Notes under the pieces: model-generated | What the model was told of the DNA's origin: nothing | Database searches by the model: none | The model's input: the letters and a program-made list of their open reading frames with translations, nothing else | Part shown: piece after piece, positions 1 to 64,000 of the stretch | How positions within the stretch are numbered: position 1 is the first letter of the stretch | Layout of the letters: each line of letters opens with the position of its first letter | IMG/VR virus record: IMGVR_UViG_3300032322_001765 | Coordinates: 156,868-220,867 of that record | Reading direction: 5' to 3' (one strand) | Length of the DNA stretch: 64,000 bases | Made by a program: the position numbers and the translations under genes

Positions 1-701
1 TAGGTTGTAACGCCATACATTTCATAATTTCTTTTTAATTCATCGGCTAAATTTTCTTCATACCTAATGTAATCGTTTTTCTTTTTACCCAATAAAGGAT
101 ATTGGCAATATTTACATTTAAAAATACATCCTCTGCTTATCTCAATAGGTAAAACACAAGCATCAACCAAATCAGATTTTTGCCATTCAATGGTTAAATC
201 TGTATCATCGTTCTTGTAAGATTTTTCAGCATCTATTGCAACAGTGCCTTTATATTCTACCCAATTTAGATTATCTAAACGTTTTTTGGTTAGATAATCT
301 AGGTAGTGTGATATAGCTTCTTCAGCGTATCCCCAAATTATTCTGTCAACATATTTGGTTTCTAAAAAATTATCATCACCCTGAGATAGGGTAGTTTCAG
401 TACCGCCAATCACAGTTTTGACATGAGGGTATTTTTCTTTTATAGTTTTAAATAAAAAATTAACTTTGTTAAACTTATTAAAAAAAGTAATACTTACACC
501 CACAAATAGTGTTTTGTCTCCGATGTATTTTTCGAGTAATTGCTCAATTTCATTTTCAGTAAACTTGCTAAAAAAATCTATAACTTCTACCTCATAGTTT
601 TTTTTCTTTAACCAAGTACGTATTCTGAATGCTCCGGCTGGTCTCAATATTAAATCGTCATCAGCCATACCAGTAAATATTAGTCCGTGATATAGGCTCA
701 T
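1..701 (-). CDS. Cobalamin-binding radical SAM protein (partial, runs off window start)
   Basis: Own translation from ATG at 701: MSLYHGLIFTGMADDDLILRPAGAFRIR...KTVIGG...EISRGCIFKCKYC; CxxxCxxC motif; paralog of 5002..6480; ATGA overlap with upstream gene. Confidence 0.85.
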   Translation of the reverse strand, partial: MSLYHGLIFTGMADDDLILRPAGAFRIRTWLKKKNYEVEVIDFFSKFTENEIEQLLEKYIGDKTLFVGVSITFFNKFNKVNFLFKTIKEKYPHVKTVIGGTETTLSQGDDNFLETKYVDRIIWGYAEEAISHYLDYLTKKRLDNLNWVEYKGTVAIDAEKSYKNDDTDLTIEWQKSDLVDACVLPIEISRGCIFKCKYCQYPLLGKKKNDYIRYEENLADELKRNYEMYGVTT

Positions 702-1792
702 CGTTTAAAAAATATTCCCTGATTGTCACTAACTAATTTTTGTCCTTGCCACCAACCTTTTTTCCAACCATCTCTTAATATTGCTTGTATTAAAAAAGTG
801 CCACGGGTGTTTGGAATAAAAGATGCCCAAGGACCCATGTACATGTAACTTGTATCAACCGAATTTACATCTGCCCAATGAATTACTTGTATAAGGCTTT
901 TTTCTAAAACAGTGCCGATATGATAAGGGTTACTACCATAATTAGGATGTCTGTGATAGCTTAAATTCTTTTCTTTAGCAATTTCTGAAATCCAATCATA
1001 AATTTCGCTTGCGAATATTTCTCTTTCTCTTTCAAATTCCACACCTATCATTGCCGGCGATCTAATACAGTAGTTAGTAGCTTGTATACCTTTTTCTTCT
1101 ATCCAAAGAATCTTGTCAATTGCATGTCTTACTTGTTCTCTACTTTCTACTGTGAATGATACTTGTGCTAATGCTATGCCTTCTTCAATTACATTCGTGA
1201 GTGCAGATGACACGTTTTTCCAAACCTTTTCTGAATGATACTCTGGATGATGAATACTCATGCATACGCTTGAAAGTTTGACTTTTGCTAATTCTTTTAC
1301 GTAATCTTTATTTTGTAATTTTACTCCATTGGTGTATACAGTAACAAGCTTGTGAGATTTACCGTAGGGAATACTTTGTATCTTTGCTATAAGTTCAGGT
1401 AAATCTTTTCTCATGGTTGGTTCTGCTCCTGCAAGACAAACAACCTGACCAGGTGCAGCCTTGGCAGTGGTTACTATCCACTCTAATGATTTATCTTGTA
1501 AAGTGTTATCAGGGTCGTGATAGCAATGTTTACACTGAACATTGCATTTATCGGTAACTTCTATAGTCGATACATTATTGTAAATATCCCAACATGGATT
1601 ATCAGGATCTTTTTGCGTTATACTATCCCAAAATTCATATGATTTTTCAACCATTGCCTCTTGATATCCATGCGAAGGGCAGGTTTTGGTAATATAGGCT
1701 GAACCGTCAGTTCTATATTCAATTTGAGCTGGTAGTTCTCTATAACATACTTTACACAATCCGGTAGTAAAGTAAGAATTTACTAATTCCAT
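698..1792 (-). CDS. Radical SAM protein, Tes/MJ0619-like N-terminus
   Basis: CKVC...TKTCPSHG N-terminal metal site, CNVQCKHC, LAGAEPT, TNG. Confidence 0.85.
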   Translation of the reverse strand: MELVNSYFTTGLCKVCYRELPAQIEYRTDGSAYITKTCPSHGYQEAMVEKSYEFWDSITQKDPDNPCWDIYNNVSTIEVTDKCNVQCKHCYHDPDNTLQDKSLEWIVTTAKAAPGQVVCLAGAEPTMRKDLPELIAKIQSIPYGKSHKLVTVYTNGVKLQNKDYVKELAKVKLSSVCMSIHHPEYHSEKVWKNVSSALTNVIEEGIALAQVSFTVESREQVRHAIDKILWIEEKGIQATNYCIRSPAMIGVEFEREREIFASEIYDWISEIAKEKNLSYHRHPNYGSNPYHIGTVLEKSLIQVIHWADVNSVDTSYMYMGPWASFIPNTRGTFLIQAILRDGWKKGWWQGQKLVSDNQGIFFKR

Positions 1793-1805
1793 AATTTTTC
1801 CTAAA

Positions 1806-2435
1806 CTATTTTGTTCCGTAAAACCACAAGAAAGTCAAATCTTTTCCAGTATTTTTGACTTCAAATGTGATGTTTTTAAATCCAATTTCTTCAAATATTA
1901 ATTTGTATTTTTCTACAGAAGTATGAAAAACTGGTAATGGATAACCAAGATATTCAAAATAATTTTCAAATTCTTCATGTCCTGTAAATTCCTTACATCC
2001 TAAAGTTACGTATACAGGCATGTTATGTTTTACCATTTTATAAAACAATTTAAATGATATAATTTGTTTTTCCATAGGCAAATGCATGATTGAGTAAAAA
2101 CAAGTTATTAAATCAAATGTGTTTTCAGGAAAGGATAATTCACAGGTATCACACAAAACAGTTTTGGCATTCGGAGCGTGTTTATTTACATATTGTAATG
2201 CTTCACCTGCAATATCAGATCCAGTGACTTCGTGCCCTAAATCATGAAAAAATTTAATTACAGGATATCCAGTCCCGCACCCCGCATCTAAGACTTTACT
2301 TGTTTTTGGTAATTTTGCAGCTAGCCCTTCTAATTGCTCTGTGTTATTAAAGTAAGTGTCTCTTTCAATGTCATGAAAAGATGAAAATTTATTATATACA
2401 CTTGATAGTTCATCGGTTATCTGAAGGTAATTCAT
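1806..2435 (-). CDS. Class I SAM-dependent methyltransferase
   Basis: VLDAGCGTG motif I, GSDI, FDLITCFYSIMH. Confidence 0.9.
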   Translation of the reverse strand: MNYLQITDELSSVYNKFSSFHDIERDTYFNNTEQLEGLAAKLPKTSKVLDAGCGTGYPVIKFFHDLGHEVTGSDIAGEALQYVNKHAPNAKTVLCDTCELSFPENTFDLITCFYSIMHLPMEKQIISFKLFYKMVKHNMPVYVTLGCKEFTGHEEFENYFEYLGYPLPVFHTSVEKYKLIFEEIGFKNITFEVKNTGKDLTFLWFYGTK

Positions 2436-2467
2436 CGTAATATTTATTTCTTAATTTTAATAGGTTT

Positions 2468-3358
2468 TTATTCTAATGTGTATTCAATTTTATAAAATTT
2501 TAATTCTTTCAAAAATCGAGTTGAATCTACATAATCTCCCATTAAATACGATCCGGTTTTGGTCAAGTTTAAGTCTTGAAGTATTGCTGAAACAACTAAA
2601 CAAGCAGAGTAATAATATCCTGAAAATGTTTTAATTGTTAATTTTTGATTTTCTGATTGTATTATTATTTTAGAATATTCATCTCCTAAATTTATCTCAT
2701 CCATTTGCATATAAAAACCTGCAGTGTTTATATTTGAAAAATTTTCTTTTGCTACTTTAAGTTCATAATTTGGAATAGGATTTACATATCCGATATCAAA
2801 TTTTTTTTGTTGGCTTGTACTAGTAGGAATCCAATTACCATCTACTAAGGTACAATCTAGAATTTGGTTGCTTTCATGTATTGTTAAGTATTCATCTATG
2901 TTTTGCTGAGATAGGTTTCTATTACTCCAACAAGTTTTAAAATGAGCTAGAATACTTAATTCATTTTCTACTTTTAACATTTGAAGAAATGGTAAAAATG
3001 AAGTTGCCCCGCAATCAAAGACATAGGTATTTTTTGAAAATTTATATTTTTCAAGAAGATTATAATTTATTTGAGCAGGAGAGTGACAATCAAAAAAACT
3101 AGTGTCAGCTTTTTCTATTTTTTTTAATAAATTTTCTTGATAGTTAATATTATTAGTGCAATTAATTACTAAATTAAAATTACTGTAACCGTCAAAATTT
3201 TCAATCGTGTCACACACATACTCTACATTTTCTTTTGACTGCTGTTTAAGTAAATTTTCGTTTTTTCCTAATATGGTTACATTTAATCCTTTGTCACATA
3301 GTAGTTTTAATATTTCTTTACCTAAATTTCCGTAACTACCTAGCAACAATATTTTCAT
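2468..3358 (-). CDS. NAD(P)-binding Rossmann protein, saccharopine dehydrogenase-like
   Basis: N-terminal ILLLGSYGNLG, LVINCT. Confidence 0.6.
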   Translation of the reverse strand: MKILLLGSYGNLGKEILKLLCDKGLNVTILGKNENLLKQQSKENVEYVCDTIENFDGYSNFNLVINCTNNINYQENLLKKIEKADTSFFDCHSPAQINYNLLEKYKFSKNTYVFDCGATSFLPFLQMLKVENELSILAHFKTCWSNRNLSQQNIDEYLTIHESNQILDCTLVDGNWIPTSTSQQKKFDIGYVNPIPNYELKVAKENFSNINTAGFYMQMDEINLGDEYSKIIIQSENQKLTIKTFSGYYYSACLVVSAILQDLNLTKTGSYLMGDYVDSTRFLKELKFYKIEYTLE

Positions 3359-4452
3359 ATGTTTTTTGAAAAACTTAAAGTGTTTACTTGTTTTGAGTCA
3401 GAAACAAGACGTTGCCCTTGCCACCAACCACGCTTCCAACCTTCTCTTAAAATAATTTGTAAATGCAAAGTAGCAAGTGTTACTGGAACAAAATCTGCCC
3501 AAGGACCCATATTCATCCAAGACAAATCAACATTTTTTACACTCGCCCAATGAATTACTTGTAAGAATAAACCATCTAACAAATATGCAATATGATAAGG
3601 ATTACTGCCACCATTTGGGTGTTTTTCAAAACTAAGATTTTTTTCTTTGGCAACTTGTTCTATCCATATTACAATGTCGCTAGCAAAAATTTCTTGATCG
3701 TCTATAGCAGTGCCTATCTCAGCAGGACTACGAATACAAAAATTACCTGGTATTCTATTTTGAGATTTAAACCAAAGCATTTTGTCAATTGCATATCTAA
3801 CTTCATCAATGTTTTCTACAGTAAATGATACTTGTCCTAATCCTATGTTAGTGTTATGTACTACTAATTCTACTCCGGTGGATATTTTTTCCCACAATTG
3901 CTCTTTATGGTATTCTGGATTATGAACGCTGAGATTTATTGTTCCTAATCCTGCCGCTTCTAATTTTTCAACATAACCGGGTTCTGCAAGTTTTATTCCG
4001 TTAGAATAGAGCCCAATCATTTTATTAGATTTTTCTTTAGCTTCTGTTATTATTTCGAACAAATCTTCTCTCATTGTGGGTTCAGCTCCCATTAAACATA
4101 CATTATTAAATGGAGCACTTATTATTTTGTTAACTATAAAATCTTTTGGTTTATCTTTAATTTTATTATCTGGGTTATGATAACAATGTTTACACATAAC
4201 ATTGCACCTATCAGTAATGTCAATACACACAAGTTGATTATAACCCATAGTTGTGGGATTATTAGGATTAAATTGAGGGGCTGATTCCCAAAATTCATAA
4301 GATTTTTCTACTACGAATTCTTCATATCCATGATTAGGGCATGTTTTAGTAATGTAGGCTGCGCCATCACTTCTATACTCAATCGTCGCAGGTAATTCTA
4401 AGTAACACGTACTACATAAGCCGCGAGTTGGATATGATTTTATTATTTCCAT
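3355..4452 (-). CDS. Radical SAM protein, Tes/MJ0619-like; paralog of 698..1792
   Basis: CSTC...TKTCPNHG, CNVMCKHC, LMGAEPT; near-collinear with 698..1792. Confidence 0.85.
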   Translation of the reverse strand: MEIIKSYPTRGLCSTCYLELPATIEYRSDGAAYITKTCPNHGYEEFVVEKSYEFWESAPQFNPNNPTTMGYNQLVCIDITDRCNVMCKHCYHNPDNKIKDKPKDFIVNKIISAPFNNVCLMGAEPTMREDLFEIITEAKEKSNKMIGLYSNGIKLAEPGYVEKLEAAGLGTINLSVHNPEYHKEQLWEKISTGVELVVHNTNIGLGQVSFTVENIDEVRYAIDKMLWFKSQNRIPGNFCIRSPAEIGTAIDDQEIFASDIVIWIEQVAKEKNLSFEKHPNGGSNPYHIAYLLDGLFLQVIHWASVKNVDLSWMNMGPWADFVPVTLATLHLQIILREGWKRGWWQGQRLVSDSKQVNTLSFSKNI

Positions 4453-5009
4453 TATTGTTCCTTAATAATTCCAAAAAAATTGAATAGATATTTAGGTTTA
4501 AATCCGCAGTTTATGCCGCCATGCCAATTAGTTCTTGATGGCCACTTGTAAACTGCACCTTGGTCTTGAAAATACATACAATGATCTTCTATCATTACTG
4601 CATGTCCTACAGTAGGTTTTGATATATGACATGTAAATCTAGCTGTATTTAGTGTTTCATAATAAGCTTCATTATCATTGCAATCCCAATGCCATGGTGT
4701 CATGTAACCAGGATTAATTCTACTAATCCAACAACTTAATGGATCTACATTTACGTAATCAGCAAATATAGTGACAATTTTTTCATCAAAGTGTACTTCG
4801 GGAAAAAACATATCCCAGCCTGCGTTACCGCCATCTTTTATAAGCTTGAAACCAGCTTCTTCCCAAAGTTTCGCCATTTCTTTTATGCCTATAATTTCAT
4901 CCGTACCTTTGTGTCTAGGTCCTATGTATCCTGGTTCTTTGTTATCTAAGACAGAAATTATAGAATCCCAGTCAATTAAGTGTGAAATATTTCCAATAAG
5001 TTCAGCCAT
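4452..5009 (-). CDS. Putative Fe(II)/2OG oxygenase-like (cupin) protein
   Basis: PWHWD (HxD) and distal WHGG; paralog of 6477..6995. Confidence 0.55.
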   Translation of the reverse strand: MAELIGNISHLIDWDSIISVLDNKEPGYIGPRHKGTDEIIGIKEMAKLWEEAGFKLIKDGGNAGWDMFFPEVHFDEKIVTIFADYVNVDPLSCWISRINPGYMTPWHWDCNDNEAYYETLNTARFTCHISKPTVGHAVMIEDHCMYFQDQGAVYKWPSRTNWHGGINCGFKPKYLFNFFGIIKEQ

Positions 5010-6480
5010 TTTTTAATTTATCTATCAAGGGGGTAAAATAATCAGTTATTGGATTATCAATTGTTCCTAACTTATAATCTACGTTATCTTTTCTAGGACC
5101 TCTTGCAGTCCAAACTTTATGATTTAATTCTGTCGCTAACTCATGCGCCCGTGCATATGTTAAAATATCTGTCCCATCATTTTTAATCCAGTGTGTAGGT
5201 TTGTTTTTGTCAGGAATGGTATATCCAAATTTTTCTGGGTCTTTATCTATTTCACTTGGATGAATCGTAGATCCTTCATAATAAGGATGAATTATTAATC
5301 CTAAAAATGATGCACCGTAATTAACAGGACAATCGTCTTTGGAAAACCAATCTGCTTGTTCTCTAACAAATGCTTCATCCTCTTCGGGAAGACCAACTAT
5401 ATAACCGCCATTGATTGATACTGTATCTCCCCAGTGTTCTTGCATTTCATATAAAGCCTGCTTTCTTCTAGATGGATTCATTCCTTTACCAGCAAATTTA
5501 CCAGCAGCTGGATGAAATGATTCTATTCCTATATAACAAGATGAAAGTCCTCCTTCTTTGAGTAAAGGTATTTGCTTTGGTTGTGTTGCGATAATGTCTG
5601 CACGAATGTAAGCTTTTGTTTGTAGATTAAAAGGCAATTTGTTTCTTACTCTCGCCATCATTTCTAATTTTTCAATTGAGTCGTTAAAGGTGTCATCTGC
5701 AATAAAATATTTCGTAGTTCCAAACTCATTATAATTTCTAATTAGTTCGTTATATATCGTATCTTCTGTTTTTGTATATCCAGCTACATCCTTTTGTCCA
5801 ATGAGAGGGAACGAACAAAAATTGCATTTAAATTTACATCCTCTTGCTATCTCTAAATTTAAAATTTCATTAGCGTTTATTTGGTCATATTTTGTATAGA
5901 TAGTTGAACAATAATTCCAACCCCAATCACGAGAATTTGAATTGATATCGTGTTGTATTATCTTAGGCCATAATCTTTTTTGGTCTTTTAATAAATCAAT
6001 TGTTTGATTTTCTCCTAAACCATTTATAAAATAATCAGCAGGAAAATCTCTGTAAAATTCAATTTTTGGTCCGCCTAAAATTATTTTAATTTTTTTATTT
6101 TTTTCTTTTACAACATTCGTCCAATCACTAACTTCTCCCATAACTGCACTATATGTTAAACTATCTTTGCTAATCGTAGGACTTTCACCTGATTCTGTAA
6201 ACCAGGCAATATTACAAGAACTAAATCTACTATTTTTTACGAAAGGGGTTCGATATGGCCACCAAGTTGTGGAAAAACCAACCATTTTAGTGTTATCGCC
6301 TATTGCCAAATTGCATATAGTTTTCCATGTGTCTAAAGTTAGAGCAGAAGAAAAATCAACTACTAAAGTTTTAAACCCGTTAGATCGTAAATGACTAGCA
6401 AGCCTGTGTGCTCCATATCCTCTAGACCAAGTAGGAAATGTCGCCGTATCAGTGACTAATATTACATCAAAGGTATTCAT
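5002..6480 (-). CDS. Cobalamin-binding radical SAM protein
   Basis: N-terminal GAHRLASHLR...VGFS...IILGGP B12-type domain; EIARGCKFKCNFC; GIES. Confidence 0.85.
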   Translation of the reverse strand: MNTFDVILVTDTATFPTWSRGYGAHRLASHLRSNGFKTLVVDFSSALTLDTWKTICNLAIGDNTKMVGFSTTWWPYRTPFVKNSRFSSCNIAWFTESGESPTISKDSLTYSAVMGEVSDWTNVVKEKNKKIKIILGGPKIEFYRDFPADYFINGLGENQTIDLLKDQKRLWPKIIQHDINSNSRDWGWNYCSTIYTKYDQINANEILNLEIARGCKFKCNFCSFPLIGQKDVAGYTKTEDTIYNELIRNYNEFGTTKYFIADDTFNDSIEKLEMMARVRNKLPFNLQTKAYIRADIIATQPKQIPLLKEGGLSSCYIGIESFHPAAGKFAGKGMNPSRRKQALYEMQEHWGDTVSINGGYIVGLPEEDEAFVREQADWFSKDDCPVNYGASFLGLIIHPYYEGSTIHPSEIDKDPEKFGYTIPDKNKPTHWIKNDGTDILTYARAHELATELNHKVWTARGPRKDNVDYKLGTIDNPITDYFTPLIDKLKNG

Positions 6481-6995
6481 ACGTAGCCTAAAAAATGATA
6501 CAAGTATTGTTTTTTAAAACCACAATTAGAAGCACCGTGCCAATCTAAAAAGTTATTCCATTTAATTATAGTATTTTTTGATTGCATGTAGTAGGATTTA
6601 TCTTCGATCATTAATAATTGACCATAAGCCGGATCATGTATAAAACAAGTATATCTAACAAGTTTTCCTAATTTATTATATTCACTTAAATTGTCATCAA
6701 CGTCTTGGTGCCATGGTGCATTTTTTCCCGGTCTTAGACAGCTTATCCAAGAACGGATAGGCTTACAATTTACAATTTGTGAAAATTTATTTTCAACCTC
6801 TTTATTGTAATGTAAATTTGGATAATAATTTATCCACTCAACTTGCACCGATGTATATTTTGCAGATTCCCATAAAGTAGATATTTCATTAAATTCTCCC
6901 TTTTCGTTTTTATAAAAATCTAAACCAATCGTTCTTACCTCTCCTTGCATTTGAGATATTTCCAAAACTACATCGTCCCAAAAACTGTCATTCAT
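6477..6995 (-). CDS. Putative Fe(II)/2OG oxygenase-like (cupin) protein
   Basis: PWHQD and distal WHGA; paralog of 4452..5009. Confidence 0.55.
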   Translation of the reverse strand: MNDSFWDDVVLEISQMQGEVRTIGLDFYKNEKGEFNEISTLWESAKYTSVQVEWINYYPNLHYNKEVENKFSQIVNCKPIRSWISCLRPGKNAPWHQDVDDNLSEYNKLGKLVRYTCFIHDPAYGQLLMIEDKSYYMQSKNTIIKWNNFLDWHGASNCGFKKQYLYHFLGYV

Positions 6996-8991
6996 CTTTT
7001 TTTCCTGCTCTCGACATTTGAAACAATTTCATTTTAATTCTCTCATTTGTGTCTTTTCTAAATGTTGCAAAATTTCTATACATACTGGATTTGTTTTTCC
7101 ATTCGACATCAATAGCTTTTGTAACTAAACTTACGGTTTCTAATTTAGGTAATATTTTTTTGTTACCTTCTTCTTCCCATATGTCCCAACGATATTTGTT
7201 ATCCCAAATGAGTTCTTCAGGCACTGCAAATGTACTATTTTTACAGTAAAGTAAGCAATCCTCAAGTAAATCATCTATTATTTCAACAAACTCACATCTT
7301 AAAGATTCATATATTTCATCACGATTAGTACACCACAGCCAAGCATAAGAAGCATAAACAGTCCAAGTTCCTTTAATCGGTCCTATTTCAAATTGCCTCC
7401 ATGACTTATTCCAAAACTTACCTTCAGCTATAGGGGTAAGGTATTCATCATAAATTGGCTTATAAAAATTATCAACCTTAGATAGTGCGGTGAAGATTTT
7501 TTTGAAAACAACGTCTAACGGAACTTCTTTAATATGAAATAGTATGTCAATAAATGGAGTAAGCATTGCCATATTCATTAATACTAAGTTCATGTCATTC
7601 ATAAAAAACATTTCTTTCCAATCTTCAACAGAGTAGGAATAACAACTGATTGGAATATGAAGTGTATTTTCTTTGGGAAAGTTTTTTGATCTATACAATT
7701 GTAAGGCGTTTGATTCATTGTCATTTAGTAAAGACATTGATTCATCTATTGCGATTGGTGCTAATTTCATATCAAATTTAGCTAAGTAATCGGGATTACC
7801 TATAGGTGCATCAGGTAAAACATATAATGGGACATGATGAGTATGAGGTTTAATACTATTCATGAGTGAATATTCTATGGCTGTTTCTTGATAGAATGTT
7901 TCTACTTTCATACCAGGCAAACCTAAAATAAGTTCAACAATCACATCAATGTCATATTTTTCAATTAAATATTTTGCTAGGCTTACATTTTCTTCAGGTG
8001 TAACATCTGTTCTTTCGATATTTTCTAATATCTTTTCATCAATTGTTTGTAGACTTATTTGATATAATGTTACAAGACCTGATTGAATCAAAGGTTCTAA
8101 TACTGCTTGCCTTTTGGCAGATTTAGTTTTCGCTAATCCGGTTATACCTACGAATTTCATATAATCATTTTGTTGAGCCAGTAAATTTGCAATATCGGGA
8201 TCTCTTTTTAAGATACCAAAGTTTGCATCAGTAAGCCAAACAGTATGAACATTTAACTCTCTAAAGAAAGAAATATCATCAACAAGACTTTCCATTTCTT
8301 TTACAATAACTTTAGTGTTTGTGCCTCCTCCCCATTCACAATAGGTACATTTATACATACAACCCCTATTTGTTTCGTACATAGCACCTAAAATTTTGTT
8401 TTTACTTTTAGCATATTCTGCAATTTTTCTAGCATGATCAATGTTTGCTCTTATAATATCTGGTGGATATTTAAACTCTCTTTTGTCTCCTTCCGGACCG
8501 TAGCCTTTTCTTGAATAACTACCTCTTACCTTAAGCCAATTGATTTCGTTTTCTACTAACATATCTAACATGTCAGTTATAAAAAATTCACCGTATTCAA
8601 CTGGTCTAGAAACAACATCAAAATAGGGATGATTTTTAAACCATAAAAAAGGTTGAGTGTAGGTTGTGTGTTGGTGAGGACCGCCTAGCGATAAAATTGC
8701 ATTTGGCTTACGTTCTTTAATTGCGTTAGCAACTACCTTTACTATTTCCCAATTCCACATGTAACTACTAAATAAGTAAACATCAGCATCTTTACTTACG
8801 GCATCATCAACAATGTCATCTACCGAATATTGTTCATAGTCTGTAACAGGTGGTATCCATTCCCATTGTTCAACGTGTTTTCCATTTAATTCATAATATC
8901 TTTTAAATTCATACCACATGAGTGGCAAATACACATGACTCATTTGCCATGTATTATAATGAAAAATAAATATTTTTTTCTTGTTATCCAT
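6988..8991 (-). CDS. Cobalamin-binding radical SAM protein (667 aa)
   Basis: FSSYMWN...LGGPH B12-type domain; ETNRGCMYKCTYC; DANFG. Confidence 0.85.
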   Translation of the reverse strand: MDNKKKIFIFHYNTWQMSHVYLPLMWYEFKRYYELNGKHVEQWEWIPPVTDYEQYSVDDIVDDAVSKDADVYLFSSYMWNWEIVKVVANAIKERKPNAILSLGGPHQHTTYTQPFLWFKNHPYFDVVSRPVEYGEFFITDMLDMLVENEINWLKVRGSYSRKGYGPEGDKREFKYPPDIIRANIDHARKIAEYAKSKNKILGAMYETNRGCMYKCTYCEWGGGTNTKVIVKEMESLVDDISFFRELNVHTVWLTDANFGILKRDPDIANLLAQQNDYMKFVGITGLAKTKSAKRQAVLEPLIQSGLVTLYQISLQTIDEKILENIERTDVTPEENVSLAKYLIEKYDIDVIVELILGLPGMKVETFYQETAIEYSLMNSIKPHTHHVPLYVLPDAPIGNPDYLAKFDMKLAPIAIDESMSLLNDNESNALQLYRSKNFPKENTLHIPISCYSYSVEDWKEMFFMNDMNLVLMNMAMLTPFIDILFHIKEVPLDVVFKKIFTALSKVDNFYKPIYDEYLTPIAEGKFWNKSWRQFEIGPIKGTWTVYASYAWLWCTNRDEIYESLRCEFVEIIDDLLEDCLLYCKNSTFAVPEELIWDNKYRWDIWEEEGNKKILPKLETVSLVTKAIDVEWKNKSSMYRNFATFRKDTNERIKMKLFQMSRAGKKDE

Positions 8992-9643
8992 ATATCTTTT
9001 TGTGTATGTCTGTTAAATTAATTGGCCATTTTCCAAAATGTGTCAATCCTGATTTAAACAATAACTCTACATTTACTTTACTTTCAATTGTCGCTTTGCT
9101 AAATCTGTCAGTATCAAATCCTATGATACTTTTTACATTTTCAAGTTCTACAAATGGGTTTTCTTTTTCAACGGTAGCATAAAAATCTATACAATGCATT
9201 TGACCATTAGTATCATAATAATGACTATGAGGATAAATCGTTGCTTTTAAATATCCTAAATTTACTTGATCGTAAATTATTGTACTTATATCTTCGTACC
9301 AATTTTCGTTTAAATTTTTATGTTTAAAAATTAAATCATTGCAGGTATTACCATACCATTTTATGAAAATTTTATTATCTTTAATATCTAATACTTCGGG
9401 TGCATATGGTTTTGATTCAAAAATTTTTAAATATTTACACTCACGTTCAAACATAAATTCAATATGATTTTTATCATAACACAATCTTACCTGTTTAGAT
9501 TGATATTCATTTGGGTAAGAAAAATTCATGCAAAAAACATTGCCCTCAGGATTAATTCTGGGTTCATAACACATTTGAGTTGTTGTTAGCTCACCAGTGG
9601 ACTCATGAGTTTTATAATATAAATTCCAGTTTTCTAAATCCAT
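8984..9643 (-). CDS. Protein-kinase-like fold protein
   Basis: ERECKYLKIF...APEV, CIDFY resembling DFG; catalytic loop atypical. Confidence 0.4.
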   Translation of the reverse strand: MDLENWNLYYKTHESTGELTTTQMCYEPRINPEGNVFCMNFSYPNEYQSKQVRLCYDKNHIEFMFERECKYLKIFESKPYAPEVLDIKDNKIFIKWYGNTCNDLIFKHKNLNENWYEDISTIIYDQVNLGYLKATIYPHSHYYDTNGQMHCIDFYATVEKENPFVELENVKSIIGFDTDRFSKATIESKVNVELLFKSGLTHFGKWPINLTDIHKKIYG

Positions 9644-9674
9644 CTGGTATTTATCGTGTAAATAGCTCTTAGAT

Positions 9675-11069
9675 ATGAAAGATAAAATTCAAAATTACAT
9701 TAAACTAGTAGAAGAAAAAACAGGAACACCCACATTTTGCGCACTACCTTGGATACACTTAGCAACTAGGCCTAACGGCGACGCAAGACTTTGCTGTGTA
9801 ACGAACGCAAGCGGAGCCACAACCGGTGACCACACGGTTGGGCTTGTGAAAAAAGAAAATGGCAAGCCGGCTAATTTTGGAAAAGATTCTTTATTAGACG
9901 CATTTAATAATGATTATATGCGTAGTGTTAGAACAACTATGCTAGCAGGTAATATTCCAGCCAGTTGCACAAAATGCTTTGAAGAAGAAGAAAACGGCGT
10001 AGTAAGTAAAAGGTTATGGGAACTGTATGAATGGAATAGGGACGGGTTAGATTTCAATCAATTAATTAGAGATACGATGGAAGATGGCACTGTACCTCCA
10101 ATTATAAGGTATATGGATTTACGTTTAGGGCACACATGCAATTTAAAATGTGTAATGTGTAGTCCACATGATTCTAGTCGTTGGCTTCAAGATTATGACA
10201 AAGTAATGAATCGTACTACAAGTCAAGTTGTTAAGTTTCAATTAAACTTTGATGCCGAATCATTTAACAATGTTTGGTACGAAAAGCCTACATTTTGGGA
10301 TGAAGTGTTTGAACAGATACCAAACATAACACAATTATATTTCGCAGGTGGCGAACCGCTGATGATTAAAGAACATCGTAAATTTTTAGATGAAATAGTT
10401 AAGCGTGGTTATGCAAAAAACATTAGTTTACGATATAACAGTAACGGAATATTTGTTAATGAAGATATTATAAACGTTTGGAAAGAGTTTAAACAAGTTA
10501 GATATGCTTTTAGTTTAGATGCTATTTTTGATAGAAATCATTATATTCGATATCCGGCTAATTGGGACGAAATTGAAAGTAGTTTGCGTCTAATGGATAA
10601 TACACCTGAACATATTCATTGTGCGATTGCATGTGCTGTACAAGCACTTAACATTAAACACATAGTAGAATTTGCTAAATGGAAAATAAGCCAAAATTTT
10701 AAAAAAATCAATAAATTTAAATTAGATGAATATGAAACTGGTGGTGGAATAATTAACTTGCACTTATTGTACATCCCTACATTTTTGAGTGCTAGAATTT
10801 TACCAAAAGAGGATAAGTTAGAAATTAGAAAACTTATTTTAGATTTTAAACAATGGCTATGGAAAAATTACACACAGGATGATAATTTTTGGCACATTAA
10901 TCCATATGGTTGGAAAAGATGGGAAGCTATTTTAAAATTCGTTGAAGCAGAAGATCATTCTCATTTATTAGATGACTTTAAAGAATATATTAAAAATTTA
11001 GACGCTGTAAGAAATTTAAATTCTAGTCAAATTTTTCCTGAGCTTTCGCATTTATTTGATCAAGTATAA
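9675..11069 (+). CDS. Radical SAM protein with N-terminal SPASM/twitch-like domain
   Basis: CALPW...NGDARLCC, CTKC, CNLKCVMC, FAGGEP. Confidence 0.9.
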   Translation: MKDKIQNYIKLVEEKTGTPTFCALPWIHLATRPNGDARLCCVTNASGATTGDHTVGLVKKENGKPANFGKDSLLDAFNNDYMRSVRTTMLAGNIPASCTKCFEEEENGVVSKRLWELYEWNRDGLDFNQLIRDTMEDGTVPPIIRYMDLRLGHTCNLKCVMCSPHDSSRWLQDYDKVMNRTTSQVVKFQLNFDAESFNNVWYEKPTFWDEVFEQIPNITQLYFAGGEPLMIKEHRKFLDEIVKRGYAKNISLRYNSNGIFVNEDIINVWKEFKQVRYAFSLDAIFDRNHYIRYPANWDEIESSLRLMDNTPEHIHCAIACAVQALNIKHIVEFAKWKISQNFKKINKFKLDEYETGGGIINLHLLYIPTFLSARILPKEDKLEIRKLILDFKQWLWKNYTQDDNFWHINPYGWKRWEAILKFVEAEDHSHLLDDFKEYIKNLDAVRNLNSSQIFPELSHLFDQV

Positions 11070-11799
11070 CCTTCGCAAATTTTCTATGCCAATTAGGACT
11101 AGGACTAGCACCGTCTCTAGCCGTGTCATTGCCAACAGTTTTCTCATCAGTTGAATCCATATACAAATTATACGGTACTGTATATAAGTCTACGTTATAC
11201 ACTTGACGGACTAACTCTACCATATGTGTATTTTTGTCTCTATTGTACTTGCAAGATGTTTTATCAATGCCAAAAAAATACCCATCATACGGTGGTTTTG
11301 AATATGCAGTAACTGCCTCATGATGGTGGTCTAAGAACACTTCTCTACGCACATCTTGTGGCCACATAATAATAACACTTAGTTTTTTACATTTTGGTAA
11401 AAAATATGGTACTGTGCAAGATACCATTCTAGCAATTGTATCTGGTGCAGCTTTAGCAATTGCTAAATTAAGTATTCTTATATTTGGCAAACTGCGTTCG
11501 ATGACTCTAAGAAATATATCACGATCGGCTATTCCTGTTCCAGCTGTGGAACTATTCCCAAACCCCAAAAATAATTCATCATATTGATGATATGATTCTT
11601 CAAATTCTTTTTCTCTATAACCTAAAGAGTTTACAGTGTAAACAATATCATCACTATCAAATCTTGCATTTTTAGGATTATCAGGGCTCTCAGGAAATAG
11701 ATTGCTTGCCCATTTAAATGTAGTGCCCGCTACTTTTTCCATAGGACTGGCTGCGATCCATGCGGGAGGAATATGAGGATAAAAATATTTATTAGCCAT
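11023..11799 (-). CDS. SGNH-hydrolase-like protein
   Basis: NSLGYR, FGNSSTAGTG, NLA block. Confidence 0.45.
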   Translation of the reverse strand: MANKYFYPHIPPAWIAASPMEKVAGTTFKWASNLFPESPDNPKNARFDSDDIVYTVNSLGYREKEFEESYHQYDELFLGFGNSSTAGTGIADRDIFLRVIERSLPNIRILNLAIAKAAPDTIARMVSCTVPYFLPKCKKLSVIIMWPQDVRREVFLDHHHEAVTAYSKPPYDGYFFGIDKTSCKYNRDKNTHMVELVRQVYNVDLYTVPYNLYMDSTDEKTVGNDTARDGASPSPNWHRKFAKVILDQINAKAQEKFD

Positions 11800-12700
11800 T
11801 TTTTACCTTTGTTAATGGAATGTCAGACGCACAAGTACAAAAATCCCTAGTGCAAATTATAGGGTCTATGGGTAATTTAAAATCATCTTTGTATATATTT
11901 CCTAAACTACCTCCAACTCTACACGTAGCACGATGCACTTCACCGTCCCAGTTAATCATCAAACTTTCTAAACCTGCGTTACAGCTCCAACCCTTATATT
12001 TATTAAAGTGTTTTTTAATAATATCATTGGCGTGCATTTTAATATTGTCATCAATAATACTATTGGGTTCAACAGTAGCATCTTTACTTAATATCCAATC
12101 TAAATCATTTTGATCGTAGCGCATATCATCAAATATATTATGATCATCATTTGTCCAACGAATTCTACGAATCGTGTACGGTACGTTGTAAACCTCTAAC
12201 CTTTGAGTTGCGATTCTAACTTCTTTCATTTTATCAGGATGAGCCATAATATTAATCATACAAGGTTTGCGCATGCCTGGCTCTACATCACTTGCTGCGT
12301 AACGTAATATTGTGTCTAATACTCTTTTCCAGTCTTTTTCAAAATGCAGACTAAACACAATATGATTTACTGGCAATCTAAAATAATAAATCGGACTTCT
12401 TGTTCCATTAGTTGTTACATTTATCCATTTAATGTCTTTGTGAACGCAATATTGAACCAATTCTTCAAAATCAGGATGTACTGTAGGTTCTCCGCCTGTA
12501 AAACTAAGTCGTATAGGCTTACCCAATATTACTAGTTTGTCTACCGTTGCCTTTAGTACCTCTATGTCAGTGTGCGGGCTATTATTGTCATGTATACTAC
12601 TAGGACAATAACTACAATCATAGTTACAACGTTTACCTAAGTTCCATTCAACCTTAATGCTGTCTTGATGATGCCAACGACTTGTTATTTTTTGCATCAT
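11792..12700 (-). CDS. Radical SAM protein with C-terminal twitch-like Cys cluster
   Basis: CNYDCSYC, FTGGEP, TTNG; C-terminal CNAG...CRV...CTRDFCTC. Confidence 0.9.
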   Translation of the reverse strand: MMQKITSRWHHQDSIKVEWNLGKRCNYDCSYCPSSIHDNNSPHTDIEVLKATVDKLVILGKPIRLSFTGGEPTVHPDFEELVQYCVHKDIKWINVTTNGTRSPIYYFRLPVNHIVFSLHFEKDWKRVLDTILRYAASDVEPGMRKPCMINIMAHPDKMKEVRIATQRLEVYNVPYTIRRIRWTNDDHNIFDDMRYDQNDLDWILSKDATVEPNSIIDDNIKMHANDIIKKHFNKYKGWSCNAGLESLMINWDGEVHRATCRVGGSLGNIYKDDFKLPIDPIICTRDFCTCASDIPLTKVKNG

Positions 12701-13617
12701 AATATTGATCTTATTTGAGCATGGTCAATCGACATTTCGTGATATTTATTGTCATTATAAAACTTTAAATTTTTGACAGTTACATTATCACCTAAGATAT
12801 CTTTATTCCACATCAATTTGCATAGATGATTTGGTATATACCAATCTCCAACATTATTGTGGTAATCTAAAAGAGTTTGATCAATTATTAATTTACCTAA
12901 TACATATCTACCTAATGATAGTTTGTTTAAGTCATGCAATGGGATATTAAATTTGCACTGTTTTGCCCACCGGTAAAAGAAAATTTCACTAGCCTTTGGA
13001 AAATTATATTCGGGTTTAAAAAATAACAAAGTTTCTGAACTAATTGTATTTTGGGCTGCTAACTCTGTATAATCATCATCGTCCGTAGACAAGTCTAACC
13101 AATCTTTGCCTAAAGTGCCGTAACCTAAAATTAAATCGCCCCACTTATTATTAGATTCTAGCCATATTTTATATTCTTCTTTTATGGGTATGTATTGTTC
13201 ACTATTTGCAGAATAGAATACTATATTCGAATTGTATTCAGAATATTTACTGTTAATCTTATTTTCTAAAACATGTATTAATTTATTCAATGTAGATAAT
13301 GTATCGTCATTGGATTCGTTAGTTAATTTGACTAGTAAACTATGCGTTTTATTTAAATCAGTTTTGGTAAAATTTTTAGGAATCTCTTTAATATTAATTG
13401 TTGTACAGATGTCATTTGCTAATCTTAATACCTTGTCAGTTGGCGTATTCATTTGAATACCTGTATTATATTCACTAGTTTCTAATTGTATCTGTTGCCA
13501 TATATGCTGTACAGGATTATCAATGAGTTGATAATTCAATTTTAGATCACCTACACGACAACTTATAGTTATTTCTAAGGTGTTGTAACCTTCTATATTT
13601 TGAAAAATCTCTTTCAT
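12697..13617 (-). CDS. Hypothetical protein
   Basis: 306-aa ORF with ATGA-type overlaps to both neighbours. Confidence 0.7.
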   Translation of the reverse strand: MKEIFQNIEGYNTLEITISCRVGDLKLNYQLIDNPVQHIWQQIQLETSEYNTGIQMNTPTDKVLRLANDICTTINIKEIPKNFTKTDLNKTHSLLVKLTNESNDDTLSTLNKLIHVLENKINSKYSEYNSNIVFYSANSEQYIPIKEEYKIWLESNNKWGDLILGYGTLGKDWLDLSTDDDDYTELAAQNTISSETLLFFKPEYNFPKASEIFFYRWAKQCKFNIPLHDLNKLSLGRYVLGKLIIDQTLLDYHNNVGDWYIPNHLCKLMWNKDILGDNVTVKNLKFYNDNKYHEMSIDHAQIRSIL

Positions 13618-14876
13618 ATGTAATCCTTAAATTCCGGAGTCACCTCTAAAAAACTCTGTTTTCTAGTATTATCCAATCGCATATTGAAATTAATTGTATC
13701 TACCCAAAGATGGCTCTCATCTTTTGCTGTTAGAAAGTTCAAAACGCCATTTATTTGATTTAATGTCAACTCATATAACATCGGGTGTTTTTTAACCATT
13801 TTAAAATCTTGCAGTCTTTCAGATACAAGTTTAAGTTTAGAACTAGCAATGTTTTTTAATTGCTCAGGTAATACTTGTATACTTAAACAATTTGGATATC
13901 TAACCATATTAGTATAGAAAACAATTTCTAACTCATCTAAGAAATACTCAATCATTTCGTCTAATATTAATATGTTAGATATTTGAACAGCTACAGCTCC
14001 TACTATTCGATTAATATTAGTAATACTTTGAACTTCTTTAATATTCTTAATTAATATATCCCACTCAGCATTACCTCGAATGTATTCATAAGAATCTTTC
14101 ATGCCATCTATACTGACATTTAATGCAACGCTTTTAAAATAAGGCCAATATTCATATATATTACGATTTCCCTTACCTAACATTGTTAAATTTGTGGCGT
14201 ATTTAATTTCAATTTGATGTCCATATGGTTTGAGCATATTTAATATGCGATAATGCTGCGGATCCATCAAAGGTTCACCTCCTGCAAACTCTACTCGCCT
14301 AAAGTATGGTAAATTTTTTTCTAAGCTAGACCACCAATTGGGATTGTCTTCAAATTTATCTAATAGCGGCTTGTTTTCTAAATTATGATCTTCCACTAAT
14401 TGATATATAACTTTACCGGATTCTTTATAAAAGTCTTTAATTTCTGCCCAGTCATTCCAGCTAGTGCTATCGCCGGGATGACACATCCTGCATTTTAAAT
14501 TACATAGATTATTCAGCTTTAATTCCATAGTAGGAATTTTAAAAGGCATGGTCATTGTCGGATGAAGATCATCAAATGCATTTGGGTAAAGTTTTATACG
14601 GGCTTCTGGTATCTCACCCTTAATATGTCGTTGACGTAAACTTTCTACACCTTGGTCTTCTAAGCTGAAGCAAGGTTCGCATTCTGGTGGACGTTCTCCG
14701 GACAAAACTTGAGAACGTATTCTTCTCATCGTATGGTTATTCCATATTTCTTCTAAAGTATTATCCTGTATATTACCAATTGGATGACTGCGGCAACACA
14801 CTTGTATGGCGCCATCTTCTCTTGTTGCTAATCCGGTAAAAGGATGCATACAAAATGTTTTACTATTACATTGCAT
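13614..14876 (-). CDS. Radical SAM protein with N-terminal SPASM/twitch-like domain; paralog of 9675..11069
   Basis: CMHPF...DGAIQVCC, CEPC, CNLKCRMC, FAGGEP. Confidence 0.9.
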   Translation of the reverse strand: MQCNSKTFCMHPFTGLATREDGAIQVCCRSHPIGNIQDNTLEEIWNNHTMRRIRSQVLSGERPPECEPCFSLEDQGVESLRQRHIKGEIPEARIKLYPNAFDDLHPTMTMPFKIPTMELKLNNLCNLKCRMCHPGDSTSWNDWAEIKDFYKESGKVIYQLVEDHNLENKPLLDKFEDNPNWWSSLEKNLPYFRRVEFAGGEPLMDPQHYRILNMLKPYGHQIEIKYATNLTMLGKGNRNIYEYWPYFKSVALNVSIDGMKDSYEYIRGNAEWDILIKNIKEVQSITNINRIVGAVAVQISNILILDEMIEYFLDELEIVFYTNMVRYPNCLSIQVLPEQLKNIASSKLKLVSERLQDFKMVKKHPMLYELTLNQINGVLNFLTAKDESHLWVDTINFNMRLDNTRKQSFLEVTPEFKDYI

Positions 14877-15600
14877 TACTTATAGCCCAATTTCTTTCTT
14901 TACACCAAAAACATATATCACATGTAGGTACATGTTGATTAGGTATGTATGTTTCATAAGTTATCCCTTCAAATTCACCCTCGCAACTTCTTGTTATAGA
15001 AAATAAGTCTAATAAGTTTCTTTTTCTATATTGTTGAATTACCCAATGTTTCTCAATAAATCTAAATGGGTGTATGGCATATACATTCATGTGCTTCATT
15101 AAACGCAGGTGTTGATTAAATTCAGTAGGATCAATATCTCTTTCTTTCATCCCATCAAAGTTTTTATTTTTTGGATTTCTCGTAACACCATTATAGTAAG
15201 CACTAATTTTATTGTGATAACAAACATATTCACTATACGCACGTATTTGAATATTATCTCCGCTTACTTTTTTACCATATTCGTCCATAAGCACAGGACC
15301 AGTTGCACCATATTCAATATCCGGTGCAATAAAATTTACGTGTCTAGTCCATTCGAACGTTGGAAACTTCTTTGTTAAGTATTCATATACATTTTTTGAA
15401 TCATATTCTTGCCATGGTCTAGTTTTCCACATACGAATATGACTTATGATATGAATTTTCAGATTAGGGTTTTCATTTACTGCAAGTGAACATAATAGAT
15501 ATGCTAATAGCGCCGAATCGGCACCACCACTTAAACTGACAGCGATACTAGGCCATTCTTTATCATAGGGTATGTTAACGCCGTCTATGTTATATTCCAT
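14866..15600 (-). CDS. PP-loop ATPase, QueC-like
   Basis: SLSGGADS PP-loop; TRSCEG...CDICFWC Zn site. Confidence 0.7.
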   Translation of the reverse strand: MEYNIDGVNIPYDKEWPSIAVSLSGGADSALLAYLLCSLAVNENPNLKIHIISHIRMWKTRPWQEYDSKNVYEYLTKKFPTFEWTRHVNFIAPDIEYGATGPVLMDEYGKKVSGDNIQIRAYSEYVCYHNKISAYYNGVTRNPKNKNFDGMKERDIDPTEFNQHLRLMKHMNVYAIHPFRFIEKHWVIQQYRKRNLLDLFSITRSCEGEFEGITYETYIPNQHVPTCDICFWCKERNWAISNAM

Positions 15601-16444
15601 TTTCTTCTAAATAACGAATTAAAGGTGAAACACCGACTGGCATGCCATTTTTTAATGCTAAATAAATGCTTTTTGTTTCAGTTAAATTAAAGTCCTTGCA
15701 AATTGTCTTATATCTATGTTCATGAGTATTCCAAAGGTAATCAGGTACTAGCTCATCTAAAAAATATGAACCAATCATTACTAATGCCTTATTATTCATA
15801 TGGAAATCGTTCATTATTGTAATACTATCGCTATCTTCATTTGACCATCGTAAACCTATTCTGTTCCAACCTAACCCTAATCCTTTACTTAAACTAATAC
15901 CCACCGATTTAATATTTGGGTGATTAAAATCAAATTCTATGTCAGTACATGTTGTAACCCATGCTCCGTCGATATGTACATCAATTTTTTTCTCTGCACA
16001 CTCACTGAGTATATCCTGCATATTATTATGTATAGATCCTATTTGTGGAAATGGCATAGCGATAATTAAAGGCACACCATGTATTAAATTTTTTGGGGTA
16101 ACAAGGTATGATAAGTTTAATCTACTGTGGTATCTGTAGTCATCAACTAGTGTTTGTACCCGATGGTGCATATAAATGTTATCGATAAATTGAGTGCATC
16201 CGTTAATAATATCTATACGGTTAAATTTTTTCAATCCATATAACGAATTACGTTTAGATTCTGATAACCAATTTACAAATCGAAACTTAAATCTATTATA
16301 AACCTCATTACTAATGTCTTTGTCCAAACATCCATGCAACACTTGTTGTATTAGAGTGTCAATTTTTTTATCTGTAAGTGGTTGTGGTCTTTCTATTTCT
16401 AAATACTTACTATCATAATCGGGTGCAATTTTAATTCTATCCAC
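15590..16444 (-). CDS. PLP-dependent fold-type-I-like protein (GTG start)
   Basis: HIDGAW and SLSKG resemble the PLP Asp and Schiff-base Lys motifs. Confidence 0.45.
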   Translation of the reverse strand: MDRIKIAPDYDSKYLEIERPQPLTDKKIDTLIQQVLHGCLDKDISNEVYNRFKFRFVNWLSESKRNSLYGLKKFNRIDIINGCTQFIDNIYMHHRVQTLVDDYRYHSRLNLSYLVTPKNLIHGVPLIIAMPFPQIGSIHNNMQDILSECAEKKIDVHIDGAWVTTCTDIEFDFNHPNIKSVGISLSKGLGLGWNRIGLRWSNEDSDSITIMNDFHMNNKALVMIGSYFLDELVPDYLWNTHEHRYKTICKDFNLTETKSIYLALKNGMPVGVSPLIRYLEENGI

Positions 16445-16467
16445 TGACTATTTACTATAAATATTTC

Positions 16468-17136
16468 ATGCTTTCAAAATTGACTCTTTCTGTAGACGTA
16501 GATAGTTTAGTAAAACAAGTTAGTGAACTTAATTTTGGTAAAAGTTTATCCATTAATTATACCACAGGAAAATTACTTAATGGTCCTTATCTAACGAAAC
16601 CCGAATTTCTAAATACTCCTTTAGGAAATATTTTACAATCTATTGAAAATGTAGGTGAAGCTAGATTATTAAAACTAGAAAGTGGAGAATCTTATACTGC
16701 ACATTCTGACCCAGATGATAGAATACATGTTCCTATCATAACCAATCTATATTCTTATATTATGGATTTGGACAACAATAAAATGTATCATTTGCCTGCT
16801 GATGGATCAGTGTGGTATATGGACACAAGTGTTACACATGTGGCAGCAAACTTTGGAGGTAGAACTAGAATACATTTAAACATTCGAGTGCTACTTCCTA
16901 AATTTAAATCCCCTGGCTACAAATTAACTGTTACAGGAGGCGATTATGATTGGAAACAGGAAGCATATTTTACCTTAATGACTTTTTTTAATAAATCTAT
17001 TAAAGAAAGAATTATTACAGGATTTGAAAAGGTAAACGAAAGAGAAGTTTTATTAAATTGTGATCCAATCGTGCTTAATCCTTACATAAAAAAATTAGAA
17101 GATAAAGGGTTTAGTATATCTTTAAGCGCCACATAA
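16468..17136 (+). CDS. AspH-like Fe(II)/2OG hydroxylase
   Basis: HSDPDDRIHVPI, distal THVAAN...RIHL. Confidence 0.7.
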   Translation: MLSKLTLSVDVDSLVKQVSELNFGKSLSINYTTGKLLNGPYLTKPEFLNTPLGNILQSIENVGEARLLKLESGESYTAHSDPDDRIHVPIITNLYSYIMDLDNNKMYHLPADGSVWYMDTSVTHVAANFGGRTRIHLNIRVLLPKFKSPGYKLTVTGGDYDWKQEAYFTLMTFFNKSIKERIITGFEKVNEREVLLNCDPIVLNPYIKKLEDKGFSISLSAT

Positions 17137-18186
17137 ATGACTTTCTACAATTCTGATTTAAAAATTTTAGATATTGAGCCATCTTCTTTTTGTAATGCAA
17201 AATGTCCTCAATGCATGAGAGAATCACAAAATGGTTCCTATGATTTTTTTAATCAAGTGAATTTAACTGATACTTTTTTTGAGATTTTTTTTCCTAAACA
17301 AGTAGTAATAAATTTAGAAATAGTTTCATTTAGTGGAAATGTGGGGGAACCTACAATGAATAAACATTTGATTGATATTATCAGGTGGTTTAGAAAACAA
17401 AACCCTAAAATTTATGTAGAAGTATACACGAACGGCAGCGTACAGAAACCAAAGTTTTGGAGCGAATTAGGAGAAGTTATTGGACATAATGGTAATGTGA
17501 TATTTGCCATCGATGGACTAGAGGATACTAATCATATATACCGTATTGGAGTTAAATGGAACCTGCTAATGCAAAATGCAAAAGCATATATAGAATCTGG
17601 AGCGAAGGCAACATGGCAGTTTATACCTTTTCTACACAACGAGCATCAAGTTGAGTTAGCTAAACAATTAAGTGCAGAAATGGGATTCGATAAATTTAAA
17701 ATTAAAATATCACATAGAGATTTATTAAATCAACAGCAAAATGAAAAAACTAGAGTCTATCCACCAAAAAATCCTATGTATACACATAGCGGAAATAAAC
17801 TAGATTTTACTAATCTTGATGTTACTGAAAACTATTTAAATAGTCTAGATATTAAATGTTATGCCATAGAAAATAGTAACTTATATATTTCTGCTGAAGG
17901 TTTAGTGTTCCCTTGTTGTCACACGGCTAGCATTATACTTTTAGATGATAATATGGTACCTGAACCGTATAGTTGGATTAGGAAAACAAAAAGTCAATTT
18001 AATCTTAATGAAATTAATTTACATAACAATACTCTAGAACAAATTTTAAAATCAGTTACCTTTAATGAAATTAAAGAGTCATGGAACAAAGACATTAGCG
18101 TAGGAAAAAATGCAATATGTGCAGCGATTTGCGGCAAATGTAAAAATAACAAAAGTCTTATAGAAAATCTATTGCACCATGAATAA
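17137..18186 (+). CDS. Radical SAM protein with SPASM/twitch-like C-terminus
   Basis: CNAKCPQC, GNVGEP, TNG; CYA...PCC...CAAIC. Confidence 0.9.
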   Translation: MTFYNSDLKILDIEPSSFCNAKCPQCMRESQNGSYDFFNQVNLTDTFFEIFFPKQVVINLEIVSFSGNVGEPTMNKHLIDIIRWFRKQNPKIYVEVYTNGSVQKPKFWSELGEVIGHNGNVIFAIDGLEDTNHIYRIGVKWNLLMQNAKAYIESGAKATWQFIPFLHNEHQVELAKQLSAEMGFDKFKIKISHRDLLNQQQNEKTRVYPPKNPMYTHSGNKLDFTNLDVTENYLNSLDIKCYAIENSNLYISAEGLVFPCCHTASIILLDDNMVPEPYSWIRKTKSQFNLNEINLHNNTLEQILKSVTFNEIKESWNKDISVGKNAICAAICGKCKNNKSLIENLLHHE

Positions 18187-19117
18187 ACTAATAAAAATAG
18201 AAATAGCTAATCCTAATGCATTGCGTATTAATTTTGTAATGACACGTAGTTGCACCTACGAATGTAGATATTGTCCGGATGATCTACATTACGGTACACA
18301 TAGAGATATAAACTTAAATGATTTAAAACTGTTTCTTAGTAGATTTACGGATAGAAATACGGCCGTTCAATTGACAGGTGGTGAATGCACTACTCATCCA
18401 CAATTTGAGGAAGTTATAAAATTAATTAAAGACTTTAATTATAATGTACTAGTGGATTCTAACAGTGTTAGGACATTGCGCTTCTACGATGAAGTAAAAC
18501 ATTTAGTAGATAATTGGTGCATAACATTACATCCTAGTCAACATAAATTAGATTTAGAAAAATTAAAATTATTATCACAACATTCTTTTCTAGTGATTTA
18601 TGTTATGATGGATCCTAATTATTGGGAGATATCATTAGACTGGTTTGATCAAATATCAAAATTAAAAGATTTAAAAGTAACACCAATCCGAGTTATGAAC
18701 AATTGGGGAGGTGCAAATTTTCACGCTAATTACAGTGACGAACAATTAGAGTATTTGTCAAAGGCAGAATCTAAATGGCTTTTTACTGTTGAACGAGAAA
18801 CAGAATTAAGAAAAACTCACATGTGGTTAGCGGATACAGAATCTATAGCAACAGACACTACTGGAAACAGGGTTACACTAGATCCATTTAAAATGATACG
18901 CACAGGCACAAACAATTTTTATGGTTGGCAGTGTAAAGCCGGTAATGAATCAATATGCATATTTGATGACGGCAAAGCCATATGGGCAAATTGTGGGATT
19001 AAAAAATTTAACCATTACTTAGAGTTGACTCCTGAAATAATGGCTGAACCACTGAAATGTAATTTTTTAGCTTGTTCATGTGCTACTGATATTCGAGCCT
19101 CTAAGTCAAAGAATTAG
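18179..19117 (+). CDS. Radical SAM protein with twitch-like C-terminus
   Basis: CTYECRYC, LTGGE; CKAG...NCG...CNFLACSC. Confidence 0.9.
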   Translation: MNKLIKIEIANPNALRINFVMTRSCTYECRYCPDDLHYGTHRDINLNDLKLFLSRFTDRNTAVQLTGGECTTHPQFEEVIKLIKDFNYNVLVDSNSVRTLRFYDEVKHLVDNWCITLHPSQHKLDLEKLKLLSQHSFLVIYVMMDPNYWEISLDWFDQISKLKDLKVTPIRVMNNWGGANFHANYSDEQLEYLSKAESKWLFTVERETELRKTHMWLADTESIATDTTGNRVTLDPFKMIRTGTNNFYGWQCKAGNESICIFDDGKAIWANCGIKKFNHYLELTPEIMAEPLKCNFLACSCATDIRASKSKN

Positions 19118-20186
19118 TTTCTATCCACTGATCATTGGGTTGACTTATATCTACATTTTTAAATTCACCGCATACTCTGGCACAGGTAATTAATTTTTCT
19201 TCATTCCATTTTTTGTGCCAAATATTTTGCCAAATTTCAGAATCAATCACATTTTTTATTCCGTTTAGTGCATTAAGTTTTTCTACACCACCAAAATCTT
19301 CAATTAGTTTAGTGTATTGATTTTTTATATCTTCGCTTACATTATGATTGATATATTCAGGATCATAGTATGTATAGGGTATGGAACTTACCCAACAACA
19401 AGGAAGTATGGTTTTGTATGCGTCAATGTAGATTTCTTTAAGATTTAAAACATGGCAGTTAATTTTTGCCTCAGCTATAAGTTGTTTATAAGAATTAATT
19501 ACCTCTTTTGGCATAAACTTAATAGTAGTTTCAGTTGGGGGTTCAATTGTATGTGTATAGTTTCCTTCTTTATCTACAACATCGTATTTTGGTTCTACTA
19601 AAAAGCGTGAACTATTTTTTACAACAAATTTTGAGAAACCTAAACTTTTGGCTACTACCCTACATTCTTCTGTTTGATGCTCATTGTGTTTAAATTTTAT
19701 AAATGTCCATTCGGCGATTCCCCCTGCATCAATAAAAGCTTTTGCATTTTTTATTACAGTATTGTAATTAGTGCCTATCCTATATAATGAATGCGTATCA
19801 ACTAATCCGTCAAGTGCGAAATGAACACAGTGATCTACAGGAAGTGCCTTAGCTAAATCTATCCACCATGACGGCTTTCTAGCTCCGCCATTGGTGTGTA
19901 TGGCAATTCGTACATTTGGATTCACATGTTTGATGTACACACACATTTCTATTAGGTCATCATGCAGCATAGGATCACCAAAATTGCCGCAAAAATATAT
20001 ACATCGGACTAAGTTTAAAATTTCAGGAGAGATGATCTTTTTAAACTCAATTAGTGTCCACTGAGTTAATTTTAAATATGGATTAGGCAACCCACCGTGA
20101 TGATTTCTGGCACACATGGGGCACCTTGCCTGACAATTATTAGTTAGCTCTATGTGAATAGATTTTAATTCATTAAATTTAAACAT
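19101..20186 (-). CDS. Radical SAM protein; paralog of 17137..18186
   Basis: CQARCPMC, GNFGDP, TNG; CHV...PCC...CARVC. Confidence 0.9.
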   Translation of the reverse strand: MFKFNELKSIHIELTNNCQARCPMCARNHHGGLPNPYLKLTQWTLIEFKKIISPEILNLVRCIYFCGNFGDPMLHDDLIEMCVYIKHVNPNVRIAIHTNGGARKPSWWIDLAKALPVDHCVHFALDGLVDTHSLYRIGTNYNTVIKNAKAFIDAGGIAEWTFIKFKHNEHQTEECRVVAKSLGFSKFVVKNSSRFLVEPKYDVVDKEGNYTHTIEPPTETTIKFMPKEVINSYKQLIAEAKINCHVLNLKEIYIDAYKTILPCCWVSSIPYTYYDPEYINHNVSEDIKNQYTKLIEDFGGVEKLNALNGIKNVIDSEIWQNIWHKKWNEEKLITCARVCGEFKNVDISQPNDQWIETNSLT

Positions 20187-20805
20187 TCGCCTTTCCTATA
20201 ATCATGTATCTGTCATACAATGGCAATTCAAGTTTTTTTGCATTATAAACATGTAGTTTGCATTGATCTATAAAATGAGTTAAACTATTGGCAATTCGTA
20301 TGTGTTCATCAATTTTGTAATTATTACTTTGTACTACAATCAAACTATTGTGCGGTAAACAAGTTAACCATGTATCATATTGTTCTTGTGTAATGTGTTC
20401 ACAACTAGTGTTGATAATAATATCTGCATTACTGTGAATTGCACACATATCCGATGTAATTGCTGTAAATCTTCCTTGCATTTCTTCTTTTTTATTCATA
20501 GTTCTAGCTATTTCTTCACAACTAGGATCTATATCGATGGTACGAATATACTTAATAGAAATTTTACTTTGAAAAAGAAAACTAGCAAGAGTGCCGACCC
20601 ACCCGCCGTGTATGTCAATACTGACAGGAAAATTTAAACTTTTATCTTGTTCTGAACTGATAAAACTTTCTAAAGTTTCAATTAACCACTCTTTGCTTTG
20701 TATCTGTCCTCGCCAAAAGGCGTCTAGTGTACGTTTGGGGTCTTTGCTCTCACGAATGGCACACATCCAATAATGCAAGTGTTCAGTGTCTATATTCATG
20801 TTCAA
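20179..20805 (-). CDS. Methyltransferase-like protein
   Basis: IHGGWVG motif-I-like, DIDP, INTSCEH. Confidence 0.55.
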   Translation of the reverse strand: MNMNIDTEHLHYWMCAIRESKDPKRTLDAFWRGQIQSKEWLIETLESFISSEQDKSLNFPVSIDIHGGWVGTLASFLFQSKISIKYIRTIDIDPSCEEIARTMNKKEEMQGRFTAITSDMCAIHSNADIIINTSCEHITQEQYDTWLTCLPHNSLIVVQSNNYKIDEHIRIANSLTHFIDQCKLHVYNAKKLELPLYDRYMIIGKANV

Positions 20806-21792
20806 CTATTCTGTTAACTTGCATTTTGGTATTTTGCTATCTGCCGAACTCACACAGCTAGGGGTTATACACTTTTTTGGCGAGCCAAATAATTTAAAAC
20901 CATCAGTTAATGTTCCTAATGGTTGGTCGTGGCAACTATAACTTCTTTTAATTTCATCTCCCCGTATTATAACACTTTGATACCCTGAATTGCAATACCA
21001 ACCTTTAAAATTATTAAAACCAAAAGAATTAAATCTTTCTGCTTGGTCAAACAAGTACTCATTGTTGTCTTGGTCATACAAGCTTATTTGATATATTTCT
21101 TGCTCCTTTGCCTTTTGGGGGAACCCATTTTGCATTATTGCAATCATTTCGTTTGTGTATCCATCTACAATTGCACTGGCGGTGTCGTTACTCTGTGGCT
21201 TTAGTGTGACATTGATTCCTTTATCATGAAATCTATTACACCTATCATACAACTCATAAAATTGATCTGGTACCATAACTTGATTAATGGTTACGTGAAC
21301 ATTTTCTCCCATTAAGAATAAACATTTTTCTGCAAATTCATTTTCATTCGCAAACTCACTATGATAACTTGCAGTAATTGATTTGCGTTGAAATAGTTCA
21401 GTAGACATGCACCAATTTCCCCACCATTTTTTGCTTGGACTTAAATTAGTAGTCATGTGTATACTTTGGTATGGGGTGATACCATCTTCAAGGTATTTTA
21501 ATAAAGATAATAAATGTTTATAAGCAGTTGGTTCTCCGCCACTAAAGGACCAATGAAATTTATTAAATCTATTTTGCCTTGCTTGAGTTTTTATTGAATC
21601 TATTGTTTGAATGTATTTTTGAAAATCCGAATAGTCAGGCGTTTGGCTATTAGCATAAGGCCAACAATAGCTGCACTTATAATTACAGAACCTACCAAGA
21701 ATCCAACTAATATTAAAGACATCATCTTTTATTAAAGTTTGTTGACCAAATTTTACTATTTTCTCAAATGGAATTTTTGTAAAATCGATCAT
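20806..21792 (-). CDS. Radical SAM protein with twitch-like C-terminus (alternative start 21819)
   Basis: CNYKCSYC, FSGGEP, TTN; CNSG...SCH...CITPSC. Confidence 0.9.
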   Translation of the reverse strand: MIDFTKIPFEKIVKFGQQTLIKDDVFNISWILGRFCNYKCSYCWPYANSQTPDYSDFQKYIQTIDSIKTQARQNRFNKFHWSFSGGEPTAYKHLLSLLKYLEDGITPYQSIHMTTNLSPSKKWWGNWCMSTELFQRKSITASYHSEFANENEFAEKCLFLMGENVHVTINQVMVPDQFYELYDRCNRFHDKGINVTLKPQSNDTASAIVDGYTNEMIAIMQNGFPQKAKEQEIYQISLYDQDNNEYLFDQAERFNSFGFNNFKGWYCNSGYQSVIIRGDEIKRSYSCHDQPLGTLTDGFKLFGSPKKCITPSCVSSADSKIPKCKLTE

Positions 21793-23365
21793 ACTGTTCT
21801 TTGAGCCAGTCGTAGTCATTTATCCTTTTTAATACTTCTGTATCATTCTTGTTAGCCATCGCAAATTCTTTGCCTGCAATAGCTCCGTCAATTGCAAATT
21901 CGCCGTACTTCTTATCTTTGCCTACTGTACACCAAACGTTTAATCTGTCGTTAGTTTCAATTGAGTTTTGTCTATCAATTATTTGACTTGCTAACTTTAC
22001 GCATTCTCTAAATGCACTTCGCCATGTATTGAATGGATCCGTATTAAAATTAGTATAATTACTTAGTTTAATTACAGGTTCGTATAAATTACTTATACTT
22101 GTAGTCATATCAGGTTTATTAGTTTGCATATGTAACGTGTAGAATCTGGGTAATAGCTTTACACCACCGTACCCATATATTAACCCATTAATTGGATTAA
22201 CGCTGCGCCAAACTCTAACTTTGGCTTGTTCATAAAAAGGTACACTAAAATCAAAAGAAAAATCATCAACTAATGATGCATCGGCATCTACTACCCAAAA
22301 ATAATCTGTTTTTGCAATCTTAGCAGCAGCAATGTGTGCTTGATGTATCCCTGCTATGCCGTCAATTCTTTTTGCTTTTGGATATTTTTTAAGTACTAGT
22401 TCAAAATTTTTTTCAGCGTTTGGTTCACCGTAGCTTATGAATATTACGTCAAATTCACCTGGGTATTTGTATTTTATAAATGTTTCAGGACTTCTTCTGC
22501 TTACAGGAATTTCTTCTTTGTATTCTTTGCTAGCATTTGGTTGAAATACATCTACAATTCTTCCATCATTTGTTATAGAACTTAACGATCTACCTAATCG
22601 ATTACATTCAAACAATATATCATCTTTATATAATTCATACTGAGCTTCAAATAGGTTATCTAAATGTTCAAAATCTTTGATATCCCCTATATTAAAATTT
22701 TGTTTTGACAATGCGATATATGCTGCCTGCCTGGCGCCCAATATAGCCCAAACTCCATTTTCAACGTCTGTGCCTAAATGCATCCATCTCCAAAGTCTTT
22801 CATAATTTCTCCAGTTGATTTCTGAAATTTCTTTTACGAATATATCATTTTCCATACATAGTTTGATGCCTTCCCTAAACCCACTTCTCCAAGCTTGCTT
22901 TGGACTTGAATTTATGTTTACATCACTTAAACTACGATTTAATTGTAGATAATTTTTAAAATCAAAATCAACACTATTAGGATTGGAGCTGTTTTCATGG
23001 GTACGCATAGTTTTCAGTTTTTCTACTGGCCAAACTTTGATACCACCGTTACCATACGTATTTCCATTAATGTTGTTTTTACCACTAAAGCTTATTACAC
23101 TGTCGGATACGTTTACGGTATCGACTAGATTCAGTTCAATTTGCAATAAATTATCGTGTACGTAGTTATCACCATCAACAATAATAACGTGACTATGATT
23201 TTCAACAAGATTTGCAACAGCTTTGTGTGCAGTGTCGCTTCCCTTTATATTGTCAACACGCAGTGCATTTGGACAAATTTCTAGTAAGCGTAAGTAATTG
23301 GCTTCTTTGTTTTCCTCTTGATAACTTAGAAAAACGACTGGATAATTTTGAATTTTGAATAGCAT
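21764..23365 (-). CDS. Protein with two tandem glycosyltransferase(GT-A)-like domains
   Basis: Internally duplicated: VVFLSYQE...IIVDGD...GGIKVWP...AWRSGFREGIKL and VIFISYGE...WVVDAD...GGVKLLP...TWRSAFRECVKL. Confidence 0.55.
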   Translation of the reverse strand: MLFKIQNYPVVFLSYQEENKEANYLRLLEICPNALRVDNIKGSDTAHKAVANLVENHSHVIIVDGDNYVHDNLLQIELNLVDTVNVSDSVISFSGKNNINGNTYGNGGIKVWPVEKLKTMRTHENSSNPNSVDFDFKNYLQLNRSLSDVNINSSPKQAWRSGFREGIKLCMENDIFVKEISEINWRNYERLWRWMHLGTDVENGVWAILGARQAAYIALSKQNFNIGDIKDFEHLDNLFEAQYELYKDDILFECNRLGRSLSSITNDGRIVDVFQPNASKEYKEEIPVSRRSPETFIKYKYPGEFDVIFISYGEPNAEKNFELVLKKYPKAKRIDGIAGIHQAHIAAAKIAKTDYFWVVDADASLVDDFSFDFSVPFYEQAKVRVWRSVNPINGLIYGYGGVKLLPRFYTLHMQTNKPDMTTSISNLYEPVIKLSNYTNFNTDPFNTWRSAFRECVKLASQIIDRQNSIETNDRLNVWCTVGKDKKYGEFAIDGAIAGKEFAMANKNDTEVLKRINDYDWLKEQYDRFYKNSI

Positions 23366-23401
23366 GACAATATTTATTAGAAAAAACGGGCAAATAAGTA
23401 T

Positions 23402-23430
23402 TTGACTATATAGATATCTTATTGTACAAT
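23402..23430 (+). promoter_or_regulatory. Sigma70-type promoter
   Basis: TTGACT-17nt-TACAAT. Confidence 0.7.
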
Positions 23431-23502
23431 GTGTACATTGAAAATGCGTAAAAAAGCTAGATAATTTAAGCTTTTATTATGCCAGGACTAAATAACTTTA
23501 CT

Positions 23503-23643
23503 ATGATGAACTTTACTTGTAAAAATACGATGCTGCATGAAGGGCTATGGTCAGTTTTAGCCATAGAGTCTTTTGCGCCTGTATATCCAACAAGTATCCG
23601 TGGCACAAATGATAATCAAAGCGGCTACCGGGGAACGGAATAA
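23503..23643 (+). CDS. Putative leader peptide (46 aa)
   Basis: MMNFTCKNTMLHEGLWSVLAIESFAPVYPTSIRGTNDNQSGYRGTE; TAAATA 8 nt upstream; terminator 27 nt after stop. Confidence 0.5.
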   Translation: MMNFTCKNTMLHEGLWSVLAIESFAPVYPTSIRGTNDNQSGYRGTE

Positions 23644-23670
23644 ACAAGTAACATTATAAAAGTTTATACG

Positions 23671-23703
23671 AACCCTGGAAATTTAAAATCTCCAGGGTTT
23701 TTT
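23671..23703 (+). terminator. Intrinsic terminator / attenuator hairpin
   Basis: AACCCTGGA-11nt-TCCAGGGTT followed by T tract. Confidence 0.8.
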
Positions 23704-23722
23704 GTTGCAGGAATACAACACT

Positions 23723-23881
23723 ATGATTGACAAAATAACAGAAAATGATATAAAATTCGGTTCGCTTGATAACAAAAAGTGGTATGAAGAACATGTGTTA
23801 TCAAAAGAACAACTAGATTTGTTAATAAAAAACAAATTTGATAGGTATAAAAATTATCAAATAGACAAGGTTGATTGCTAA
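23723..23881 (+). CDS. Hypothetical protein (52 aa)
   Basis: CAGGA SD-like site, MIDKITENDIK...KVDC; contains a TTGACA promoter-like site. Confidence 0.4.
   Translation: MIDKITENDIKFGSLDNKKWYEEHVLSKEQLDLLIKNKFDRYKNYQIDKVDC
23727..23756 (+). promoter_or_regulatory. Sigma70-type promoter ahead of the RNA cluster
   Basis: TTGACA-18nt-TAAAAT. Confidence 0.55.
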
Positions 23882-24034
23882 TTTTTATACAAGTGTTTAG
23901 AGAGAACGAGGCTCTTAGGTTCACTATAAAAAATCTTTAACGGGCGGACAGTATACATGAAGTATATGGCGAAAACATATATAGTAAGACTACTGGTTGG
24001 AACGTCGATTCTAACATAATGCGAGATAACTCGC

Positions 24035-24138
24035 ATTATTCTAAAGCATACTCAGTGATATAGGGTACAGTCGGGATGCCGTAATGGATCCTTTTAGATG
24101 AGCGGTTCAACTCCGTTAATAGTATGTTTCAGAATAAT
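24035..24138 (+). ncRNA. Stem-enclosed structured RNA with a T-arm-like hairpin
   Basis: ATTATTCTAAAGCATACT / AGTATGTTTCAGAATAAT 18-bp stem enclosing GCGG-TTCAACT-CCGT. Confidence 0.45.
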
Positions 24139-24147
24139 AATTACAAT

Positions 24148-24223
24148 TGGGGATTCGCCAAGTTGGTAAGGCACCGGATTTTGATTCCGGCATTCGGTGG
24201 TTCGAGTCCATCATCCCCAGCCA
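24148..24223 (+). tRNA. tRNA-Gln(TTG)
   Basis: Cloverleaf, CCGGA-TTTTGAT-TCCGG, encoded CCA. Confidence 0.95.
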
Positions 24224-24225
24224 TT

Positions 24226-24302
24226 GCCCCAATAACTCAGTGGACTAGAGTACTGTGCTACGAACGCAGGAGTCGGAGGTTCGAATCCTTCTTGGGGTAC
24301 CA
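24226..24302 (+). tRNA. tRNA-Arg(ACG)
   Basis: Loop CTACGAA, GGTTCGAATCC, CCA. Confidence 0.95.
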
Positions 24303-24308
24303 TTCTTG

Positions 24309-24337
24309 TTGACTAAATACGTTTGCTTGTTTAATAT
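24309..24337 (+). promoter_or_regulatory. Sigma70-type promoter for pqqA
   Basis: TTGACT-17nt-TAATAT. Confidence 0.6.
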
Positions 24338-24362
24338 GAGCGTTCTTATACAGGAGGTAAAC

Positions 24363-24434
24363 ATGTGGACTAAACCTACAGCACAGGATATGCGTTTTGG
24401 TTTTGAAATCACTATGTATATTGCAAATCGCTAA
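24363..24434 (+). CDS. pqqA: PQQ precursor peptide PqqA (23 aa)
   Basis: MWTKPTAQDMRFGFEITMYIANR with ExxxY core; GGAGGT SD; below the ORF-track length cutoff. Confidence 0.95.
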   Translation: MWTKPTAQDMRFGFEITMYIANR

Positions 24435-24452
24435 TATACAACATTGATGGGC

Positions 24453-24479
24453 AAAAAGGTAGCTATGCTACCTTTTTTT
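24453..24479 (+). terminator. Intrinsic terminator after pqqA
   Basis: AAAAAGGTAGC-TAT-GCTACCTTTTT(TT). Confidence 0.85.
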
Positions 24480-24481
24480 AC

Positions 24482-24557
24482 GGTAGAGTAGCATAGCGGC
24501 TAATGCGCCACCTTCATACGGTGTTTATCGTCAGTTCGAGTCTGACCTCTACTACCA
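24482..24557 (+). tRNA. tRNA with CAT anticodon (Met, possibly Ile2)
   Basis: Loop TTCATAC, T arm GTCAG-TTCGAGT-CTGAC, CCA. Confidence 0.85.
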
Positions 24558-24571
24558 ATAAAGGAAATATT

Positions 24572-24724
24572 ATGCCAATGTATGAAACTACTGTTAGAAC
24601 GCCGAGCGGCGAAGAAAAGAAAAGAATTTATGCGGATACACCGCAAGAGGCTAAAAAACTTTTTGAACAATTGTATGGTGGGCCTAGAGCAGTTCCATAT
24701 ATACCAAAAATAGTACCAAGTTAG
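24572..24724 (+). CDS. Hypothetical protein (50 aa)
   Basis: AAGGA SD, MPMYETTVRTPSGEEKKR; ORF-track start 24503 lies inside a tRNA. Confidence 0.7.
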   Translation: MPMYETTVRTPSGEEKKRIYADTPQEAKKLFEQLYGGPRAVPYIPKIVPS

Positions 24725-24797
24725 GGGGATTAGTTAAATGGGATAACAACGGCTTTGCAAGCCGTGATTAACAGTTCGATTCTGTTATCCTCCACCA
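24724..24797 (+). tRNA. tRNA-Ala(TGC)
   Basis: ACGGC-TTTGCAA-GCCGT; G3.U70 acceptor pair; CCA. Confidence 0.9.
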
Positions 24798-24808
24798 AAA
24801 CATTCAAT

Positions 24809-24885
24809 GGTGATGGTAGCTCAGTTGGTAGAGTCCCGGATTGTGATTCCGGTCGTCGTGGGTTCGAGCCCCATCCTTCACCCCA
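24809..24885 (+). tRNA. tRNA-His(GTG)
   Basis: G-1/C73, loop TTGTGAT, CCA. Confidence 0.95.
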
Positions 24886-24888
24886 AAT

Positions 24889-24966
24889 ACCCTGATGGCG
24901 AAATTGGTAGACGCACCAGTTTAAGGTACTGGATTGTTGAGAGTTCGAGTCTCTCTCAGGGCACCA
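24889..24966 (+). tRNA. Atypical tRNA-Leu(AAG)
   Basis: CCAGT-TTAAGGT-ACTGG; Leu-type D loop; A1.C72 mismatch; short variable region; CCA. Confidence 0.7.
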
Positions 24967-24968
24967 AT

Positions 24969-25044
24969 GCCGTTCAAGCTAACCAAGTGGAAGCGTCTGT
25001 CTGAAGAACAGAATGGCCTGGAGCGTTACCAGGGGTCGGCACCA
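24969..25044 (+). tRNA. tRNA-Phe(GAA) with non-canonical T loop
   Basis: TCTGT-CTGAAGA-ACAGA; T arm CCTGG-AGCGTTA-CCAGG; CCA. Confidence 0.75.
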
Positions 25045-25048
25045 ATTT

Positions 25049-25077
25049 TTGACAAATATTAAATTATTTGTTATACT
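25049..25077 (+). promoter_or_regulatory. Sigma70-type promoter
   Basis: TTGACA-17nt-TATACT. Confidence 0.8.
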
Positions 25078-25081
25078 TGAT

Positions 25082-25156
25082 GAGTCCTTAGTCTAATGGA
25101 TAAGATACTGCATTCCGATTGCATTGATGCAGGTTCGATTCCTGCAGGACTTACCA
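25082..25156 (+). tRNA. tRNA-Arg(CCG)
   Basis: TGCA-TTCCGAT-TGCA, GGTTCGATTCC, CCA. Confidence 0.85.
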
Positions 25157-25188
25157 AAAGTAAATACTATTTTATATAGGAGATTAAA

Positions 25189-25749
25189 ATGTCTGTCTTA
25201 GCTTTGGATATCACAGGAATCCCTAGACAATGGGTTTCAAACGATATTGCAATCACTTACCATGCAAAAGAGATGGTAGCATGGAGTATTGGTGAAATTG
25301 TTGCACGTTATCGTGGTGGCATTCAAAATAATGGCAAAATGAGTTATCTTGAAACTCCTAGTATTATTGCCATTAAAGGACATGGTTTTGATCCTAGCAA
25401 ACATGGCAAAGTTGCACTTACTAATAAAACATTGTTTGGGCGTGACCGTCATGTATGTGCATACTGCGGCGGACATTTTTCGAATTCAAACAACTTAAGT
25501 CGTGACCATATTTTACCTAAAAGCAGAGGTGGTGCAAACAATTGGATGAATGTGGTTACTGCATGTACTCCATGCAATAACAAGAAAGACAACAAAACAT
25601 TGAAAGAGGCACGAATGGAATTGCTTTATGTTCCCTATGAGCCAAATTTCTTTGAAGCAATGATTTTGCAAAATAGAAATATTCTCGCTGATCAAATGGA
25701 ATACTTAATGACAGGTGTACCAAAACATAGCAGAATTTTGTTATCATAA
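25189..25749 (+). CDS. HNH endonuclease
   Basis: RDRHVCAYCG, DHILPKSRGG, NVVTACTPCN. Confidence 0.9.
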   Translation: MSVLALDITGIPRQWVSNDIAITYHAKEMVAWSIGEIVARYRGGIQNNGKMSYLETPSIIAIKGHGFDPSKHGKVALTNKTLFGRDRHVCAYCGGHFSNSNNLSRDHILPKSRGGANNWMNVVTACTPCNNKKDNKTLKEARMELLYVPYEPNFFEAMILQNRNILADQMEYLMTGVPKHSRILLS

Positions 25750-25757
25750 TAAAAACA

Positions 25758-25786
25758 TTGACATAAAATGTTTTGTGTGATATGAT
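25758..25786 (+). promoter_or_regulatory. Sigma70-type promoter
   Basis: TTGACA-17nt-TATGAT. Confidence 0.8.
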
Positions 25787-25805
25787 TGCGTTTAAATAGT
25801 TTTAT

Positions 25806-25880
25806 GCTGGCGTGGCTCAACGGTAGAGCAACGGATTTGTAATCCGTAGGTTGAGGGTTCGATTCCTTTCGCCAGCACCA
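25806..25880 (+). tRNA. tRNA-Thr(TGT)
   Basis: ACGGA-TTTGTAA-TCCGT, CCA. Confidence 0.95.
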
Positions 25881-25886
25881 TTTTAT

Positions 25887-25962
25887 TGTCTAGTAGCTCA
25901 GTCGGTAGAGCAGGTGACTGTTAATCACCCTGTCGTAGGTTCGATCCCTACCTAGACAGCCA
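25887..25962 (+). tRNA. tRNA-Asn(GTT)
   Basis: GGTGA-CTGTTAA-TCACC, CCA. Confidence 0.95.
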
Positions 25963-25986
25963 AACTTCTTGTATTATAGGTATATT

Positions 25987-26181
25987 ATGTTAGTTACTGA
26001 AGCACAAGGTTACAAACTTTTCTGTGAAACACAAAAAATTGATTTCCCGCCGGACACCTATTATGTTCGTATTTTTACCAAATATGAATTTGCTAAGAAC
26101 TCTGATGCGGAGCAAACTAAGATTGAACTTTTTCTAACTAAAAGTGAATTAGACAATCTTAGACAAATGCTTACTGTCTAA
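25987..26181 (+). CDS. Hypothetical protein
   Basis: MLVTEAQGYKLFC; AGGT SD-like site. Confidence 0.6.
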   Translation: MLVTEAQGYKLFCETQKIDFPPDTYYVRIFTKYEFAKNSDAEQTKIELFLTKSELDNLRQMLTV

Positions 26182-26188
26182 TTAATTT

Positions 26189-26263
26189 CTGGCGTTCGTA
26201 TAAGGGATAATACTACAGACTTCTAATCTGTAAATCCAGGTTCGAGTCCTGGACGCCGGACCA
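26189..26263 (+). tRNA. tRNA-Arg(TCT)
   Basis: ACAGA-CTTCTAA-TCTGT, CCA. Confidence 0.9.
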
Positions 26264-26292
26264 AATTATCAAACTAGCAACAAAAATAATTG

Positions 26293-26321
26293 TTGACGAT
26301 AAATCCTATTTGATGTATAAT
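26293..26321 (+). promoter_or_regulatory. Sigma70-type promoter
   Basis: TTGACG-17nt-TATAAT. Confidence 0.8.
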
Positions 26322-26366
26322 TCTTTTTATCGTAGTTAATATCTTTAACAATTTAATAACATTTAG

Positions 26367-26442
26367 GCACCCATCGTCTAGAGGCCTAGGACATTGCCCT
26401 TTCAAGGCAGTAACACGGGTTCGAATCCCGTTGGGTGTACCA
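26367..26442 (+). tRNA. tRNA-Glu(TTC)
   Basis: Loop CTTTCAA, GGTTCGAATCC, CCA. Confidence 0.95.
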
Positions 26443-26502
26443 GTTAATGGTATAACTAACTGTGATACAAGCACAATATGCTTGGTAGATTATACCATAC
26501 TT

Positions 26503-26579
26503 GCCCACTTAGCTCATTCGGTTAGAGCATCGTCTTGATAAGGCGGGGGTGCTTGGTTCGATTCCAAGAGTGGGCACCA
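26503..26579 (+). tRNA. tRNA-Ile(GAT)
   Basis: Loop TTGATAA, CCA. Confidence 0.95.
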
Positions 26580-26660
26580 TATTGAAGCACATTATTAGTG
26601 ACGCTGGGAAGGACAAGATTCAGCGGTAAATAAATCCTTCATTAGTGTGTTTCAATATGG
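26577..26660 (+). ncRNA. Stem-enclosed RNA containing an H-type pseudoknot
   Basis: CCATATTGAAGCACATTA / TAGTGTGTTTCAATATGG stem; inner CGCTG/CAGCG plus GAAGGA/TCCTTC. Confidence 0.45.
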
Positions 26661-26689
26661 TTGACAATAAATCAGTTTGCTGTTAAACT
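26661..26689 (+). promoter_or_regulatory. Sigma70-type promoter for unknown ncRNA
   Basis: TTGACA-17nt-TAAACT. Confidence 0.75.
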
Positions 26690-26696
26690 AGCGGCA

Positions 26697-26895
26697 AATA
26701 AAGATTCCGGTTACTACTTTCCTGAAAGTAGCGTGTGGCGACGATAATTGACCCGGTGGCAGCAAACCGTTAGCGAGGTAACTCCTCAGGCACTGCTAGG
26801 CAGAATCCCAACTGCACACAGACACGAGAATAAACGGGATGGACAGGGTAACAACTCTGCTAAGGGGCGATGCCTGGAAAACACGTAGCCTTAGC
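26697..26895 (+). ncRNA. Unknown GC-richer structured RNA, copy 1
   Basis: No credible ORF; own promoter; shares GATGGACAGGGTAACAACTC and AAGGGGC...GTAGCCTT hairpin with copy 2; ends approximate. Confidence 0.5.
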
Positions 26896-27022
26896 AATAT
26901 TAGTTTTGCAGTTTGTAAGCACAGAAGCCGGCGCGAGGCATTATGTAACCAAAGCAATAAACAGTAATCACGTGTAAAGCTGTTGAGCGAGGCATATAGT
27001 ATAAACTGCAAAACTAATATTG
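26895..27022. repeat. Perfect 20-bp inverted repeat enclosing 88 nt
   Basis: CAATATTAGTTTTGCAGTTT (26895-26914) / AAACTGCAAAACTAATATTG (27003-27022). Confidence 0.9.
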
Positions 27023-27098
27023 GCTTCATAGTTCAGTTGGTTAGAACGCCGCCCTGTCACGGCGGAGGTCAGGGGTTCGAGTCCCCTTGAGGTCGCCA
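27022..27098 (+). tRNA. tRNA-Asp(GTC)
   Basis: CCGCC-CTGTCAC-GGCGG, CCA. Confidence 0.95.
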
Positions 27099-27180
27099 AA
27101 CATAGGGTAAACTTCTACTTGCACTTAATTTGAACTTAAAGTAAAATATAGGTTCTTTAGTTAAGTCATTGGAGAACAGA

Positions 27181-27384
27181 ATGAATTTGAAATTGAAAGC
27201 AGCATTGTATACCTTTCTATATGCATTAACAGGATTAGGTGTAGGATTTGTAGTATCACAACTGCCTACTTGGACAGTAGTAACACTTGTGTGTATTTTT
27301 GGAATTTGTCTAGCATATATTCTTATACATACAGGACTAAAATACGATGAAGCAGTAAAAGAAATAAGTAAGAAGTACGAATAA
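27181..27384 (+). CDS. Small membrane protein
   Basis: GGAGA SD; two hydrophobic segments. Confidence 0.65.
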   Translation: MNLKLKAALYTFLYALTGLGVGFVVSQLPTWTVVTLVCIFGICLAYILIHTGLKYDEAVKEISKKYE

Positions 27385-27392
27385 TGTAGTTA

Positions 27393-27483
27393 GGAGCGTT
27401 GGCCGAGTGGTCGAAGGCAGTGGTTTGCTAAACCATCGTACATCAAAAATGTACCATTAGTTCGAATCTAATACGCTCCGCCA
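27393..27483 (+). tRNA. tRNA-Ser(GCT)
   Basis: Loop TTGCTAA, long variable arm, CCA. Confidence 0.95.
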
Positions 27484-27510
27484 GTTTTCATATTTTATTT
27501 AGGAAAGAAA

Positions 27511-27690
27511 ATGAAATATCTTAATTTTGTATTACCCGTTATAATCACACTACTTTCAATAATTGGAATTATTGCTAGTTATGGTGCAGGTAACGATTCT
27601 GCACTTAGTGCATATGTTGTAGCATTATCAGGTTGGATGGTAATCGCAACGGATGAAGTTATTAAATTTATTGATAGTCGAAGAAAATAA
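27511..27690 (+). CDS. Small membrane protein (59 aa)
   Basis: AGGA SD; MKYLNFVLPVIITLLSIIGIIA...; two hydrophobic segments. Confidence 0.6.
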   Translation: MKYLNFVLPVIITLLSIIGIIASYGAGNDSALSAYVVALSGWMVIATDEVIKFIDSRRK

Positions 27691-27696
27691 ATTTAT

Positions 27697-27774
27697 GCAA
27701 CGGTGGCAGAGAGGCCCAATGCAAGAGTCTGCAAAACTCTAAAGCCGTCAGTTCGAATCTGACCCGTTGCTCCA
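27697..27774 (+). tRNA. tRNA-Cys(GCA)
   Basis: AGAGT-CTGCAAA-ACTCT, U73, CCA. Confidence 0.95.
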
Positions 27775-27977
27775 AGTATCCCGCAGGCCCTTCTGCGCTA
27801 TGAAAGGGGGTATATTGGCTTCACCATAACGCCAGGGCTCTTACGTTGATAGCCTCAAAGCCCGCTTGACATGGGTGATAGAAAAAACGTAGGTGGGTAT
27901 CACACCTTGCCAGAAGTAAATGTGATGGACAGGGTAACAACTCAGTAAGGGGCTTATGGGAATAAGTAGCCTTACAC
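27775..27977 (+). ncRNA. Unknown structured RNA, copy 2
   Basis: Identical 20-mer at 27924-27943 and covarying terminal hairpin; ends approximate. Confidence 0.5.
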
Positions 27978-28029
27978 TTTATACTATAGGAGATCCTGTT
28001 ATGGATAGTGACAAGAGTGACAAGATAAT

Positions 28030-28105
28030 GCGGGCATAGCTCAGTCGGTAGAGCAGTAGACTTTTAATCTATTGGTCGTGGGTTCGAATCCCCCTGCCCG
28101 TACCA
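28030..28105 (+). tRNA. tRNA-Lys(TTT)
   Basis: Loop CTTTTAA, CCA. Confidence 0.95.
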
Positions 28106-28183
28106 TATAAAAACACATTCGCTTATATTTTAACGGCTTGCAAGGCACGGGCGTATAAGAGTATTGAGTGTGTTTCTATATGG
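28103..28183 (+). ncRNA. Stem-enclosed RNA (third member of the AGTRTGTTTC stem family)
   Basis: CCATATAAAAACACATTC / GAGTGTGTTTCTATATGG. Confidence 0.45.
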
Positions 28184-28189
28184 TTTATT

Positions 28190-28274
28190 GGGGATGCGGC
28201 TAAGTTAGAGAGTGGCGGCGGACTGTAAATCCGTTCTTTCGGGTGAGTAGGTGCGAATCCTTCCATCCCCACCA
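28190..28274 (+). tRNA. tRNA-Tyr(GTA)
   Basis: Loop CTGTAAA, long variable arm, T loop TGCGAAT, CCA. Confidence 0.9.
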
Positions 28275-28280
28275 ATTAAT

Positions 28281-28354
28281 TCCGGTGTAGTATAATGGCA
28301 GTGCGACGGTCTCCAAAACCGTTAGTGGGAGTTCGATTCTCTCCACCGGAGCCA
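28281..28354 (+). tRNA. tRNA-Trp(CCA)
   Basis: ACGGT-CTCCAAA-ACCGT, CCA. Confidence 0.95.
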
Positions 28355-28355
28355 G

Positions 28356-28646
28356 TTATTTAGTGAATCGTCTAATATGTGTAGATATAGGAGTATTATA
28401 TTGTTCTGTACCGCGATCACCGCCTACTGTTAAACGTAAGTTTACATCAACGGTTTTTGCGTAATAGTTTACATAATTGGCAATTTTACTACTTGTTGTT
28501 CTAATTAGACAAATACCGGCATTATTACAAACTATGTAGGTAGTTATTCCGAATTCGTCTTTGTCTATGAATAGCATAACATATTTATTAATATTTGGGC
28601 AACTAATAGTTGCATTATTAATTTGTTTGATGTATAATCTATACAT
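28356..28646 (-). CDS. Hypothetical protein
   Basis: 96-aa ORF filling the gap between two tRNAs on the opposite strand. Confidence 0.45.
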   Translation of the reverse strand: MYRLYIKQINNATISCPNINKYVMLFIDKDEFGITTYIVCNNAGICLIRTTSSKIANYVNYYAKTVDVNLRLTVGGDRGTEQYNTPISTHIRRFTK

Positions 28647-28657
28647 AAGTTAGAAAT

Positions 28658-28734
28658 GCCTCTGTAGCTCAATCGGTCAGAGCAGCGGACTCATAATCCG
28701 TTGGTTAGGGGTTCGAGTCCCTTCGGAGGCACCA
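28658..28734 (+). tRNA. tRNA with CAT anticodon, probably Ile2 (lysidine)
   Basis: GCGGA-CTCATAA-TCCGT, paired 1:72, CCA. Confidence 0.85.
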
Positions 28735-28742
28735 GGTATTAT

Positions 28743-28816
28743 GCGGGATTAGTTTAATGGTAAAACGAAAGCCTTCCAAGCTCTAGTTATCAGTTCGATT
28801 CTGATATCCCGCTCCA
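28743..28816 (+). tRNA. tRNA-Gly(TCC)
   Basis: Loop CTTCCAA, U73, CCA. Confidence 0.95.
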
Positions 28817-28825
28817 AGTTAGAAT

Positions 28826-28909
28826 GCCCGGGTGGTGAAATGGTAGACACAAAGGACTTAAAATCCTTCGCCGCAAGGCGTGCCGGTTCGAGTCCGGCTT
28901 CGGGTACCA
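28826..28909 (+). tRNA. tRNA-Leu(TAA)
   Basis: AAGGA-CTTAAAA-TCCTT, long variable arm, CCA. Confidence 0.95.
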
Positions 28910-28917
28910 AGTAACAT

Positions 28918-29000
28918 GCGCATATGGCGAAATTGGTAGACGCGCCAGATTTAGGTTCTGGTCTCAACGGGTGGGGGTTCGAGTCCCTCTATGCGCACCA
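28918..29000 (+). tRNA. tRNA-Leu(TAG)
   Basis: CCAGA-TTTAGGT-TCTGG, CCA. Confidence 0.95.
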
Positions 29001-29033
29001 CTGTTCTCTTTTATAAAGATAAATAATTGTACT

Positions 29034-29207
29034 ATGGCACAATTAAAAATCTTCATTAACGACAAACTATACAAAACAGTACCATTAGATACTGAAAAAT
29101 ATGAGCCTTCTTGGTATTGGCCTCAAATTAAGGCTGATAAAGAAGCCGGTTTACTAAATTCTTTTAACATTGAAGAATCAATGAAAGTAGAATTTAGAAA
29201 AATATAA
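29034..29207 (+). CDS. Hypothetical protein
   Basis: MAQLKIFINDK; TAAATA 8 nt upstream; ORF-track start overlaps a tRNA. Confidence 0.6.
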   Translation: MAQLKIFINDKLYKTVPLDTEKYEPSWYWPQIKADKEAGLLNSFNIEESMKVEFRKI

Positions 29208-29285
29208 ACCATAATAGTTTGTATACTTTCAATATTGCAATGATATGCTCACGCATATCAAAAAAGCAAGCCTATTTTTTTAGCT

Positions 29286-29293
29286 TATAAATA
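29286..29293 (+). promoter_or_regulatory. T4-type late promoter
   Basis: Perfect TATAAATA upstream of the fMet-like tRNA. Confidence 0.7.
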
Positions 29294-29311
29294 AGTCGTA
29301 GGACATTAAGA

Positions 29312-29384
29312 CGCGGGTTAGGGAAGAGGTCATCCCGTTAGGCTCATAACCTGAAGATCGTTGGTTCAAATCCAGCACCCGCAT
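29312..29384 (+). tRNA. Initiator-like tRNA-fMet(CAT), atypical, no encoded CCA
   Basis: CGCGGGT/ACCCGCA with C1.A72; TTAGG-CTCATAA-CCTGA; flanked by 10-bp extension stem. Confidence 0.8.
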
Positions 29385-29402
29385 CTTAGTGTCTTACAAT
29401 AA

Positions 29403-29481
29403 CCGGGTGTAGCTTAGTCTGGCTTAAAGCGCCTGCTTTGGGAGCAGGAGATCGTGAGTTCGAATCCCACTTCCCGGACCA
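29403..29481 (+). tRNA. tRNA-Pro(TGG)
   Basis: CCTGC-TTTGGGA-GCAGG, CCA. Confidence 0.95.
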
Positions 29482-29500
29482 ATTCTTTTTAAGGTGATAT

Positions 29501-29638
29501 ATGGCTAAGCAAGTTGGAGTAAAAGAACGTAAGAAGGTAGTCAAATTAACTTGTCAGGGAGGAAGTAAACCCAAAACAAGTACTATGAATAAGGATTTAA
29601 AAAGAAGTTACAAGAAGTATAGAGGACAAGGTAAATAG
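29501..29638 (+). CDS. Small basic protein (45 aa)
   Basis: AAGGTG SD; MAKQVGVKERKK...TMNKDLKRSYKKYRGQGK; C-terminal YRGQG is a pattern I recall from T4-like phage small proteins. Confidence 0.7.
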   Translation: MAKQVGVKERKKVVKLTCQGGSKPKTSTMNKDLKRSYKKYRGQGK

Positions 29639-29712
29639 CATCGTTAGTTCAGCGGTAGAATCCCTGCCTTACAAGCAGGTTGTCGTTGGTTCGAATCCAG
29701 CACGATGCACCA
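29638..29712 (+). tRNA. tRNA-Val(TAC)
   Basis: CCTGC-CTTACAA-GCAGG, CCA. Confidence 0.95.
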
Positions 29713-29718
29713 AGTATT

Positions 29719-29793
29719 GCGGGTGTAATTCAGGGGTAGAATGTTTGCTTGCCAAGCAAAATGTCAGGAGTTCGAATCTCCTCACCCGCTCCA
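29719..29793 (+). tRNA. tRNA-Gly(GCC)
   Basis: TTTGC-TTGCCAA-GCAAA, CCA. Confidence 0.95.
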
Positions 29794-29809
29794 ATTTTAT
29801 ATAATTTTT

Positions 29810-31050
29810 ATGGCACATCAACAACAATTTGATTTTGTACAAAGAGTAAAGAATCGCTATCCAATAAATTTTTTTCAGAAAAAAGTTTTAGAAATTGGTA
29901 GCTTAAACATTAATGGCACAATAAGAGATTTTTTCAACTATTGTGATTATTTGGGAGTTGATGTAGGACAAGGTCCATGCGTCGATATAGTTTGTGAAGG
30001 TCAAAATGTAGATCATCCCGACAACACTTATGACACAGTTGCAAGTTGTGAATGTTTTGAACACAACCCTCATTGGGTAGAAACTTTTCAAAATATGTAT
30101 CGTATGACTAAGCCGGGTGGTTTAGTTTTTATGAGTTGTGCAACTACAGGTAGACCTGAACATGGTACAACACGTACTAGTCCTAGTGATAGTCCGTTAA
30201 CAATTGGTATAGGTTGGGATTACTATAAAAATTTAACTGAACAAGATTTTAGAGATAACTTTAACATTGATGAAATGTTCAGTGAATATAAATTTGAAGT
30301 TGGTACATCACATCCTGATTTATATTTTTATGGTGTTAAAAAAACAAGTGATGTAATTGATTTTAGAAAATACTTTACTGAAAAGTATTACGACAGTAAT
30401 TGGTTAAAAACTGCAAAAGAAACTTATGACAATAACGATCCTTACCCGCATCTTGTCATAGATGATTTTTTACCAGTTGACGTAATGGAAAAAGTTTTAA
30501 ATTCTTTCCCTCAACCCGGCGACTTAGATTGGTGGGAATTCAAGAATGATAACGAAATAAAATTAGGCAGTAGAAAAGAAATTCAATTACCGCAAGTAAC
30601 AAGAAATGTATGTGCAGAATTAAATTCTGGCTATGTGTTAGATTGGTTAGAGTATTTAACCAGTGTACCTGGGCTTATTGCTGATACAAGATTGTTTGGT
30701 GGTGGGTTGCATCAAATTGTGCGTGGTGGAAAATTAAACATCCATGTAGATTTTAATATTGAACCACATACAAAATTACGTAGGCGACTTAATGTTCTAA
30801 TCTATCTTAACAAAGATTGGAAAGAAGAATACGAAGGTTATTTAGAATTGTGGGACAAAACAAAAACACAATGTGTAAAAAAGATAGCGCCCGTTTTTAA
30901 TCGTTGTGTAATTTTTAATACTAATGATACTTCATGGCATGGGCATCCTACTCCATTAAATACGCCCGAACATATTACAAGAAAAAGTTTAGCCATGTAT
31001 TATTACTCTGTCGATACAGAGAACGTAAAAGTTCATTCAACCATTTATTA

Positions 31051-31051
<1 letters not shown>
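29810..31051 (+). CDS. Methyltransferase fused to Fe(II)/2OG oxygenase
   Basis: N: VLEIGSLNING...CECFEH; C: GGGLHQI...IHVDFN...WHGHP; start moved to MAHQQQ because the track start lies in tRNA-Gly. Confidence 0.8.
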
Positions 31052-31140
<89 letters not shown>

Positions 31141-31180
31141 ACTATAGCTCTATTTTGTAAAATAATCACAGGAGGTAATT

Positions 31181-31741
31181 ATGCCAGCAAGTTTTTTAGT
31201 AAGCGACACACATTTCGGCCATGCTGGCGTATGCCGTTTCCTACGTGATGACGGTACGAAACTACGTCCATGGGATAACCCAGATGAAATGGATGAAGAA
31301 ATGGTAAAGCGTTGGAATGAAACAGTTCGACCCAATGATAAAGTTTATCATTTAGGAGATGTTGTGATTAACCGTAAAGCACTTGCCACACTTAGTCGCC
31401 TTAATGGTGATAAGGTGCTTATCAAAGGTAATCATGATATTTTTAAATTAGAAGAATACACACAATACTTTCGTGATGTCCGAGGCTACCATGTTATGAA
31501 TGGTATGATACTAAGTCATATACCTGTGCATGAAGAAAGTTTAGCACGATTTGGGACAAACATTCATGGACATCTGCATTATAACCGTGTAAAGAAAGAT
31601 GGTGTCATTGATGTTAGATATCATTGTGTTTGTGTAGAACAAACAGATTACCGTCCAATACTGTTTGAACATGTTATCAAACGTATTCAAGAAGAAGGTG
31701 GCACAGTTGGCTTTAAAAACGGTAACGGCCCTATCATGTAA
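31181..31741 (+). CDS. Calcineurin-like metallophosphoesterase
   Basis: SDTHFGH, HLGD, GNHD, SH, HGHLH. Confidence 0.9.
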   Translation: MPASFLVSDTHFGHAGVCRFLRDDGTKLRPWDNPDEMDEEMVKRWNETVRPNDKVYHLGDVVINRKALATLSRLNGDKVLIKGNHDIFKLEEYTQYFRDVRGYHVMNGMILSHIPVHEESLARFGTNIHGHLHYNRVKKDGVIDVRYHCVCVEQTDYRPILFEHVIKRIQEEGGTVGFKNGNGPIM

Positions 31742-31797
31742 TTTATGATAGGACCTTTTTTAGCATAAGTATCTTACTACATTTTTAAGGAGGCATC

Positions 31798-32979
31798 ATG
31801 GCTGGCCGCAATTTTCTATTTGTTCCAGGACCAACAAATATTCCCGATAGAGTTTTAAGAGCAATGGTAGTATCTATGGAAGATCATAGGTCACCTGATT
31901 TCCCTTCACTAACTCTTGAAATACTGCCAAAGTTAAAAAAACTTTTTCGCACAACAACAGGTACACCGTTTATATTCCCGTCTAGCGGCACAGGCTGTTG
32001 GGAAGCAGCACTTACAAATACTTTATCACCTGGCGACAAAATATTAGCAGCACGATTTGGACAATTCAGTCATCTATGGATTGAGATGTGCCAAAGGTTG
32101 GGATTTGAAGTCGAAATAGTTGATTGTGAATGGGGCACTGGTGTACCACTTGACATTTACAGAGATAAATTAGAAGCAGATACCGAACACAAAATTAAAG
32201 CTGTGTTAGTTACTCACAATGAAACAGCAACTGGTGTCACTTCAGATGTTGCAGGCGTACGCCGTATAATGAATAATGCAAATCATCCTGCAATGATATT
32301 TGTCGATGCAGTCTCATCATTTGCTAGTATTGATTTAAGATTTGATGAGTGGGGTATTGATATGTGTGTAACGGGATCTCAAAAAGGTCTTATGTTACCT
32401 GCAGGACTAGGTATTCTATGTGCAAGTGAAAGGGCATTAGAAATGCGCCACCTTGCAAAATCTAAAAGAGCATATTTTGATTTAAACGATATGTTAAATT
32501 CAAATAGAAACGGATACTTCCCGTATACCCCTGCTCTTTCGTTGTTATATGGATTAAAAGAATCACTCTGTATACTTGAGGAAGAAGGTTTAGATAATGT
32601 TATCAACAGACATAACTATCTTGCTTCGGGGGTACGTGCAGCAGTAGAAGGATGGGGACTAAAACTTTGTGCTAAGGATCCTAAATGGAATAGTAACACT
32701 GTTTCAGCTATTATGGTTCCGGAAGGCATTGACGCTGCAAAAGTAATATCAGCAGCATATAATCATTATAACTTATCTTTAGGTGCAGGATTAAATAAAG
32801 TTGCAGGCAAATTATTTAGAATTGGGCATTTAGGTGACATGAATGAGGTGCATTTGTTAGCCGCGATAGCAGGTGCAGAAATGGCCATGTTGGACGTTGG
32901 TATAAAAATAGAATCAGGTAGTGGGGTTGCCGCTGCAATTAATTATTATCGAATGCACAAAGGAACAGTCAATGTATAA
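31798..32979 (+). CDS. sgaA: Serine-glyoxylate / alanine-glyoxylate aminotransferase (class V PLP)
   Basis: MAGRNFLFVPGPTNIPDRVLRAM, SSGTGCWEAA, HNETATG, DAVSS, GSQKG, RIGHLG. Confidence 0.85.
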   Translation: MAGRNFLFVPGPTNIPDRVLRAMVVSMEDHRSPDFPSLTLEILPKLKKLFRTTTGTPFIFPSSGTGCWEAALTNTLSPGDKILAARFGQFSHLWIEMCQRLGFEVEIVDCEWGTGVPLDIYRDKLEADTEHKIKAVLVTHNETATGVTSDVAGVRRIMNNANHPAMIFVDAVSSFASIDLRFDEWGIDMCVTGSQKGLMLPAGLGILCASERALEMRHLAKSKRAYFDLNDMLNSNRNGYFPYTPALSLLYGLKESLCILEEEGLDNVINRHNYLASGVRAAVEGWGLKLCAKDPKWNSNTVSAIMVPEGIDAAKVISAAYNHYNLSLGAGLNKVAGKLFRIGHLGDMNEVHLLAAIAGAEMAMLDVGIKIESGSGVAAAINYYRMHKGTVNV

Positions 32980-33046
32980 AGTAGGTGAAGCAATTTTTTA
33001 TAGTTTAGTAGCAGTTTTTATTGTGGCATTTTTACTTACTATTTAA
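32972..33046 (+). CDS. Small hydrophobic peptide (24 aa)
   Basis: MYKVGEAIFYSLVAVFIVAFLLTI; AAGGA SD-like site. Confidence 0.4.
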   Translation: MYKVGEAIFYSLVAVFIVAFLLTI

Positions 33047-33049
33047 TAT

Positions 33050-33358
33050 TGTTGTATGAAACAATCCGAAACAGGTTCTGGACGGCGGTTCGATTCCGCC
33101 CATCTCCACCAAATGCAATCTTGGGATGATTATTTTCCGCCTTTGAATTTGTGGAACTATAGTATCAGTTGGCAATGGAAGATTTCATTTGATGGGGATG
33201 ATCAGGTCTCGACAGGGTCAAGAGTACGAGAGTGGACAACACGGTAGGCGATGACCGTAAATCAAGCAAAACTATAACTGCAAACGCAGCTAATGATGAG
33301 GTATACGCTCTAGCAGCGTGATCTCCGGGGCAACTATGCCTTGTTACCAAAAATAGTT
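33050..33358 (+). ncRNA. ssrA: Circularly permuted (two-piece) tmRNA; tag ANAANDEVYALAA
   Basis: 3' end GGTTCGATTCC...CATCTCCACCA (ends 33111) precedes 5' end GGGGATG (33194); G3.U70; tag ORF 33280-33321; outer ends approximate. Confidence 0.9.
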
Positions 33359-33359
33359 T

Positions 33360-33384
33360 AAAAGGCTACTTCGGTAGCCTTTTT
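33360..33384 (+). terminator. Intrinsic terminator
   Basis: AAAAGGCTAC-TTCG-GTAGCCTTTTT. Confidence 0.9.
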
Positions 33385-33403
33385 CCATTATAAATATACT
33401 ATT

Positions 33404-33988
33404 ATGATAGTTTATATACACGGCGCCAGCGCAACTAAAGATAGCTTTTCTTACATTAGACAATTTGTTAGAGATAATATAGAGTTACCTGATATCGCAT
33501 TAGAGTATAACAGTAGTGATGGGTTTGATTATAATATAGGCACTATGTTTGGTAGATTGGATGATGCTGAAAAACTATTTTTCGTTTCGCATAGTTTAGG
33601 TGGCATATACGCATTGCATTTAGCAAATCATTATAAAGATAGAACAATCGGTGGCGTTTCACTAAGTACTCCATACGGTGGATGTAGACAAGCAGATTTT
33701 GCTAGATATTTTTTACCTTTTAATAAGTTAATGAAAGATATTGGAACAATGTCAGATCCAATGATAGAGGCAAAGCGTTTACCTGCTCCTAAAAATTGGA
33801 CTAATGTTGTCACAACAAGAGGAGATAGTCCTTGGATACAAGAACCAAATGATGGAGTGGTTACTATTGAAAGCATGAAGTATCGTGCAGATTTTGAATT
33901 GGTTGAGGCAAATATTAACCATTATGAAGTTGTATTAAATCCAAACATTGTTGAACTTATTTTAGATAGAATTAAAAAAGCAATTTAA
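33404..33988 (+). CDS. Alpha/beta hydrolase
   Basis: YIHG, SHSLGG nucleophile elbow, NDGVV, distal H. Confidence 0.8.
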   Translation: MIVYIHGASATKDSFSYIRQFVRDNIELPDIALEYNSSDGFDYNIGTMFGRLDDAEKLFFVSHSLGGIYALHLANHYKDRTIGGVSLSTPYGGCRQADFARYFLPFNKLMKDIGTMSDPMIEAKRLPAPKNWTNVVTTRGDSPWIQEPNDGVVTIESMKYRADFELVEANINHYEVVLNPNIVELILDRIKKAI

Positions 33989-34012
33989 CCAAAACTCCAT
34001 TTATTTCTAATT

Positions 34013-34030
34013 TTGTAACATATCTGTAAT
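34013..34030 (+). promoter_or_regulatory. Pho box upstream of pstS
   Basis: TTGTAAC-ATAT-CTGTAAT, 11-nt period direct repeat matching the PhoB consensus. Confidence 0.7.
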
Positions 34031-34083
34031 ATTCTAACTTCTAAATATTTTTGTACACATGTACATTTTATCGGAGACAGAGT

Positions 34084-35106
34084 ATGAAAAAAATATTTGC
34101 ATTATTGGCGTTTGTGTCAACATTTGCATCAGCAGCAGAATTCACCGGAGCAGGAGCAACATTCCCGTTCCCAATCTATGCTAAGTGGGCTGAAGCATAC
34201 AAAGCACAAACTGGCATTGGTCTAAATTATCAATCAATTGGTAGTGGCGGTGGTATTCGTCAAATCAAAGCAAAGACGGTTGACTTTGGCGCAAGTGATA
34301 TGCCATTGAAAAAAGAAGAACTTGACAAAGAAGGTCTTGTACAATTTCCAGCAATCATCGGTGGTGTTGTACCAGTATTCAACCTAGACGGTATTGATGC
34401 TGGTAAATTAAAACTTACTCCAGATGTGATTGCTAATATTCATTTAGGTAAAATTAACAAATGGAATGACAAAGCAATTGCTGAATTAAATCCAGGAGTT
34501 GCTCTTCCTGCTATGAACATTACTGTAGTTCATCGTGCAGACGGTTCAGGTACTACATTTATCTGGACAAACTTTTTAGGCAAAGCAAATGCTGAATTTC
34601 AAAAAACAGTAGGCGAAGGCACAGCAGTTAAATGGCCAGTTGGTGTAGGCGGTAAAGGCAACGAAGGTGTAGCAGCACAAGTGCAAAGAATCAAAGGTGC
34701 ATTTGGTTATGTTGAGTATGCTTATGCTAAAAGAAACAAGATTCCTTATGCAGCGTTGAAAAATCGTGATGGTAACTTTGTACTACCAGATGATACTACA
34801 TTCAAAGCAGCCGCAGCTAATGCTGATTGGAACAATGCGCCAGGGATGTATTTGTTACTCACATGGCAGACAGGTAAAGATGCATGGCCAGCAACAGGTG
34901 CAAGTTTCATTCTAATGCACAAGCAACAGGCAGATACATTAACGGGTCGTGCAGTTCTCAAGTTCTTTGACTGGTCATACAAGAATGGTGGCCAAATGTC
35001 AACTGAGTTAGAGTATGTTCACATGCCAGCTGATGTAATTAAATTAGTTCAGGAAAATTGGAAGAAGGATTTCCGTGGTCCTGATGGTAACCCAATTTGG
35101 AAATAA
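34084..35106 (+). CDS. pstS: Phosphate ABC transporter substrate-binding protein PstS
   Basis: Signal peptide; GAGATFP, YQSIGSGGG, FGASD, RADGSGTT, GKGNEGV; GGAGA SD. Confidence 0.95.
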   Translation: MKKIFALLAFVSTFASAAEFTGAGATFPFPIYAKWAEAYKAQTGIGLNYQSIGSGGGIRQIKAKTVDFGASDMPLKKEELDKEGLVQFPAIIGGVVPVFNLDGIDAGKLKLTPDVIANIHLGKINKWNDKAIAELNPGVALPAMNITVVHRADGSGTTFIWTNFLGKANAEFQKTVGEGTAVKWPVGVGGKGNEGVAAQVQRIKGAFGYVEYAYAKRNKIPYAALKNRDGNFVLPDDTTFKAAAANADWNNAPGMYLLLTWQTGKDAWPATGASFILMHKQQADTLTGRAVLKFFDWSYKNGGQMSTELEYVHMPADVIKLVQENWKKDFRGPDGNPIWK

Positions 35107-35110
35107 ACAC

Positions 35111-35139
35111 TTGACAACCGTTAACACTGATGATACAAT
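35111..35139 (+). promoter_or_regulatory. Sigma70-type promoter overlapping an 11-bp inverted repeat
   Basis: TTGACA-17nt-TACAAT; AACCGTTAACA/TGTTAACGGTT plus T tract. Confidence 0.7.
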
Positions 35140-35166
35140 GTTAACGGTTTTTTATAAGGACACACA

Positions 35167-36573
35167 ATGAAAACATTAGGTAAATTAACTTTGGCTATTT
35201 CTTTAGCCTTCTCAGTTCCAGCATATGCTGATGAATATTTGAGTACATTAAATATTTTGCGAGACAAAGGTATCATTACAAAACAAGAGTATGATACTAA
35301 AGTACGTGATTATGAAGAAAAAGCAGAAAACAAAAAATTTGCAGAGCAACGAATCGACAAAGATGTTAGCGATTCAGTCAAATTTAGACAAGCAAGAGCA
35401 AACGACGGATCAGTTACAGAAAACGGATTTGGACTTAAATCCAAAGATGGAAACACGACTGCCCAATTTACAGGTCGATTACATATGGACTATCGTCAGT
35501 ACGACCCCAATTATGGTACAGGTCAAACCACGGATTCGTATCAGAACCTAGCAGAAGTTCGTCGTGCTAGATTTGGCGTACGTGGTCAATTTCAAAAAGA
35601 TTTCAAGTATCAACTACTTGCAAACTTTGGTAATGACGTAGGTGCTTCTGCTACTTCCAGTACCGCAGATGAGATGTGGGTTAACTATGCAGCCAATCCT
35701 GAAATGCAATTTCAGTTTGGTTTATTCAAAATGCCATTCAGCTTAGAGCAATTAACAAGTTCTAATAATATTGATTTTATGGAGCGTAGTTTAATTGGTA
35801 ACACTGATGGTGAGTTCATTCCTGCAAAAGAAACTGGATTCATGGTTCATGGTATACCTAAACCAGGTCTATTGTATCAAGTAGCATTAAGCCGTGGTCG
35901 TGCAAACAAAGATGCAACTAACGATGGTTTTGACTATATTGGTCGTGTAGTAACAAACGTTGCTGAACTACAAGGTAGCAAAGCATATGTATTACATTTA
36001 GGCGCTGCATACAGTATGGGTGATATCAAAGGTGGTGTTACACCAGCTAGTGGTAGAACAGAGGCTCGCACACAGTCAGCATGGTTTACAGGTCCTGCAT
36101 TATCTGGTACCACGACAAGAACTCGCCAAGGATTAGAAGCAGCATTTGCTTACAATGGTTTAAAGTTACAAGGCGAACAGTTTAATTTCAAGTATGATCC
36201 TACAACAGGTTCCGATCAAGAAATTAAAGGTTACTACGTACAAGCATTGTATAACTTAACAGGCGAAAGTCACAATTATAAAGACGGTATCTTTAACTGG
36301 ATTAAACCAAACAATCCAACAGATAAAGGTGGTCGCGGTGCATGGCAAGTTGGTGTGCGTATGAGTGAGTTTGATGCAAGTGGTATCACTGTTGTAACAG
36401 GCAAATCTAATCGTGCTACTGCCATGACATACGGAATTACTTGGTTTGCAACTGACAATTTACGCTTCATGCTCAACTATGTTGACACAAAGTTTGATTC
36501 GTTAGTAGGAAGTTCAGGTAGCCGTGTAAATGGTGACAGAGCAGTTATGTTTAGAAGCCAATTAAGTTTCTAA
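35167..36573 (+). CDS. Phosphate-selective porin, OprO/OprP family
   Basis: Signal peptide; GRLHMD, RRARFGVRG, GLFKMPFSLEQLTSS...FMERS, RYSE-like RMSEFD, C-terminal F. Confidence 0.85.
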   Translation: MKTLGKLTLAISLAFSVPAYADEYLSTLNILRDKGIITKQEYDTKVRDYEEKAENKKFAEQRIDKDVSDSVKFRQARANDGSVTENGFGLKSKDGNTTAQFTGRLHMDYRQYDPNYGTGQTTDSYQNLAEVRRARFGVRGQFQKDFKYQLLANFGNDVGASATSSTADEMWVNYAANPEMQFQFGLFKMPFSLEQLTSSNNIDFMERSLIGNTDGEFIPAKETGFMVHGIPKPGLLYQVALSRGRANKDATNDGFDYIGRVVTNVAELQGSKAYVLHLGAAYSMGDIKGGVTPASGRTEARTQSAWFTGPALSGTTTRTRQGLEAAFAYNGLKLQGEQFNFKYDPTTGSDQEIKGYYVQALYNLTGESHNYKDGIFNWIKPNNPTDKGGRGAWQVGVRMSEFDASGITVVTGKSNRATAMTYGITWFATDNLRFMLNYVDTKFDSLVGSSGSRVNGDRAVMFRSQLSF

Positions 36574-36591
36574 AATTATTTACTGTAAAAC

Positions 36592-36618
36592 AAAAAAGGC
36601 ATTTATATGCCTTTTTTT
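36592..36618 (+). terminator. Intrinsic terminator
   Basis: AAAAAAGGCAT-TTAT-ATGCCTTTTTTT. Confidence 0.85.
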
Positions 36619-36624
36619 GTGGCT

Positions 36625-36642
36625 TTGTAATCGTCTTGTAAC
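36625..36642 (+). promoter_or_regulatory. Second Pho box
   Basis: TTGTAAT-CGTC-TTGTAAC; same 11-nt distance to TAAATA as the pstS box. Confidence 0.6.
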
Positions 36643-36664
36643 ATAAGATATTCTAAATAGTTTT

Positions 36665-37474
36665 ATGAAATCACAATATCGCTCAATTTTTATATCAGAT
36701 ATACATTTAGGTACTAAAGATTGTAAGGCGGAGGCGCTAAACAATTTTTTAAAAAATAATACCTGTGAAATGTTGTATTTGGTTGGCGATATTATTGATG
36801 CATGGAAAATAAAACAAAATAAATGGCGTTGGAAACAAAGTCATACAAATGTTGTACGTAGAATATTAGGTCATGCTAAAAGAAATACTAGAGTAATCTA
36901 CGTGTTAGGAAATCATGATGAGTTTCTAAGACCATTTTTACAATATAATTTAAATTTTGGTATGGTAGAATTACATAACCAAATTGAACATATTGGTGTT
37001 GACGGAAAACATTATCTTGTTGTACATGGGGATTTATTTGATGGTATAACTAGACTTGCACCATGGTTATCTTTTTTAGGAGACAAAGCATATGATTTTA
37101 TCTTATCAGTTAATAGCAAATTTAATTGGTTCTTACATAGAATTGGTTTTGGCTATTTTAGCCTTAGCCGTTTTCTTAAGCACAAAGTAAAAAAAGCAGT
37201 AGATTTTATATTCCAGTTCGAGAAAAACTTAGCAGGTTATTGCAAAAAACGCGGGTTTGATGGTGTGATATGTGGTCACATACATCATGCAGAAATAAAA
37301 GAAATAGACGGTGTTACATACATGAACGATGGTGATTGGGTAGAAAGTTGCACTGCTCTGGTAGAGCATCTAGATGGTAGATGGGAAATTGTAACGTGGG
37401 TGCAGGAGAAAGACGATGTGGTTGATGATATTGATAGCAGTACACATAAGCGATCCAAAGGACATTCCGGGTAA
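36665..37474 (+). CDS. Metallophosphoesterase, PlcP-like phospholipase C (usually annotated UDP-2,3-diacylglucosamine hydrolase)
   Basis: SDIHLGT, LVGDIID, GNHDEFLR, HGDLFD, LGDKAY, SLS..LK.KVKKAV, GVICGHIH, NDGDWVESCTALVE. Confidence 0.75.
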   Translation: MKSQYRSIFISDIHLGTKDCKAEALNNFLKNNTCEMLYLVGDIIDAWKIKQNKWRWKQSHTNVVRRILGHAKRNTRVIYVLGNHDEFLRPFLQYNLNFGMVELHNQIEHIGVDGKHYLVVHGDLFDGITRLAPWLSFLGDKAYDFILSVNSKFNWFLHRIGFGYFSLSRFLKHKVKKAVDFIFQFEKNLAGYCKKRGFDGVICGHIHHAEIKEIDGVTYMNDGDWVESCTALVEHLDGRWEIVTWVQEKDDVVDDIDSSTHKRSKGHSG

Positions 37475-37586
37475 AATAACATTAGAATTTCAAGACGTAA
37501 GTGTGTGCGAACAAACATTAAAATCAATGACTTACTGGTTAAAGTTTGATAATTTCAAAGTAGAAGGAAAATGTATTAAAAAATGA
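37416..37586 (+). CDS. Hypothetical protein (56 aa)
   Basis: AGGAG SD; MWLMILIAVH...GKCIKK; ATGA overlap with next gene. Confidence 0.55.
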   Translation: MWLMILIAVHISDPKDIPGKITLEFQDVSVCEQTLKSMTYWLKFDNFKVEGKCIKK

Positions 37587-38296
37587 TGAGATTAAGTGAT
37601 AAAATTACTATAGTAATTCCTTGTAAAAACGAAGAAAACTACATAATTCATTTATTGACGGCTTTACGGTCTCAAAAATTGGGAGATACTAGAATTATAA
37701 TTGCTGATAGTTCTACAGACAATACAAGAGATATTATTCAAAAAAATAGTGCATTTTTAAATTTAGAAATTATCGACGGTGGTACTGTATCTCAAGCTAG
37801 GAATGCGGGAGCTAAACTTGCAACTACCCCTTATATTTTATTCATTGACGCAGATGTTAGATTCTTTGATGGTTATGTGATTCGTGACGCGGTTGAAGAA
37901 GTTGTGTTTTATGACCTCGACTTAATTGGTGCAAAAGTGTACTGTTATGAAAATGATTGGCGAGCAAATTTAAGCTTTACGATTTTTAATTTTGTAAACG
38001 ACATTTTAAAACATTTTAATCCATTCGCAGTGGGTGCATTTATGTTGACACGTAAAGACAAATTTGAAGAATACGGCGGCTTCAGTGAACGTTACATTAC
38101 GTCAGAAGATTTTTTTCTTTCTAGAAAATATGACCCGAAAAAATTCAAAATTTTAAATCATTATTTTGGACAAGATTCACGTAGATTTAAGAAAATGGGT
38201 TATTTTGGTATGGCGACATATCTACTTAAAAATTTTATAAATCGCAATAATAAAAAATATTGGGATAAATTAGAACACAATAAGTATTGGAGTTAA
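37583..38296 (+). CDS. GT2 glycosyltransferase
   Basis: IVIPCKNE, IADS.STD, ARNAGA, FIDAD, GGF, ED. Confidence 0.9.
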   Translation: MMRLSDKITIVIPCKNEENYIIHLLTALRSQKLGDTRIIIADSSTDNTRDIIQKNSAFLNLEIIDGGTVSQARNAGAKLATTPYILFIDADVRFFDGYVIRDAVEEVVFYDLDLIGAKVYCYENDWRANLSFTIFNFVNDILKHFNPFAVGAFMLTRKDKFEEYGGFSERYITSEDFFLSRKYDPKKFKILNHYFGQDSRRFKKMGYFGMATYLLKNFINRNNKKYWDKLEHNKYWS

Positions 38297-38385
38297 TTTT
38301 AAATCGGATGCAAACATAGAGCATCTCTGGAACTCGTAACCAGATGCCCGGTTGGGCTATTTTTTTGGTAATAAATACATATATT

Positions 38386-39030
38386 ATGCTTCCAGTAATA
38401 GCACTGTTTATCCATCAACCAAAATGTTCAGTACAAAGTGGCAATGGAATAATTAAAGCCCTCAGCCCATACTACCGATTTAAACTTTTTACCAAACATG
38501 AACTTGAGGATGACTTCTTTGACGACGTTGACTTAATCGCTATCCCAGGGGGAATTGGTGAAGATGTTTCATATCACAACTTAATGAAAATCCATGGACA
38601 AAGAATACGAAAATTCATAGCAGGTGGAGGAAAGTACTTAGGTATCTGTATGGGTGGATACTGGGCAGATAAAGATTTTTTTAATATAATTGATGACGTA
38701 AGAGCTGTACAATACATCAGAAGACCAAATACGGATACTCGCAGACCACACGCTAAAAACATTGAAATCAACTGGTTAGGTCAAGATATAAAGATGTATT
38801 TTTACGATGGATGTGCCTTCGTCGGAGATGAAACTAAATTCACTACAATTGCTAGATATAAAAATAATGACCCAATGGCTATTATTAAAGGTAACGTGGG
38901 ATTAATTGGTTGTCACCCAGAAAGTGAACGTCACTGGTATAATGATCATAGTTGGATGCGTAAACACTATCATAACGGGACGCACTATCCTTTATTATTA
39001 GATTTTGTAAATTGTCTGATGAGGAAATAA
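38386..39030 (+). CDS. Class I glutamine-amidotransferase-like (BPL-N-type) protein
   Basis: IPGG, YLGICMGGY, GCHPE triad motifs; start moved to MLPVIALF after TAAATA. Confidence 0.75.
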   Translation: MLPVIALFIHQPKCSVQSGNGIIKALSPYYRFKLFTKHELEDDFFDDVDLIAIPGGIGEDVSYHNLMKIHGQRIRKFIAGGGKYLGICMGGYWADKDFFNIIDDVRAVQYIRRPNTDTRRPHAKNIEINWLGQDIKMYFYDGCAFVGDETKFTTIARYKNNDPMAIIKGNVGLIGCHPESERHWYNDHSWMRKHYHNGTHYPLLLDFVNCLMRK

Positions 39031-39090
39031 ATACTAATGTAGGTTTCCAGAGATGTTTTAAAAATAGTCTTAATATATTATCATACTAAT

Positions 39091-39414
39091 ATGAGCCACG
39101 AACAAGACAAATTTAAGAAAAGCAAGCGTCTACATACAGAAGAAACATCTATTCAAAAACAAGTTCAATTAGCCAAAAATTATGGCTATCATAAATTAAG
39201 TAGTACGATGAACAAATGGCGAAACTTAACACAGCCACATAGAAATCATAAAACACATATTTTTAACTGCGGTGATCCTAAATGTCATATGTGCGGTAAT
39301 CCAAGAAAATTCTTTAATCAGAAAACCATGCAAGAAAAACGTTTTGAACAAGATATGGACAACGCTAGAGATAGACATAGTAATGGTTTACCTCCTAAAG
39401 ATTCAGAAACTTAA
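39091..39414 (+). CDS. Hypothetical protein with Cys cluster
   Basis: CGDPKCHMCGNPRK. Confidence 0.7.
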   Translation: MSHEQDKFKKSKRLHTEETSIQKQVQLAKNYGYHKLSSTMNKWRNLTQPHRNHKTHIFNCGDPKCHMCGNPRKFFNQKTMQEKRFEQDMDNARDRHSNGLPPKDSET

Positions 39415-39509
39415 TTTTCCCAAATAATTCAATAAACGCAATATAGTAGTATATAATGTGTTGTATAGAGCAGTAAATACTATAAAGTGCTTTACAACAT
39501 GGTCTATAA

Positions 39510-39854
39510 ATGAATTCTTGTTTTACATGTCTAAACTGTGGTAGAAACAATCCTGTTAAGGGTCACAGTTTTACTAACAAATACTGTAATAATAAATGTC
39601 AAGCAGAACATCGTAGTCGCCTTCTGATTAAAGAATGGAAAGACCACGAAAAAACTACTGCATGGCGTCAAGTTCCTGATTATGTTAAGAAGTACTTAAT
39701 AGAGAAACGTGGTAAACATTGTGAGATATGTTATAATGATTTACATGCAGGGAAATCAATTCCACTCGTAGTAGACCATAAAGATAATAATACTCACAAT
39801 AACGAAGAGGATAACTTAATTGTTATATGCCCTAATTGTAGGGCGCAAAGATAA
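39510..39854 (+). CDS. HNH endonuclease-like protein with N-terminal Zn finger
   Basis: CLNCG...YCNNKC; CEIC, VDHKD, N, CPNC. Confidence 0.75.
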   Translation: MNSCFTCLNCGRNNPVKGHSFTNKYCNNKCQAEHRSRLLIKEWKDHEKTTAWRQVPDYVKKYLIEKRGKHCEICYNDLHAGKSIPLVVDHKDNNTHNNEEDNLIVICPNCRAQR

Positions 39855-39875
39855 TTTTTTACAAAGGAGACACAC

Positions 39876-40421
39876 ATGAAAACTATCGGAGATAAAGTAG
39901 AAGCATTTGCAGTAACAGGTGTAAAGCCAGGTGCATTGACAGTTGATGGTGCATTTGAAACAATTACAGAAAAAAGTTTTGAAGGTAAGTGGAAAGTAAT
40001 CGTTTACTATCCAAAAGATTTCACATTCGTGTGCCCAACTGAAATCGTAGCATACGACAAATTAAACAGTGACTTTGCAGACCGTGATGCAGTATTGCTT
40101 ATTGGTAGCACAGACAATGAGTTCTGTAAATTAGCATGGCGTAATGCTCATGAAGATTTGAAGAAAACTAATAGCTGGAGTTTTGCTGACGTAGCACGTG
40201 GCGAACTTTCACTAGCAGATCAACTTGGTATTTTCTATGAGCCAGCAGGCGCAGCACTACGTGCAACATTTATTGTTGATCCAGATAATACTATTCAGCA
40301 TGTTACCGTGAACAACCTAGATGTTGGTCGCAACCCAGATGAAACATTACGTATTCTTGACGCACTACAAACAGGTGAACTATGTCCATGTAGTCGTCCA
40401 ATTGGCGGCGAAACACTATAA
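39876..40421 (+). CDS. ahpC: Peroxiredoxin AhpC
   Basis: YYPKDFTFVCPTE, RATFIVDP, GRNPDE. Confidence 0.95.
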   Translation: MKTIGDKVEAFAVTGVKPGALTVDGAFETITEKSFEGKWKVIVYYPKDFTFVCPTEIVAYDKLNSDFADRDAVLLIGSTDNEFCKLAWRNAHEDLKKTNSWSFADVARGELSLADQLGIFYEPAGAALRATFIVDPDNTIQHVTVNNLDVGRNPDETLRILDALQTGELCPCSRPIGGETL

Positions 40422-40431
40422 AAGGAAAATT

Positions 40432-40827
40432 ATGTTAGAGTGCCTTATCTTAGGTGATAGTATAGCAAAAGGTGTTAGTCAAGTTAGACCTGAGTGCGTA
40501 GCTTATGTACAGAGCGGTATCAACAGTTCAGACTATAATAACATTTATAGAAAGAATATAAAATCAGCTAAAACTACAATTATTAGTTTAGGAAGTAATG
40601 ATTTCGATAAACTAAACACTGAAGTAGAATTAATTGCACTACGTTCAAGTGTACGTGAAGGTCGTGTATTTTGGATATTACCTGCTATTAAGCCAGCTAA
40701 ACAAAAAATAGTAACTAGTGTTGCTAGAAGTTACGGAGATACGGTTATTATTATTCCTGAACTATCCAAAGATAAGGTACATCCTACATATCGTGGTTAT
40801 AGACAATTAGGAGAATTGACTAAATGA
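40432..40827 (+). CDS. SGNH/GDSL-like hydrolase
   Basis: LILGDSIA, SLGSND, DKVHP; start at MLECL after AAGGA. Confidence 0.75.
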   Translation: MLECLILGDSIAKGVSQVRPECVAYVQSGINSSDYNNIYRKNIKSAKTTIISLGSNDFDKLNTEVELIALRSSVREGRVFWILPAIKPAKQKIVTSVARSYGDTVIIIPELSKDKVHPTYRGYRQLGELTK

Positions 40828-40895
40828 GTTACAAAGAGTTATTTGACTACTTAAAAAATTATCATTGTCCTAAATGTAAAGGTGAGTCTAAATGA
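40824..40895 (+). CDS. Micro-ORF with CxxC (23 aa)
   Basis: MSYKELFDYLKNYHCPKCKGESK; ATGA overlaps at both ends. Confidence 0.45.
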   Translation: MSYKELFDYLKNYHCPKCKGESK

Positions 40896-41155
40896 GCAAG
40901 GGATCAACTCCTCGACCATATAGTATAAATCAAAATCAATTCGCAGAAAATTGGGACAAAATTTTTAAAAAGGACAAAGATATGCAAGTTCGTGTTAACG
41001 AAGAAATAGGTAGATGTGGATGTGGTCGTAGCCCTACAGGAAGATGTATTGGTTGGCATGGACTAACAGAAGATGAATATCGAATCAAACTAAAAGAATA
41101 TCATGAGTTTGATAAGAAAGTTATTATGAAAAACGAATTTTATGGAGATAATTAA
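40892..41155 (+). CDS. Small protein with CDGSH-like Fe-S/Zn finger
   Basis: CGCGRSPTGRCIGWH. Confidence 0.6.
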   Translation: MSKGSTPRPYSINQNQFAENWDKIFKKDKDMQVRVNEEIGRCGCGRSPTGRCIGWHGLTEDEYRIKLKEYHEFDKKVIMKNEFYGDN

Positions 41156-41157
41156 TA

Positions 41158-41670
41158 ATGAGTTGGATTGAACAAATAAAAGAAGGTCTACCAGAATATG
41201 CTAAAGACACGAAACTTAATCTTGATAACGTTATCAATAGGTCTACACTTGATATTGTTGAAGCTAATGCTATTGCTCTAGCAGCAGCAATGGCTACTGG
41301 TAATGGTAAATTAGTTACATTCATACAGAGTAACATATTAGATGCTACTGAACGTGATGCTGCATTAGCAGCAGGTGCGGTTATGGCACAAAATAATGTT
41401 TGGTATCCATACATTGAAATGGCTGACGATGACAATTTAAAAGGTCTGCCAGCACAATTACGTATGAATACTATTGCAAGCCATGGTGGCACAACTAAAG
41501 CAAGATTTGAAGCATATAGTCTTGCTGCTAGTATAGTTGGTAAATGTCATTTCTGTGTTAAGGCACATTACGAAACTCTTAAAAAAGAGGGCTATACAAT
41601 TGAACAATTGCGTGATATTGGTCGTATTGCAGCAGTAATTAATTCAGTAGCAAAAGTACTAAACAGCTAA
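41158..41670 (+). CDS. ahpD: Alkylhydroperoxidase AhpD
   Basis: MAQNNVWY, YSLAASIVGKCHFCVKAH. Confidence 0.85.
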   Translation: MSWIEQIKEGLPEYAKDTKLNLDNVINRSTLDIVEANAIALAAAMATGNGKLVTFIQSNILDATERDAALAAGAVMAQNNVWYPYIEMADDDNLKGLPAQLRMNTIASHGGTTKARFEAYSLAASIVGKCHFCVKAHYETLKKEGYTIEQLRDIGRIAAVINSVAKVLNS

Positions 41671-41712
41671 ATACAATGGGACATTGTTCCCATTGTAATT
41701 TAGGAGAATATA

Positions 41713-41889
41713 ATGAAATATTTTATTTTATTATCAATTTTTTTAGTCGCATGTTCTAATCAATATGATCAATGTATTGAAACTGAAAAAGTCAACTACA
41801 GAAAGCGCAACCCAAATGCAAGTTATGGTCAATTGATGAGCAAACAAAGTGAATTTGAAATGATGTGTTCATCATATAAAGGCAAATAA
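41713..41889 (+). CDS. Putative lipoprotein (58 aa)
   Basis: AGGAG SD; MKYFILLSIFLVAC lipobox. Confidence 0.65.
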   Translation: MKYFILLSIFLVACSNQYDQCIETEKVNYRKRNPNASYGQLMSKQSEFEMMCSSYKGK

Positions 41890-42119
41890 TGAAGAAACCT
41901 ATTAAAATAGATATGTCTGCTACTGTTTCATTAGAACAAGCAACAGACATTCTATCAGACGCAATTGAAGAAATTTCAGGTAAAGCTGTAAAAGAAATAG
42001 TTTTTAAATATGCAGAAGATGGAAAATTTGATGGTTTTCACGTTATCTTTGATGATAGTAATTCTATTAATATAGAGCATAATGTAGATAACGTTTTTAG
42101 ACCTATGACATTTTGTTAA
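41889..42119 (+). CDS. Hypothetical protein
   Basis: 76-aa ORF, TAATG coupling. Confidence 0.6.
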   Translation: MKKPIKIDMSATVSLEQATDILSDAIEEISGKAVKEIVFKYAEDGKFDGFHVIFDDSNSINIEHNVDNVFRPMTFC

Positions 42120-42131
42120 ACTACCTAAAAA

Positions 42132-42443
42132 TTATTCTATAAGTTTACTAATTGGATTTATTTTATCGGTATTCATACCGAGCATATTTGTAAATATTTG
42201 TTGAGTTGCCTCATTTGATTTAACCATCTCATTCCTAAAACTTTCAACTGCTGCTCCGGTTTGTCTAGACATTCCGGAATTTTCAATTAATAACATTGGT
42301 ATAAAGGTCATAGCACAATTCCATTCTTCTATTTGTTTACCTGTGTTAATATTGTAACCTTCTACTTTGGTGAACCATGCACATTTTAATTGAATGCATT
42401 CTTCTTTCATAATGGGGCAAAAAGTACCCGGTTTTAATTGCAT
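42132..42443 (-). CDS. Hypothetical protein (fibre-gene neighbourhood)
   Basis: FCPIMKEECIQLKCAW; GGAGA SD. Confidence 0.7.
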   Translation of the reverse strand: MQLKPGTFCPIMKEECIQLKCAWFTKVEGYNINTGKQIEEWNCAMTFIPMLLIENSGMSRQTGAAVESFRNEMVKSNEATQQIFTNMLGMNTDKINPISKLIE

Positions 42444-42462
42444 TTTTTCTCCTTAAATTTAT

Positions 42463-43665
42463 TTAAATAAACCATGTAACTATAGAATATCTAGTTCCCT
42501 TAGTTACAGTTAACACCTCATGAGGATACATATAAGTTGATGGGAACATTAAAACTGATCCTTTTTTAAGTTTATACGTTAGTTCTTTACCAAAAAAAGA
42601 AAAATCGCCTCCCTCATAATCATCATTTAAAGCTATCGAACAAGAAACGGATCTTGGTTGTTCTGTAAAACTATCACAATGAATGCTGTAAAAATTTCCT
42701 TCACTGTATTTTAAAAAGTTGTAACCTGTATCACTGTTAATGTGAACTGTGGGATGTTTTTTCCTATATTTTTGCATTGCATTTATCATACATTCATGTA
42801 GTTGCGTATCTAGACTTTGTGCATTTTTGTTCAGTTCAAAAACTACCGGATCACTAATTAATAGAGTAAAAACATTTCGTACTTCAGGATTTTGTATTGC
42901 GGCAGCACCAACTGCTGCCAATTGTAATTTTTCGTCATTTCCAAATTCTTTAATAATTCTATCACATAATGAATGTGGGATAATGTTTTCATATACTTCA
43001 ATAAAATCTGTTATTTTACTTTGAGAAGTTATGACATAGGAACTTTCTTCTTGAACGGAATTTTCTTCTTGATTAGAAATTTGATTCGTTATATTATAAG
43101 TTGTTATTGATTCTTGTTTTTTTGATTTATCACTACTTTTATCAAAATATGCGTAAGCTCTTTCGCCTCTACTTCTTACATAATGTAAAAAAACTTGTAC
43201 ATATCTTTCACCGTCATACATTTCTCTCCAATGTTCAGCTTCGCATCCAAGGTAAATCATAGCGTCACCTGATTTTAAGTTGAGTTTAATGGTCTCACCT
43301 TTTGGATTTTTAATAAAAATGGGCCATTCTTTATCACCATCTAAGTGAACTGTTAAACTTATTTCACATGCATCTCTATCTTTGTGTATATGAAGTTCTG
43401 CTCCTTTTTTGTAAACTCTAGAATATGTGTATGTTGGCAAAACGTTTTCACCAATAAATTCACCTACTTCTGGTGTAGAATTACATAATAATTCTAAAAA
43501 ATCTATGTAATTATAAGAGGAACTGGAAGAAGGTATTTGAGGATCGCCTCCTATATTATTTTCTTCACAAAAATGTTCAAAATTATTTGCTAGTATTTTA
43601 GCCCTTTCTTTAGAAATAAAATTAGGTATATACACATAATTATTTTCAGTTAATAATGGGTTCAT
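42463..43665 (-). CDS. Protein with two Fe(II)/2OG oxygenase domains
   Basis: N: LHIHKDRDACEIS...EHWR; C: IHCD...YEGGD...PHEV...GTRYS. Confidence 0.85.
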   Translation of the reverse strand: MNPLLTENNYVYIPNFISKERAKILANNFEHFCEENNIGGDPQIPSSSSSYNYIDFLELLCNSTPEVGEFIGENVLPTYTYSRVYKKGAELHIHKDRDACEISLTVHLDGDKEWPIFIKNPKGETIKLNLKSGDAMIYLGCEAEHWREMYDGERYVQVFLHYVRSRGERAYAYFDKSSDKSKKQESITTYNITNQISNQEENSVQEESSYVITSQSKITDFIEVYENIIPHSLCDRIIKEFGNDEKLQLAAVGAAAIQNPEVRNVFTLLISDPVVFELNKNAQSLDTQLHECMINAMQKYRKKHPTVHINSDTGYNFLKYSEGNFYSIHCDSFTEQPRSVSCSIALNDDYEGGDFSFFGKELTYKLKKGSVLMFPSTYMYPHEVLTVTKGTRYSIVTWFI

Positions 43666-43679
43666 AAAAATCCTATAAT

Positions 43680-43997
43680 TTAAACTTCACCATTTAATAT
43701 TTTATTCTCATGTACTTGTTTAGCTAATTCGTAAACATTAATAGCCCATTGGGGTAATTCTGTTATATCAATGTTAGGGTCAGTTGATCTAATTTCTATC
43801 CAACCTTGTCCCTGACCATATGATAATCCGTTTAAATGACTATTATTTTTATCAGGCCACAATGGATTATTCCATTGCAATGCATGTACGTTATTTGGTA
43901 TATTACAAGAAGATAGATCAAGTCCTGTTTCATTCCAATTATCGGTATTTACTGTTCCGTCGACGGGAATAATTGTAAGTTTATGTGTGTCAAACAT
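43680..43997 (-). CDS. Hypothetical protein, possibly tail-fibre assembly
   Basis: VHALQW...GWIE; adjacent to fibre genes. Confidence 0.55.
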   Translation of the reverse strand: MFDTHKLTIIPVDGTVNTDNWNETGLDLSSCNIPNNVHALQWNNPLWPDKNNSHLNGLSYGQGQGWIEIRSTDPNIDITELPQWAINVYELAKQVHENKILNGEV

Positions 43998-44068
43998 TAT
44001 TTTCTCCTAAGATAAAATTATTTTACTATTTAATATATATGTCAGTATATTAAATATTTAAATTTTTA

Positions 44069-44566
44069 TTAGTTTTTAGAAGCAATTATAAAATCAGTAT
44101 ATCTAACACTCATATCAGTTAGATTTCCTGAGGCTGTAAAAACTATAGGATGATCATGAGCAGTTGTTCCGGTACCGGTTGACGTACCTAATGTGCTACC
44201 AGCAACGTTACCAATTCCCGGGTTTAATCTAGTAACATTTGGTGTAGGTGCCGGAACCGTTCCAGGAGTTGATGCTGTTGATGTTGCTGCCCTTCTAGTC
44301 GCGGTAGGTCCTGCATGTACGTGTCCGTGTGGCGCGATTTGGGGCCAAGCTAATGTAGTTGCACCAAGTGCTGCTGATCCAAATGGCACACTACTAAAAG
44401 TGTGTTGAGTAAAAACACTAGTAAAATCTTCTGAACCCCCACTCGAAGCAGCGCCACTGACCACTCTGAGTGCGGCATTATTAAATGAAACATCTTTAGT
44501 CCACCCAGTTGGGGCACTTGTTTGATTAAATATAGTTTTTGTACCTGCTGGAAAAATAGTAGACAT
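44069..44566 (-). CDS. Short tail-fibre/collar-like protein (paralog 3)
   Basis: FPAGT..F.QTSAPTGWTK; HxH motifs; YTDFIIASKN. Confidence 0.65.
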   Translation of the reverse strand: MSTIFPAGTKTIFNQTSAPTGWTKDVSFNNAALRVVSGAASSGGSEDFTSVFTQHTFSSVPFGSAALGATTLAWPQIAPHGHVHAGPTATRRAATSTASTPGTVPAPTPNVTRLNPGIGNVAGSTLGTSTGTGTTAHDHPIVFTASGNLTDMSVRYTDFIIASKN

Positions 44567-45030
44567 TATGACCTCTGAACTAAAATAGCATCAACATACC
44601 TAATTGCCATATCTAATGTTCCTGATATACTTGATACGGGAGCAGCAACTGGATGTGAATGTCCTGTAGTGCCTTCTGTTGGAGACCCGCCGGATATTTG
44701 ACCGCTAGCGGAGGGGACTAATAAGCCACTACTATTGGGAGGTACAACGGTAGACTGTGATATAGTGGCTGAACCAATTTGATATACATGAACATGCGGT
44801 GGTATCATATTTAAACTCATACTTGTCTGACCAGAAGTTATAGTACTTGTAGTAACTGTTGATGAAAGTGTAGTAAAAGCTGAAGTATAATTAACTGTAC
44901 CTCCACTTGATACCGCACCATTCACAACTCTTAACGCATTTAAATTTGCCGTATTAGTTTTGGTCCATCCTGGTGGAGGAGTGTTCATTCTCATAACTGT
45001 AATTGAACCTGCAGGGATAACTAATGACAT
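44566..45030 (-). CDS. Short tail-fibre/collar-like protein (paralog 2)
   Basis: IPAGS...PPGWTK; PPHVH, GHSH; YVDAILVQRS. Confidence 0.65.
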   Translation of the reverse strand: MSLVIPAGSITVMRMNTPPPGWTKTNTANLNALRVVNGAVSSGGTVNYTSAFTTLSSTVTTSTITSGQTSMSLNMIPPHVHVYQIGSATISQSTVVPPNSSGLLVPSASGQISGGSPTEGTTGHSHPVAAPVSSISGTLDMAIRYVDAILVQRS

Positions 45031-45032
45031 AA

Positions 45033-45596
45033 TTAATTTTTCGTAGCTACTATAACATCAACGTATTTTAAATTAAAACTCCTAGAAAAATATGTTGTTG
45101 GATTTGTGGCCAATGACGGCGGATTAGGATGTACATGTGCTGTTGGACCAGTATAAGCCGGCGGATAAGAAGTTGAACCAGATATGGGAGCAGTAGCAGG
45201 TACAGACATTGTGGGATTAACCGTCGGTGTTGTCGGCCCTCTAAAAGGTCCAACTGCATAAGTAGTGGGTATAGGGTGCGTATGCGAAGGAATCATAGGA
45301 GCTGTCATAGTTGTTCCCCCTACCGTAAAAGAACCGTATGTTACTGTACCAGTTATAGAACGAGTAGTATTTACCGCAGAAGTTAATCCCAATGTTCCAC
45401 CATTAGATATTGTACTTGTAGTAGCAGTCAAAATAGCATCATCGAATGTTGTAGATTTAGTCCAACCGGTTGGTGCAGCAGTTTGTTGAAATACCATAAC
45501 TGCGCCTGCGTAGTTGGGACCTTCGTTAACTGTAACGGTGCCCATAATACTATACACACCATCAAAAGAACCAATTGTACCAAGTAAAGGAGCCAT
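45033..45596 (-). CDS. Short tail-fibre/collar-like protein (paralog 1)
   Basis: AGAVMVFQQTAAPTGWTK; PSHTH, AHVH; YVDVIVATKN. Confidence 0.65.
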   Translation of the reverse strand: MAPLLGTIGSFDGVYSIMGTVTVNEGPNYAGAVMVFQQTAAPTGWTKSTTFDDAILTATTSTISNGGTLGLTSAVNTTRSITGTVTYGSFTVGGTTMTAPMIPSHTHPIPTTYAVGPFRGPTTPTVNPTMSVPATAPISGSTSYPPAYTGPTAHVHPNPPSLATNPTTYFSRSFNLKYVDVIVATKN

Positions 45597-45601
45597 ATAT
45601 T

Positions 45602-48600
45602 TTATCCAAAAGTTCCATTATTTCCTAACACTGTCCAAGCGCCCGATACTCTCAATAATGCAAAAGTAAATACGTCCCTCTTATTTGCATTACCGGTTGG
45701 TGTCACGCCACCCGGCCAGTTAATTGTTTGCGCCACACTATTTATCTGCACTGCATTTGGTATAAATCCTGTTGCGCCTTGGGTAATAACTATTGTTACA
45801 ACTATTGATCTATTATCAGTTGTTGGAACATTCGTAAAGTTTGCAGTAAAACTAGCCGCTACACTTGTGTGTACAAATATTAGTCCACCTGCTACATTAT
45901 GTGTTACTGTTCCCGTAGCCCCTGTTAGTGACTGCGTGACCTCAGTAAATTCTTGCGAAGTTATCCAACCAGTTACGCTCGCATCTCCGCTTACAGTTAA
46001 GCTTGCTAACGTACCAACACTGGTTATATTTGTTTGTGCTGCTGTAGTTAATGTACCAGTTAAGAAGTTACCACTAATTAGATTAGCACCTGAAATATTA
46101 CCAGCAGTAAAATTACCGGTATATGTTGGTAGATATGCAGCAACATTCGTATTAGAATATGAACTTCCGAAATTCCATGCAACTCCGTTAGCATATAATA
46201 AGTTATTTGTTAAGACATTACCCGCACTAACATTTGCGGTGACGCTTAAGCTTGATAACGTTCCGACAGTAGTAATATTTGGCTGTGCTGCTGTTGTTAA
46301 TGTGCCAGTCAATAAAGAAGCACTTACTAAGTTAGCACCGGTAATTTGTGATAAACTACCACTGAGTGTAACGTTCGAATTAGCTGCTATCGTAGTACTC
46401 TGTAATGTACCAACTGAGGTAATGTTGGGTTGCGCTGCTGTTGTCAATGCACCAGTCAATAAAGAAGCACTTACTAGATTAGCACCAGTTATTTGAGCTA
46501 AACTACCACTAAGCGTAATATTCGAATTAGCTGCTATCGTAGTACTTTGCAACGCACCTATCGAAGTAATATTTGGTTGGGCCCCTGTTATTAAGGTGCC
46601 TTGTAAGAAATTACCAATTACCAAATTACCTAAATTAGCATTATATGATGTAATATTACCAGTACCACTAGTACCAACGGTCAGATTTCCATAAATACCT
46701 GCGTCGCCTGCTCTGTTACCATATCTTGTTTCAATTGTTACAGTGCCTGTACTATCAAATATATTTGCGGTTCTAATGCCATTACTTGTTGCAATGATTA
46801 GCCCAGTAACAGTAAGTGAAGATAAAGTACCAACACTTGTTATATTAGGTTGTGCACCAGTAGTTAGTGTTCCTGTAAATAGGTTAGCTGAAATTACATT
46901 AGCACCTGTTAAATTACCTCCGCTACCACTACCCATTGTTAGTGTTCCTGCTACAGTGGCGTTTCCTGCACTGAAGTTTGCTGAAACATTAGCGTAACCC
47001 GTAACGTTAGCACCCGTACTTGTTAAAATTAAAACATTTGATGTGCCACCTACGCCTGCGGTAATATTACCACCAGAAGAGCCAATGTTAATATTACTAG
47101 TTCCATTTGAAATTGAAGAAACGCTAGCTGAAATGCCTGTCAGTAAAGATCCATTTCCAACGAAGAAATTAGCTGTTGCTGCATTTCCTAAGTTAGCATT
47201 TCCTGAACTAATATTACCTGTTACATTTAAACTTGTTAATGTACCAACACTAGTGATGTTTGGTTGTGCATTTGTATATACAGTACCGGCAACCAGTGCA
47301 TTACCCACCTGGCCACTTACATTGCTGCCGGTGATTGATGTTAACGTGCTTCCATTGCCAATAAAATAATTTGCTGCGACATTGCCTGTATAAGTTGGTA
47401 GATATGCTGCGACATTTGTATTAGAGTATGAACTACCAAAACTCCATGCAACTCCATTTGAATATAAGAGATTGTTTGTTAAAAGATTTCCGGCTGTAAC
47501 ATTACCTGTATAAGTTGGTAGATATGCTGCGACATTTGTATTAGAGTATGAACTACCAAAACTCCACGAAACTCCGTTTGCATACAACAAATTATCAGAT
47601 AATATGTTTCCTGCACTTACATTAGCGGTAACACTTAAACTTGACAATGTACCGAGTGAAGTAATATTGGGTTGTGCATTAGTATAGACCGTACCAGCAA
47701 CCAGTGCATTACCTACTTGACCTGTAACATTAGCACCAGTAATTGAAGTTAATGCACTTCCGTTGCCAATAAAATAATTTGCCGCAACATTGCCTGTATA
47801 AGTGGGTAAGTAAGCAGCAACGTTTGTATTTGAATACGAACTACCAAAACTCCATGCAATTCCATTAGCATAAAGTAAACTGTCCGTTAATATGTTACCT
47901 GCACTTATATTCGCAGTAACACTTAAGATAGATAATGTTCCTACTGAAGTAATATTTGGTTGTGCATTGGTGTAGACCGTACTAGCAACTAGTGCGTTTG
48001 CCACTTGACCATTTACATTACCGCCTGTAATAGAACTTAACAATGAACCATTTCCACTGAAGAAATTAGCTATTGCTAAATTACCTAAATTACTATTACC
48101 TGAACTAACATTACCAGTTACATTTAAGCTACTTAATGTTCCTAAACTAGTGATGTTCGGTTGTGCTGCTGTGTATACTGTGCCAGCTACTAATGCATTA
48201 GCCACCTGTCCTGTTACATTACCACCTGTGATACTTGTTAATAAACTTCCGTTACCTGAAAAGAAATTAGCTATTGCTAAATTACCTAAATTAGCATTAC
48301 CCGCAATTACGTTACCGGTAACAGTCAAACTTGATAAGGTGCCAACGCTGGTGATATTAGGTTGTGCATTTGTATACACTGTTCCTGCAACTAATGCATT
48401 ACCTACTTGGCCCGCTATGTTACTACCTGTGATACTTGTTAGTAAACTTCCATCTCCGCTAAAGAAGTTTGCTCTAGCTAAATTACCTAAGTTAGCATTA
48501 CCTGAACTAACATTACCAGTGACGGTTAAACTACTCAAAGTACCTAAACTTGTAATATTTGGTTGTGCATTTGTGTAAACAGTACCGGCTACTAATGCAT

Positions 48601-51094
48601 TTGCTACTTGACCAGTAACGTTAGCACCAGTAATTGATGTTAATGTACTCCCATTACCAATAAAATAATTTGCGGCAACATTACCCGTGTACGTTGGAAG
48701 ATATGCTGCGACATTTGTATTAGAGTATGAACTACCAAAACTCCATGCAACTCCATTAGCATAAAGTAAACTGTCCGTTAATATGTTACCTGCACTAACA
48801 TTAGCGGTAACACTTAAGCTTGATAACATCCCTACACTTGTTATGTTTGGTTGTGCTGATGTTGTTAATGTTCCCTGCAAGAAATTACCAATAACTAAAT
48901 TACCTAAATTAGCATTGTATGCAGTAATATTTCCTGTACCACTGGTACCAACGGTTAAATTTCCGTATATGCCGGCATCACCGGCTTTGTTACCATACTG
49001 TGTTTCAATTGTAAGTGTACCTGTACTATCGTAGATGTTTGCAGTTTTAACACCATTTGCTGTTGTTGTAATTAAACCTGTAACTGTTAACGATGATAAT
49101 GTTCCTAAACTTGTTATATTTGGTTGTGCAGCAGTATAAACAGTACCTGCAACTAATGCATTAGATACTTGACCTGTGACATTACCGCCTGTTATTGAAG
49201 TTAATGCGCTTCCGTTGCCGATAAAATAGCTTGCTGCAACATTACCTGTATAAGTCGGAAGATACGCAGCAACATTCGTATTTGAATATGTTGCTCCAAA
49301 ACTCCATGCAACTCCATTTGCATATAATAAATTATTTGTTAAAACATTACCGGCTGCAACATTGCCTGTATAAGTGGGTAAGTAAGCAGCAACGTTTGTA
49401 TTTGAATACGAACTACCAAAGCTGTAGGGTGAGCCATTTGCATATAATAAATTATCTGTTAACACATTACCGGCTGCAACATTACCTGTATAAGTCGGAA
49501 GATACGCAGCAACATTCGTATTTGAATATGTTGCTCCAAAACTCCATGCAACTCCATTTGCATAAAGTAAGTTGTTCGTTAAAACATTTCCTGCACTTAC
49601 ATTTGAAGTGACTGCTAGGTTTGCTAATGTACCTAGGCTTGTAATATTTGGCTGTGCATTTGTATAAACAGTACCAGCTACTAATGCATTACCTACTTGA
49701 CCAGTAACGTTAGCTCCTGTAATTGAAGATAATGCACTACCGTTTCCTATAAAATATCCTGCGCGGATATTACCAAAACTATTAAATGTTACTACTTCAC
49801 TAGCAACTGATACGTTGCTACCAAACGCAAATTCACCATTACTGTTGTCCCACCCCATAAATGCATCAATTGGGGCAGTAGTGTAGTAATGTAAGATTTC
49901 TCCTCTGTCTTTACCGTCATTAGTAGTTAATGCATTTCCATTAGGCCCACCTCCCATCTCAATGATAGGATCTTCTATTACTAACGACTCTACATTTATA
50001 TAAGTTACATTTCCGTTGACTGTTAAATTACCGGCAACAGTTGCATTTCCTGATACATTTAGATCAGTTGTATTGGCATTGATAGACACATTTAAACTTG
50101 TTAATGTACCTACACTTGTAATATTAGGTTGTGCTGCTGAATATACTGTACCCGAAACTAATGCGTTTCCTACTTGACCTACAACATTGCCACCTGTGAT
50201 GCTTGATAATAAAGAGCCATTCCCGCTGAAATAATTGGCTACTGCTAAGTTTCCTAAGTTTGCATTACCTGACTCTATGTTACCTGTTAATGCAATATCA
50301 GCTCCGGATGCTTGTATTTGGGCGCCACCGATAATAATAGAATTACCTGCAAGATACAAATCATTCCAACGATAATCATTATTACCTAAATTGTAGGTTA
50401 TATTAGAACTAGGTATTAAATTGCCAATAACATAGTTGGCAACTGATAAATTACCAACGTTGGCGTTTCCGGATACAGCAACATTTACTAGTGTACCTGT
50501 GCTTGTGATGTTAGGTTGCGCACTAAATTGAACCGTTCCAGCTACAATTGCCGCTTGAGCATATGTAGCGTTAGCAACTTCATTAATTACATTACTTCCG
50601 TTAATTACTGTTAATCCTATTCCGTTTCCAAAAATGTAATTTGCACTTATATTTCCATTATAGGTAGTAAGATAAGCACCTACATTAGTGTTAGAATAAA
50701 CAGTTCCTAAATTCCATGCGACCCCATTAGCGTATAATAAATTGTTTGTTAGAACATTTCCAGCTGAAACATTACCTGTATAAGTTGGAAGATAGTTTGC
50801 AACATCAGTGTTACTGTAAGTTCCTGAGATTCCGGTTAATAAAGCACCGTTTCCTATGAAATAATTTGCACTAACATTTCCAGCGTAAGTGGGTAGATAG
50901 TTTGCAACATCAGCATTACTATAAGTTCCTGCAATTCCGGTTAGTAAACTACCATTTCCTATGAAATAGTTTGCCGTAGCAGCGTTACCTAAATTTGCGT
51001 TACCCGAAGTAACGTTTCCGTTAACAGTTACATTTGCAAACGTGAAATTAGCAGAGGTGTTTACACCAGATGGTTCTAACCTTGTAAAAGACAT
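45602..51094 (-). CDS. 1830-aa repeat-rich fibre/adhesin-like protein
   Basis: Many AQPNITS(V/L)GTL.SL and YSNTNVAAYLPTY.GNV repeats; N/G/T/V/A-rich; TAAATA upstream. Confidence 0.8.
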   Translation of the reverse strand: MSFTRLEPSGVNTSANFTFANVTVNGNVTSGNANLGNAATANYFIGNGSLLTGIAGTYSNADVANYLPTYAGNVSANYFIGNGALLTGISGTYSNTDVANYLPTYTGNVSAGNVLTNNLLYANGVAWNLGTVYSNTNVGAYLTTYNGNISANYIFGNGIGLTVINGSNVINEVANATYAQAAIVAGTVQFSAQPNITSTGTLVNVAVSGNANVGNLSVANYVIGNLIPSSNITYNLGNNDYRWNDLYLAGNSIIIGGAQIQASGADIALTGNIESGNANLGNLAVANYFSGNGSLLSSITGGNVVGQVGNALVSGTVYSAAQPNITSVGTLTSLNVSINANTTDLNVSGNATVAGNLTVNGNVTYINVESLVIEDPIIEMGGGPNGNALTTNDGKDRGEILHYYTTAPIDAFMGWDNSNGEFAFGSNVSVASEVVTFNSFGNIRAGYFIGNGSALSSITGANVTGQVGNALVAGTVYTNAQPNITSLGTLANLAVTSNVSAGNVLTNNLLYANGVAWSFGATYSNTNVAAYLPTYTGNVAAGNVLTDNLLYANGSPYSFGSSYSNTNVAAYLPTYTGNVAAGNVLTNNLLYANGVAWSFGATYSNTNVAAYLPTYTGNVAASYFIGNGSALTSITGGNVTGQVSNALVAGTVYTAAQPNITSLGTLSSLTVTGLITTTANGVKTANIYDSTGTLTIETQYGNKAGDAGIYGNLTVGTSGTGNITAYNANLGNLVIGNFLQGTLTTSAQPNITSVGMLSSLSVTANVSAGNILTDSLLYANGVAWSFGSSYSNTNVAAYLPTYTGNVAANYFIGNGSTLTSITGANVTGQVANALVAGTVYTNAQPNITSLGTLSSLTVTGNVSSGNANLGNLARANFFSGDGSLLTSITGSNIAGQVGNALVAGTVYTNAQPNITSVGTLSSLTVTGNVIAGNANLGNLAIANFFSGNGSLLTSITGGNVTGQVANALVAGTVYTAAQPNITSLGTLSSLNVTGNVSSGNSNLGNLAIANFFSGNGSLLSSITGGNVNGQVANALVASTVYTNAQPNITSVGTLSILSVTANISAGNILTDSLLYANGIAWSFGSSYSNTNVAAYLPTYTGNVAANYFIGNGSALTSITGANVTGQVGNALVAGTVYTNAQPNITSLGTLSSLSVTANVSAGNILSDNLLYANGVSWSFGSSYSNTNVAAYLPTYTGNVTAGNLLTNNLLYSNGVAWSFGSSYSNTNVAAYLPTYTGNVAANYFIGNGSTLTSITGSNVSGQVGNALVAGTVYTNAQPNITSVGTLTSLNVTGNISSGNANLGNAATANFFVGNGSLLTGISASVSSISNGTSNINIGSSGGNITAGVGGTSNVLILTSTGANVTGYANVSANFSAGNATVAGTLTMGSGSGGNLTGANVISANLFTGTLTTGAQPNITSVGTLSSLTVTGLIIATSNGIRTANIFDSTGTVTIETRYGNRAGDAGIYGNLTVGTSGTGNITSYNANLGNLVIGNFLQGTLITGAQPNITSIGALQSTTIAANSNITLSGSLAQITGANLVSASLLTGALTTAAQPNITSVGTLQSTTIAANSNVTLSGSLSQITGANLVSASLLTGTLTTAAQPNITTVGTLSSLSVTANVSAGNVLTNNLLYANGVAWNFGSSYSNTNVAAYLPTYTGNFTAGNISGANLISGNFLTGTLTTAAQTNITSVGTLASLTVSGDASVTGWITSQEFTEVTQSLTGATGTVTHNVAGGLIFVHTSVAASFTANFTNVPTTDNRSIVVTIVITQGATGFIPNAVQINSVAQTINWPGGVTPTGNANKRDVFTFALLRVSGAWTVLGNNGTFG

Positions 51095-51254
51095 TTTTTA
51101 TCCTTGAATACAGTGTATTTATGCGTTTTGGACTACCGTATGGGTTAGCAAAAAAGCAACATTTGACTTAAAATCACAAAGGAAGTATAATAGCGAATTA
51201 GTGAATTGTAGTAATATAGGTTGTTGTAAATTTGACAAGTTTTTGGGCAAAATT

Positions 51255-51704
51255 ATGAACGTATATATTCGGAGTTCAAGTAAAGACCGTGCTAAATTTT
51301 TGGAAATCAGCGTCAATTTTTTCAAAAAATATCTCAATCTAGACAAAAGTAAGTACAATCTTTATGTTTTTTCCAAACAAGGCCTCAGAAAAAATGACGG
51401 CAATTTGGGTCAAGTATGCAAATATGAGAATAATCTGATTATGTTGTTGGATAATCAACTTTCTTACCCAAAATTGTTACAGACCATTAGTCATGAAATG
51501 GTTCATATTAAACAATATGCTAAGGGGCAGATTAAAACAAAGCACACCAAATTTGGTAATTTTAGTCATTTTTGGTTGGGTAAAAAAGTCAATAGAATGT
51601 ACCACAAAAGACCATGGGAGATTGAAGCTTATTCTAGAGAACTAGAATTAATAGAAGCATTTATGAAGTATTTTTCCAAAAATAAATCTAAATTATTGAC
51701 ATAA
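51255..51704 (+). CDS. Zn metallopeptidase-like protein
   Basis: HEMVHIKQY and RPWEIEAY; start at MNVYIR inferred. Confidence 0.7.
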   Translation: MNVYIRSSSKDRAKFLEISVNFFKKYLNLDKSKYNLYVFSKQGLRKNDGNLGQVCKYENNLIMLLDNQLSYPKLLQTISHEMVHIKQYAKGQIKTKHTKFGNFSHFWLGKKVNRMYHKRPWEIEAYSRELELIEAFMKYFSKNKSKLLT

Positions 51705-51724
51705 AAATTGTTTTGTAGTACAAT
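51696..51724 (+). promoter_or_regulatory. Sigma70-type promoter
   Basis: TTGACA-17nt-TACAAT. Confidence 0.8.
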
Positions 51725-51764
51725 CTGTTTCGCTGTAAAAAAATCAATTAACGAAGGAGCTAAT

Positions 51765-52871
51765 ATGGCAGTTGTATCTGATAATCACACTATTACTAGT
51801 GTTCAAACACGTAAATCTATTTTGCAGGCTTTCAAAACGAAACGTCCTGTATTTCTTTGGGGACCGCCCGGCATTGGTAAGAGTGAAGTAGTTGCTGAAA
51901 TTACTCAGGAGCTAGGTGGTCATGTAATCGATTTGCGTATGGCTCAGATGGAGCCTACTGATATTCGCGGTATTCCGTTTTTTAACAAAGAACTCAATAA
52001 GATGGATTGGGCGCCCCCTGTTGATTTGCCTGATGAGGAATTCGCAAGTCAATATCCCATCGTAGTATTATTTTTAGATGAAATGAATTCTGCGCCTCCT
52101 GCAGTTCAAGCAGCAGGTTACCAGCTTGTATTGAATCGTCGAGTAGGTAAGTATAAACTTCCTGACAATGTTGTGATTGTTGCAGCAGGTAATCGTGATA
52201 GTGATAAAGGTGTTACTTATCGTATGCCGATGCCCCTCGCTAATCGTTTCATTCACCTTGAAATGCGAGCCGATTTTTCTTCATGGCAAACATGGGCAGT
52301 TAATAACGGCATTCACAAAGATGTTGTAGGTTATCTAAGTTTTGCAAAACAAGATTTGTATGATTTTGATAACAAATCTAGTAGCCGAGCATTTGCTACT
52401 CCACGTACTTGGTGCTTCGTTAGCGATTTGCTTAATGAAGAAGATAACATGGACTCCGATACACAGTTTAATCTTGTGGCGGGTGCAGTTGGCGAGGGAC
52501 TTGCAGTTAAATTTGCAGCACACAGAAAAATTGCAGGTAAGATGCCTGAACCAAGTGACATTCTTTCAGGTAAAGTAAAAGAACTTGCTGTAAAAGAAAT
52601 TTCTGCTATGTACGCATTGACTATTGCTATGTGCTACGAATTGAAAGATTCTGTACAAAACAAAAAAGTAGATAATAAAAAGTTTCATGAAATGGCACAG
52701 AATTTCTTTGATTATATGATGCAAAACTTTGAAACTGAATTAGTTGTTATGGGTGCAAAAATTGCTCTCAAAACATACGAACTACCTATCGAACCTAGTC
52801 AATTGAATAATTTTGATGAGTTCCACAAAAAATACGGTAAGTATATTGTAGAGGCAGGTAGTTCAAACTAA
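51765..52871 (+). CDS. MoxR-like AAA+ ATPase
   Basis: GPPGIGKS Walker A, LFLDE Walker B, AAGNR, NRF; AAGGAG SD. Confidence 0.9.
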   Translation: MAVVSDNHTITSVQTRKSILQAFKTKRPVFLWGPPGIGKSEVVAEITQELGGHVIDLRMAQMEPTDIRGIPFFNKELNKMDWAPPVDLPDEEFASQYPIVVLFLDEMNSAPPAVQAAGYQLVLNRRVGKYKLPDNVVIVAAGNRDSDKGVTYRMPMPLANRFIHLEMRADFSSWQTWAVNNGIHKDVVGYLSFAKQDLYDFDNKSSSRAFATPRTWCFVSDLLNEEDNMDSDTQFNLVAGAVGEGLAVKFAAHRKIAGKMPEPSDILSGKVKELAVKEISAMYALTIAMCYELKDSVQNKKVDNKKFHEMAQNFFDYMMQNFETELVVMGAKIALKTYELPIEPSQLNNFDEFHKKYGKYIVEAGSSN

Positions 52872-52902
52872 GTTAGCTCCTAAGTACGTAAGTACTATGG
52901 TT

Positions 52903-52935
52903 GGGTGGGAGCCAAAAAACTCTCACCCTTTTTTT
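52903..52935 (+). terminator. Intrinsic terminator
   Basis: GGGTGGGAG-8nt-CTCTCACCC then T7. Confidence 0.8.
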
Positions 52936-52946
52936 AAGGATATATA

Positions 52947-53171
52947 ATGACCGAAAATAAAATGAAAGTTATTTTTACCCCAGGTTGTTTTGATGACTTT
53001 GAGGGTACTCAGGAAGAACTAGATGAATTGGTCGCAGAGATACGTAGAATGGCAGAATCAGGTGAATTAGAAAAAAATTCTACCCCAATCGATATAGATG
53101 ACATTTTGGATGATGACGATTTTGATGATGACGATTTCGATGAGGATTACCAAAATAACAGCAGACATTAA
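52947..53171 (+). CDS. Acidic hypothetical protein
   Basis: AAGGA SD; D/E-rich. Confidence 0.7.
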   Translation: MTENKMKVIFTPGCFDDFEGTQEELDELVAEIRRMAESGELEKNSTPIDIDDILDDDDFDDDDFDEDYQNNSRH

Positions 53172-53172
53172 T

Positions 53173-53201
53173 TTGACAAATATTCATAATTTTGATATAA
53201 T
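53173..53201 (+). promoter_or_regulatory. Sigma70-type promoter
   Basis: TTGACA-17nt-TATAAT perfect consensus. Confidence 0.9.
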
Positions 53202-53227
53202 TACAATTATTAATCAAGGAGCCTTTT

Positions 53228-54508
53228 ATGAGTGATGTATTACCCGGACAAAAGAAAAGTAAGAAAAGTAAAAAATTCGAGAATCTAATTGGTCCTACTG
53301 ATAAAAATGTTGATAATCTAGCTAGAGAACGGTTAGTTACTGCACGTATTGGTCTATTACTACGGCATAGCTTTTTTGGTAATCTCGCAACAAGACTACA
53401 ATTAATTAATGCAGATGAGTGGTGCGGTACGGCTGCAACTGATGGATTGCGTTTTTACTATAATAGTAGATTTATTATGATGCTCAAGCCTAAAGAGGTT
53501 GAGTTTCTAGTTGGTCATGAAGTGTTGCACGTGGTATATGATCATATGGGCAGACGCGGTGATAGAAACCCGCAGATATGGAATGTGGCAGATGACTATG
53601 CTGTTAACGCCGATTTGAAACGTCACAAAGTTGGTCAGTTTATTTCAACTGTTCCCTGCTTGTATGAATCAAAATATGATGGCAAGCCTGCTGAGGAAAT
53701 TTATGATGACCTAATGAAAAACATTCAAAAAATTTCCATTGACGATCTAGTTGATCAAATGCTCGATGACCATATGGATGGTGAAGATGATGGTGCCGGC
53801 GATGGTGATGGGGAAGAAGGTGAGGGTAAAGGTAAACGCCCTAAGATGAGTCCTGAGGAACGTGAACGTGTTAGACAAGAAGTAAAACAAGCAATTATCA
53901 ATGCGGCACAAGGCGCCGAAGCAGGCACTCTGCCTAAAGGTGTAGAACGTTTGATTAAACAGTCAACGAATCCTGTCATGCCCTGGCGTGAATTAATTCA
54001 AACGAATCTAACAAGTGCTATTCGCTCTGATTACAGCTGGATGCGCCCATCACGTAAAGGCTGGCATGTTGATGCTGTAATGCCTGGTATGACTCCTGGT
54101 CAAGAAATTGATGTAGTTGTTGCACTAGATATGTCAGGGTCTATCAGCGATAAACAAGCACAAAATTTCTTAGCAGAGATTGGTGCTATGATGGAAGCAT
54201 TCGACGGTTATAAAGTTCACGTATTCAGTTTTGATACTGAAGTATACAACATACAAGATTTTACAAGTGAAAATCTTGATACAATTGATTCATATATTCC
54301 ACAAGGCGGTGGTGGTACTGATTTTGATGCAATCTTTGATTATCTCAAAGAGATCGGTAATGTACCGAAACGTTTGATTGTATTCACTGATGGCTATCCT
54401 TGTGGTAGTTGGGGTGATCCTGATTACTGTGATACTACATGGATTATTCATGGTGATCGTGATCCGAATCCCCCGTTCGGTACTTTTGCAATTTATGACG
54501 AAAAATAA
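53228..54508 (+). CDS. DUF2201-type metallopeptidase plus VWA-like domain protein
   Basis: TAATDG, HEVLH; DMSGS MIDAS, GGGGTDF, VFTDG. Confidence 0.85.
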   Translation: MSDVLPGQKKSKKSKKFENLIGPTDKNVDNLARERLVTARIGLLLRHSFFGNLATRLQLINADEWCGTAATDGLRFYYNSRFIMMLKPKEVEFLVGHEVLHVVYDHMGRRGDRNPQIWNVADDYAVNADLKRHKVGQFISTVPCLYESKYDGKPAEEIYDDLMKNIQKISIDDLVDQMLDDHMDGEDDGAGDGDGEEGEGKGKRPKMSPEERERVRQEVKQAIINAAQGAEAGTLPKGVERLIKQSTNPVMPWRELIQTNLTSAIRSDYSWMRPSRKGWHVDAVMPGMTPGQEIDVVVALDMSGSISDKQAQNFLAEIGAMMEAFDGYKVHVFSFDTEVYNIQDFTSENLDTIDSYIPQGGGGTDFDAIFDYLKEIGNVPKRLIVFTDGYPCGSWGDPDYCDTTWIIHGDRDPNPPFGTFAIYDEK

Positions 54509-54710
54509 AATTTACGAAAGTCCAGATGGTGGTAAAACAATACGTGAACGTGAGTTTGGCGAAGTGTCCATCCACTCAAAATTATTTAGGAGAAGAGGTA
54601 ATTGGGACACAATTATATATAAGTGCGAAACTGACGAATTACTAAATGAAATGGTAGAAAAGGTAGAAGTATATTTTGAATTAAAATATAAAGGAGATTA
54701 CCGTGGATGA
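54495..54710 (+). CDS. Hypothetical protein
   Basis: MTKNKIYESPDGGKTIRER; start moved from track. Confidence 0.65.
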   Translation: MTKNKIYESPDGGKTIREREFGEVSIHSKLFRRRGNWDTIIYKCETDELLNEMVEKVEVYFELKYKGDYRG

Positions 54711-54813
54711 AGTCTATGCTGTATTAACTGTAGGTTTACTTATGCTTGTATGTGTGGGATTGTTCGGCTATGCTATTGTTAAAATGGTAGGCAATGATGA
54801 CGAACAAGACTAA
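54703..54813 (+). CDS. Small membrane peptide (36 aa, GTG start)
   Basis: AAGGAG SD; MDEVYAVLTVGLLMLVCVGLFGYAIVKMVGNDDEQD. Confidence 0.5.
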   Translation: MDEVYAVLTVGLLMLVCVGLFGYAIVKMVGNDDEQD

Positions 54814-55132
54814 TACATACCTTGCAGTTTGGGATTGTTATGGCTTAGAAAGTCTTTTTAATGTTACTGAATGGTCATTTAAAACAACATATAATACATT
54901 AATGGAATTGCCTCCGCCGTACATTCCATTTAATGAGTTAATGTTGCGGGCTAGATATAACCCACAGCGTAATTACGAAATATACACGTTCAATGCTGAT
55001 AATGATGTAACTGAACTTTCACTAAGAGAAGCATTTGATGCCGATCCGCAATACATGGTCGATTGGGTTCGTAAGCATGGAAATAAACTATATAGTGATA
55101 GAATCTCTGATAAGGAAAAACGAATTACATAA
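54794..55132 (+). CDS. Hypothetical protein
   Basis: 112-aa ORF. Confidence 0.7.
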   Translation: MMTNKTNTYLAVWDCYGLESLFNVTEWSFKTTYNTLMELPPPYIPFNELMLRARYNPQRNYEIYTFNADNDVTELSLREAFDADPQYMVDWVRKHGNKLYSDRISDKEKRIT

Positions 55133-55380
55133 TGATTGTATATCCCATTGTTTGGTACGGTACTAGAAAATTAGACAACGTACCACCACACTTTGTAAAA
55201 TCATCAACACCTTTGACCAATGAAGCTTTTATTTGGGTAAAAGCAAAATTGGTAGGCAGATATGCAGTCCACACAAGTCCTCAAATAAATGAATTAGTTT
55301 TTGATTTAAGACCTTATATCTATTTTGAGGATCCAAAAGAAGTGTCCCTTTACGAATTGCGTTGGTCAGGCAGCAAATAA
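55132..55380 (+). CDS. Hypothetical protein
   Basis: 82-aa ORF, TAATG coupling. Confidence 0.65.
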   Translation: MIVYPIVWYGTRKLDNVPPHFVKSSTPLTNEAFIWVKAKLVGRYAVHTSPQINELVFDLRPYIYFEDPKEVSLYELRWSGSK

Positions 55381-55433
55381 ATTTTTCATCTTAATACTCA
55401 TATTAAATAGTTGTATCCTTAAGGAGATATAAT

Positions 55434-56108
55434 ATGGGTTTTTTAAGACATGTAGGAAAAATAGGTGATCGCAAGGTAGCAGTTATTTTTAGAGAAGTAC
55501 CTGGCGAAACTCACATGTGTTTGGTAGCATATACCGAAACATTAAATCAACATATACATGATCCAATGATGCGTTGTATTGAAAGTGACATTGGACAAAA
55601 CAGCGAAAATCTTGCTGATGCACTGAATAGATCATACACAAATGATGGTAAAGTAATTTTACAAGTTTTACATGCTGAGGGTATGTTGAAAAAAGTTCAA
55701 ACATCACAAGTCATTATGACACCCACACCAGCAACAAGAATAAAATTAGATGAATTGAACAAAATTTTAGATGAGATGCAACAGGGTGAGGCTGCTGTAA
55801 AACGACTTGCTGAACTTGATGCAAGTAGAGGACTACAAGATCCAGCAGACGTAGCACGTAGAATGCGAGGAGAATCAACAATACCACCAAGTCCTACTAC
55901 AGGTATTTTAGGTGATAATCAATTAGCAAATAATCTACGTGATCAAGCACAGAGAATGAATCGTGAGGCAAAAGGATTGATGGCTGAAGCAGATAGATTG
56001 ATGAAAGAAGCCTCACAACTAGATGGGGCAACACCTGAAGTCAACGTATCAGTACCATTAACTGAAAAGAAGAAAGGCCGAGTAAGTAAGGCAAAAGTAA
56101 CTACATAA
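55434..56108 (+). CDS. Hypothetical protein
   Basis: AAGGAG SD; 224 aa; helical C-terminus. Confidence 0.8.
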   Translation: MGFLRHVGKIGDRKVAVIFREVPGETHMCLVAYTETLNQHIHDPMMRCIESDIGQNSENLADALNRSYTNDGKVILQVLHAEGMLKKVQTSQVIMTPTPATRIKLDELNKILDEMQQGEAAVKRLAELDASRGLQDPADVARRMRGESTIPPSPTTGILGDNQLANNLRDQAQRMNREAKGLMAEADRLMKEASQLDGATPEVNVSVPLTEKKKGRVSKAKVTT

Positions 56109-56114
56109 TAAAAA

Positions 56115-56411
56115 ATGACACCTGAATACATCCGAAAGTGGGAACACATCCTTGAAGATGTTGAAAAAAGTAAGGTCCCTGTACAATTTATTAAAAAAAT
56201 TGTAGTAAAGATGGTAGGCAAAAAACAGCATACTATTAATATACAACACTTACTTAAACAAGGATTGAGTCCTGATGAGGTTGAAGAAGTTGTTAGCAGA
56301 AAACTTAATGAATTAGATCCACTAATTACAAGTTTTGAGTTTTTATTAAATGTAGAAACTATTGCTGAAACGGTTCAACCAGAAACTGATAGAATTCTTG
56401 GGAACTTATGA
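56115..56411 (+). CDS. Hypothetical protein
   Basis: 98-aa ORF. Confidence 0.7.
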   Translation: MTPEYIRKWEHILEDVEKSKVPVQFIKKIVVKMVGKKQHTINIQHLLKQGLSPDEVEEVVSRKLNELDPLITSFEFLLNVETIAETVQPETDRILGNL

Positions 56412-56872
56412 AATTAATTATCGCCTGTGATAAAAATGGTGGTATAGGATATCAAAATAAATTGCCTTGGAATAAAATTCAGGGCGATTTACCAAGATTT
56501 AAAAAATTGACTGAAGGTCAAGTAGTTGTTATGGGCAAACATACTTGGGAAAGCCTGCCGGTCAAACCACTTCCTAATAGACTTAATATCGTCATTACAA
56601 CAACAGAATCGATGAAATCTATTACTGTTCCTAAAAAAGTTATCGTAACCGATGATATTGAAAGAGTTAAAGATTATGATATTTGGTTAATAGGAGGGGC
56701 AAAATTAGTTGAAAGTTGTTGGAGTAGAATTAATGAGATACACCTTACAAAAACTTTTGCCGAATATACTTGTGATAGATTTATTGATTTGTTATACTTA
56801 GAACAAAATTTTATCTGTGAGCATACCGAAACATACGCAGACCATACGTACACAATTTGGAAAAGACGATGA
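56408..56872 (+). CDS. folA: Dihydrofolate reductase
   Basis: GGIG...LPW...DLPRFKKLT...VVMGKHTWES...LPNRLNIV, LIGGA. Confidence 0.95.
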   Translation: MKLIIACDKNGGIGYQNKLPWNKIQGDLPRFKKLTEGQVVVMGKHTWESLPVKPLPNRLNIVITTTESMKSITVPKKVIVTDDIERVKDYDIWLIGGAKLVESCWSRINEIHLTKTFAEYTCDRFIDLLYLEQNFICEHTETYADHTYTIWKRR

Positions 56873-57786
56873 AGCAATATCACGACCTACTGGAATACAT
56901 TTTAAAAAACGGAGAAGAGAAAGATGATAGAACTGGCGTTGGTACTATTAGTACTTTTGGACATCAGCTTCGCTTTGATTTGCGTTTGGGATTTCCTGCC
57001 ATTACAACTAAAAAGTTGGCTTGGAAATCTTGCGTAGGTGAGTTGCTATGGTTCATTGAAGGATCAAGCGACGAACGTAGATTAGCACAAATTACACATG
57101 GTACAAAAGATGGGACTGTAACTATTTGGACTCCTAATGCACTCGCACCATATTGGAAACCTAAAGCAAATTTTGAAGGTGATTTAGGGCGAGTGTATGG
57201 AGTGCAATGGCGACATTGGAGAAGCGTTAAGAAAAGAGAAGTAGATGGAGCCTTCAAGGATAGTTTCGGTGTGTCATATCGTCGTATTGGCAACGATGTT
57301 GAAATTAAAGAAATTGACCAACTTAAGCTATTGATAGAAGGAATTAAAACTGATCCAAACGGTCGCAGACACATTTTGAATGCATGGAACGTGGGTGAAC
57401 TGGATCAAATGGCACTACCACCATGTCACGTAATGAGTCAATTTTATGTAAACAAGAATAAAGAACTTAGTTGCCATATGTATCAACGTAGTGTAGATGT
57501 TTTCTTAGGTCTTCCCTTTAACATTGCAAGCTACGCATTGTTAACTCATATGATAGCACAGGTGTGTAATTTAAAAGTTGGTGAATTAATCATTAGTACA
57601 GGTGACACACATATCTATAAAGATCATATAGAGCAAGTAAAAGAACAGTTGAGTAGACAAGAATATCCCTTACCAACATTAATGCTCACACACGACATAG
57701 AGGATATATCGCAATTTACCATGAACGATATTTACTTAGATAATTATCAGAGTCATGGTCCATTAAAGGCTACAATGGCAGTATGA
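56869..57786 (+). CDS. thyA: Thymidylate synthase
   Basis: DRTGVGT, TTKK, GDLGRVYG.QW, RRHI..AWN, PPCH, YQRSVD...PFNIASY, HIY. Confidence 0.97.
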   Translation: MKQYHDLLEYILKNGEEKDDRTGVGTISTFGHQLRFDLRLGFPAITTKKLAWKSCVGELLWFIEGSSDERRLAQITHGTKDGTVTIWTPNALAPYWKPKANFEGDLGRVYGVQWRHWRSVKKREVDGAFKDSFGVSYRRIGNDVEIKEIDQLKLLIEGIKTDPNGRRHILNAWNVGELDQMALPPCHVMSQFYVNKNKELSCHMYQRSVDVFLGLPFNIASYALLTHMIAQVCNLKVGELIISTGDTHIYKDHIEQVKEQLSRQEYPLPTLMLTHDIEDISQFTMNDIYLDNYQSHGPLKATMAV

Positions 57787-58013
57787 TAAAGGTAGTTGTC
57801 CATAAATTTAATATGAGTGATGTTGAAGATCCTGATTTATGGGCAGCGCAAACATTTCTTGAATGGGAAAAATCTGACAAGGGCACTTGGATAATGGAAA
57901 ACGCTAAAGAGCCTACTTGGCATAGAAACCCACATCAATATGGTTGGCAATATACTATTACTGCTGATCTGTCTGAAGAACAACTTACTTACTACAAATT
58001 AAGATACGAATGA
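57783..58013 (+). CDS. Hypothetical protein
   Basis: 76-aa ORF, coupled. Confidence 0.7.
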   Translation: MIKVVVHKFNMSDVEDPDLWAAQTFLEWEKSDKGTWIMENAKEPTWHRNPHQYGWQYTITADLSEEQLTYYKLRYE

Positions 58014-58975
58014 ACATTATAGTTACAGGTGGAATGGGCCTCATAGGGCATAATATTGTTTCTAAATTAGAAAATGATCATAGAATTACTATTATTGATA
58101 ATCATACTAATTATGGTTTTATACCTAATAAGCAAATAGATAGTCTCATTAATTTAAGAAGGAAAAAAATCAGCAAATACAAAAATCATATTGCTGATAT
58201 AGTCAACGAACACGCATTAGATATTATCTTTAGTGCTAATTCACCTGAATTAGTAATTCATTGTGCAAGTTATCCTAGACAAAAAGCAGTTGAAGCTAAT
58301 CCAATAATGGCTGCTAAATCTATGTGTGTAGGACTCACTACTCTTTTAGAAGCCTGTATAAAATTTAACGTAAAAAGATTCGTCTACATCAGTTCTAGTA
58401 TGGTATATGGTGATTTTGAAAATGATGTGACCGAAGAAAGTGTATGTAGCCCAATTGGTCAATATGGAATCTTTAAACTAATGGGTGAAAAGCTAGTACA
58501 AGATTACAGTAGAAGAACAGGAATGGAACATGTAATTATTCGTCCTAGTGCTGTATATGGAGAATTGGATGTTGAAGATAGAGTGGTTAGTAAATTTGTA
58601 CTAGGTGCTATTCGAGGTGATACTTTAAAGGTAAACGGACCGGATGAAGTTTTAGATTTTACATATGTCGATGATGCAGCAGAGGGAATAGTCCAAGCAG
58701 CATTAAGTCCCAACACTACGAATCAAATTTATAATATTACACGTAGCGCAGACCGTCTTTGGACTCTGAAAGATGCAGCAGAACTTGCTATACAACTAGC
58801 AGGTAAAGGAGAACTCATTGTAGGTCCCAGAGATTTGAGCTTCCCTAAACGCGGTAGATTATCTATTGACAAAGCCATACAAGACTTTAATTACAGTCCT
58901 AAAACAAATGTAGAAGAAGGATTTAAAAAATATTACGAATGGTTAAGGAATTCTGATATCTTCCATGCTAAATAG
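58010..58975 (+). CDS. NAD-dependent epimerase/dehydratase
   Basis: VTGGMGLIG, ISSSMVYG, YGIFK, RPSAVYG, DFTYVDD. Confidence 0.92.
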   Translation: MNIIVTGGMGLIGHNIVSKLENDHRITIIDNHTNYGFIPNKQIDSLINLRRKKISKYKNHIADIVNEHALDIIFSANSPELVIHCASYPRQKAVEANPIMAAKSMCVGLTTLLEACIKFNVKRFVYISSSMVYGDFENDVTEESVCSPIGQYGIFKLMGEKLVQDYSRRTGMEHVIIRPSAVYGELDVEDRVVSKFVLGAIRGDTLKVNGPDEVLDFTYVDDAAEGIVQAALSPNTTNQIYNITRSADRLWTLKDAAELAIQLAGKGELIVGPRDLSFPKRGRLSIDKAIQDFNYSPKTNVEEGFKKYYEWLRNSDIFHAK

Positions 58976-58981
58976 TAGACT

Positions 58982-59431
58982 ATGTGGATACTATCAATTA
59001 CACCCGTTTGGGTCTTTCATGCAATTACTTTAGCAGGAATCATTGGAATCATATCAGGTTTCTTGCTAGCCTTCATTCCTTTTATAAGACAATATAAACT
59101 TCCAATCCAAGTTATCAGTATTGTATTATTAGTCTCTGGAATTTTTATGGAAGGGGCTATGCTTAACGAGCAAGTTTGGTTGCTAAAAGTAGCTGAAATG
59201 GAACAGAAAATGGCTGAGGCAGAAGCCAAATCAGCACAAGAAAATGTTAAATTAGTTGAAAAAATTGTAGTTAAGAAAGAGTACATTAAATCTCGCGGTC
59301 GTGATATTGTAAAATATATTGACAAAGAAATCGTAAAATATGATTCAAAGTTTGCAGCCGGCGGGCAATGCGAAATTCCTAAAGAATTCTATAAAGCAAT
59401 AAATGATGCTGCGCAGGAGCCAAACAAATGA
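58982..59431 (+). CDS. Putative inner-membrane spanin (Rz-like)
   Basis: N-terminal TM segments then coiled coil; followed by lipoprotein. Confidence 0.55.
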   Translation: MWILSITPVWVFHAITLAGIIGIISGFLLAFIPFIRQYKLPIQVISIVLLVSGIFMEGAMLNEQVWLLKVAEMEQKMAEAEAKSAQENVKLVEKIVVKKEYIKSRGRDIVKYIDKEIVKYDSKFAAGGQCEIPKEFYKAINDAAQEPNK

Positions 59432-59694
59432 AAAAAATAGTAATTATTTCTATGCTATTATTAACAGGATGCTCAACAGTAGTGCCTGTAAAAGCTAAAT
59501 TCCCTGAGGCACCTGACATGCTAATGACTAAGTGCCCAGCACTGACGCAGGTTAAAGAAGATGCTAAGTTAAGTGAAATTGCAACTTCAGTAGCGAATAA
59601 CTACACAACTTATTATGAGTGTGCAGTTATTGCTAGGGGTTGGCAAGACTGGTATCAGATACAGAAGAATATTTACGAAAACGCTGGTAAGTAA
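59428..59694 (+). CDS. Putative outer-membrane lipoprotein spanin (Rz1-like)
   Basis: MKKIVIISMLLLTGC lipobox; Pro-rich FPEAP...CP.L. Confidence 0.6.
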   Translation: MKKIVIISMLLLTGCSTVVPVKAKFPEAPDMLMTKCPALTQVKEDAKLSEIATSVANNYTTYYECAVIARGWQDWYQIQKNIYENAGK

Positions 59695-60132
59695 TTAATT
59701 ACACCAGCTTTGTTTCGCTTCACCAAAGTATTCTCTAGCAAATCCATTTTGAATAAGCATACTGCGCAAGCTTTGTCCATCTAGGATCAAATCACCTAGA
59801 ACACGTCCTCCAAACTTGTCCCAGCTGTACAAAATAACTTGACGTTTGGTCGACTTTGCAACTGCATTATTTGTAAATTTTGATGCAAGCATGCCTCTTT
59901 CGTTTTCTTGTGGGCATTGGGCACGATGACCTTTTTCAGGGGTATCAACTCCATAAACACGAACAGCAAGCTCAGGCTTTAACGGTGCAGGCAAAAATGG
60001 GGCAGAAATAACGACAGTATCTCCGTCGCTCACTCTAATAATTTGAGCATCGTAAGTAACCCCTTGAGGAGCTTTAGCTGCAAGCGCACTTGCAGAAACC
60101 AGTAATAGTAGTGTAGTGATATATTTTTTCAT
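59695..60132 (-). CDS. Thermonuclease (SNase) family nuclease with signal peptide
   Basis: VSDGDT, RVYGVDTPE, DKFGGR.LG, GFAREY. Confidence 0.9.
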   Translation of the reverse strand: MKKYITTLLLLVSASALAAKAPQGVTYDAQIIRVSDGDTVVISAPFLPAPLKPELAVRVYGVDTPEKGHRAQCPQENERGMLASKFTNNAVAKSTKRQVILYSWDKFGGRVLGDLILDGQSLRSMLIQNGFAREYFGEAKQSWCN

Positions 60133-60180
60133 AGTATATTATTTATCTTGACGATAAATATAGAATAATGGGATACAAAA

Positions 60181-60957
60181 ATGACTATAACCGTAGCAAA
60201 CATTGATATTGGTGACTTACCCAATGACGGAACGGGTGATCCGTTACGAATTGCATTTGAAAAAATCAATCAAAACTTTATTGATTTAGCAAATGGTTTA
60301 CCTGCAGGACCAGAAGGATCGTTCCAATATAATGCAAACGGTGAAAGCAACGGTACCGCAAACTTTACATATGTTGAGGCTAACAACACCATACGATTAG
60401 GTGCAAACATATTACCAATTAGTAACACACTAACTATAGGTACAGTTGCAAACACAGTTGCCAATCTTTATGTAGGTAATTCAGGATTCTACGTTGGTAA
60501 TATCAATGTCGTAGAGTCAGGAAACATACTTAGTTTCCCTATTCGTGTATTACCAAGTGCAAAAGCAAGTTTTGCCATTAACAATCTTAATGCAGATGGC
60601 AATATAACAGCGAACGGGTCACTATCTGTTAGTAATCTAAAGTTCGGTGGATTCACAGCGAATACATCAAATAATGCAGCCGATCAAATAATTTTTGAAT
60701 ATCCAGCTACAGCGTTTAAAACAGGTAAAGTTGTTTTGAAAACGACACAAAATGACGATGTGCAAACTGCTACCATTGACATAACTAAAGCAGGAACTAA
60801 CGCAACAGCTAATTTTAGTGTATATGGTACAATATTCATTGGAGCACCATTAACAAACTATGAAGTTGACATTGGATATGGAAATATAAGATTGAAGGTA
60901 AGTCCATTGTTAAATACACTGATGGTGCATGAAGGCACATATCAAATTACAGGTTAA
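60181..60957 (+). CDS. Virion structural protein with T4 gp9/gp10-like N-terminus
   Basis: IDIGDLPNDGTGDPLRIAFEKINQNF. Confidence 0.7.
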   Translation: MTITVANIDIGDLPNDGTGDPLRIAFEKINQNFIDLANGLPAGPEGSFQYNANGESNGTANFTYVEANNTIRLGANILPISNTLTIGTVANTVANLYVGNSGFYVGNINVVESGNILSFPIRVLPSAKASFAINNLNADGNITANGSLSVSNLKFGGFTANTSNNAADQIIFEYPATAFKTGKVVLKTTQNDDVQTATIDITKAGTNATANFSVYGTIFIGAPLTNYEVDIGYGNIRLKVSPLLNTLMVHEGTYQITG

Positions 60958-60958
60958 A

Positions 60959-61348
60959 ATGAGAGCATACGAATTTTTAAGCGAATCACAGAAGGGCAAG
61001 CTTACCAATAGACAGGGCCGCGCCGCAGTTGGAATCGACCTATTCCGTGACAAAGAATTCGCAGATAGAATATATGAATTAAACAGAGTAATGATGGCTG
61101 TTGCTGCGGCAGACGGAACTAATCCAATCAATATTGATCACGAAAGCTGGTCGGGAAGAGAAAATCTTGCTGTACCTTATAGTTCTATAGAACAAAAAAT
61201 GTTATCTCAAGCATTCGCTGCTGTAGGGTCGCATCACGAGGATCTAACAAAAGGTGATTTGAGAAGCATGGAATTACAAGATACTTACACACAAAGCCCT
61301 GTCATAGGGTTTAAAGGGTTTTCAGGCGAGAAAAAGTCAAAAAAATAA
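60959..61348 (+). CDS. Hypothetical protein
   Basis: MRAYEFLSES; start moved from track. Confidence 0.7.
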   Translation: MRAYEFLSESQKGKLTNRQGRAAVGIDLFRDKEFADRIYELNRVMMAVAAADGTNPINIDHESWSGRENLAVPYSSIEQKMLSQAFAAVGSHHEDLTKGDLRSMELQDTYTQSPVIGFKGFSGEKKSKK

Positions 61349-61395
61349 TAACGGTATAATTTTCTGCTAAGTATAGATTACTTAACAGGAAACCT

Positions 61396-62088
61396 ATGTT
61401 AGATATAAACAAAACACTTGATCTAGTCAAACTTAAATTTTTCAATGAATGGTTGTATAGCTCTCATTTATATGATGAGGGTGAAACCGAACTCCACAAA
61501 AAACTCAATGATGAGATGGTTTCATCATATTTTGATACACTAGGATTGCCCAAAGATGCATCAATATTAGATGTATATTGTGGTACTGGTTATTTCTTAG
61601 ATTCTATGAAGGAACGTGGTTATACAAATGTAACAGGTATAACTCTTAGTGAAAATAATGCCAAGCAGTGCAAAGATAAAGGTCATAACGTAAAACTTTA
61701 TGATCCGACCTTTCTTCCGCAAAGTGATGGATTCGTAGATGAGTCTGTTGATTTTATATATTGCCGTCATTATCTACATCACAGTCCATATCCTATCTTT
61801 ACATTAATAGAATATAATAGATTATTAAAACTTAAGGGTAGAATCTTTATTGAAGTTCCTAGTCCTGAATGTGAAAGACCTCATGAATACAATCCTAACC
61901 ATTACAGTATTATGGGTCATAGACAATTAGACGCTTTATTAACAAGAACCGGATTTAAAGTAGAAAGATTCAATGACATTGAATTCGACTTAACTTCTAC
62001 AGCCGACAAAGATAAAGAACCCAAAACAGTCAAAGAAAAATACTTTGCTATTTTAGCCACTAAGAAAAATCCGTTAGATATTAAATAA
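61396..62088 (+). CDS. Class I SAM-dependent methyltransferase
   Basis: ILDVYCGTG, VDFIYCRHYLHH, LLKLKGRIFIEVP. Confidence 0.85.
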   Translation: MLDINKTLDLVKLKFFNEWLYSSHLYDEGETELHKKLNDEMVSSYFDTLGLPKDASILDVYCGTGYFLDSMKERGYTNVTGITLSENNAKQCKDKGHNVKLYDPTFLPQSDGFVDESVDFIYCRHYLHHSPYPIFTLIEYNRLLKLKGRIFIEVPSPECERPHEYNPNHYSIMGHRQLDALLTRTGFKVERFNDIEFDLTSTADKDKEPKTVKEKYFAILATKKNPLDIK

Positions 62089-62095
62089 ATACGTC

Positions 62096-62377
62096 ATGAC
62101 CTTTGACGTATGGAAACAATCTAAATTACAGAACGGTCTTGATAAACTCAAGACCGTTTCCTTGCCCGACCACCAATCTGATAACCTAGAGGATATTAAG
62201 CGTCTAGCTGGTATAAACAATGTTGAAAAATTAGCAAACGAAATGAACATGAGTTATACAGGAACTGAAAAAGCAAGACTAATGAAAAAACATAATATCC
62301 AACCGGGTACCCCTGAGTGGTTTCAACTTTGGTTCAGTTTACCCAAGCTCACTGGTGAGAAACCTGTAGATAAATAA
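62096..62377 (+). CDS. Hypothetical protein
   Basis: IKRLAGI, IQPGTPEWFQLWF; TAAATA 4 nt upstream. Confidence 0.75.
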   Translation: MTFDVWKQSKLQNGLDKLKTVSLPDHQSDNLEDIKRLAGINNVEKLANEMNMSYTGTEKARLMKKHNIQPGTPEWFQLWFSLPKLTGEKPVDK

Positions 62378-62381
62378 TAAT

Positions 62382-62654
62382 ATGAGAGCAACTGAATTCA
62401 TAAGGCAACTACTTGATCTAATAGACAATGTAAGTGATACAGCCGACGATAAAAAAGATTACGAATTAGAAACCACAGAAGATTGTGGGTGTAACGACGG
62501 ACAGGCTGAATACAGCAACAGCCCCAAAGAACAATATACAAGTAATGATACTATTATGAGTATGGGTAATGACATTAATATGCCAAAACATCCAGCTGAT
62601 ATTAGAGTCTCATCGGTTGCTTTATATCCAGAAGCTGCCTACAAAGGTAAATAA
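62382..62654 (+). CDS. Acidic hypothetical protein
   Basis: MRATEFIRQLLDLID; TAAATA 5 nt upstream. Confidence 0.75.
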   Translation: MRATEFIRQLLDLIDNVSDTADDKKDYELETTEDCGCNDGQAEYSNSPKEQYTSNDTIMSMGNDINMPKHPADIRVSSVALYPEAAYKGK

Positions 62655-62657
62655 TAT

Positions 62658-63095
62658 ATGGCTTCCATTAATATTACTGTGCAAAGCTTATTAAATGCAG
62701 CACAATATGATCCTTACACAGTGGATGATACGACTACTGTAGGTACATTTAAATCGACTATTGAATCAGCGACCGGATGCAATGTATCATGGTTTAGTTT
62801 AGTCTTTAATAATCAAGAACTGAATACCGCAAACACACTAGCATCTTATTCAATCGTAAATAATTCAATGTTAAGAACAGCAAATAAAATAGCTAGATTA
62901 ACTACACTAGAGGATCGACAAAAAGGTAAATTAAATTTGTCTCAATTAGAAAGATTAGATTTATCGAATCCAAGGCCGTATTATGATATAGAAGAATTAC
63001 CTACTCAGTACAGTGGAAATACAATTGTTGACAATCCAAACCCAGGTGGGCTAATAGAAGGCAGACCTTGGGTAGACACACCACCAGGACCATAA
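62658..63095 (+). CDS. Ubiquitin-like domain protein with C-terminal extension
   Basis: Residues 22-72 align without gaps to ubiquitin 17-67 (14 identities); no terminal GG. Confidence 0.75.
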   Translation: MASINITVQSLLNAAQYDPYTVDDTTTVGTFKSTIESATGCNVSWFSLVFNNQELNTANTLASYSIVNNSMLRTANKIARLTTLEDRQKGKLNLSQLERLDLSNPRPYYDIEELPTQYSGNTIVDNPNPGGLIEGRPWVDTPPGP

Positions 63096-63096
63096 T

Positions 63097-64000
63097 ATGC
63101 CATCAGTACCAGATCCAGCCAATGTAAAGCCTTGGTATCTTAGAAACATAACAGAAGCACTAGCACTTGATGAGGCTAGTGGTAATGTTTATGTTCGCAC
63201 TGGCTTTACTGGAAACATTATTATTGAAGGTAATGTAAGTATTCCAGGCACAATAACAGTAAACAGTTCTCCTGAAGATCCAGTGCATGTTCATTTAGAT
63301 GAAATAGGCACAAGTGGAATACTTGATGTGCCTTATCTTCCTGTTAGTGTTGTCGGCAACATTGCAAACATAACAGGCAATGTTAATGTAACGCAAGGAA
63401 CTGTTCCTTGGTCAGTGTCAGGCAATGTCAATGCTAACATTACTGGTGGAAATGTTAGCATTACCGGTAATATTGCAGGTATAACAAGTAATGTAACAAT
63501 AGTTGACGGCGGCGGAAGTATTACAGTAGATGGCAATGTGGGTATTACTGGAAATGTTAACATTGGCACCATGCCTAATGTTAATGCTAATATTACTGGT
63601 GGTAATGTTACAGTCAGTCAAGGTACAACACCTTGGTCTGTGTCAGGTAATGTAAATGCGAATGTAACTGGCGGTAATGTATCTGTTACTGGAAGTGTAA
63701 ATGCAAATGTTACGGGAGGCAATGTCAGCATTACAGGCAACATTGCAGGCATTACTTCATTACCTAATATACAAGCAAACATAACAGGTGGTAATGTAAG
63801 TGTCACTGGTAATGTAAATGCGAATGTAACTGGCGGTAATGTAACAGTCACTCAAGGCACAACACCTTGGTCAATTAGTGGTAATGTTAATGCTACTCTC
63901 AACAGCAATGCTAATGTAGTTATTTCGGGATTCAGTGGAGCAACTTCTGATGCATTTGGTCGTTTAAGGGTAAGTGAACCATATACATTATTTGATACTA
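63097..64000 (+). CDS. Asn/Gly/Val/Thr-rich repeat virion protein (partial, runs off window end)
   Basis: Own translation MPSVPDPANVKPWYLRNITEAL...; GNVNANITGGNV and QGTTPWSVSGNV repeats; DAFGRLRVSEPYTLFD. Confidence 0.8.
   Translation, partial: MPSVPDPANVKPWYLRNITEALALDEASGNVYVRTGFTGNIIIEGNVSIPGTITVNSSPEDPVHVHLDEIGTSGILDVPYLPVSVVGNIANITGNVNVTQGTVPWSVSGNVNANITGGNVSITGNIAGITSNVTIVDGGGSITVDGNVGITGNVNIGTMPNVNANITGGNVTVSQGTTPWSVSGNVNANVTGGNVSVTGSVNANVTGGNVSITGNIAGITSLPNIQANITGGNVSVTGNVNANVTGGNVTVTQGTTPWSISGNVNATLNSNANVVISGFSGATSDAFGRLRVSEPYTLFDT

Follow-up and report, generated by a model that had tools for sequence, protein, structure and literature searches.

A large uncultured aquatic phage carries a 32-kb island of 34 genes for soluble enzymes, 13 of them radical-SAM enzymes, which is built around a two-headed glycosyltransferase and a methyltransferase. 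On present evidence the most likely, although still tentative, reading is that the island makes and decorates an unusual sugar coat. Related islands occur in thousands of metagenome contigs and in predatory Bdellovibrio-type bacteria, yet we found no study of their chemistry.

Gene content of the island

The analysis started from a 64,000-nt stretch of the phage genome (the window), for which a sequence-only reading had described a cluster of at least 12 radical-SAM enzymes, in five paralogue groups, within positions 1-23365. That observation was confirmed, and the cluster proved to be larger than reported. Twelve ORFs in this interval carry CxxxCxxC with no internal stops. The eleven complete ones hit PF04055 above its gathering score, and the twelfth, cut by the window start, does so in its full-length form. 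As had been noted, the cluster continues beyond the window start, by 8.6 kb and 11 more genes including a 13th radical-SAM enzyme that also retains CxxxCxxC, giving 34 genes in 11 transcription units.

All five paralogue groups were reproduced by BLASTP and family models, namely the B12 type (g00, g06, g08), the Zn-ribbon_HMPTM or 'Tes-like' pair (g01, g04), the N-terminal-twitch pair (g10, g14), the C-terminal Cys-rich group (g12, g19, g22) and the CxAxCPxC pair (g18, g20). Among the other enzymes proposed from sequence alone, the three Fe-oxygenase-like proteins are cupins that keep an invariant HxD...H, both methyltransferases were supported (one by Pfam, the other by fold) and the double GT-A was confirmed by structure. 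However, the PP-loop, PLP-like and Rossmann calls rest on weak hits only, and the 'kinase-like' and 'SGNH-like' calls could not be confirmed for any gene inside the window, although a GSCFA/SGNH-like gene lies just outside it. The statement that no substrate gene lies inside the cluster was correct, as the gaps between genes are 0-40 nt, leaving no room for a precursor peptide. Furthermore, none of the 34 proteins has a membrane segment or looks like an export component. The features are collected below, with the loci used for comparison given as L numbers.

Features of the island and its surroundings, in window coordinates
Position	Strand	Gene	Feature	Supporting observation
1..701	-	g00	N-terminal 233 aa of a 489-aa cobalamin-type radical-SAM enzyme; gene runs on past the window start	CIFKCKYC at residue 192; full-length form in L004 hits B12-binding (35.5 bits) and Radical_SAM (83 bits)
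698..1792	-	g01	Radical-SAM enzyme with N-terminal Zn-ribbon_HMPTM domain ('Tes-like')	PF04055 and PF23545 above cut-off; Tes and TrsS models only 68-79 bits (cut-offs 450-490)
1806..2435	-	g02	Class-I SAM methyltransferase; first gene of its unit	Methyltransf_25/11/23 above cut-off; AATAAATA 5 nt before the ATG
2436..2467	-		32-nt spacer holding the head of the g02 unit	AATAAATA at 2441-2448
2468..3358	-	g03	Rossmann-like protein, function open	Only weak N-terminal hits to SDR and prephenate dehydrogenase models
3355..4452	-	g04	Paralogue of g01	53% identical to g01
4452..5009	-	g05	Small cupin, Asp/Arg-hydroxylase-like Fe oxygenase	Invariant HxD...H in an alignment with a Pfam-positive homologue from L022
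5002..6480	-	g06	Cobalamin-type radical-SAM enzyme	PF04055 at 53 bits; B12-binding below cut-off (19.7 bits), so B12 assignment rests on paralogy with g00
6477..6995	-	g07	Cupin paralogue of g05	36% identical to g05; HxD...H kept
6988..8991	-	g08	667-aa cobalamin-type radical-SAM enzyme, probably a C-methyltransferase	B12-binding 32.5 bits (cut-off 32.1) and PF04055; best NCBIfam model KedN5, 141 bits (cut-off 700)
8984..9643	-	g09	Unknown 219-aa protein; first gene of its unit	No family hit; GATAAATA 4 nt before the ATG
9644..9674	.		31-nt divergent spacer with two outward-facing TAAATA motifs	Minus-strand GATAAATA at 9648-9655; plus-strand TGTAAATA at 9657-9664
9675..11069	+	g10	N-terminal-twitch radical-SAM enzyme	NF033640, 382 bits (cut-off 170); 47% identical to a Bdellovibrio sp. 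HCB2-146 protein
11023..11799	-	g11	Unknown 258-aa protein	No hit in any library
11792..12700	-	g12	Radical-SAM enzyme with C-terminal Cys-rich (twitch-like) tail	PF04055; C-terminal pattern GW.C ... C ... C.{4}C.C
12697..13617	-	g13	Unknown 306-aa protein	No hit; homologues in L019 and L025
13614..14876	-	g14	N-terminal-twitch radical-SAM enzyme	NF033640, 340 bits (cut-off 170); at least 2771 metagenome homologues, the best 120 being 72-100% identical
14866..15600	-	g15	PP-loop ATPase-like protein (weak)	TilS_N E 1e-4, ATP_bind_3 E 0.017, QueC-like phrog E 1e-3, all below cut-off
15590..16444	-	g16	Unknown, faintly PLP-enzyme-like; first gene of its unit	Only E about 0.01-0.04 to transaminase and decarboxylase models; homologues in 16 Bdellovibrionota loci
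16445..16467	.		23-nt divergent spacer filled by two back-to-back 8-mers	Minus-strand AGTAAATA at 16449-16456; plus-strand TATAAATA at 16456-16463; each 4 nt from its start codon
16468..17136	+	g17	Asp/Arg-hydroxylase-type cupin oxygenase	PF05118, 27.4 bits (cut-off 22.6); HxD...H kept
17137..18186	+	g18	Radical-SAM enzyme (CNAKCPQC) with C-terminal SPASM/twitch domain	PF04055 and SPASM
18179..19117	+	g19	Radical-SAM enzyme of the g12/g22 group	PF04055
19101..20186	-	g20	Radical-SAM enzyme, paralogue of g18	PF04055; homologues in 38 Bdellovibrionota loci
20179..20805	-	g21	Class-I SAM-dependent methyltransferase; part of the conserved core	AF2 model, pLDDT 81; Foldseek hits O- and N-methyltransferases at E 4e-10; fused to the GT in L027
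20806..21819	-	g22	Conserved radical-SAM enzyme next to the GT in relatives	PF04055; 4864 homologues, the best 120 being 68-86% identical; 48-50% identical to Bdellovibrionota proteins
21764..23365	-	g23	Bifunctional double GT-A glycosyltransferase; anchor gene of the island	AF2 model, pLDDT 89.6; top PDB fold hit K4CP chondroitin polymerase; both DxD motifs invariant in 24 homologues
23366..23378	-		Head of the g23 unit	AATAAATA 5 nt before the ATG; same arrangement before g23 homologues in L016, L017, L019 and L025
31798..32979	+		Class-V aminotransferase (NifS / cysteine-desulfurase-like); possible Fe-S supply for the island	PF00266, 89 bits; link to the island inferred

Promoter motif and conserved core

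The TAAATA sites at the unit heads are exactly where the sequence-only reading had placed them. Ten of the 11 units are headed by the T4-late-like 8-mer NRTAAATA, placed 4-5 nt (once 10 nt) before the start codon, with no Shine-Dalgarno sequence. Across the window, 19 of 91 gene starts have a TAAATA ending 3-10 nt upstream, against 0.56 expected, and the spacing is kept in relatives about 50% identical. In contrast, sigma-70-like matches inside the cluster are not above shuffles (93 against 111). The tail-fibre-like gene has the same motif (CATAAATA about 23 nt upstream, together with a Shine-Dalgarno sequence), whereas nrdA/nrdB and thyA lack it, and the tRNA array and the operon that holds the MoxR/CobS-like ATPase gene have TTGACT-17-TAYAAT promoters instead. 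The earlier interpretation, a late tailoring pathway acting on virion proteins, glycans or the host envelope, was partly supported; late expression is favoured by these data but rests on a sequence motif alone.

The conserved core consists of g23, g21 and g22, while the rest of the island differs between relatives. The best solved-structure matches of g23 are bifunctional polymerases (K4CP, LARGE1, CHSY3) and protein or peptide glycosyltransferases (SunS, ppGalNAcT, PBCV-1 A64R). In a second phage lineage (L027 and its relatives) g23 and g21 are fused in one 814-873-aa protein, and in L027, L028, L108 and L109 the island sits directly behind tail-fibre genes on the same strand, with no promoter motif of its own in this lineage, an arrangement that also favours late expression and a link to the virion. 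Island content varies between relatives while the flanks stay 73-90% identical, as expected for a surface feature under diversifying selection.

Cellular homologues are almost all in Bdellovibrionota, where homologues of g10/g14, g22, g20, g21 and g16 co-occur. Both loci examined also hold GT2 enzymes and a UDP-Glc/GDP-Man dehydrogenase; one adds an acetyltransferase and an SDR-like protein, the other Asn synthase and a GT-C (PMT_2). Moreover, the phage itself encodes an NDP-sugar epimerase/dehydratase and another GT2 outside the island.

Alternative readings

The strongest alternative, although unlikely, is remodelling of the host envelope, in which the island would change the LPS O-chain or capsule during infection so that other phages can no longer adsorb, the reading given for glycosyltransferases in pelagimyophage hypervariable islands. 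LpxO/OlsC-type lipid hydroxylases belong to the same Pfam family as the cupins here, and in one cellular locus the GT-C (PMT_2) membrane transferase lies next to the radical-SAM array. However, a direct role at the envelope is weakened by the lack of membrane segments in all 34 proteins and of any flippase, polymerase, ABC exporter or initiating polyprenyl-phosphate transferase, and late-type promoters would leave little time for surface remodelling to act.

Less likely is a direct, proteusin-like modification of the amino-acid side chains of a virion protein encoded elsewhere, with the glycosyltransferase adding only a cap. The mix of B12 C-methylases, SPASM/twitch radical-SAM enzymes, Asp/Asn-hydroxylase-like proteins and methyltransferases resembles polytheonamide-type clusters, the best PDB sequence match of the N-twitch profile is the peptide maturase SkfB (E 1.5e-7), and the island is adjacent to giant fibre proteins in L027 and L108. 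Nevertheless, there is no precursor gene and no room for one, no RiPP-recognition domain was detected in the Pfam and family-model searches, and the cellular homologues sit among GT2 and UDP-sugar-dehydrogenase genes, not peptide genes.

It is similarly doubtful that the product is a soluble specialised metabolite (aminoglycoside-, nucleoside- or glycolipid-like), made in the infected cell for host takeover or against competitors. B12 radical-SAM methylases, twitch radical-SAM enzymes, aminotransferase, SDR and GT are the toolkit of aminoglycoside pathways (GenK, BtrN, AprD4), all of the proteins are soluble, and a relative carries APS kinase and a sulfotransferase. However, no scaffold-forming enzyme (cyclitol synthase, PKS or NRPS) was recognised, and the occurrence of core genes in thousands of contigs at 50-75% identity, together with the island abutting fibre genes in one lineage, fits a structural role better.

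Hypermodification of nucleic acids, either of DNA bases (glycosylated or otherwise) against restriction or of the phage's own 27 tRNAs next door, has little support. Phage GT-A enzymes can glycosylate DNA (Pyle et al. 2024, cited within PMC12619734), the PP-loop-like protein has faint TilS/QueC similarity, and the island abuts the tRNA array here and in relatives. In contrast, the thymidylate-synthase homologue matches the PHROG thymidylate-synthase family at E 3e-116 and is 68-70% identical in DNA to phage genes annotated td/thymidylate synthase, no hydroxymethylase, TET/JBP or DpdA was seen in the 82 kb examined, none of the radical-SAM enzymes matches QueE, MiaB or TYW1 above threshold, and a late-type promoter is the wrong timing for DNA protection.

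Least likely is an accretion of independent radical-SAM cassettes with unrelated roles, for example counter-defence, in a recombination-prone region: the eleven units are separate, each with its own promoter in this reading, cassettes are gained and lost between relatives, and L022, a close relative, has an island with no g23 within the 21 kb fetched, but the same five families (N-twitch, g22, g20, g21 and g16) travel together in phages and in Bdellovibrionota, promoter type and spacing are uniform, and the repeated B12-radical-SAM plus cupin pairs look like steps of one chemistry.

Proposed glycan pathway

The reading that we favour, tentatively, is a wholly cytoplasmic, phage-encoded pathway that builds and heavily tailors a glycan. 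The GT-GT-MT core and the GT2/UDP-sugar-dehydrogenase context of the cellular homologues allow the target to be narrowed in this direction, although the acceptor is still inferred. Several observations argue for caution. No nucleotidyltransferase or other dedicated NDP-sugar activation step was recognised inside the island, and about ten island proteins have no detectable family, so that key steps are unknown. No acceptor is identified, and in this phage the fibre-like gene is 22 kb away. The enzyme mix is also the signature of peptide (proteusin-type) modification, and the best-hit models for several radical-SAM enzymes are lipid enzymes (Tes, ladderane-type B12, HpnJ), with an FA_desaturase in one relative and an FA_hydroxylase in the Bdellovibrio locus. 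The island of L022, with no g23 within the 21 kb fetched, also counts against this reading. The enzyme families and folds, the conserved catalytic motifs, the motif statistics, the synteny and the lack of membrane segments are established by the analysis, whereas the timing, the leaderless mRNAs, the glycan substrate, the acceptor and every individual reaction are inferred.

In this view, the core would lay down a short methylated di- or oligosaccharide, or a repeating disaccharide. The shell, variable between related phages, would act on the sugar precursors or on the finished glycan through cobalamin-type radical-SAM C-methylases, twitch/SPASM radical-SAM enzymes, which could carry out oxidation, epimerisation, deoxygenation or C-C bond formation, cupin/2OG-type hydroxylases, an aminotransferase, SDR-like proteins, further methyltransferases and a GSCFA/SGNH-like protein. 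The 11 units would be transcribed from minimal T4-late-type promoters, so close to the start codons that the mRNAs would be leaderless or nearly so, and the product would therefore appear with the structural proteins. The most likely acceptor is a virion protein (fibre or capsid), which would give the phage a variable glycan coat.

Gene content and extent of the island

The region analysed contains 24 tightly packed ORFs, of which 12 carry CxxxCxxC, none with an internal stop. Eleven of these are complete and matched Pfam Radical_SAM (PF04055) above its gathering score, while the twelfth (g00) is cut by the window start. BLASTP and family models reproduced the five paralogue groups proposed in the sequence-only reading, namely three cobalamin-type enzymes, two with a Zn-ribbon_HMPTM domain (53% identical to each other), two members of NCBIfam NF033640 (N-terminal twitch), three with a conserved C-terminal Cys-rich tail and a CxAxCPxC pair with a C-terminal SPASM/twitch domain. 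The observation was confirmed, and it was also extended. Retrieval of upstream DNA (L004 and L010) from the 220,867-bp IMG/VR contig IMGVR_UViG_3300032322_001765, of which the window is the last 64 kb, added 11 genes: the rest of the B12 enzyme, a class-III aminotransferase, an SDR-like protein, a 13th radical-SAM enzyme with an N-terminal twitch-type Cys pattern, a GSCFA/SGNH-like protein, a 2OG-FeII_Oxy_5 protein, another small cupin, an FkbM methyltransferase and three unknowns. The island thus spans 32 kb, with 34 genes and 13 radical-SAM enzymes. Its left flank holds nrdA, a ferredoxin-like gene, nrdB, an endolysin-like gene and a NifU-like gene, and its right flank is a tRNA array followed by a permuted tmRNA.

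Coordinates of the island and of other features (window positions unless another sequence is named)
Feature	Position	Strand
Region of the 24 ORFs	1-23365	
Whole island	-8604 to 23365	
g00, cobalamin-type radical-SAM enzyme cut by the window start	1-701	
Divergent spacer of 23 nt	16445-16467	
Sigma-70-like TTGACT-17-TACAAT heading the tRNA array	about 23404-23432	
Array of 27 tRNA genes	24148-31140	+
HNH endonuclease gene inside the array	25189-25749	
tRNA-Gly	29719-29793	
2OG-Fe(II) oxygenase (P4H-type) fusion protein, first	29741-31051	
Class-V aminotransferase (NifS-like)	31798-32979	
Permuted tmRNA	33007-33412	+
Starts of eight genes outside the island with TAAATA	33404, 34051, 36665, 58982, 59695, 62096, 62382, 62658	
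PstS (phosphate-binding protein)	34051-35106	+
Phosphate-selective porin O/P homologue	35167-36573	+
Peroxiredoxin	39876-40421	
2OG-Fe(II) oxygenase (P4H-type) fusion protein, second	42463-43665	
Tail-fibre-like gene	45602-51094	
MoxR/CobS-like AAA ATPase	51708-52871	+
DUF2201 metallopeptidase-like/vWA protein	53228-54508	+
NifU-like gene	L010 9102-9482 (window -9503..-9123)	
Ferredoxin-like gene	L010 3685-4353	
Tandem radical-SAM genes, Bdellovibrionales MAG chromosome OZ220490.1 (L039/L110)	locus positions about 2400-13900	
Island of the close relative L022 (JGI 3300027772 contig, 162 kb)	1-19838	

Catalytic integrity was examined next, since loss of catalytic residues in most members had been named as a refuting condition; no such loss was found. 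All 13 radical-SAM enzymes have an intact motif and score 31-83 bits on PF04055 against a cut-off of 29.5. Four small cupins and their relatives share an invariant HxD...H, and both DxD motifs of the glycosyltransferase g23 are invariant in 24 homologues.

Within the cobalamin-type group, an N-terminal B12-binding domain (PF02310, cut-off 32.1 bits) was detected in full-length g00 (35.5 bits) and in g08 (32.5 bits), whereas g06 scored only 19.7 bits and is assigned by paralogy; cobalamin binding is in each case inferred from sequence. The N-twitch enzymes g10 and g14 score 382 and 340 bits on NF033640 against a curated cut-off of 170, with N-terminal cysteines C9, C27, C66 and C69 invariant and C28 nearly so, and the 13th radical-SAM enzyme is linked to them by its N-terminal Cys pattern alone. 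In contrast, the ‘Tes-like’ and ‘KedN5-like’ labels are resemblances only, with scores 5- to 7-fold below the curated cut-offs. The Zn-ribbon enzymes g01 and g04 score 68-81 bits, over about 120 core residues only, on the tetraether lipid synthase Tes (NF045702, cut-off 450) and TrsS (NF045646, cut-off 490) models, with which they share only the Zn-ribbon_HMPTM domain and the radical-SAM core. Likewise, g08 scores 141 bits over residues 67-368 on the KedN5-family B12 C-methyltransferase model (NF033712, cut-off 700).

PHROGs, NCBIfam and lenient Pfam scans of ten non-radical-SAM genes returned almost nothing, and roughly ten island proteins are unannotated. PDB sequence searches with g13 (a protein without a detectable family), g20 (of the CxAxCPxC pair), the radical-SAM enzyme g22 and g23, and with the g23 and g21 profiles, gave nothing useful, and the N-twitch profile found only SkfB (E 1.5e-7) and GDGT-MAS, weakly.

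A hydropathy scan of the 34 proteins found none with a convincing membrane segment, only three isolated 19-residue peaks of 1.69-1.76 inside soluble enzymes. The membrane steps that define O-antigen and capsule loci were not recognised: no flippase or ABC exporter, polymerase or ligase, or initiating polyprenyl-P transferase family was found in the Pfam scans. Gaps between genes are 0-40 nt and the genes mostly overlap, so that no precursor peptide is encoded inside, and no RRE or peptide family was detected; the features of proteusin- or sactipeptide-type RiPP clusters are hence lacking, although a precursor encoded elsewhere cannot be excluded. A 75-aa ORF between the glycosyltransferase and the first radical-SAM gene in L027, a contig of a second phage lineage, was considered as a possible precursor peptide but has no counterpart in the window. 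On this evidence the pathway is cytoplasmic, and acts either on something encoded elsewhere or on metabolites.

The phage also carries genes that might support the island. NifU-like, NifS-like, ferredoxin-like and peroxiredoxin genes lie around it and could supply and protect Fe-S clusters, and an NDP-sugar epimerase/dehydratase, another GT2 and another methyltransferase are encoded elsewhere in the window; a link between these genes and the island is plausible but inferred. The two P4H-type oxygenase fusions lie outside the island, one having a methyltransferase domain and the other an N-terminal domain that PHROGs labels ‘ferrochelatase’. The first ORF overlaps tRNA-Gly, so its true start may lie further downstream. 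The MoxR/CobS-like ATPase, paired with the DUF2201 protein, is 51% identical to that of Pseudomonas jumbo phage PA5oct, and a link to cobalamin for the B12 radical-SAM enzymes is no more than conjecture. PstS and the porin homologue (179 bits) form a two-gene phosphate-uptake module. The thymidylate-synthase (ThyA) homologue matches the PHROG thymidylate-synthase family at E 3e-116 and is 68-70% identical in DNA to phage genes annotated td/thymidylate synthase, and, of the base-activating enzymes of phage DNA hypermodification pathways (5-hmC, 5-hmdU or 7-deazaguanine), no dCMP/dUMP hydroxymethylase, TET/JBP, or DpdA with QueC/D/E was seen in the 82 kb examined out of at least 221 kb.

The 27 tRNA genes cover every amino acid except Phe, and the layout of an HNH gene with gaps recurs next to g23 homologues in the relatives L017, L019 and L025. 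The permuted (two-piece) tmRNA matched Rfam RF04321 and RF01850 at 137 bits, with tag peptide ANAANDEVYALAA. Permuted tmRNAs are known from Alphaproteobacteria, some Betaproteobacteria and some Cyanobacteria, so this may hint at the host.

Promoter-like sequences at the unit heads

The 34 genes form 11 units of alternating orientation. Ten heads carry NRTAAATA ending 4-5 nt (once 10 nt) before the start codon, with no Shine-Dalgarno sequence, the FkbM unit being the exception. The divergent spacers are only 23-40 nt, and the 23-nt spacer is filled exactly by two back-to-back 8-mers. Over 91 gene starts in the 82.6 kb examined, 19 have a sense TAAATA ending 3-10 nt upstream, against 0.56 expected. 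The arrangement recurs before g23 homologues and other unit heads in relatives only about 50% identical in protein. The N-terminus of g23 is conserved from residue 3, so its annotated start codon is right.

Other genes differ. The tail-fibre-like gene has CATAAATA about 23 nt upstream, followed by a Shine-Dalgarno sequence, whereas nrdA, nrdB and thyA lack the motif, and the tRNA array and the operon that holds the MoxR/CobS-like ATPase gene have TTGACT-17-TAYAAT promoters. Sigma-70-like matches inside the island do not exceed shuffles. Outside the island, eight more genes have TAAATA ending 3-8 nt before the start codon and no Shine-Dalgarno sequence, although many neighbours have clear AGGAG sites; in three cases (62096, 62382 and 62658) the TAA is also the stop codon of the gene before, suggesting a class of leaderless or re-initiated mRNAs.

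As in the gp55-dependent T4 late promoter (TATAAATA), the 8-mer ends in TAAATA and has no -35 element. However, the first two positions vary (NR), and exact TATAAATA is rare, with 3 sites in 64 kb against 14 expected, so the working consensus is looser than in T4. The PA5oct paper gave no late-promoter parallel. We infer a minimal late-type promoter whose distance of 4-5 nt from the ATG implies leaderless or near-leaderless mRNAs, late timing being deduced here without expression data.

The conserved core, its variable shell and cellular counterparts

The model of g23 (533 aa) is confident (AF2, pLDDT 89.6) and shows two Rossmann-like GT-A domains, each with a DxD motif (D64xD66 and D360xD362), although Pfam alone is below threshold. 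The best solved match in Foldseek is the bifunctional chondroitin polymerase K4CP of E. coli K4 (E 7e-7), followed by SunS, RmlT, WrtF, LARGE1, polypeptide GalNAc-transferases and the PBCV-1 capsid-glycan enzyme A64R; the probability is 1.0 to K4CP, SunS, RmlT and WrtF. Viral fold matches include chlorovirus proteins, the mycobacteriophage Che8 GT and phage GT-FkbM fusions. The second core protein, g21 (208 aa), has a predicted class-I methyltransferase fold. In the second phage lineage (L027, L028, L108 and L109) g23 and g21 are fused into one protein of 814-873 aa, giving a GT-GT-MT unit as in A064R. The radical-SAM enzyme g22 follows the GT in the relatives L017, L019, L025 and L006.

The core genes are common in aquatic metagenomes, with at least 3264 homologue clusters for g23, at least 2771 for g14 and 4864 for g22, typically 50-75% identical among the best hits and on contigs up to 360 kb. 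Megablast of the island against 50,697 phage records gave no match. With tblastn, g08 gave no hit, g10 four weak hits and g23 only Ralstonia jumbo phage RsoM2USA, where every neighbour is annotated ‘hypothetical’. This culturable phage has the GT, the g21-like gene and an N-twitch radical-SAM enzyme.

Relatives keep the flanks, the NifU-like protein being 90% identical and the FkbM methyltransferase 46-77%, but the interior differs widely. L014 has no radical-SAM enzyme between FkbM and g23, L013 has one, and L015 and L016 have three. The close relative L022 (g10 78%, g14 73% identical) has eight, plus TauD, FA_desaturase, two Asp/Arg hydroxylases, a Sulfotransfer_2 gene and an APS kinase, with no g23 within the 21 kb fetched; sulfation may be one of the variable decorations.

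A scan of one genome per species with an N-twitch alignment returned 77 loci, nearly all from Bdellovibrionota. The same loci carry homologues of g22 (40 loci, up to 50% identity), g20/g18 (38), g12, of the Cys-rich-tail group (25), g21 (22) and g16, a faintly PLP-enzyme-like protein (16). Tandem arrays of up to seven N-twitch paralogues also occur, and several Bdellovibrionota genomes hold two or more such loci. Both loci examined in detail have a glycan context. In the isolate Bdellovibrio sp. HCB2-146, the two 21-kb loci fetched show eight radical-SAM genes, four Pfam-confident GT2 enzymes (plus one faint GT hit), UDP-Glc/GDP-Man dehydrogenase, an acetyltransferase, an SDR-like protein and FA_hydroxylase, and the locus sits beside a 1959-aa Peptidase_S74 fibre protein. 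In the Bdellovibrionales MAG chromosome, eight tandem radical-SAM enzymes (seven N-twitch paralogues and one g22-like) are followed by Asn synthase, a ulvan-lyase-like protein, GT2, UDP-sugar dehydrogenase and a GT-C (PMT_2). This is the strongest evidence that these radical-SAM families work on sugars. Fibre genes as regular neighbours of the cellular clusters were also considered, but adjacency was seen in only 3 of the 77 loci and is weak evidence.

Comparison with described systems and interpretation

Literature searches for a described phage or Bdellovibrio radical-SAM/GT cluster found only a passing mention of radical-SAM cassettes, inside a hypervariable host-recognition cluster with tail fibres and glycosyltransferases in pelagimyophages and cyanomyophages (Zaragoza-Solas et al. 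2020, PMC7029224). This is the closest published description; it proposes host O-chain modification and did not go further. Both are large non-syntenic islands in big aquatic myophage-type genomes, with glycosyltransferases and radical-SAM cassettes that differ between close relatives; an Asp/Asn beta-hydroxylase is a core gene there, and in the L027 lineage the island directly follows tail-fibre genes. The pelagimyophage cluster lies in the structural module, between VrlC and gp14, and contains tail fibres. The present island has 13 radical-SAM enzymes and no fibre gene inside, fibres being adjacent only in the L027 lineage, and its flanks are a NifU-like gene and a tRNA array on a contig of at least 221 kb. 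The cultured pelagimyophage was not among the tblastn hits for g08, g10 or g23.

The chlorovirus PBCV-1 A064R and giant-virus virion glycosylation clusters are likewise virus-encoded, cytoplasmic and independent of host export, and share the three-activity GT, GT and methyltransferase unit, fused in the L027-type protein. However, similarity is at fold level only (TM about 0.2-0.4, 9-15% identity), and no giant-virus glycan cluster is known to hold radical-SAM enzymes. Attachment of the glycan to a structural protein of the virion, which defines such systems, is inferred here only from the GT-GT-MT architecture, the promoter type and the adjacency to fibre genes in one lineage. In mycobacteriophages, Che8-type GT-A enzymes plus a methyltransferase reportedly modify capsid and tail proteins (Freeman et al. 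2023, cited in PMC12619734), but those systems have 2-4 genes and no radical-SAM, B12 or Fe-oxygenase tailoring. The bifunctional polymerases K4CP, LARGE1 and CHSY have two GT-A domains in one chain, each with DxD, and the sulfotransferase and APS kinase genes of L022 offer a further parallel; identity is nevertheless about 10%, with no sequence-level hit in PDB, and polymerising activity or any sugar specificity of g23 would be by analogy only. In aminoglycoside and deoxysugar pathways (GenK, BtrN, AprD4, DesII), B12-type C-methylases and twitch-domain radical-SAM enzymes work beside aminotransferases, SDRs and GTs, but no phage enzyme reaches the cut-off of any characterised family, and the N-terminal position of the twitch domain defines a separate, uncharacterised family (NF033640).

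The interpretation in the sequence-only reading is partly supported. Its inference of late expression is supported by motif statistics, by conservation, by comparison with early-type genes and by co-orientation with fibre genes in a sister lineage, but it is not proven. Its target, given broadly as virion proteins, glycans or the host envelope, can be narrowed to a glycan built in the cytoplasm, with a virion protein as the most likely acceptor, although we hold this combined statement only tentatively. The families and predicted folds, the intact catalytic motifs, the motif enrichment and the gene neighbourhoods are direct outcomes of the analysis, whereas the timing, the leaderless mRNAs, the glycan substrate, its attachment to a virion protein, cobalamin binding and the catalytic activities are inferred.

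Among the alternatives, all of which remain open, host-envelope remodelling survives best but appears unlikely. Direct peptide modification is less likely, closely followed by a soluble metabolite. Nucleic-acid modification and an assembly of unrelated cassettes are improbable. A lipid target, suggested by Tes-, ladderane- and HpnJ-like best hits, was set aside because those scores are 5- to 50-fold below the cut-offs and the conserved core is GT-GT-MT.

A more speculative and rather unlikely possibility is that radical-SAM-tailored glycans are an undescribed class of surface decoration, shared by two kinds of bacterial predator, large aquatic phages and Bdellovibrionota, and placed on their prey-attachment fibres. 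Arrays of up to 13 radical-SAM enzymes would then generate strain-specific sugar chemistry (C-methyl, deoxy, epimerised or cross-linked sugars) that no known glycan pathway produces, and in the phage the whole set would be expressed as leaderless late mRNAs from 8-bp promoters.

Hypervariable viral glycosylation or host-recognition islands are already known; what is new is a version dominated by radical-SAM enzymes, its uniform leaderless-type promoters and its kinship with Bdellovibrionota clusters. If the favoured reading is right, this is the most radical-SAM-rich gene cluster that we know of in a virus, and would be the entry point to carbohydrate radical chemistry that has not been described. 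Five radical-SAM families are involved; one (NF033640) has a curated model but is not known to have a characterised function, and none of the three tested (N-twitch profile, g20 and g22) has a close solved relative. The promoter architecture offers a testable case of systematic leaderless late expression in a phage. Thirteen Fe-S enzymes, three or four of them predicted to be cobalamin-dependent, are a notable iron and B12 demand for infection in seawater, which fits the NifU-, NifS- and ferredoxin-like genes nearby. Given the abundance of the core genes, any function would apply to a widespread, uncultured phage group, and a variable virion glycan would bear on host range, on recognition by defence systems and on grazing.

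What the first reader, a model, noticed from the sequence alone, without database searches (positions are those of the whole stretch)
24309..24479. Stand-alone pqqA transcription unit hidden in the phage tRNA cluster
Seen: a 23-aa ORF MWTKPTAQDMRFGFEITMYIANR with its own promoter (TTGACT-17-TAATAT), GGAGGT SD and terminator. It is too short for the ORF track. Established: PqqA is the ribosomal precursor whose ExxxY Glu and Tyr are cross-linked by PqqE/PqqD to make PQQ, the cofactor of methanol/alcohol/glucose dehydrogenases, and it is consumed stoichiometrically. No pqqB/C/D/E is recognisable here. Inference: the phage supplies the consumable precursor to the host pathway to sustain periplasmic oxidation during infection, which points to a PQQ-using host. 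I recall pqqA being noted in freshwater viral metagenomes, so novelty needs checking.
Basis: partly seen in the sequence, partly recalled or inferred. Interest (0 to 1): 0.85.

Follow-up and report, generated by a model that had tools for sequence, protein, structure and literature searches.

The report
Phage-borne PQQ precursor gene pqqA
A 221-kb phage genome carries a real, selectively maintained copy of pqqA, the tiny peptide that bacteria turn into the cofactor PQQ, without the enzymes that process it; this is genuine but was already reported for phages of methanol-eating bacteria in 2020.

Summary
Window 24363-24434 (+) encodes a 23-residue peptide that passes both curated PqqA models (TIGR02107 39.5 bits, cut-off 20; PF08042 37.4, cut-off 21.1). 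It has the Glu15-x3-Tyr19 pair, a GGAGGT Shine-Dalgarno and a hairpin terminator. The proposed promoter is only a 9-of-12 match, no better than chance.

The gene is stand-alone. PqqB, PqqC, PqqD and PqqE are absent from the 93 kb of contig examined. The 13 neighbouring radical-SAM enzymes are not PqqE.

The contig is catalogued in IMG/VR as a 220,867-bp viral genome. Its nearest cultured relatives are jumbo phages.

Lone pqqA is common in viruses: at least 120 IMG/VR contigs carry it, against 1 with PqqC and 3 with PqqB. It also occurs, unannotated, in cultured Methylophilales phages (Melnitz, Venkman, MEP301/401/402, P19250A). Selection is purifying: 6-8 synonymous and no non-synonymous changes against three loci encoding the same peptide.

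This PqqA subtype belongs to methylotrophs, and the phage tmRNA is of the betaproteobacterial type.

Supplying precursor to the host's PqqD/E/B/C is the best explanation but is untested. Coutinho et al. 2020 (Microbiome 8:163) already proposed it, so this is a new member of a known kind.

The parts
24226..24302 (+). tRNA-Arg(ACG), upstream neighbour; its 3' processing would define the 5' end of a pqqA transcript if the cassette is co-transcribed with the tRNA array
   Evidence: ARAGORN; Rfam tRNA 58.6 bits. The role in processing is inference.
24309..24337 (+). Sigma-70-like promoter candidate TTGACT-17-TAATAT (unproven)
   Evidence: 9/12 match. The region has 8 such sites against 6.0 +/- 2.4 in shuffles. 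It is not alignable in related cassettes.
24353..24358 (+). Shine-Dalgarno GGAGGT, 4 nt before the ATG
   Evidence: Read from the sequence. An AGGAG/GGAGG element lies at the same distance in all 10 other viral cassettes inspected.
24363..24434 (+). pqqA coding sequence, 23 codons plus TAA; Glu15 and Tyr19 are the cross-linked pair
   Evidence: Translation. TIGR02107 39.5 bits against cut-off 20, full model 1-21/21. PF08042 37.4 bits against 21.1. 6-8 synonymous and 0 non-synonymous differences to L015, L033 and L102.
24453..24479 (+). Intrinsic-terminator-like hairpin (11 bp, 3-nt loop) running into a 7-T tract; it ends 3 nt before tRNA-Met
   Evidence: RNA fold -12.7 kcal/mol, z -3.2. Non-homologous GC-rich hairpins followed by T-runs follow pqqA in 6 of the 10 other cassettes (L015, L101, L092, L014, L115, L068).
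24482..24557 (+). tRNA-Met(CAT), downstream neighbour
   Evidence: ARAGORN; Rfam.

Best explanation
This is a functional, phage-resident copy of pqqA, carried as a compact cassette (ribosome-binding site, 23-codon ORF, terminator hairpin) inside the tRNA array of a jumbo phage of at least 221 kb. The phage probably infects a PQQ-making betaproteobacterial methylotroph. SHOWN: the peptide meets the curated PqqA models and has the Glu-x3-Tyr pair. It stands alone, with no pqqB/C/D/E. The same lone gene recurs in many unrelated phages of methylotrophs. It evolves under purifying selection. INFERRED: during infection the peptide is translated, bound by the host chaperone PqqD and cross-linked at Glu15-Tyr19 by host PqqE. 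It is then trimmed, hydroxylated by PqqB and oxidised by PqqC to PQQ. One peptide is consumed per cofactor, whereas the enzymes are reusable. A phage that shuts down host transcription therefore needs to replace only the consumable precursor to keep periplasmic methanol or alcohol dehydrogenases (XoxF/MxaF type) loaded and energy flowing. The logic matches cyanophage psbA, which replaces the fast-turnover D1 protein. The transcript may come from the weak promoter-like site, or be cut out of the tRNA precursor with the hairpin protecting its 3' end.
For: Family membership. Single copy and not chance. Viral origin: the contig is IMGVR_UViG_3300032322_001765, 220,867 bp; the best cultured homologues are in jumbo phages RsoM2USA and PA5oct-like; a PHROG tail-fibre hit, two HNH endonucleases and a 27-tRNA array are present. 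Stand-alone status: there are no Pqq biosynthesis or PQQ-dehydrogenase domains in any ORF of 150 aa or more in the window, nor among the called genes of record 128,078-156,867. The best PqqE score among ten of the 13 radical-SAM proteins is 28.5 bits against a cut-off of 381. Verified PqqB/C/D/E probes give no hit in the window or in 121 viral loci, apart from E ~1e-3 generic radical-SAM similarity, yet hit 24-38 of 120 bacterial loci strongly. Generality: at least 120 IMG/VR contigs carry pqqA, among phage genes such as T4 portal, gp23, RegA, terminase, ERF, Sak, YqaJ and lysozyme. By contrast PqqC is on 1 contig, PqqB on 3 and the MDH motif on 1. Ten cultured or environmental Methylophilales-type phage records carry it. 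Selection. Conserved SD-plus-hairpin architecture with unalignable flanks. Host link: the commonest viral peptide is identical to the PqqA of 33 Methylophilaceae loci, the subtype is almost confined to methylotrophs, and the tmRNA is the beta type. Premise: methylotrophs have several pqqA copies, stand-alone ones included; one stand-alone copy is highly expressed and tracks the PQQ synthesis rate; added PqqA is converted to PQQ by cell extract (PMC9851590). Same interpretation in print: PMC7678222.
Against: There are no expression, peptide or PQQ measurements for any phage pqqA. The promoter is not above chance. About 118 kb of the contig was not read directly; it was covered only by motif-based IMG/VR scans. 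Whether PqqA supply limits PQQ in the natural host is unknown. OM43 hosts are cultured with added PQQ (PMC9004378).
Confidence: 0.7

Rival explanations
1. Decoy or inhibitor. The phage peptide occupies host PqqD/PqqE without yielding PQQ, or floods the pathway, shutting down host periplasmic oxidation rather than sustaining it.
For: The window's allele differs from every bacterial copy sampled at positions 6-8 and elsewhere. Nothing here shows that it is turned over.
Against: All family-defining residues are intact. On 28 other viral contigs the phage peptide is identical, residue for residue, to the Methylophilaceae PqqA; that is what a substrate would look like, not an inhibitor. Killing the energy supply would not obviously help a lytic phage.
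Confidence: 0.06
2. Substrate of the phage's own enzymes. One of the 13 phage radical-SAM proteins, some with SPASM or twitch domains, modifies this peptide into PQQ or into a different cross-linked product.
For: There are 11 radical-SAM ORFs within 23 kb upstream, 2 more beyond, and Fe-S assembly genes. Coutinho et al. suggested that phage radical-SAM proteins boost PQQ synthesis.
Against: None of the ten tested approaches the PqqE equivalog (at most 28.5 bits against 381). There is no PqqD or RRE-type match. No homologue of these radical-SAM genes lies near pqqA in the other 120 viral loci, most of them from small phages. The cluster is on the opposite strand and separated from pqqA by other genes.
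Confidence: 0.05
3. Cellular or prophage DNA. The contig is a misassigned bacterial fragment or an integrated element, and pqqA is just one of the host's orphan copies.
For: Orphan pqqA copies are common in host genomes; only 16 of 126 are followed by pqqB/C-sized genes. Records labelled 'Acinetobacter phage MD-2021a' proved to be cellular pqqABCDE DNA. About 118 kb of the contig was not read.
Against: IMG/VR lists the contig as viral. It has jumbo-phage homologues. It carries a 27-tRNA plus tmRNA array interrupted by HNH endonucleases, a tail fibre and a PAAR protein, and no ribosomal or other cellular core genes in 93 kb. GC is 31-40%. Cultured lytic phages carry the same gene.
Confidence: 0.04
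4. Other role for the peptide, for example in phage-host or phage-phage conflict, unrelated to cofactor supply.
For: One metatranscriptome study saw a PqqA-annotated RiPP family co-expressed with defence systems (PMC11118758).
Against: That is a correlation in bacterial loci only. The distribution of viral pqqA follows methylotroph hosts, for which PQQ is central.
Confidence: 0.05
5. Chance ORF or decaying hitchhiker picked up with host tRNA genes.
For: It is only 23 codons long and lies among tRNAs.
Against: E = 3.3e-10 to the equivalog model. There are no non-synonymous changes against pS of 0.46-0.61. No matches are expected by chance. The SD and terminator architecture is conserved.
Confidence: 0.01

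Closest known systems
PqqA of bacterial pqqABCDE(F) operons (TIGR02107 / PF08042), e.g. in Methylophilaceae, Methylophaga, Klebsiella, Methylorubrum
   Same: It has the same length class, the W-x-K-P leader, the R-x-G-x-E-[IV]-T-x-Y core and the Glu/Tyr pair. It scores above both curated cut-offs and aligns without gaps to 38 distinct bacterial peptides.
   Different: It is encoded in a phage, with no pqqB-E in cis. This exact allele was seen only on viral contigs: the window's contig with its 127-kb sibling, and L015, L033 and L102.
Orphan (stand-alone) extra pqqA copies of methylotrophs, e.g. pqqA3-5 of Hyphomicrobium denitrificans and the five copies of Methylovorus sp. MP688
   Same: These are lone pqqA genes away from the operon, and some are highly expressed (PMC9851590). 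In my sample of host loci only 16 of 126 copies are followed by pqqB/C-sized genes.
   Different: Those copies are chromosomal and share the cell with their own operon. Here the copy arrives with the virus.
Phage PqqA reported in Lake Baikal T4-like Methylophilaceae phages, population VP_266 (Coutinho et al. 2020, Microbiome 8:163)
   Same: The gene, the host guild, the roughly 35% GC, the co-occurring radical-SAM proteins and the proposed role as an auxiliary metabolic gene supporting methanol oxidation are all the same.
   Different: The Baikal phages also carry methanol dehydrogenase; no MDH was found on this contig. The paper linked phage radical-SAM proteins to PQQ synthesis; here they fail the PqqE test. 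I could not compare sequences with VP_266.
Unannotated pqqA in cultured Methylophilales phages Melnitz, Venkman, MEP301, MEP401/402 and P19250A
   Same: The peptides are 65-77% identical and stand alone. In Melnitz the gene also lies directly next to a tRNA gene.
   Different: Those genomes are 35-142 kb phages of other lineages. The gene is not annotated, or in Melnitz is called on the wrong strand. It is not mentioned in the four isolate papers I could read.
Cyanophage psbA (D1) as a model auxiliary metabolic gene
   Same: The logic is the same: the virus carries only the rapidly consumed component of a host energy system.
   Different: The pathway is different. psbA function during infection has been shown experimentally (my own knowledge); pqqA function has not.

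Membership tests
PqqA (TIGR02107 equivalog / Pfam PF08042) | Score above the curated model cut-offs over the full model | tested here: met
   TIGR02107 39.5 bits against 20, model positions 1-21/21. PF08042 37.4 bits against 21.1, positions 1-19/19.
PqqA (TIGR02107 equivalog / Pfam PF08042) | Small ribosomal peptide of about 20-40 residues with conserved Glu-x-x-x-Tyr, the two residues that become PQQ | tested here: met
   23 residues, with Glu15-Ile-Thr-Met-Tyr19. Both positions are invariant in 99 distinct viral alleles, though the search pattern required them.
PqqA (TIGR02107 equivalog / Pfam PF08042) | N-terminal W-x-K-P leader segment (taken as the PqqD-binding part from my own knowledge of the literature) | tested here: met
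   W2-T-K4-P5 is present, matching the 38 distinct bacterial peptides sampled.
PqqA (TIGR02107 equivalog / Pfam PF08042) | Genomic linkage to pqqB/C/D/E | tested here: not met
   Absent in cis. This is not strictly defining: only 16 of 126 bacterial copies sampled are followed by pqqB/C-sized genes, and stand-alone copies are documented.
PqqA (TIGR02107 equivalog / Pfam PF08042) | Conversion to PQQ by PqqD/PqqE/PqqB/PqqC | not testable with these tools
   Needs complementation or in vitro cross-linking.
Viral auxiliary metabolic gene | Encoded on a true virus genome, not on cellular contamination | tested here: met
   IMG/VR entry of 220,867 bp; jumbo-phage homologues; phage-type content over 93 kb. 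118 kb was not read directly.
Viral auxiliary metabolic gene | Host homologue with a metabolic role, maintained by purifying selection in viruses | tested here: met
   Viral peptides are identical to host peptides on 28 contigs. pN/pS is 0.16 overall, and the window has 0 non-synonymous against 6-8 synonymous changes to three loci. The overall ratio is biased by the search pattern.
Viral auxiliary metabolic gene | Expressed during infection and changes host metabolism | not testable with these tools
   No transcriptome or PQQ data. The SD and terminator are present; the promoter is unproven.
PqqE (TIGR02109), considered for the neighbouring radical-SAM proteins | Equivalog score of at least 381.35 bits, with a PqqD partner | tested here: not met
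   The best of ten phage radical-SAM proteins scores 28.5 bits, against control PqqE scores of 559.6 and 520.7. There is no PqqD match.

The most novel reading that the evidence does not exclude
The phage-specific PqqA allele is processed not, or not only, by the host pathway but by the phage's own battery of 13 radical-SAM enzymes with Fe-S assembly genes. That would yield PQQ independently of host PqqE, or a new cross-linked peptide product, and would make this a phage-encoded peptide-maturation system.
Probability: 0.05. Interest if true: 0.8.

Novelty: new member of a known kind. Interest (0 to 1): 0.35.

Why it matters
PQQ is the cofactor of the methanol and alcohol dehydrogenases that feed energy to methylotrophs such as OM43 and LD28, which are abundant in coastal seas and lakes.

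If phages top up the one consumable ingredient of PQQ synthesis, they steer a step of the aquatic C1 cycle. That would be the smallest known auxiliary metabolic gene.

What this work adds to the published idea:
- The gene is frequent in viruses while the rest of the pathway is almost absent (at least 120 contigs against 1-3).
- It sits unannotated in phages that are already in culture, so the hypothesis can be tested directly.
- Phage radical-SAM proteins should not be read as PQQ enzymes.
- A 23-codon gene is easily missed, or called on the wrong strand, by standard annotation.

Tried and rejected
1. My first family and tblastn queries (and the second protein) used 24364 as the start. They were out of frame, so their empty results are void; I repeated them in frame.

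2. The search for homologous proteins and the search for related loci refuse a 23-residue query. I used degenerate DNA patterns instead.

3. Megablast of the locus against phages found only tRNA-Gln similarity.

4. Walking the source contig upstream stopped at a 4,525-residue gene longer than the maximum flank. I covered the rest indirectly with IMG/VR-wide PqqB, PqqC and MDH scans.

5. The automatic XoxF scan chose poorly conserved N-terminal patterns and found nothing. I repeated it with the invariant propeller motif.

6. No solved structure matches the peptide.

7. No paper mentions the sample number, so the environment is unknown.

8. Genus-level host prediction from the peptide is rejected.

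9. The 'Acinetobacter phage' pqqA hits are rejected as phage examples: they are cellular pqqABCDE operons.

10. A general tRNA-cluster association is rejected: only 8 of 121 viral loci have any tRNA.

Full report
OBSERVATION

The ATG is at 24363 and the stop at 24432-24434, and the ORF translates to the 23-residue peptide quoted. My first searches started one base late, so they were out of frame. The empty results and the second query mean nothing.

In frame, the peptide matches the NCBIfam equivalog TIGR02107 (PqqA) over the whole model at 39.5 bits, cut-off 20, E = 3.3e-10. It matches Pfam PF08042 at 37.4 bits, cut-off 21.1. It carries the W-x-K-P leader and the Glu15-x3-Tyr19 pair. A degenerate back-translation of the PqqA core matches once in the 64 kb, with none expected from shuffles.

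GGAGGT lies 4 nt before the ATG. Seventeen bases after the stop there is an 11-bp hairpin that runs into seven T residues: -12.7 kcal/mol, z = -3.2. The proposed promoter exists, but it is a 9-of-12 match in AT-rich DNA where such matches are as common as in shuffled sequence. I therefore treat 'own promoter' as unproven.

The cassette lies between tRNA-Arg(ACG) and tRNA-Met, in a same-strand array of 27 tRNAs followed by a tmRNA. The source annotation called neighbouring 50-54-residue ORFs but nothing here.

WHAT THE WINDOW IS

An exact-protein look-up places the window at positions 156,868-220,867 of a 220,867-bp JGI metagenome contig. The same contig is in IMG/VR as IMGVR_UViG_3300032322_001765, with a 127-kb sibling.

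GC is 31-40%. The content is that of a large aquatic phage's accessory region:
- a PHROG tail fibre, HNH endonucleases and thymidylate synthase;
- PstS, a phosphate porin, AhpC and a MoxR-type ATPase;
- further upstream, ribonucleotide reductase, a PAAR protein, a cell-wall hydrolase and a 4,525-residue repeat protein.

The nearest cultured homologues of two tested proteins are in jumbo phages. One matches only Ralstonia phage RsoM2USA. The other is 50.7% identical to Pseudomonas phage PA5oct and its relatives. About 118 kb of the contig could not be read, because the giant gene is longer than the largest flank the look-up allows.

IS pqqA REALLY ALONE?

This needed care. The 23 kb upstream holds 11 radical-SAM genes and the next 10 kb two more, together with IscA and NifU Fe-S assembly genes. 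PqqE is itself a radical-SAM/SPASM enzyme.

Ten of the 13 were scored against the curated models. The best PqqE score was 28.5 bits against a cut-off of 381; two belong to the uncharacterised twitch-domain family NF033640.

As a control I took PqqB, C, D and E from two bacterial operons found here and confirmed each with its equivalog model, for example PqqE at 559.6 bits. Used as tblastn probes, they gave nothing in the window or in 121 phage and viral loci, apart from E ~1e-3 generic radical-SAM similarity. The same probes hit 24-38 of 120 bacterial loci strongly.

Alignment-based scans of all 2.9 million IMG/VR contigs found PqqC on one contig and PqqB on three. None was the window's contig. 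An invariant methanol-dehydrogenase motif was found on one unrelated contig. These scans depend on motifs, but they do cover the unread part of the contig.

HOW GENERAL IS IT?

tblastn found PqqA-like ORFs in twelve phage-database records:
- four Melnitz genomes;
- Venkman, MEP301, MEP401, MEP402 and P19250A;
- one spring-water contig;
- two records labelled 'Acinetobacter phage MD-2021a'.

The last two are ordinary pqqABCDE operons next to ppk, so they are cellular DNA. In Melnitz the ORF lies 14 bases before a tRNA-Leu gene, and a CDS has been called over it on the wrong strand.

Their recurrent neighbours are phage genes of at least two kinds. One group has T4-type portal, gp23, RegA and terminase. 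The other has ERF, Sak, YqaJ, lysozyme and holin. No Pqq family appears among them.

Only 8 of the 121 loci contain any tRNA, so the tRNA neighbourhood belongs to a few large phages and is not general.

The window's relatives place the cassette differently:
- L015 (25 tRNAs, proteins 66-74% identical to the window's) has it inverted within the tRNA array.
- L101 (proteins 47-75% identical) has it directly after the CMD gene.
- L102 has it next to the tmRNA.

Across ten other cassettes the flanks cannot be aligned. Yet every one has an AGGAG-type ribosome-binding site, and six have a GC-rich hairpin followed by a T-run. It behaves like a small, self-contained, movable gene.

SELECTION

The window's allele differs from L015, L033 and L102 by 8, 7 and 6 synonymous changes and by no non-synonymous change (pS 0.46-0.61). 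Over all 99 distinct 23-codon alleles, pN/pS is 0.16. The overall ratio is flattered, because the search pattern fixed about ten residues. The three identical-peptide comparisons also hold at the free positions.

HOST

A stricter pattern, K-P-x3-[DE]-M-R-F-G-F-E-[IV]-T-M-Y, in one genome per species returned almost only methylotrophs:
- Methylophilus, Methylotenera, Methylovorus, Methylobacillus and Ca. Methylopumilus;
- Methylophaga;

The commonest viral peptide, on 28 contigs, is identical to that of 33 Methylophilaceae loci.

The window's own peptide was not in the bacterial sample. From K-P onward its closest relative (18/20) is a Polaromonas/Rhodoferax type, while its N-terminus is the Methylophilaceae/Methylophaga form. 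The phage tmRNA is the betaproteobacterial two-piece type, RF01850 at 137 bits against 84.

I conclude that the host is a PQQ-making betaproteobacterium, most likely a low-GC methylotroph of the Methylophilaceae. I hold the genus open.

MECHANISM

Established knowledge of the pathway, from Klinman and co-workers as cited references 50-51, gives this order:
1. PqqD binds PqqA.
2. PqqE links Glu to Tyr.
3. Proteases trim the peptide.
4. PqqB hydroxylates it.
5. PqqC completes PQQ.

One peptide is consumed per cofactor, while the enzymes turn over. Methylotrophs keep several pqqA copies, including stand-alone ones. One stand-alone copy is among the most highly expressed and follows the PQQ synthesis rate, and cell extract converts added PqqA to PQQ (PMC9851590). 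In my host sample only 16 of 126 copies are followed by pqqB/C-sized genes.

The best-supported reading is therefore that the phage replaces the consumable precursor, so that host enzymes keep making PQQ for periplasmic dehydrogenases while host transcription declines. The steps from translation onward are inferred. I put this at about 0.7. The rivals and their weights are:
- decoy or inhibitor, 0.06;
- substrate of the phage's own radical-SAM enzymes, 0.05;
- another role for the peptide, 0.05;
- cellular contamination, 0.04;
- chance ORF, 0.01.

No homologue of the window's radical-SAM genes lies beside pqqA in any other viral locus. That counts against a functional link between the two.

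COMPARISON AND NOVELTY

Coutinho et al. 2020 (PMC7678222) described T4-like Methylophilaceae phages from Lake Baikal with about 35% GC. They carried PqqA, radical-SAM proteins and methanol dehydrogenase, and the authors proposed that the phages boost PQQ and methanol oxidation.

Three points go beyond that paper:
- The imbalance between pqqA and the rest of the pathway across IMG/VR.
- The presence of pqqA in cultured Methylophilales phages. Four isolate papers do not mention it, and in the Melnitz paper PQQ appears only as a medium supplement. I could not read the P19250A paper.
- The failure of the phage radical-SAM proteins to qualify as PqqE.

VERDICT

The feature is real and correctly interpreted, but already known in kind. 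Interest is 0.35. Most of that comes from the hypothesis now being testable in existing phage-host cultures, and from the unexplained radical-SAM cluster next door.

Noticed in passing
window 698-21819 (mostly - strand), continuing upstream in L243 11092-15425 (record about 153.2-157.6 kb): A cluster of 13 radical-SAM genes. Two have the HMPTM zinc ribbon, three have B12-binding domains, two are twitch-domain NF033640 members and one has a C-terminal SPASM. They sit with methyltransferases, class III and V aminotransferases, an Asp/Asn hydroxylase-like protein, and IscA and NifU Fe-S assembly genes. None is PqqE. The product is unknown, and the cluster is unusually large for a phage.
   Followed up: partly
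window 33007-33412 (+): A permuted two-piece tmRNA of the betaproteobacterial type (RF01850, 137 bits; tag peptide ANAANDEVYALAA) at the end of the tRNA array. Melnitz, by contrast, carries an alphaproteobacterial-type tmRNA.
   Followed up: partly
window 34051-37474 (+): A phosphate-acquisition set: PstS-like binding protein, phosphate-selective porin O/P and a metallophosphoesterase, directly after the tmRNA.
   Followed up: no
window 24573-24724 (+): A 50-residue ORF between tRNA-Met and tRNA-Ala. It was called in the source annotation and is 66% identical in the related contig L015. Function unknown.
   Followed up: no
L001 5995-6069 (MZ577095.1 74882-74956): In the Melnitz genomes the pqqA ORF is not annotated. 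A hypothetical CDS (Melnitz1EXVC043M_151) is called over it on the opposite strand. In Venkman, MEP301, MEP401/402 and P19250A nothing is annotated at the site.
   Followed up: partly
L247 (CAKLQF020000010.1 104210-112275): Records named 'Acinetobacter phage MD-2021a' contain a normal ppk-pqqABCDE chromosomal region, so they are probably cellular DNA or a prophage-flanking assembly filed as phage.
   Followed up: partly
L245 1-3827 (record about 118.3-131.9 kb): A 4,525-residue protein made of RCC1/WD40-like repeats, next to glycosyltransferase and methyltransferase genes.
   Followed up: no
L169 4689-6464, L215 871-2646, L239 4517-6292: In Methylophaga and Methylovorus genomes a XoxF-type lanthanide methanol dehydrogenase (721 bits to PDB 6oc5) lies within a few kb of a pqqA copy. 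Most bacterial pqqA copies sampled are orphans.
   Followed up: partly
L254 (IMGVR_UViG_3300048670_001593, 78.7 kb): The only IMG/VR contig with the invariant methanol-dehydrogenase propeller motif. It may be a phage-borne MDH like those reported from Lake Baikal.
   Followed up: no
window 39876-41670 (+) and L101 738-2373: An AhpC-type peroxiredoxin and a CMD-family (alkylhydroperoxidase-like) gene pair is conserved at 72-75% identity in a 163-kb relative. In that relative pqqA follows the pair directly.
   Followed up: partly

What the first reader, a model, noticed from the sequence alone, without database searches (positions are those of the whole stretch)
29286..29393. Late-promoter-driven initiator-like tRNA with an extended acceptor helix and no CCA
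Seen: the only tRNA here without encoded CCA. It has the fMet C1.A72 mismatch but U73 and only two G-C pairs in the anticodon stem (canonical fMet has three). Its flanks GACATTAAGA (29302-29311) and TCTTAGTGTC (29384-29393) extend the acceptor stem by 10 bp, and a perfect TATAAATA lies 8 nt upstream. Inference: a late, specially processed initiator (or initiator mimic) that could bias initiation toward phage late mRNAs; see the leaderless finding.
Basis: partly seen in the sequence, partly recalled or inferred. Interest (0 to 1): 0.6.

Follow-up and report, generated by a model that had tools for sequence, protein, structure and literature searches.

The report
Phage initiator tRNA locked in hairpin
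The only start-of-translation (initiator) tRNA gene of this large uncultured phage has lost its built-in CCA tail, and its two flanks pair into a 14-bp helix that sequence evolution has preserved in at least nine phage lineages, so this tRNA is probably made as a locked precursor that needs an unusual release step.

Summary
tRNA-Met(CAU) at 29312-29384 is the only initiator-type tRNA in the window. It has C1xA72, an AGG/CCU anticodon stem and U73. It is also the only one of 27 tRNAs without a templated CCA.

Its flanks continue the acceptor stem by 14 bp, not 10 (29298-29311 with 29384-29397). The other 26 tRNAs extend by 0-1 bp.

Pattern scans of viral and metagenome contigs found nine distinct members of this module, with at least five different tRNA bodies. 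All have a 1:72 mismatch, U73, C74, no CCA and a 12-18 bp leader-trailer helix. The helix shows compensatory changes, an invariant G.U wobble, and 25 G.U against 2 A.C cells, so it is an RNA helix on the sense strand. In every one of these contigs the other tRNAs all template CCA. Sister tRNAs with almost the same body carry CCA and have no helix.

TATAAATA is five-fold depleted in the window. A syntenic relative keeps it at the same spacing, but only two of the nine lineages have it.

Best reading: a real initiator tRNA made as a locked precursor that needs a double-strand-specific release step and then CCA addition. Maturation, timing and any bias towards leaderless late mRNAs are untested. 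I class it as a new variant of a known kind.

The parts
29286..29293 (+). TATAAATA box of the T4 late-promoter type. If the box spans -13 to -6, the predicted start is 29299.
   Evidence: Exact match. Only 3 sites occur in 64 kb against 14.3 +/- 3.9 expected. L204 keeps the box at the same spacing to the helix base while the rest of the spacer has diverged. Promoter geometry is from PMC2988020. Seven of the nine lineages lack the exact box.
29298..29311 (+). 5' leader arm of the leader-trailer helix (GTAGGACATTAAGA).
   Evidence: Pairs with 29384-29397 in the minimum-energy fold (z = -6.8). All nine members keep the helix, with compensatory changes.
29312..29384 (+). Initiator-type tRNA-Met(CAU), positions 1-73: C1xA72, G2:C71, C3:G70, G11:C24, AGG/CCU anticodon stem, U73.
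   Evidence: ARAGORN and Rfam calls; cloverleaf fold. The features were compared with the bacterial initiator tables in PMC5143459.
29384..29397 (+). 3' trailer arm (TCTTAGTGTCTTAC). It takes the place of the CCA, and U73 and C74 are its first two paired bases.
   Evidence: Sister tRNAs with nearly the same body have U73-CCA or A73-CCA at this position.
29300..29302 (+). Conserved AGG box at the helix base. It pairs with CUU at 29393-29395. G29301.U29394 is a wobble pair in all nine members.
   Evidence: columns 11-13 with 107-109. In the members found the 5' side was not constrained by the search pattern.
29403..29481 (+). tRNA-Pro(UGG) with templated CCA, starting 5 nt after the helix. RNase P cleavage at its 5' end would define the end of the initiator's trailer.

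Best explanation
This is a genuine phage initiator tRNA gene from a phage-specific tRNA-fMet-like lineage. Its templated CCA has been replaced by a trailer complementary to the 5' leader. The primary transcript therefore folds into a cloverleaf whose acceptor stem continues, across the retained 1:72 mismatch, into a stable 13-14 bp leader-trailer helix worth -14 to -20 kcal/mol.

Shown: the helix exists, is specific to the initiator, is conserved at the RNA level, and always goes with loss of CCA.

Inferred: RNase P is slowed even by 2-bp acceptor extensions, and the 3' end is buried. The precursor should therefore be inert until a double-strand-specific cut opens the helix. Host RNase III or a phage nuclease that reads the conserved AGG/CUU G.U box are the candidates. 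RNase P and 3' trimming would then finish the ends, and a CCA-adding enzyme would build C(C)A onto U73 or C74.

The module would thus gate or order the supply of functional initiator tRNA. In the window lineage it would do so from a late promoter, and extra initiator tRNA would favour the phage's leaderless late mRNAs.
For: **Specific to the initiator**
- In the window this tRNA extends by 14 bp and the 26 others by 0-1 bp.
- It is the only tRNA without CCA in all nine contigs; every other tRNA listed there ends in CCA.
- None of 105 other phage initiator-like tRNAs extends beyond 4 bp.
- A scan anchored only on the 3' side gave a bimodal result: 0-3 bp for every CCA-type hit, against 8 bp plus one mismatch plus 4 bp in L204 and 13-18 bp in the other CCA-less hits.

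**An RNA-level helix**
- RNAalifold keeps all 14 pairs.
- 97.7% of cells are paired and 16 pairs change on both sides; 0 of 500 shuffles reach this, and slid registers give at most 50% pairing.
- G.U cells outnumber A.C cells 25 to 2, and one G.U is invariant.

**Still a working tRNA**
- The 1:72 mismatch is kept as C.A or U.U inside an otherwise perfect helix.
- The tRNA bodies are 90-100% identical within group A, while their helices are only 64-82% identical.
- They are near-identical to CCA-bearing sister genes.

**Precedents**
- Extended acceptor stems slow RNase P (PMC10731613).
- E. coli RNase III takes part in T4 tRNA maturation (PMC4810235).
- E. coli RNase III releases the metY initiator tRNA (reference 20 in PMC6511841).
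- From my own knowledge, not checked in the literature tools: T4 has CCA-less tRNAs that need 3' trimming and CCA addition.
Against: - There are no expression or end-mapping data, so maturation is not shown.
- I found no RNase III, RNase Z, CCA-adding enzyme or formyltransferase gene among about 40 window ORFs scanned. The rest of the 220-kb contig was not available.
- Bacterial initiators are the tRNA class that most often templates CCA (PMC5143459), so the selective gain from losing it is unexplained.
- The late promoter is present in only 2 (perhaps 3) of 9 lineages, so late timing cannot be the general purpose.
- U73 is unusual for an initiator, although CCA-type sisters have it too.
- Five of the nine members were found with patterns that fixed TC and CTT on the 3' arm. 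Conservation of those 3' bases is therefore partly built in by the search.
Confidence: 0.5

Rival explanations
1. An acceptor-blocked initiator mimic that is never matured. The stable hairpin-tRNA would act as a decoy or sponge, for example for a host nuclease or toxin that targets the initiator anticodon arm or acceptor end, or as a binder of MetRS, the 30S P-site or initiation factors.
For: The 3' end is buried and there is no CCA. The helix is very stable. The anticodon arm is strongly conserved. The module is limited to the initiator, which is a known target of tRNA-directed toxins (general knowledge; the tRNA-targeting defence papers listed).
Against: A decoy would not need the 1:72 mismatch or G2:C71/C3:G70 (the determinants for formylation of a free acceptor end), yet they are kept. 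No second, CCA-bearing initiator was seen in the stretches held for these phages. The tRNA bodies are as constrained as those of their CCA-type sisters.
Confidence: 0.2
2. A protective storage form. The helix shields both ends of the precursor from exonucleases, from 5'-end-dependent decay, or from defences that act on the acceptor end. It then opens without a dedicated nuclease (breathing or a helicase), and ordinary RNase P, exonucleases and CCA addition follow.
For: The predicted late transcript starts at the helix base, giving a nearly blunt duplex with a 5'-triphosphate end. The helix abuts the neighbouring tRNAs, so the normal RNase P cut at tRNA-Pro in the window, and 3'-end processing of tRNA-Cys in L002/L006, would release it intact.
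Against: A helix of -14 to -20 kcal/mol is unlikely to open spontaneously. The invariant G.U and the conserved box point to specific recognition rather than to mere pairing.
Confidence: 0.2
3. A DNA-level inverted repeat, such as a recombination site, the ends of a mobile cassette or a cruciform, that happens to flank the tRNA gene. On this reading it has nothing to do with the RNA.
For: Helix identity and tRNA-body identity are decoupled: L209 against L222 is 60% in the body and 89% in the helix, and the window against L002 is 96% and 64%. That pattern could reflect cassette-like exchange.
Against: Non-Watson-Crick cells are G.U 25 times and A.C twice (p = 6e-6, not corrected for shared ancestry), which fits pairing on the sense-strand RNA only. 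The repeat is in exact register with the acceptor stem in all nine members. No recombinase or transposase gene was seen beside the module; the one neighbour family shared by the group-A loci, and three small ORFs beside the tRNA, have no Pfam or PHROG hit.
Confidence: 0.05
4. Chance complementarity.
For: None beyond the AT-rich composition of the flanks.
Against:: a run of 10 bp or more is expected at about 1e-4, and the helix is conserved with covariation in nine lineages.
Confidence: 0.01

Closest known systems
Bacterial-type initiator tRNA (tRNA-fMet), including phage-encoded copies such as the T5 tRNA-fMet
   Same: CAU anticodon, CUCAUAA loop, 1:72 mismatch (C.A; U.U in relatives), G2:C71, C3:G70, purine11:pyrimidine24, and an AGG/CCU anticodon stem, which is a common natural variant.
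   Different: U73 instead of A73, G11:C24 instead of A11:U24, no templated CCA, and a 14-bp leader-trailer helix. Bacterial initiators are the class that most often templates CCA (PMC5143459).
CCA-less tRNA precursors of phage T4 (Pro, Ser, Ile), which need 3' trimming (RNase BN) and CCA addition before RNase P (own knowledge)
   Same: Phage tRNAs without templated CCA in a host whose tRNAs presumably template it. Maturation follows a forced order in which the 3' end is made first.
   Different: In T4 the affected tRNAs are elongators. No long leader-trailer duplex, and no module conserved across lineages, is known for them.
Leader-trailer helices of bacterial pre-rRNA, and RNase III release of the E. 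coli metY initiator tRNA
   Same: Sequences on either side of a stable RNA pair into a long helix that a double-strand-specific nuclease cuts to release the mature RNA. For metY, RNase III acts next to an initiator tRNA.
   Different: In metY the RNase III site is a separate downstream hairpin. Here the helix is continuous with the acceptor stem and encloses the tRNA itself. Cleavage has not been tested.
tRNA precursors with short acceptor-stem extensions (E. coli G-2 G-1 pairing with RCC; tRNA-His G-1:C73)
   Same: Base -1 pairs with position 73, which extends the acceptor stem and affects RNase P.
   Different: Those extensions are 1-2 bp and involve the CCA itself. This one is 13-14 bp or more and replaces the CCA.

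Membership tests
Bacterial-type initiator tRNA | CAU anticodon in a CUCAUAA loop | tested here: met
Bacterial-type initiator tRNA | No Watson-Crick pair at 1:72 | tested here: met
   C1xA72 in the window and L209; U1xU72 in the other seven members. Both are natural initiator types: C.A in 3392 and U.U in 207 of 4438.
Bacterial-type initiator tRNA | Consecutive G-C pairs at 29-31:39-41 | tested here: met
   The form here is AGG/CCU, with two G-C pairs and A29-U41. It is found in 522 of 4438 initiators but in only 2 elongator Met/kIle genes.
Bacterial-type initiator tRNA | A11:U24 in the D stem | tested here: not met
   The pair is G11:C24. It is purine:pyrimidine like initiators and unlike the C:G of elongators, but G:C occurs in only 3 of 4438 initiators.
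Bacterial-type initiator tRNA | A73 discriminator | tested here: not met
   It is U73, paired with A-1. U73 also occurs in CCA-bearing sisters (L181, L189, L197) and in 12 of 105 phage initiator-like tRNAs.
Bacterial-type initiator tRNA | Methionylation, formylation and IF2/P-site use | not testable with these tools
   This needs biochemistry or tRNA-seq.
RNase III-processed leader-trailer helix | Flanking sequences form a continuous duplex of about two helical turns that encloses the mature RNA | tested here: met
   The stack is 14 bp, a 1x1 mismatch and 6 bp of acceptor stem, and it would stack coaxially on the 5-bp T stem.
RNase III-processed leader-trailer helix | Cleavage by RNase III in vivo or in vitro | not testable with these tools
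   No data. This step rests on inference only.
T4-type late promoter | TATAAATA box about one helical turn upstream of the start site | tested here: met
   Box at 29286-29293. The motif is depleted in the window and conserved in L204.
T4-type late promoter | A phage that encodes gp55/gp33-type late transcription factors | not tested
   None was seen among about 40 window ORFs scanned. The remaining 156 kb of the contig was not available.
T4-type late promoter | Conserved across members of the module | tested here: not met
   The exact box is present in 2 of 9 lineages (window, L204). L213 has TATAAAGA. L002 and L006 follow tRNA-Cys directly.
Other tRNA-like RNAs (bacterial Y RNA/YrlA, tmRNA tRNA-like domain, viral tRNA-like structures) | A match to the family's covariance model | tested here: not met
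   A permissive Rfam scan (E up to 10) of 29200-29500 gave only the tRNA model above noise.

The most novel reading that the evidence does not exclude
The module may be a 'pro-tRNA' switch. On this reading, a clade of aquatic phages makes its only initiator tRNA as an inert hairpin-locked precursor. A dedicated nuclease, host or phage, reads the invariant G.U box and opens it at a set stage of infection. The phage would thereby control when extra initiator tRNA appears and so favour its leaderless late mRNAs. Alternatively, the locked form itself is the active molecule and works as an initiator-tRNA mimic against tRNA-targeting defence.
Probability: 0.25. Interest if true: 0.8.

Novelty: new variant of a known kind. 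Interest (0 to 1): 0.62.

Why it matters
Initiator tRNA supply is a control point of translation, and extra fMet-tRNA selectively boosts leaderless mRNAs. In bacteria the initiator is the tRNA class most likely to carry a templated CCA, which is thought to compensate for its poor 5' processing. This phage clade does the opposite, and does it only for the initiator. It also adds a covarying helix with a conserved wobble box that should block the normal processing enzymes.

If the precursor really is gated, that would be a new way for viruses to time or protect a key translation component. It would also be a natural example of a tRNA held as an inactive precursor. The module has a simple sequence signature that can be searched for in viromes, and it can be tested directly with in vitro processing assays.

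Tried and rejected
- **Close relatives among cultured phages.** None found by blastn, megablast or tblastn against 50,697 phage records. The window matches the uncultured contig IMGVR_UViG_3300032322_001765 at 100%.
- **Two faulty scans.** One viral scan was wasted on a pattern with a spacer one N too long and gave 0 hits; it was corrected. The first broad initiator scan used a D-region gap too short to include this lineage, so it served only as a control set.
- **Host origin of the tRNA.** The body-A pattern hit only 2 MAG contigs among 185,579 species genomes. The lineage looks phage-specific, and no host could be assigned from it.
- **Linked enzyme.** About 40 window ORFs scanned with Pfam or PHROGs showed no RNase III, RNase Z, CCA-adding enzyme, formyltransferase or gp55. 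An all-against-all comparison of ORFs from the fetched loci that hold the module (and 21 kb of the window) gave only one small family limited to group A, with no Pfam or PHROG hit.
- **A general processing module.** The helix-arm motifs occur as a correctly spaced pair only around initiator tRNAs.
- **Other RNA families.** Rfam at a permissive threshold gave nothing besides tRNA.
- **Intrinsic terminator.** No U-run follows the helix, and the terminator scan found no site there.
- **Prior description.** Six of the ten allowed full-text literature searches were run, and none turned up a description of such a module. That does not prove none exists.

Full report
**1. What is in the window**

ARAGORN finds 27 tRNAs and a two-piece tmRNA between 24.1 and 33.4 kb, and Rfam confirms them. 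The window is AT-rich, 31-40% G+C. It matches the uncultured viral contig IMGVR_UViG_3300032322_001765 (220,867 bp) at 100%. It has no close relative among 50,697 deposited phage genomes.

The tRNA under study is at 29312-29384. It reads CGCGGGU / D arm GGGA-AGAGGUCA-UCCC / anticodon arm UUAGG-CUCAUAA-CCUGA / T arm GUUGG-UUCAAAU-CCAGC / ACCCGCA-U. Its features are:

- C1xA72, G2:C71 and C3:G70
- G11:C24
- A29-U41, G30-C40 and G31-C39
- U73

The other two CAU tRNAs (24482-24557 and 28658-28734) have a paired 1:72, C11:G24 and elongator-type anticodon stems. This is therefore the only initiator-type tRNA in the window.

In the tables of Ardell and Hou (PMC5143459), C.A and U.U at 1:72 and the AGG/CCU anticodon stem are all normal initiator variants. 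G11:C24 is rare, and U73 departs from the usual A73 (my own knowledge; N73 is not tabulated there).

**2.

All 26 other tRNAs end in a templated CCA, and this one does not. Its flanks pair over 14 bp, 29298-29311 with 29384-29397, starting with A-1:U73 and G-2:C74. The other 26 tRNAs extend by 0-1 bp. Random position pairs in the window reach 10 bp at about 1e-4.

The minimum-energy fold of 29294-29402 is a cloverleaf on top of this helix, with the 1:72 mismatch as a 1x1 internal loop. Its energy is -44.8 kcal/mol and z = -6.8.

**3. Comparative evidence**

An exact 31-mer from the tRNA body, and then looser patterns, found the same tRNA lineage in about 20 distinct contexts in viral and metagenome contigs.

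- Most copies have a templated CCA (U73-CCA or A73-CCA) and only 0-2 bp of flank pairing.
- Four (window, L002, L006, L204) lack CCA and have a 12-14 bp helix whose sequence differs between them.
- Two further scans, one anchored on both arms and one on the 3' arm only, added L209, L212, L213, L219 and L222. These carry four more tRNA bodies with different D arms, anticodon stems and T stems.
- In one search the result is bimodal. Every CCA-type hit extends 0-3 bp. The CCA-less hits extend 13-18 bp, apart from L204 with 8 bp, one mismatch and 4 more bp.

All nine members share a 1:72 mismatch (C.A twice, U.U seven times), U73, C74 and no CCA. In every one of these contigs, all the other tRNAs listed end in CCA. 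As a control, 105 other phage initiator-like tRNAs never extend beyond 4 bp, although about half of them lack CCA.

**4. The helix is an RNA helix under selection**

On the nine-sequence alignment A3:

- RNAalifold keeps all 14 extension pairs.
- 97.7% of cells are paired and 16 pairs change on both sides. None of 500 column shuffles reaches this.
- Sliding the 3' partner by 1-3 columns drops pairing to 39-50%.
- One extension pair occurs as C-G, U-A and A-U.
- Among non-Watson-Crick cells in the extension, G.U outnumbers A.C by 25 to 2. That is expected for pairing in the sense-strand RNA and not for a DNA inverted repeat.
- G29301.U29394 is a wobble in all nine, inside a conserved 5'-AGG/CUU-3' box at the base. 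GA/UC is conserved at the top.

One caveat applies. The patterns that found five of the members fixed TC and CTT on the 3' arm. The 5' arm was free, and the first four members were found through the tRNA body alone.

The helix adds -14 to -20 kcal/mol to the fold. Helix identity and tRNA-body identity are decoupled. This points to recombination or to a sequence-specific constraint on the helix.

**5. The promoter**

TATAAATA occurs three times in 64 kb against 14.3 expected. All three sites are intergenic and on the + strand.

L204 is a syntenic relative of the window phage. It shares the small ORF upstream, and its spacer cannot be aligned to the window's, except for TATAAATA at the same distance from the helix base. 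If the box spans -13 to -6 (PMC2988020), transcription would start at 29299, the second base of the helix.

The other lineages lack the exact box. L002 and L006 place the helix directly after tRNA-Cys. Late expression is therefore plausible for the window lineage, but it is not a defining property of the module.

In this phage group TATAAATA is often followed by ATG 4-9 nt later: 7 of 11 sites in the window plus eleven relative loci. That leaves no room for a Shine-Dalgarno sequence.

**6. How it most likely works**

The following points are established here or in the literature:

- Even 2-bp acceptor extensions slow bacterial RNase P, because they must be unwound (PMC10731613).
- The C1xA72 mismatch already weakens 5' processing of initiators, and a templated CCA is thought to compensate for this (PMC5143459).
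- Here the CCA is gone and both ends are buried in a stable duplex.
- The tRNA body remains under strong constraint, and the 1:72 mismatch is kept.

From this I infer that the RNA is meant to become a working initiator but cannot enter the normal pathway directly. A double-strand-specific cut must come first. Precedents are RNase III in T4 tRNA maturation (PMC4810235) and RNase III release of the E. coli metY initiator (reference in PMC6511841). RNase P, 3' trimming and CCA addition would follow.

The biological effect would be a gated or delayed supply of initiator tRNA. That supply strongly favours leaderless mRNAs (PMC9031893).

The rival readings cannot be excluded by computation:

- a decoy that is never matured
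- a protective storage form
- a DNA-level inverted repeat, which is disfavoured by the G.U excess and the exact register with the acceptor stem

**7. Comparison and novelty**

The gene passes most of the sequence tests for a bacterial-type initiator, but not A73 or A11:U24, and it lacks the templated CCA that initiators usually have. It resembles the CCA-less precursors of T4 and the leader-trailer helices of rRNA, but it is neither.

The literature searches run here turned up no description of such a module. The tRNA lineage is almost absent from 185,579 bacterial and archaeal species genomes, with only 2 MAG contigs hit.

I class it as a new variant of a known kind: a phage initiator tRNA with a conserved precursor architecture that should block normal processing.

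Noticed in passing
window 16456-16470 and 33389-33406; also L005:3854, L005:10565, L006 (- strand, 1639), L009:4026, L209 (- strand, 801): TATAAATA is followed by ATG only 4-9 nt later at 7 of 11 sites in this phage group, which leaves no room for a Shine-Dalgarno sequence. Late mRNAs may therefore be leaderless or nearly so. The motif is five-fold depleted in the window (3 sites against 14.3 expected).
   Followed up: partly
window 33007-33386: A two-piece (permuted) tmRNA of the betaproteobacterial type, with tag ANAANDEVYALAA. It ends 3 nt before a TATAAATA box, which sits 7 nt before the ATG of ORF 33404-33988.
   Followed up: no
window 25189-25749: An HNH endonuclease ORF (186 aa) sits inside the tRNA array.
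   Followed up: no
window 28356-28646 (- strand); L002:5974-6195; homologues in L006 and L204: A small protein family (73-96 aa) is shared by the tRNA arrays of the four group-A phages that carry the helix module. It has no Pfam or PHROG match. Its co-occurrence with the module may simply reflect relatedness.
   Followed up: partly
alignment A3 (nine members): Helix identity and tRNA-body identity are decoupled. The window against L002 is 96% in the body and 64% in the helix, while L209 against L222 is 60% and 89%. This suggests recombination between bodies and flanks, or sequence-specific selection on the helix.
   Followed up: partly
L009:506-582: The closest relative by the neighbouring 436-aa gene (89% identity) lacks the module. 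It has a different initiator-like tRNA with U1:A72, A73, CCA and a U31.G39 wobble.
   Followed up: partly
window 24889-24966: tRNA-Leu(AAG) shows an A1xC72 mismatch in the ARAGORN register. Several other tRNAs have G1.U72.
   Followed up: no
L002:5701-5793, L006:1181-1273, L181:2871-2960, L189:11568-11659: tRNA-Ile(UAU) genes that are unusually long (90-93 nt) recur next to the initiator in relatives.
   Followed up: no
L204:3490-3545: A tRNA-like remnant with a GGTTCGAGTCC T-arm motif lies in the spacer upstream of the promoter. ARAGORN does not call it.
   Followed up: no
window 698-20186 and 34051-36573: The window holds a dense cluster of radical SAM/SPASM and methyltransferase ORFs. It also holds phosphate-uptake auxiliary genes: PstS at 34051-35106 and a phosphate-selective porin at 35167-36573.
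   Followed up: no
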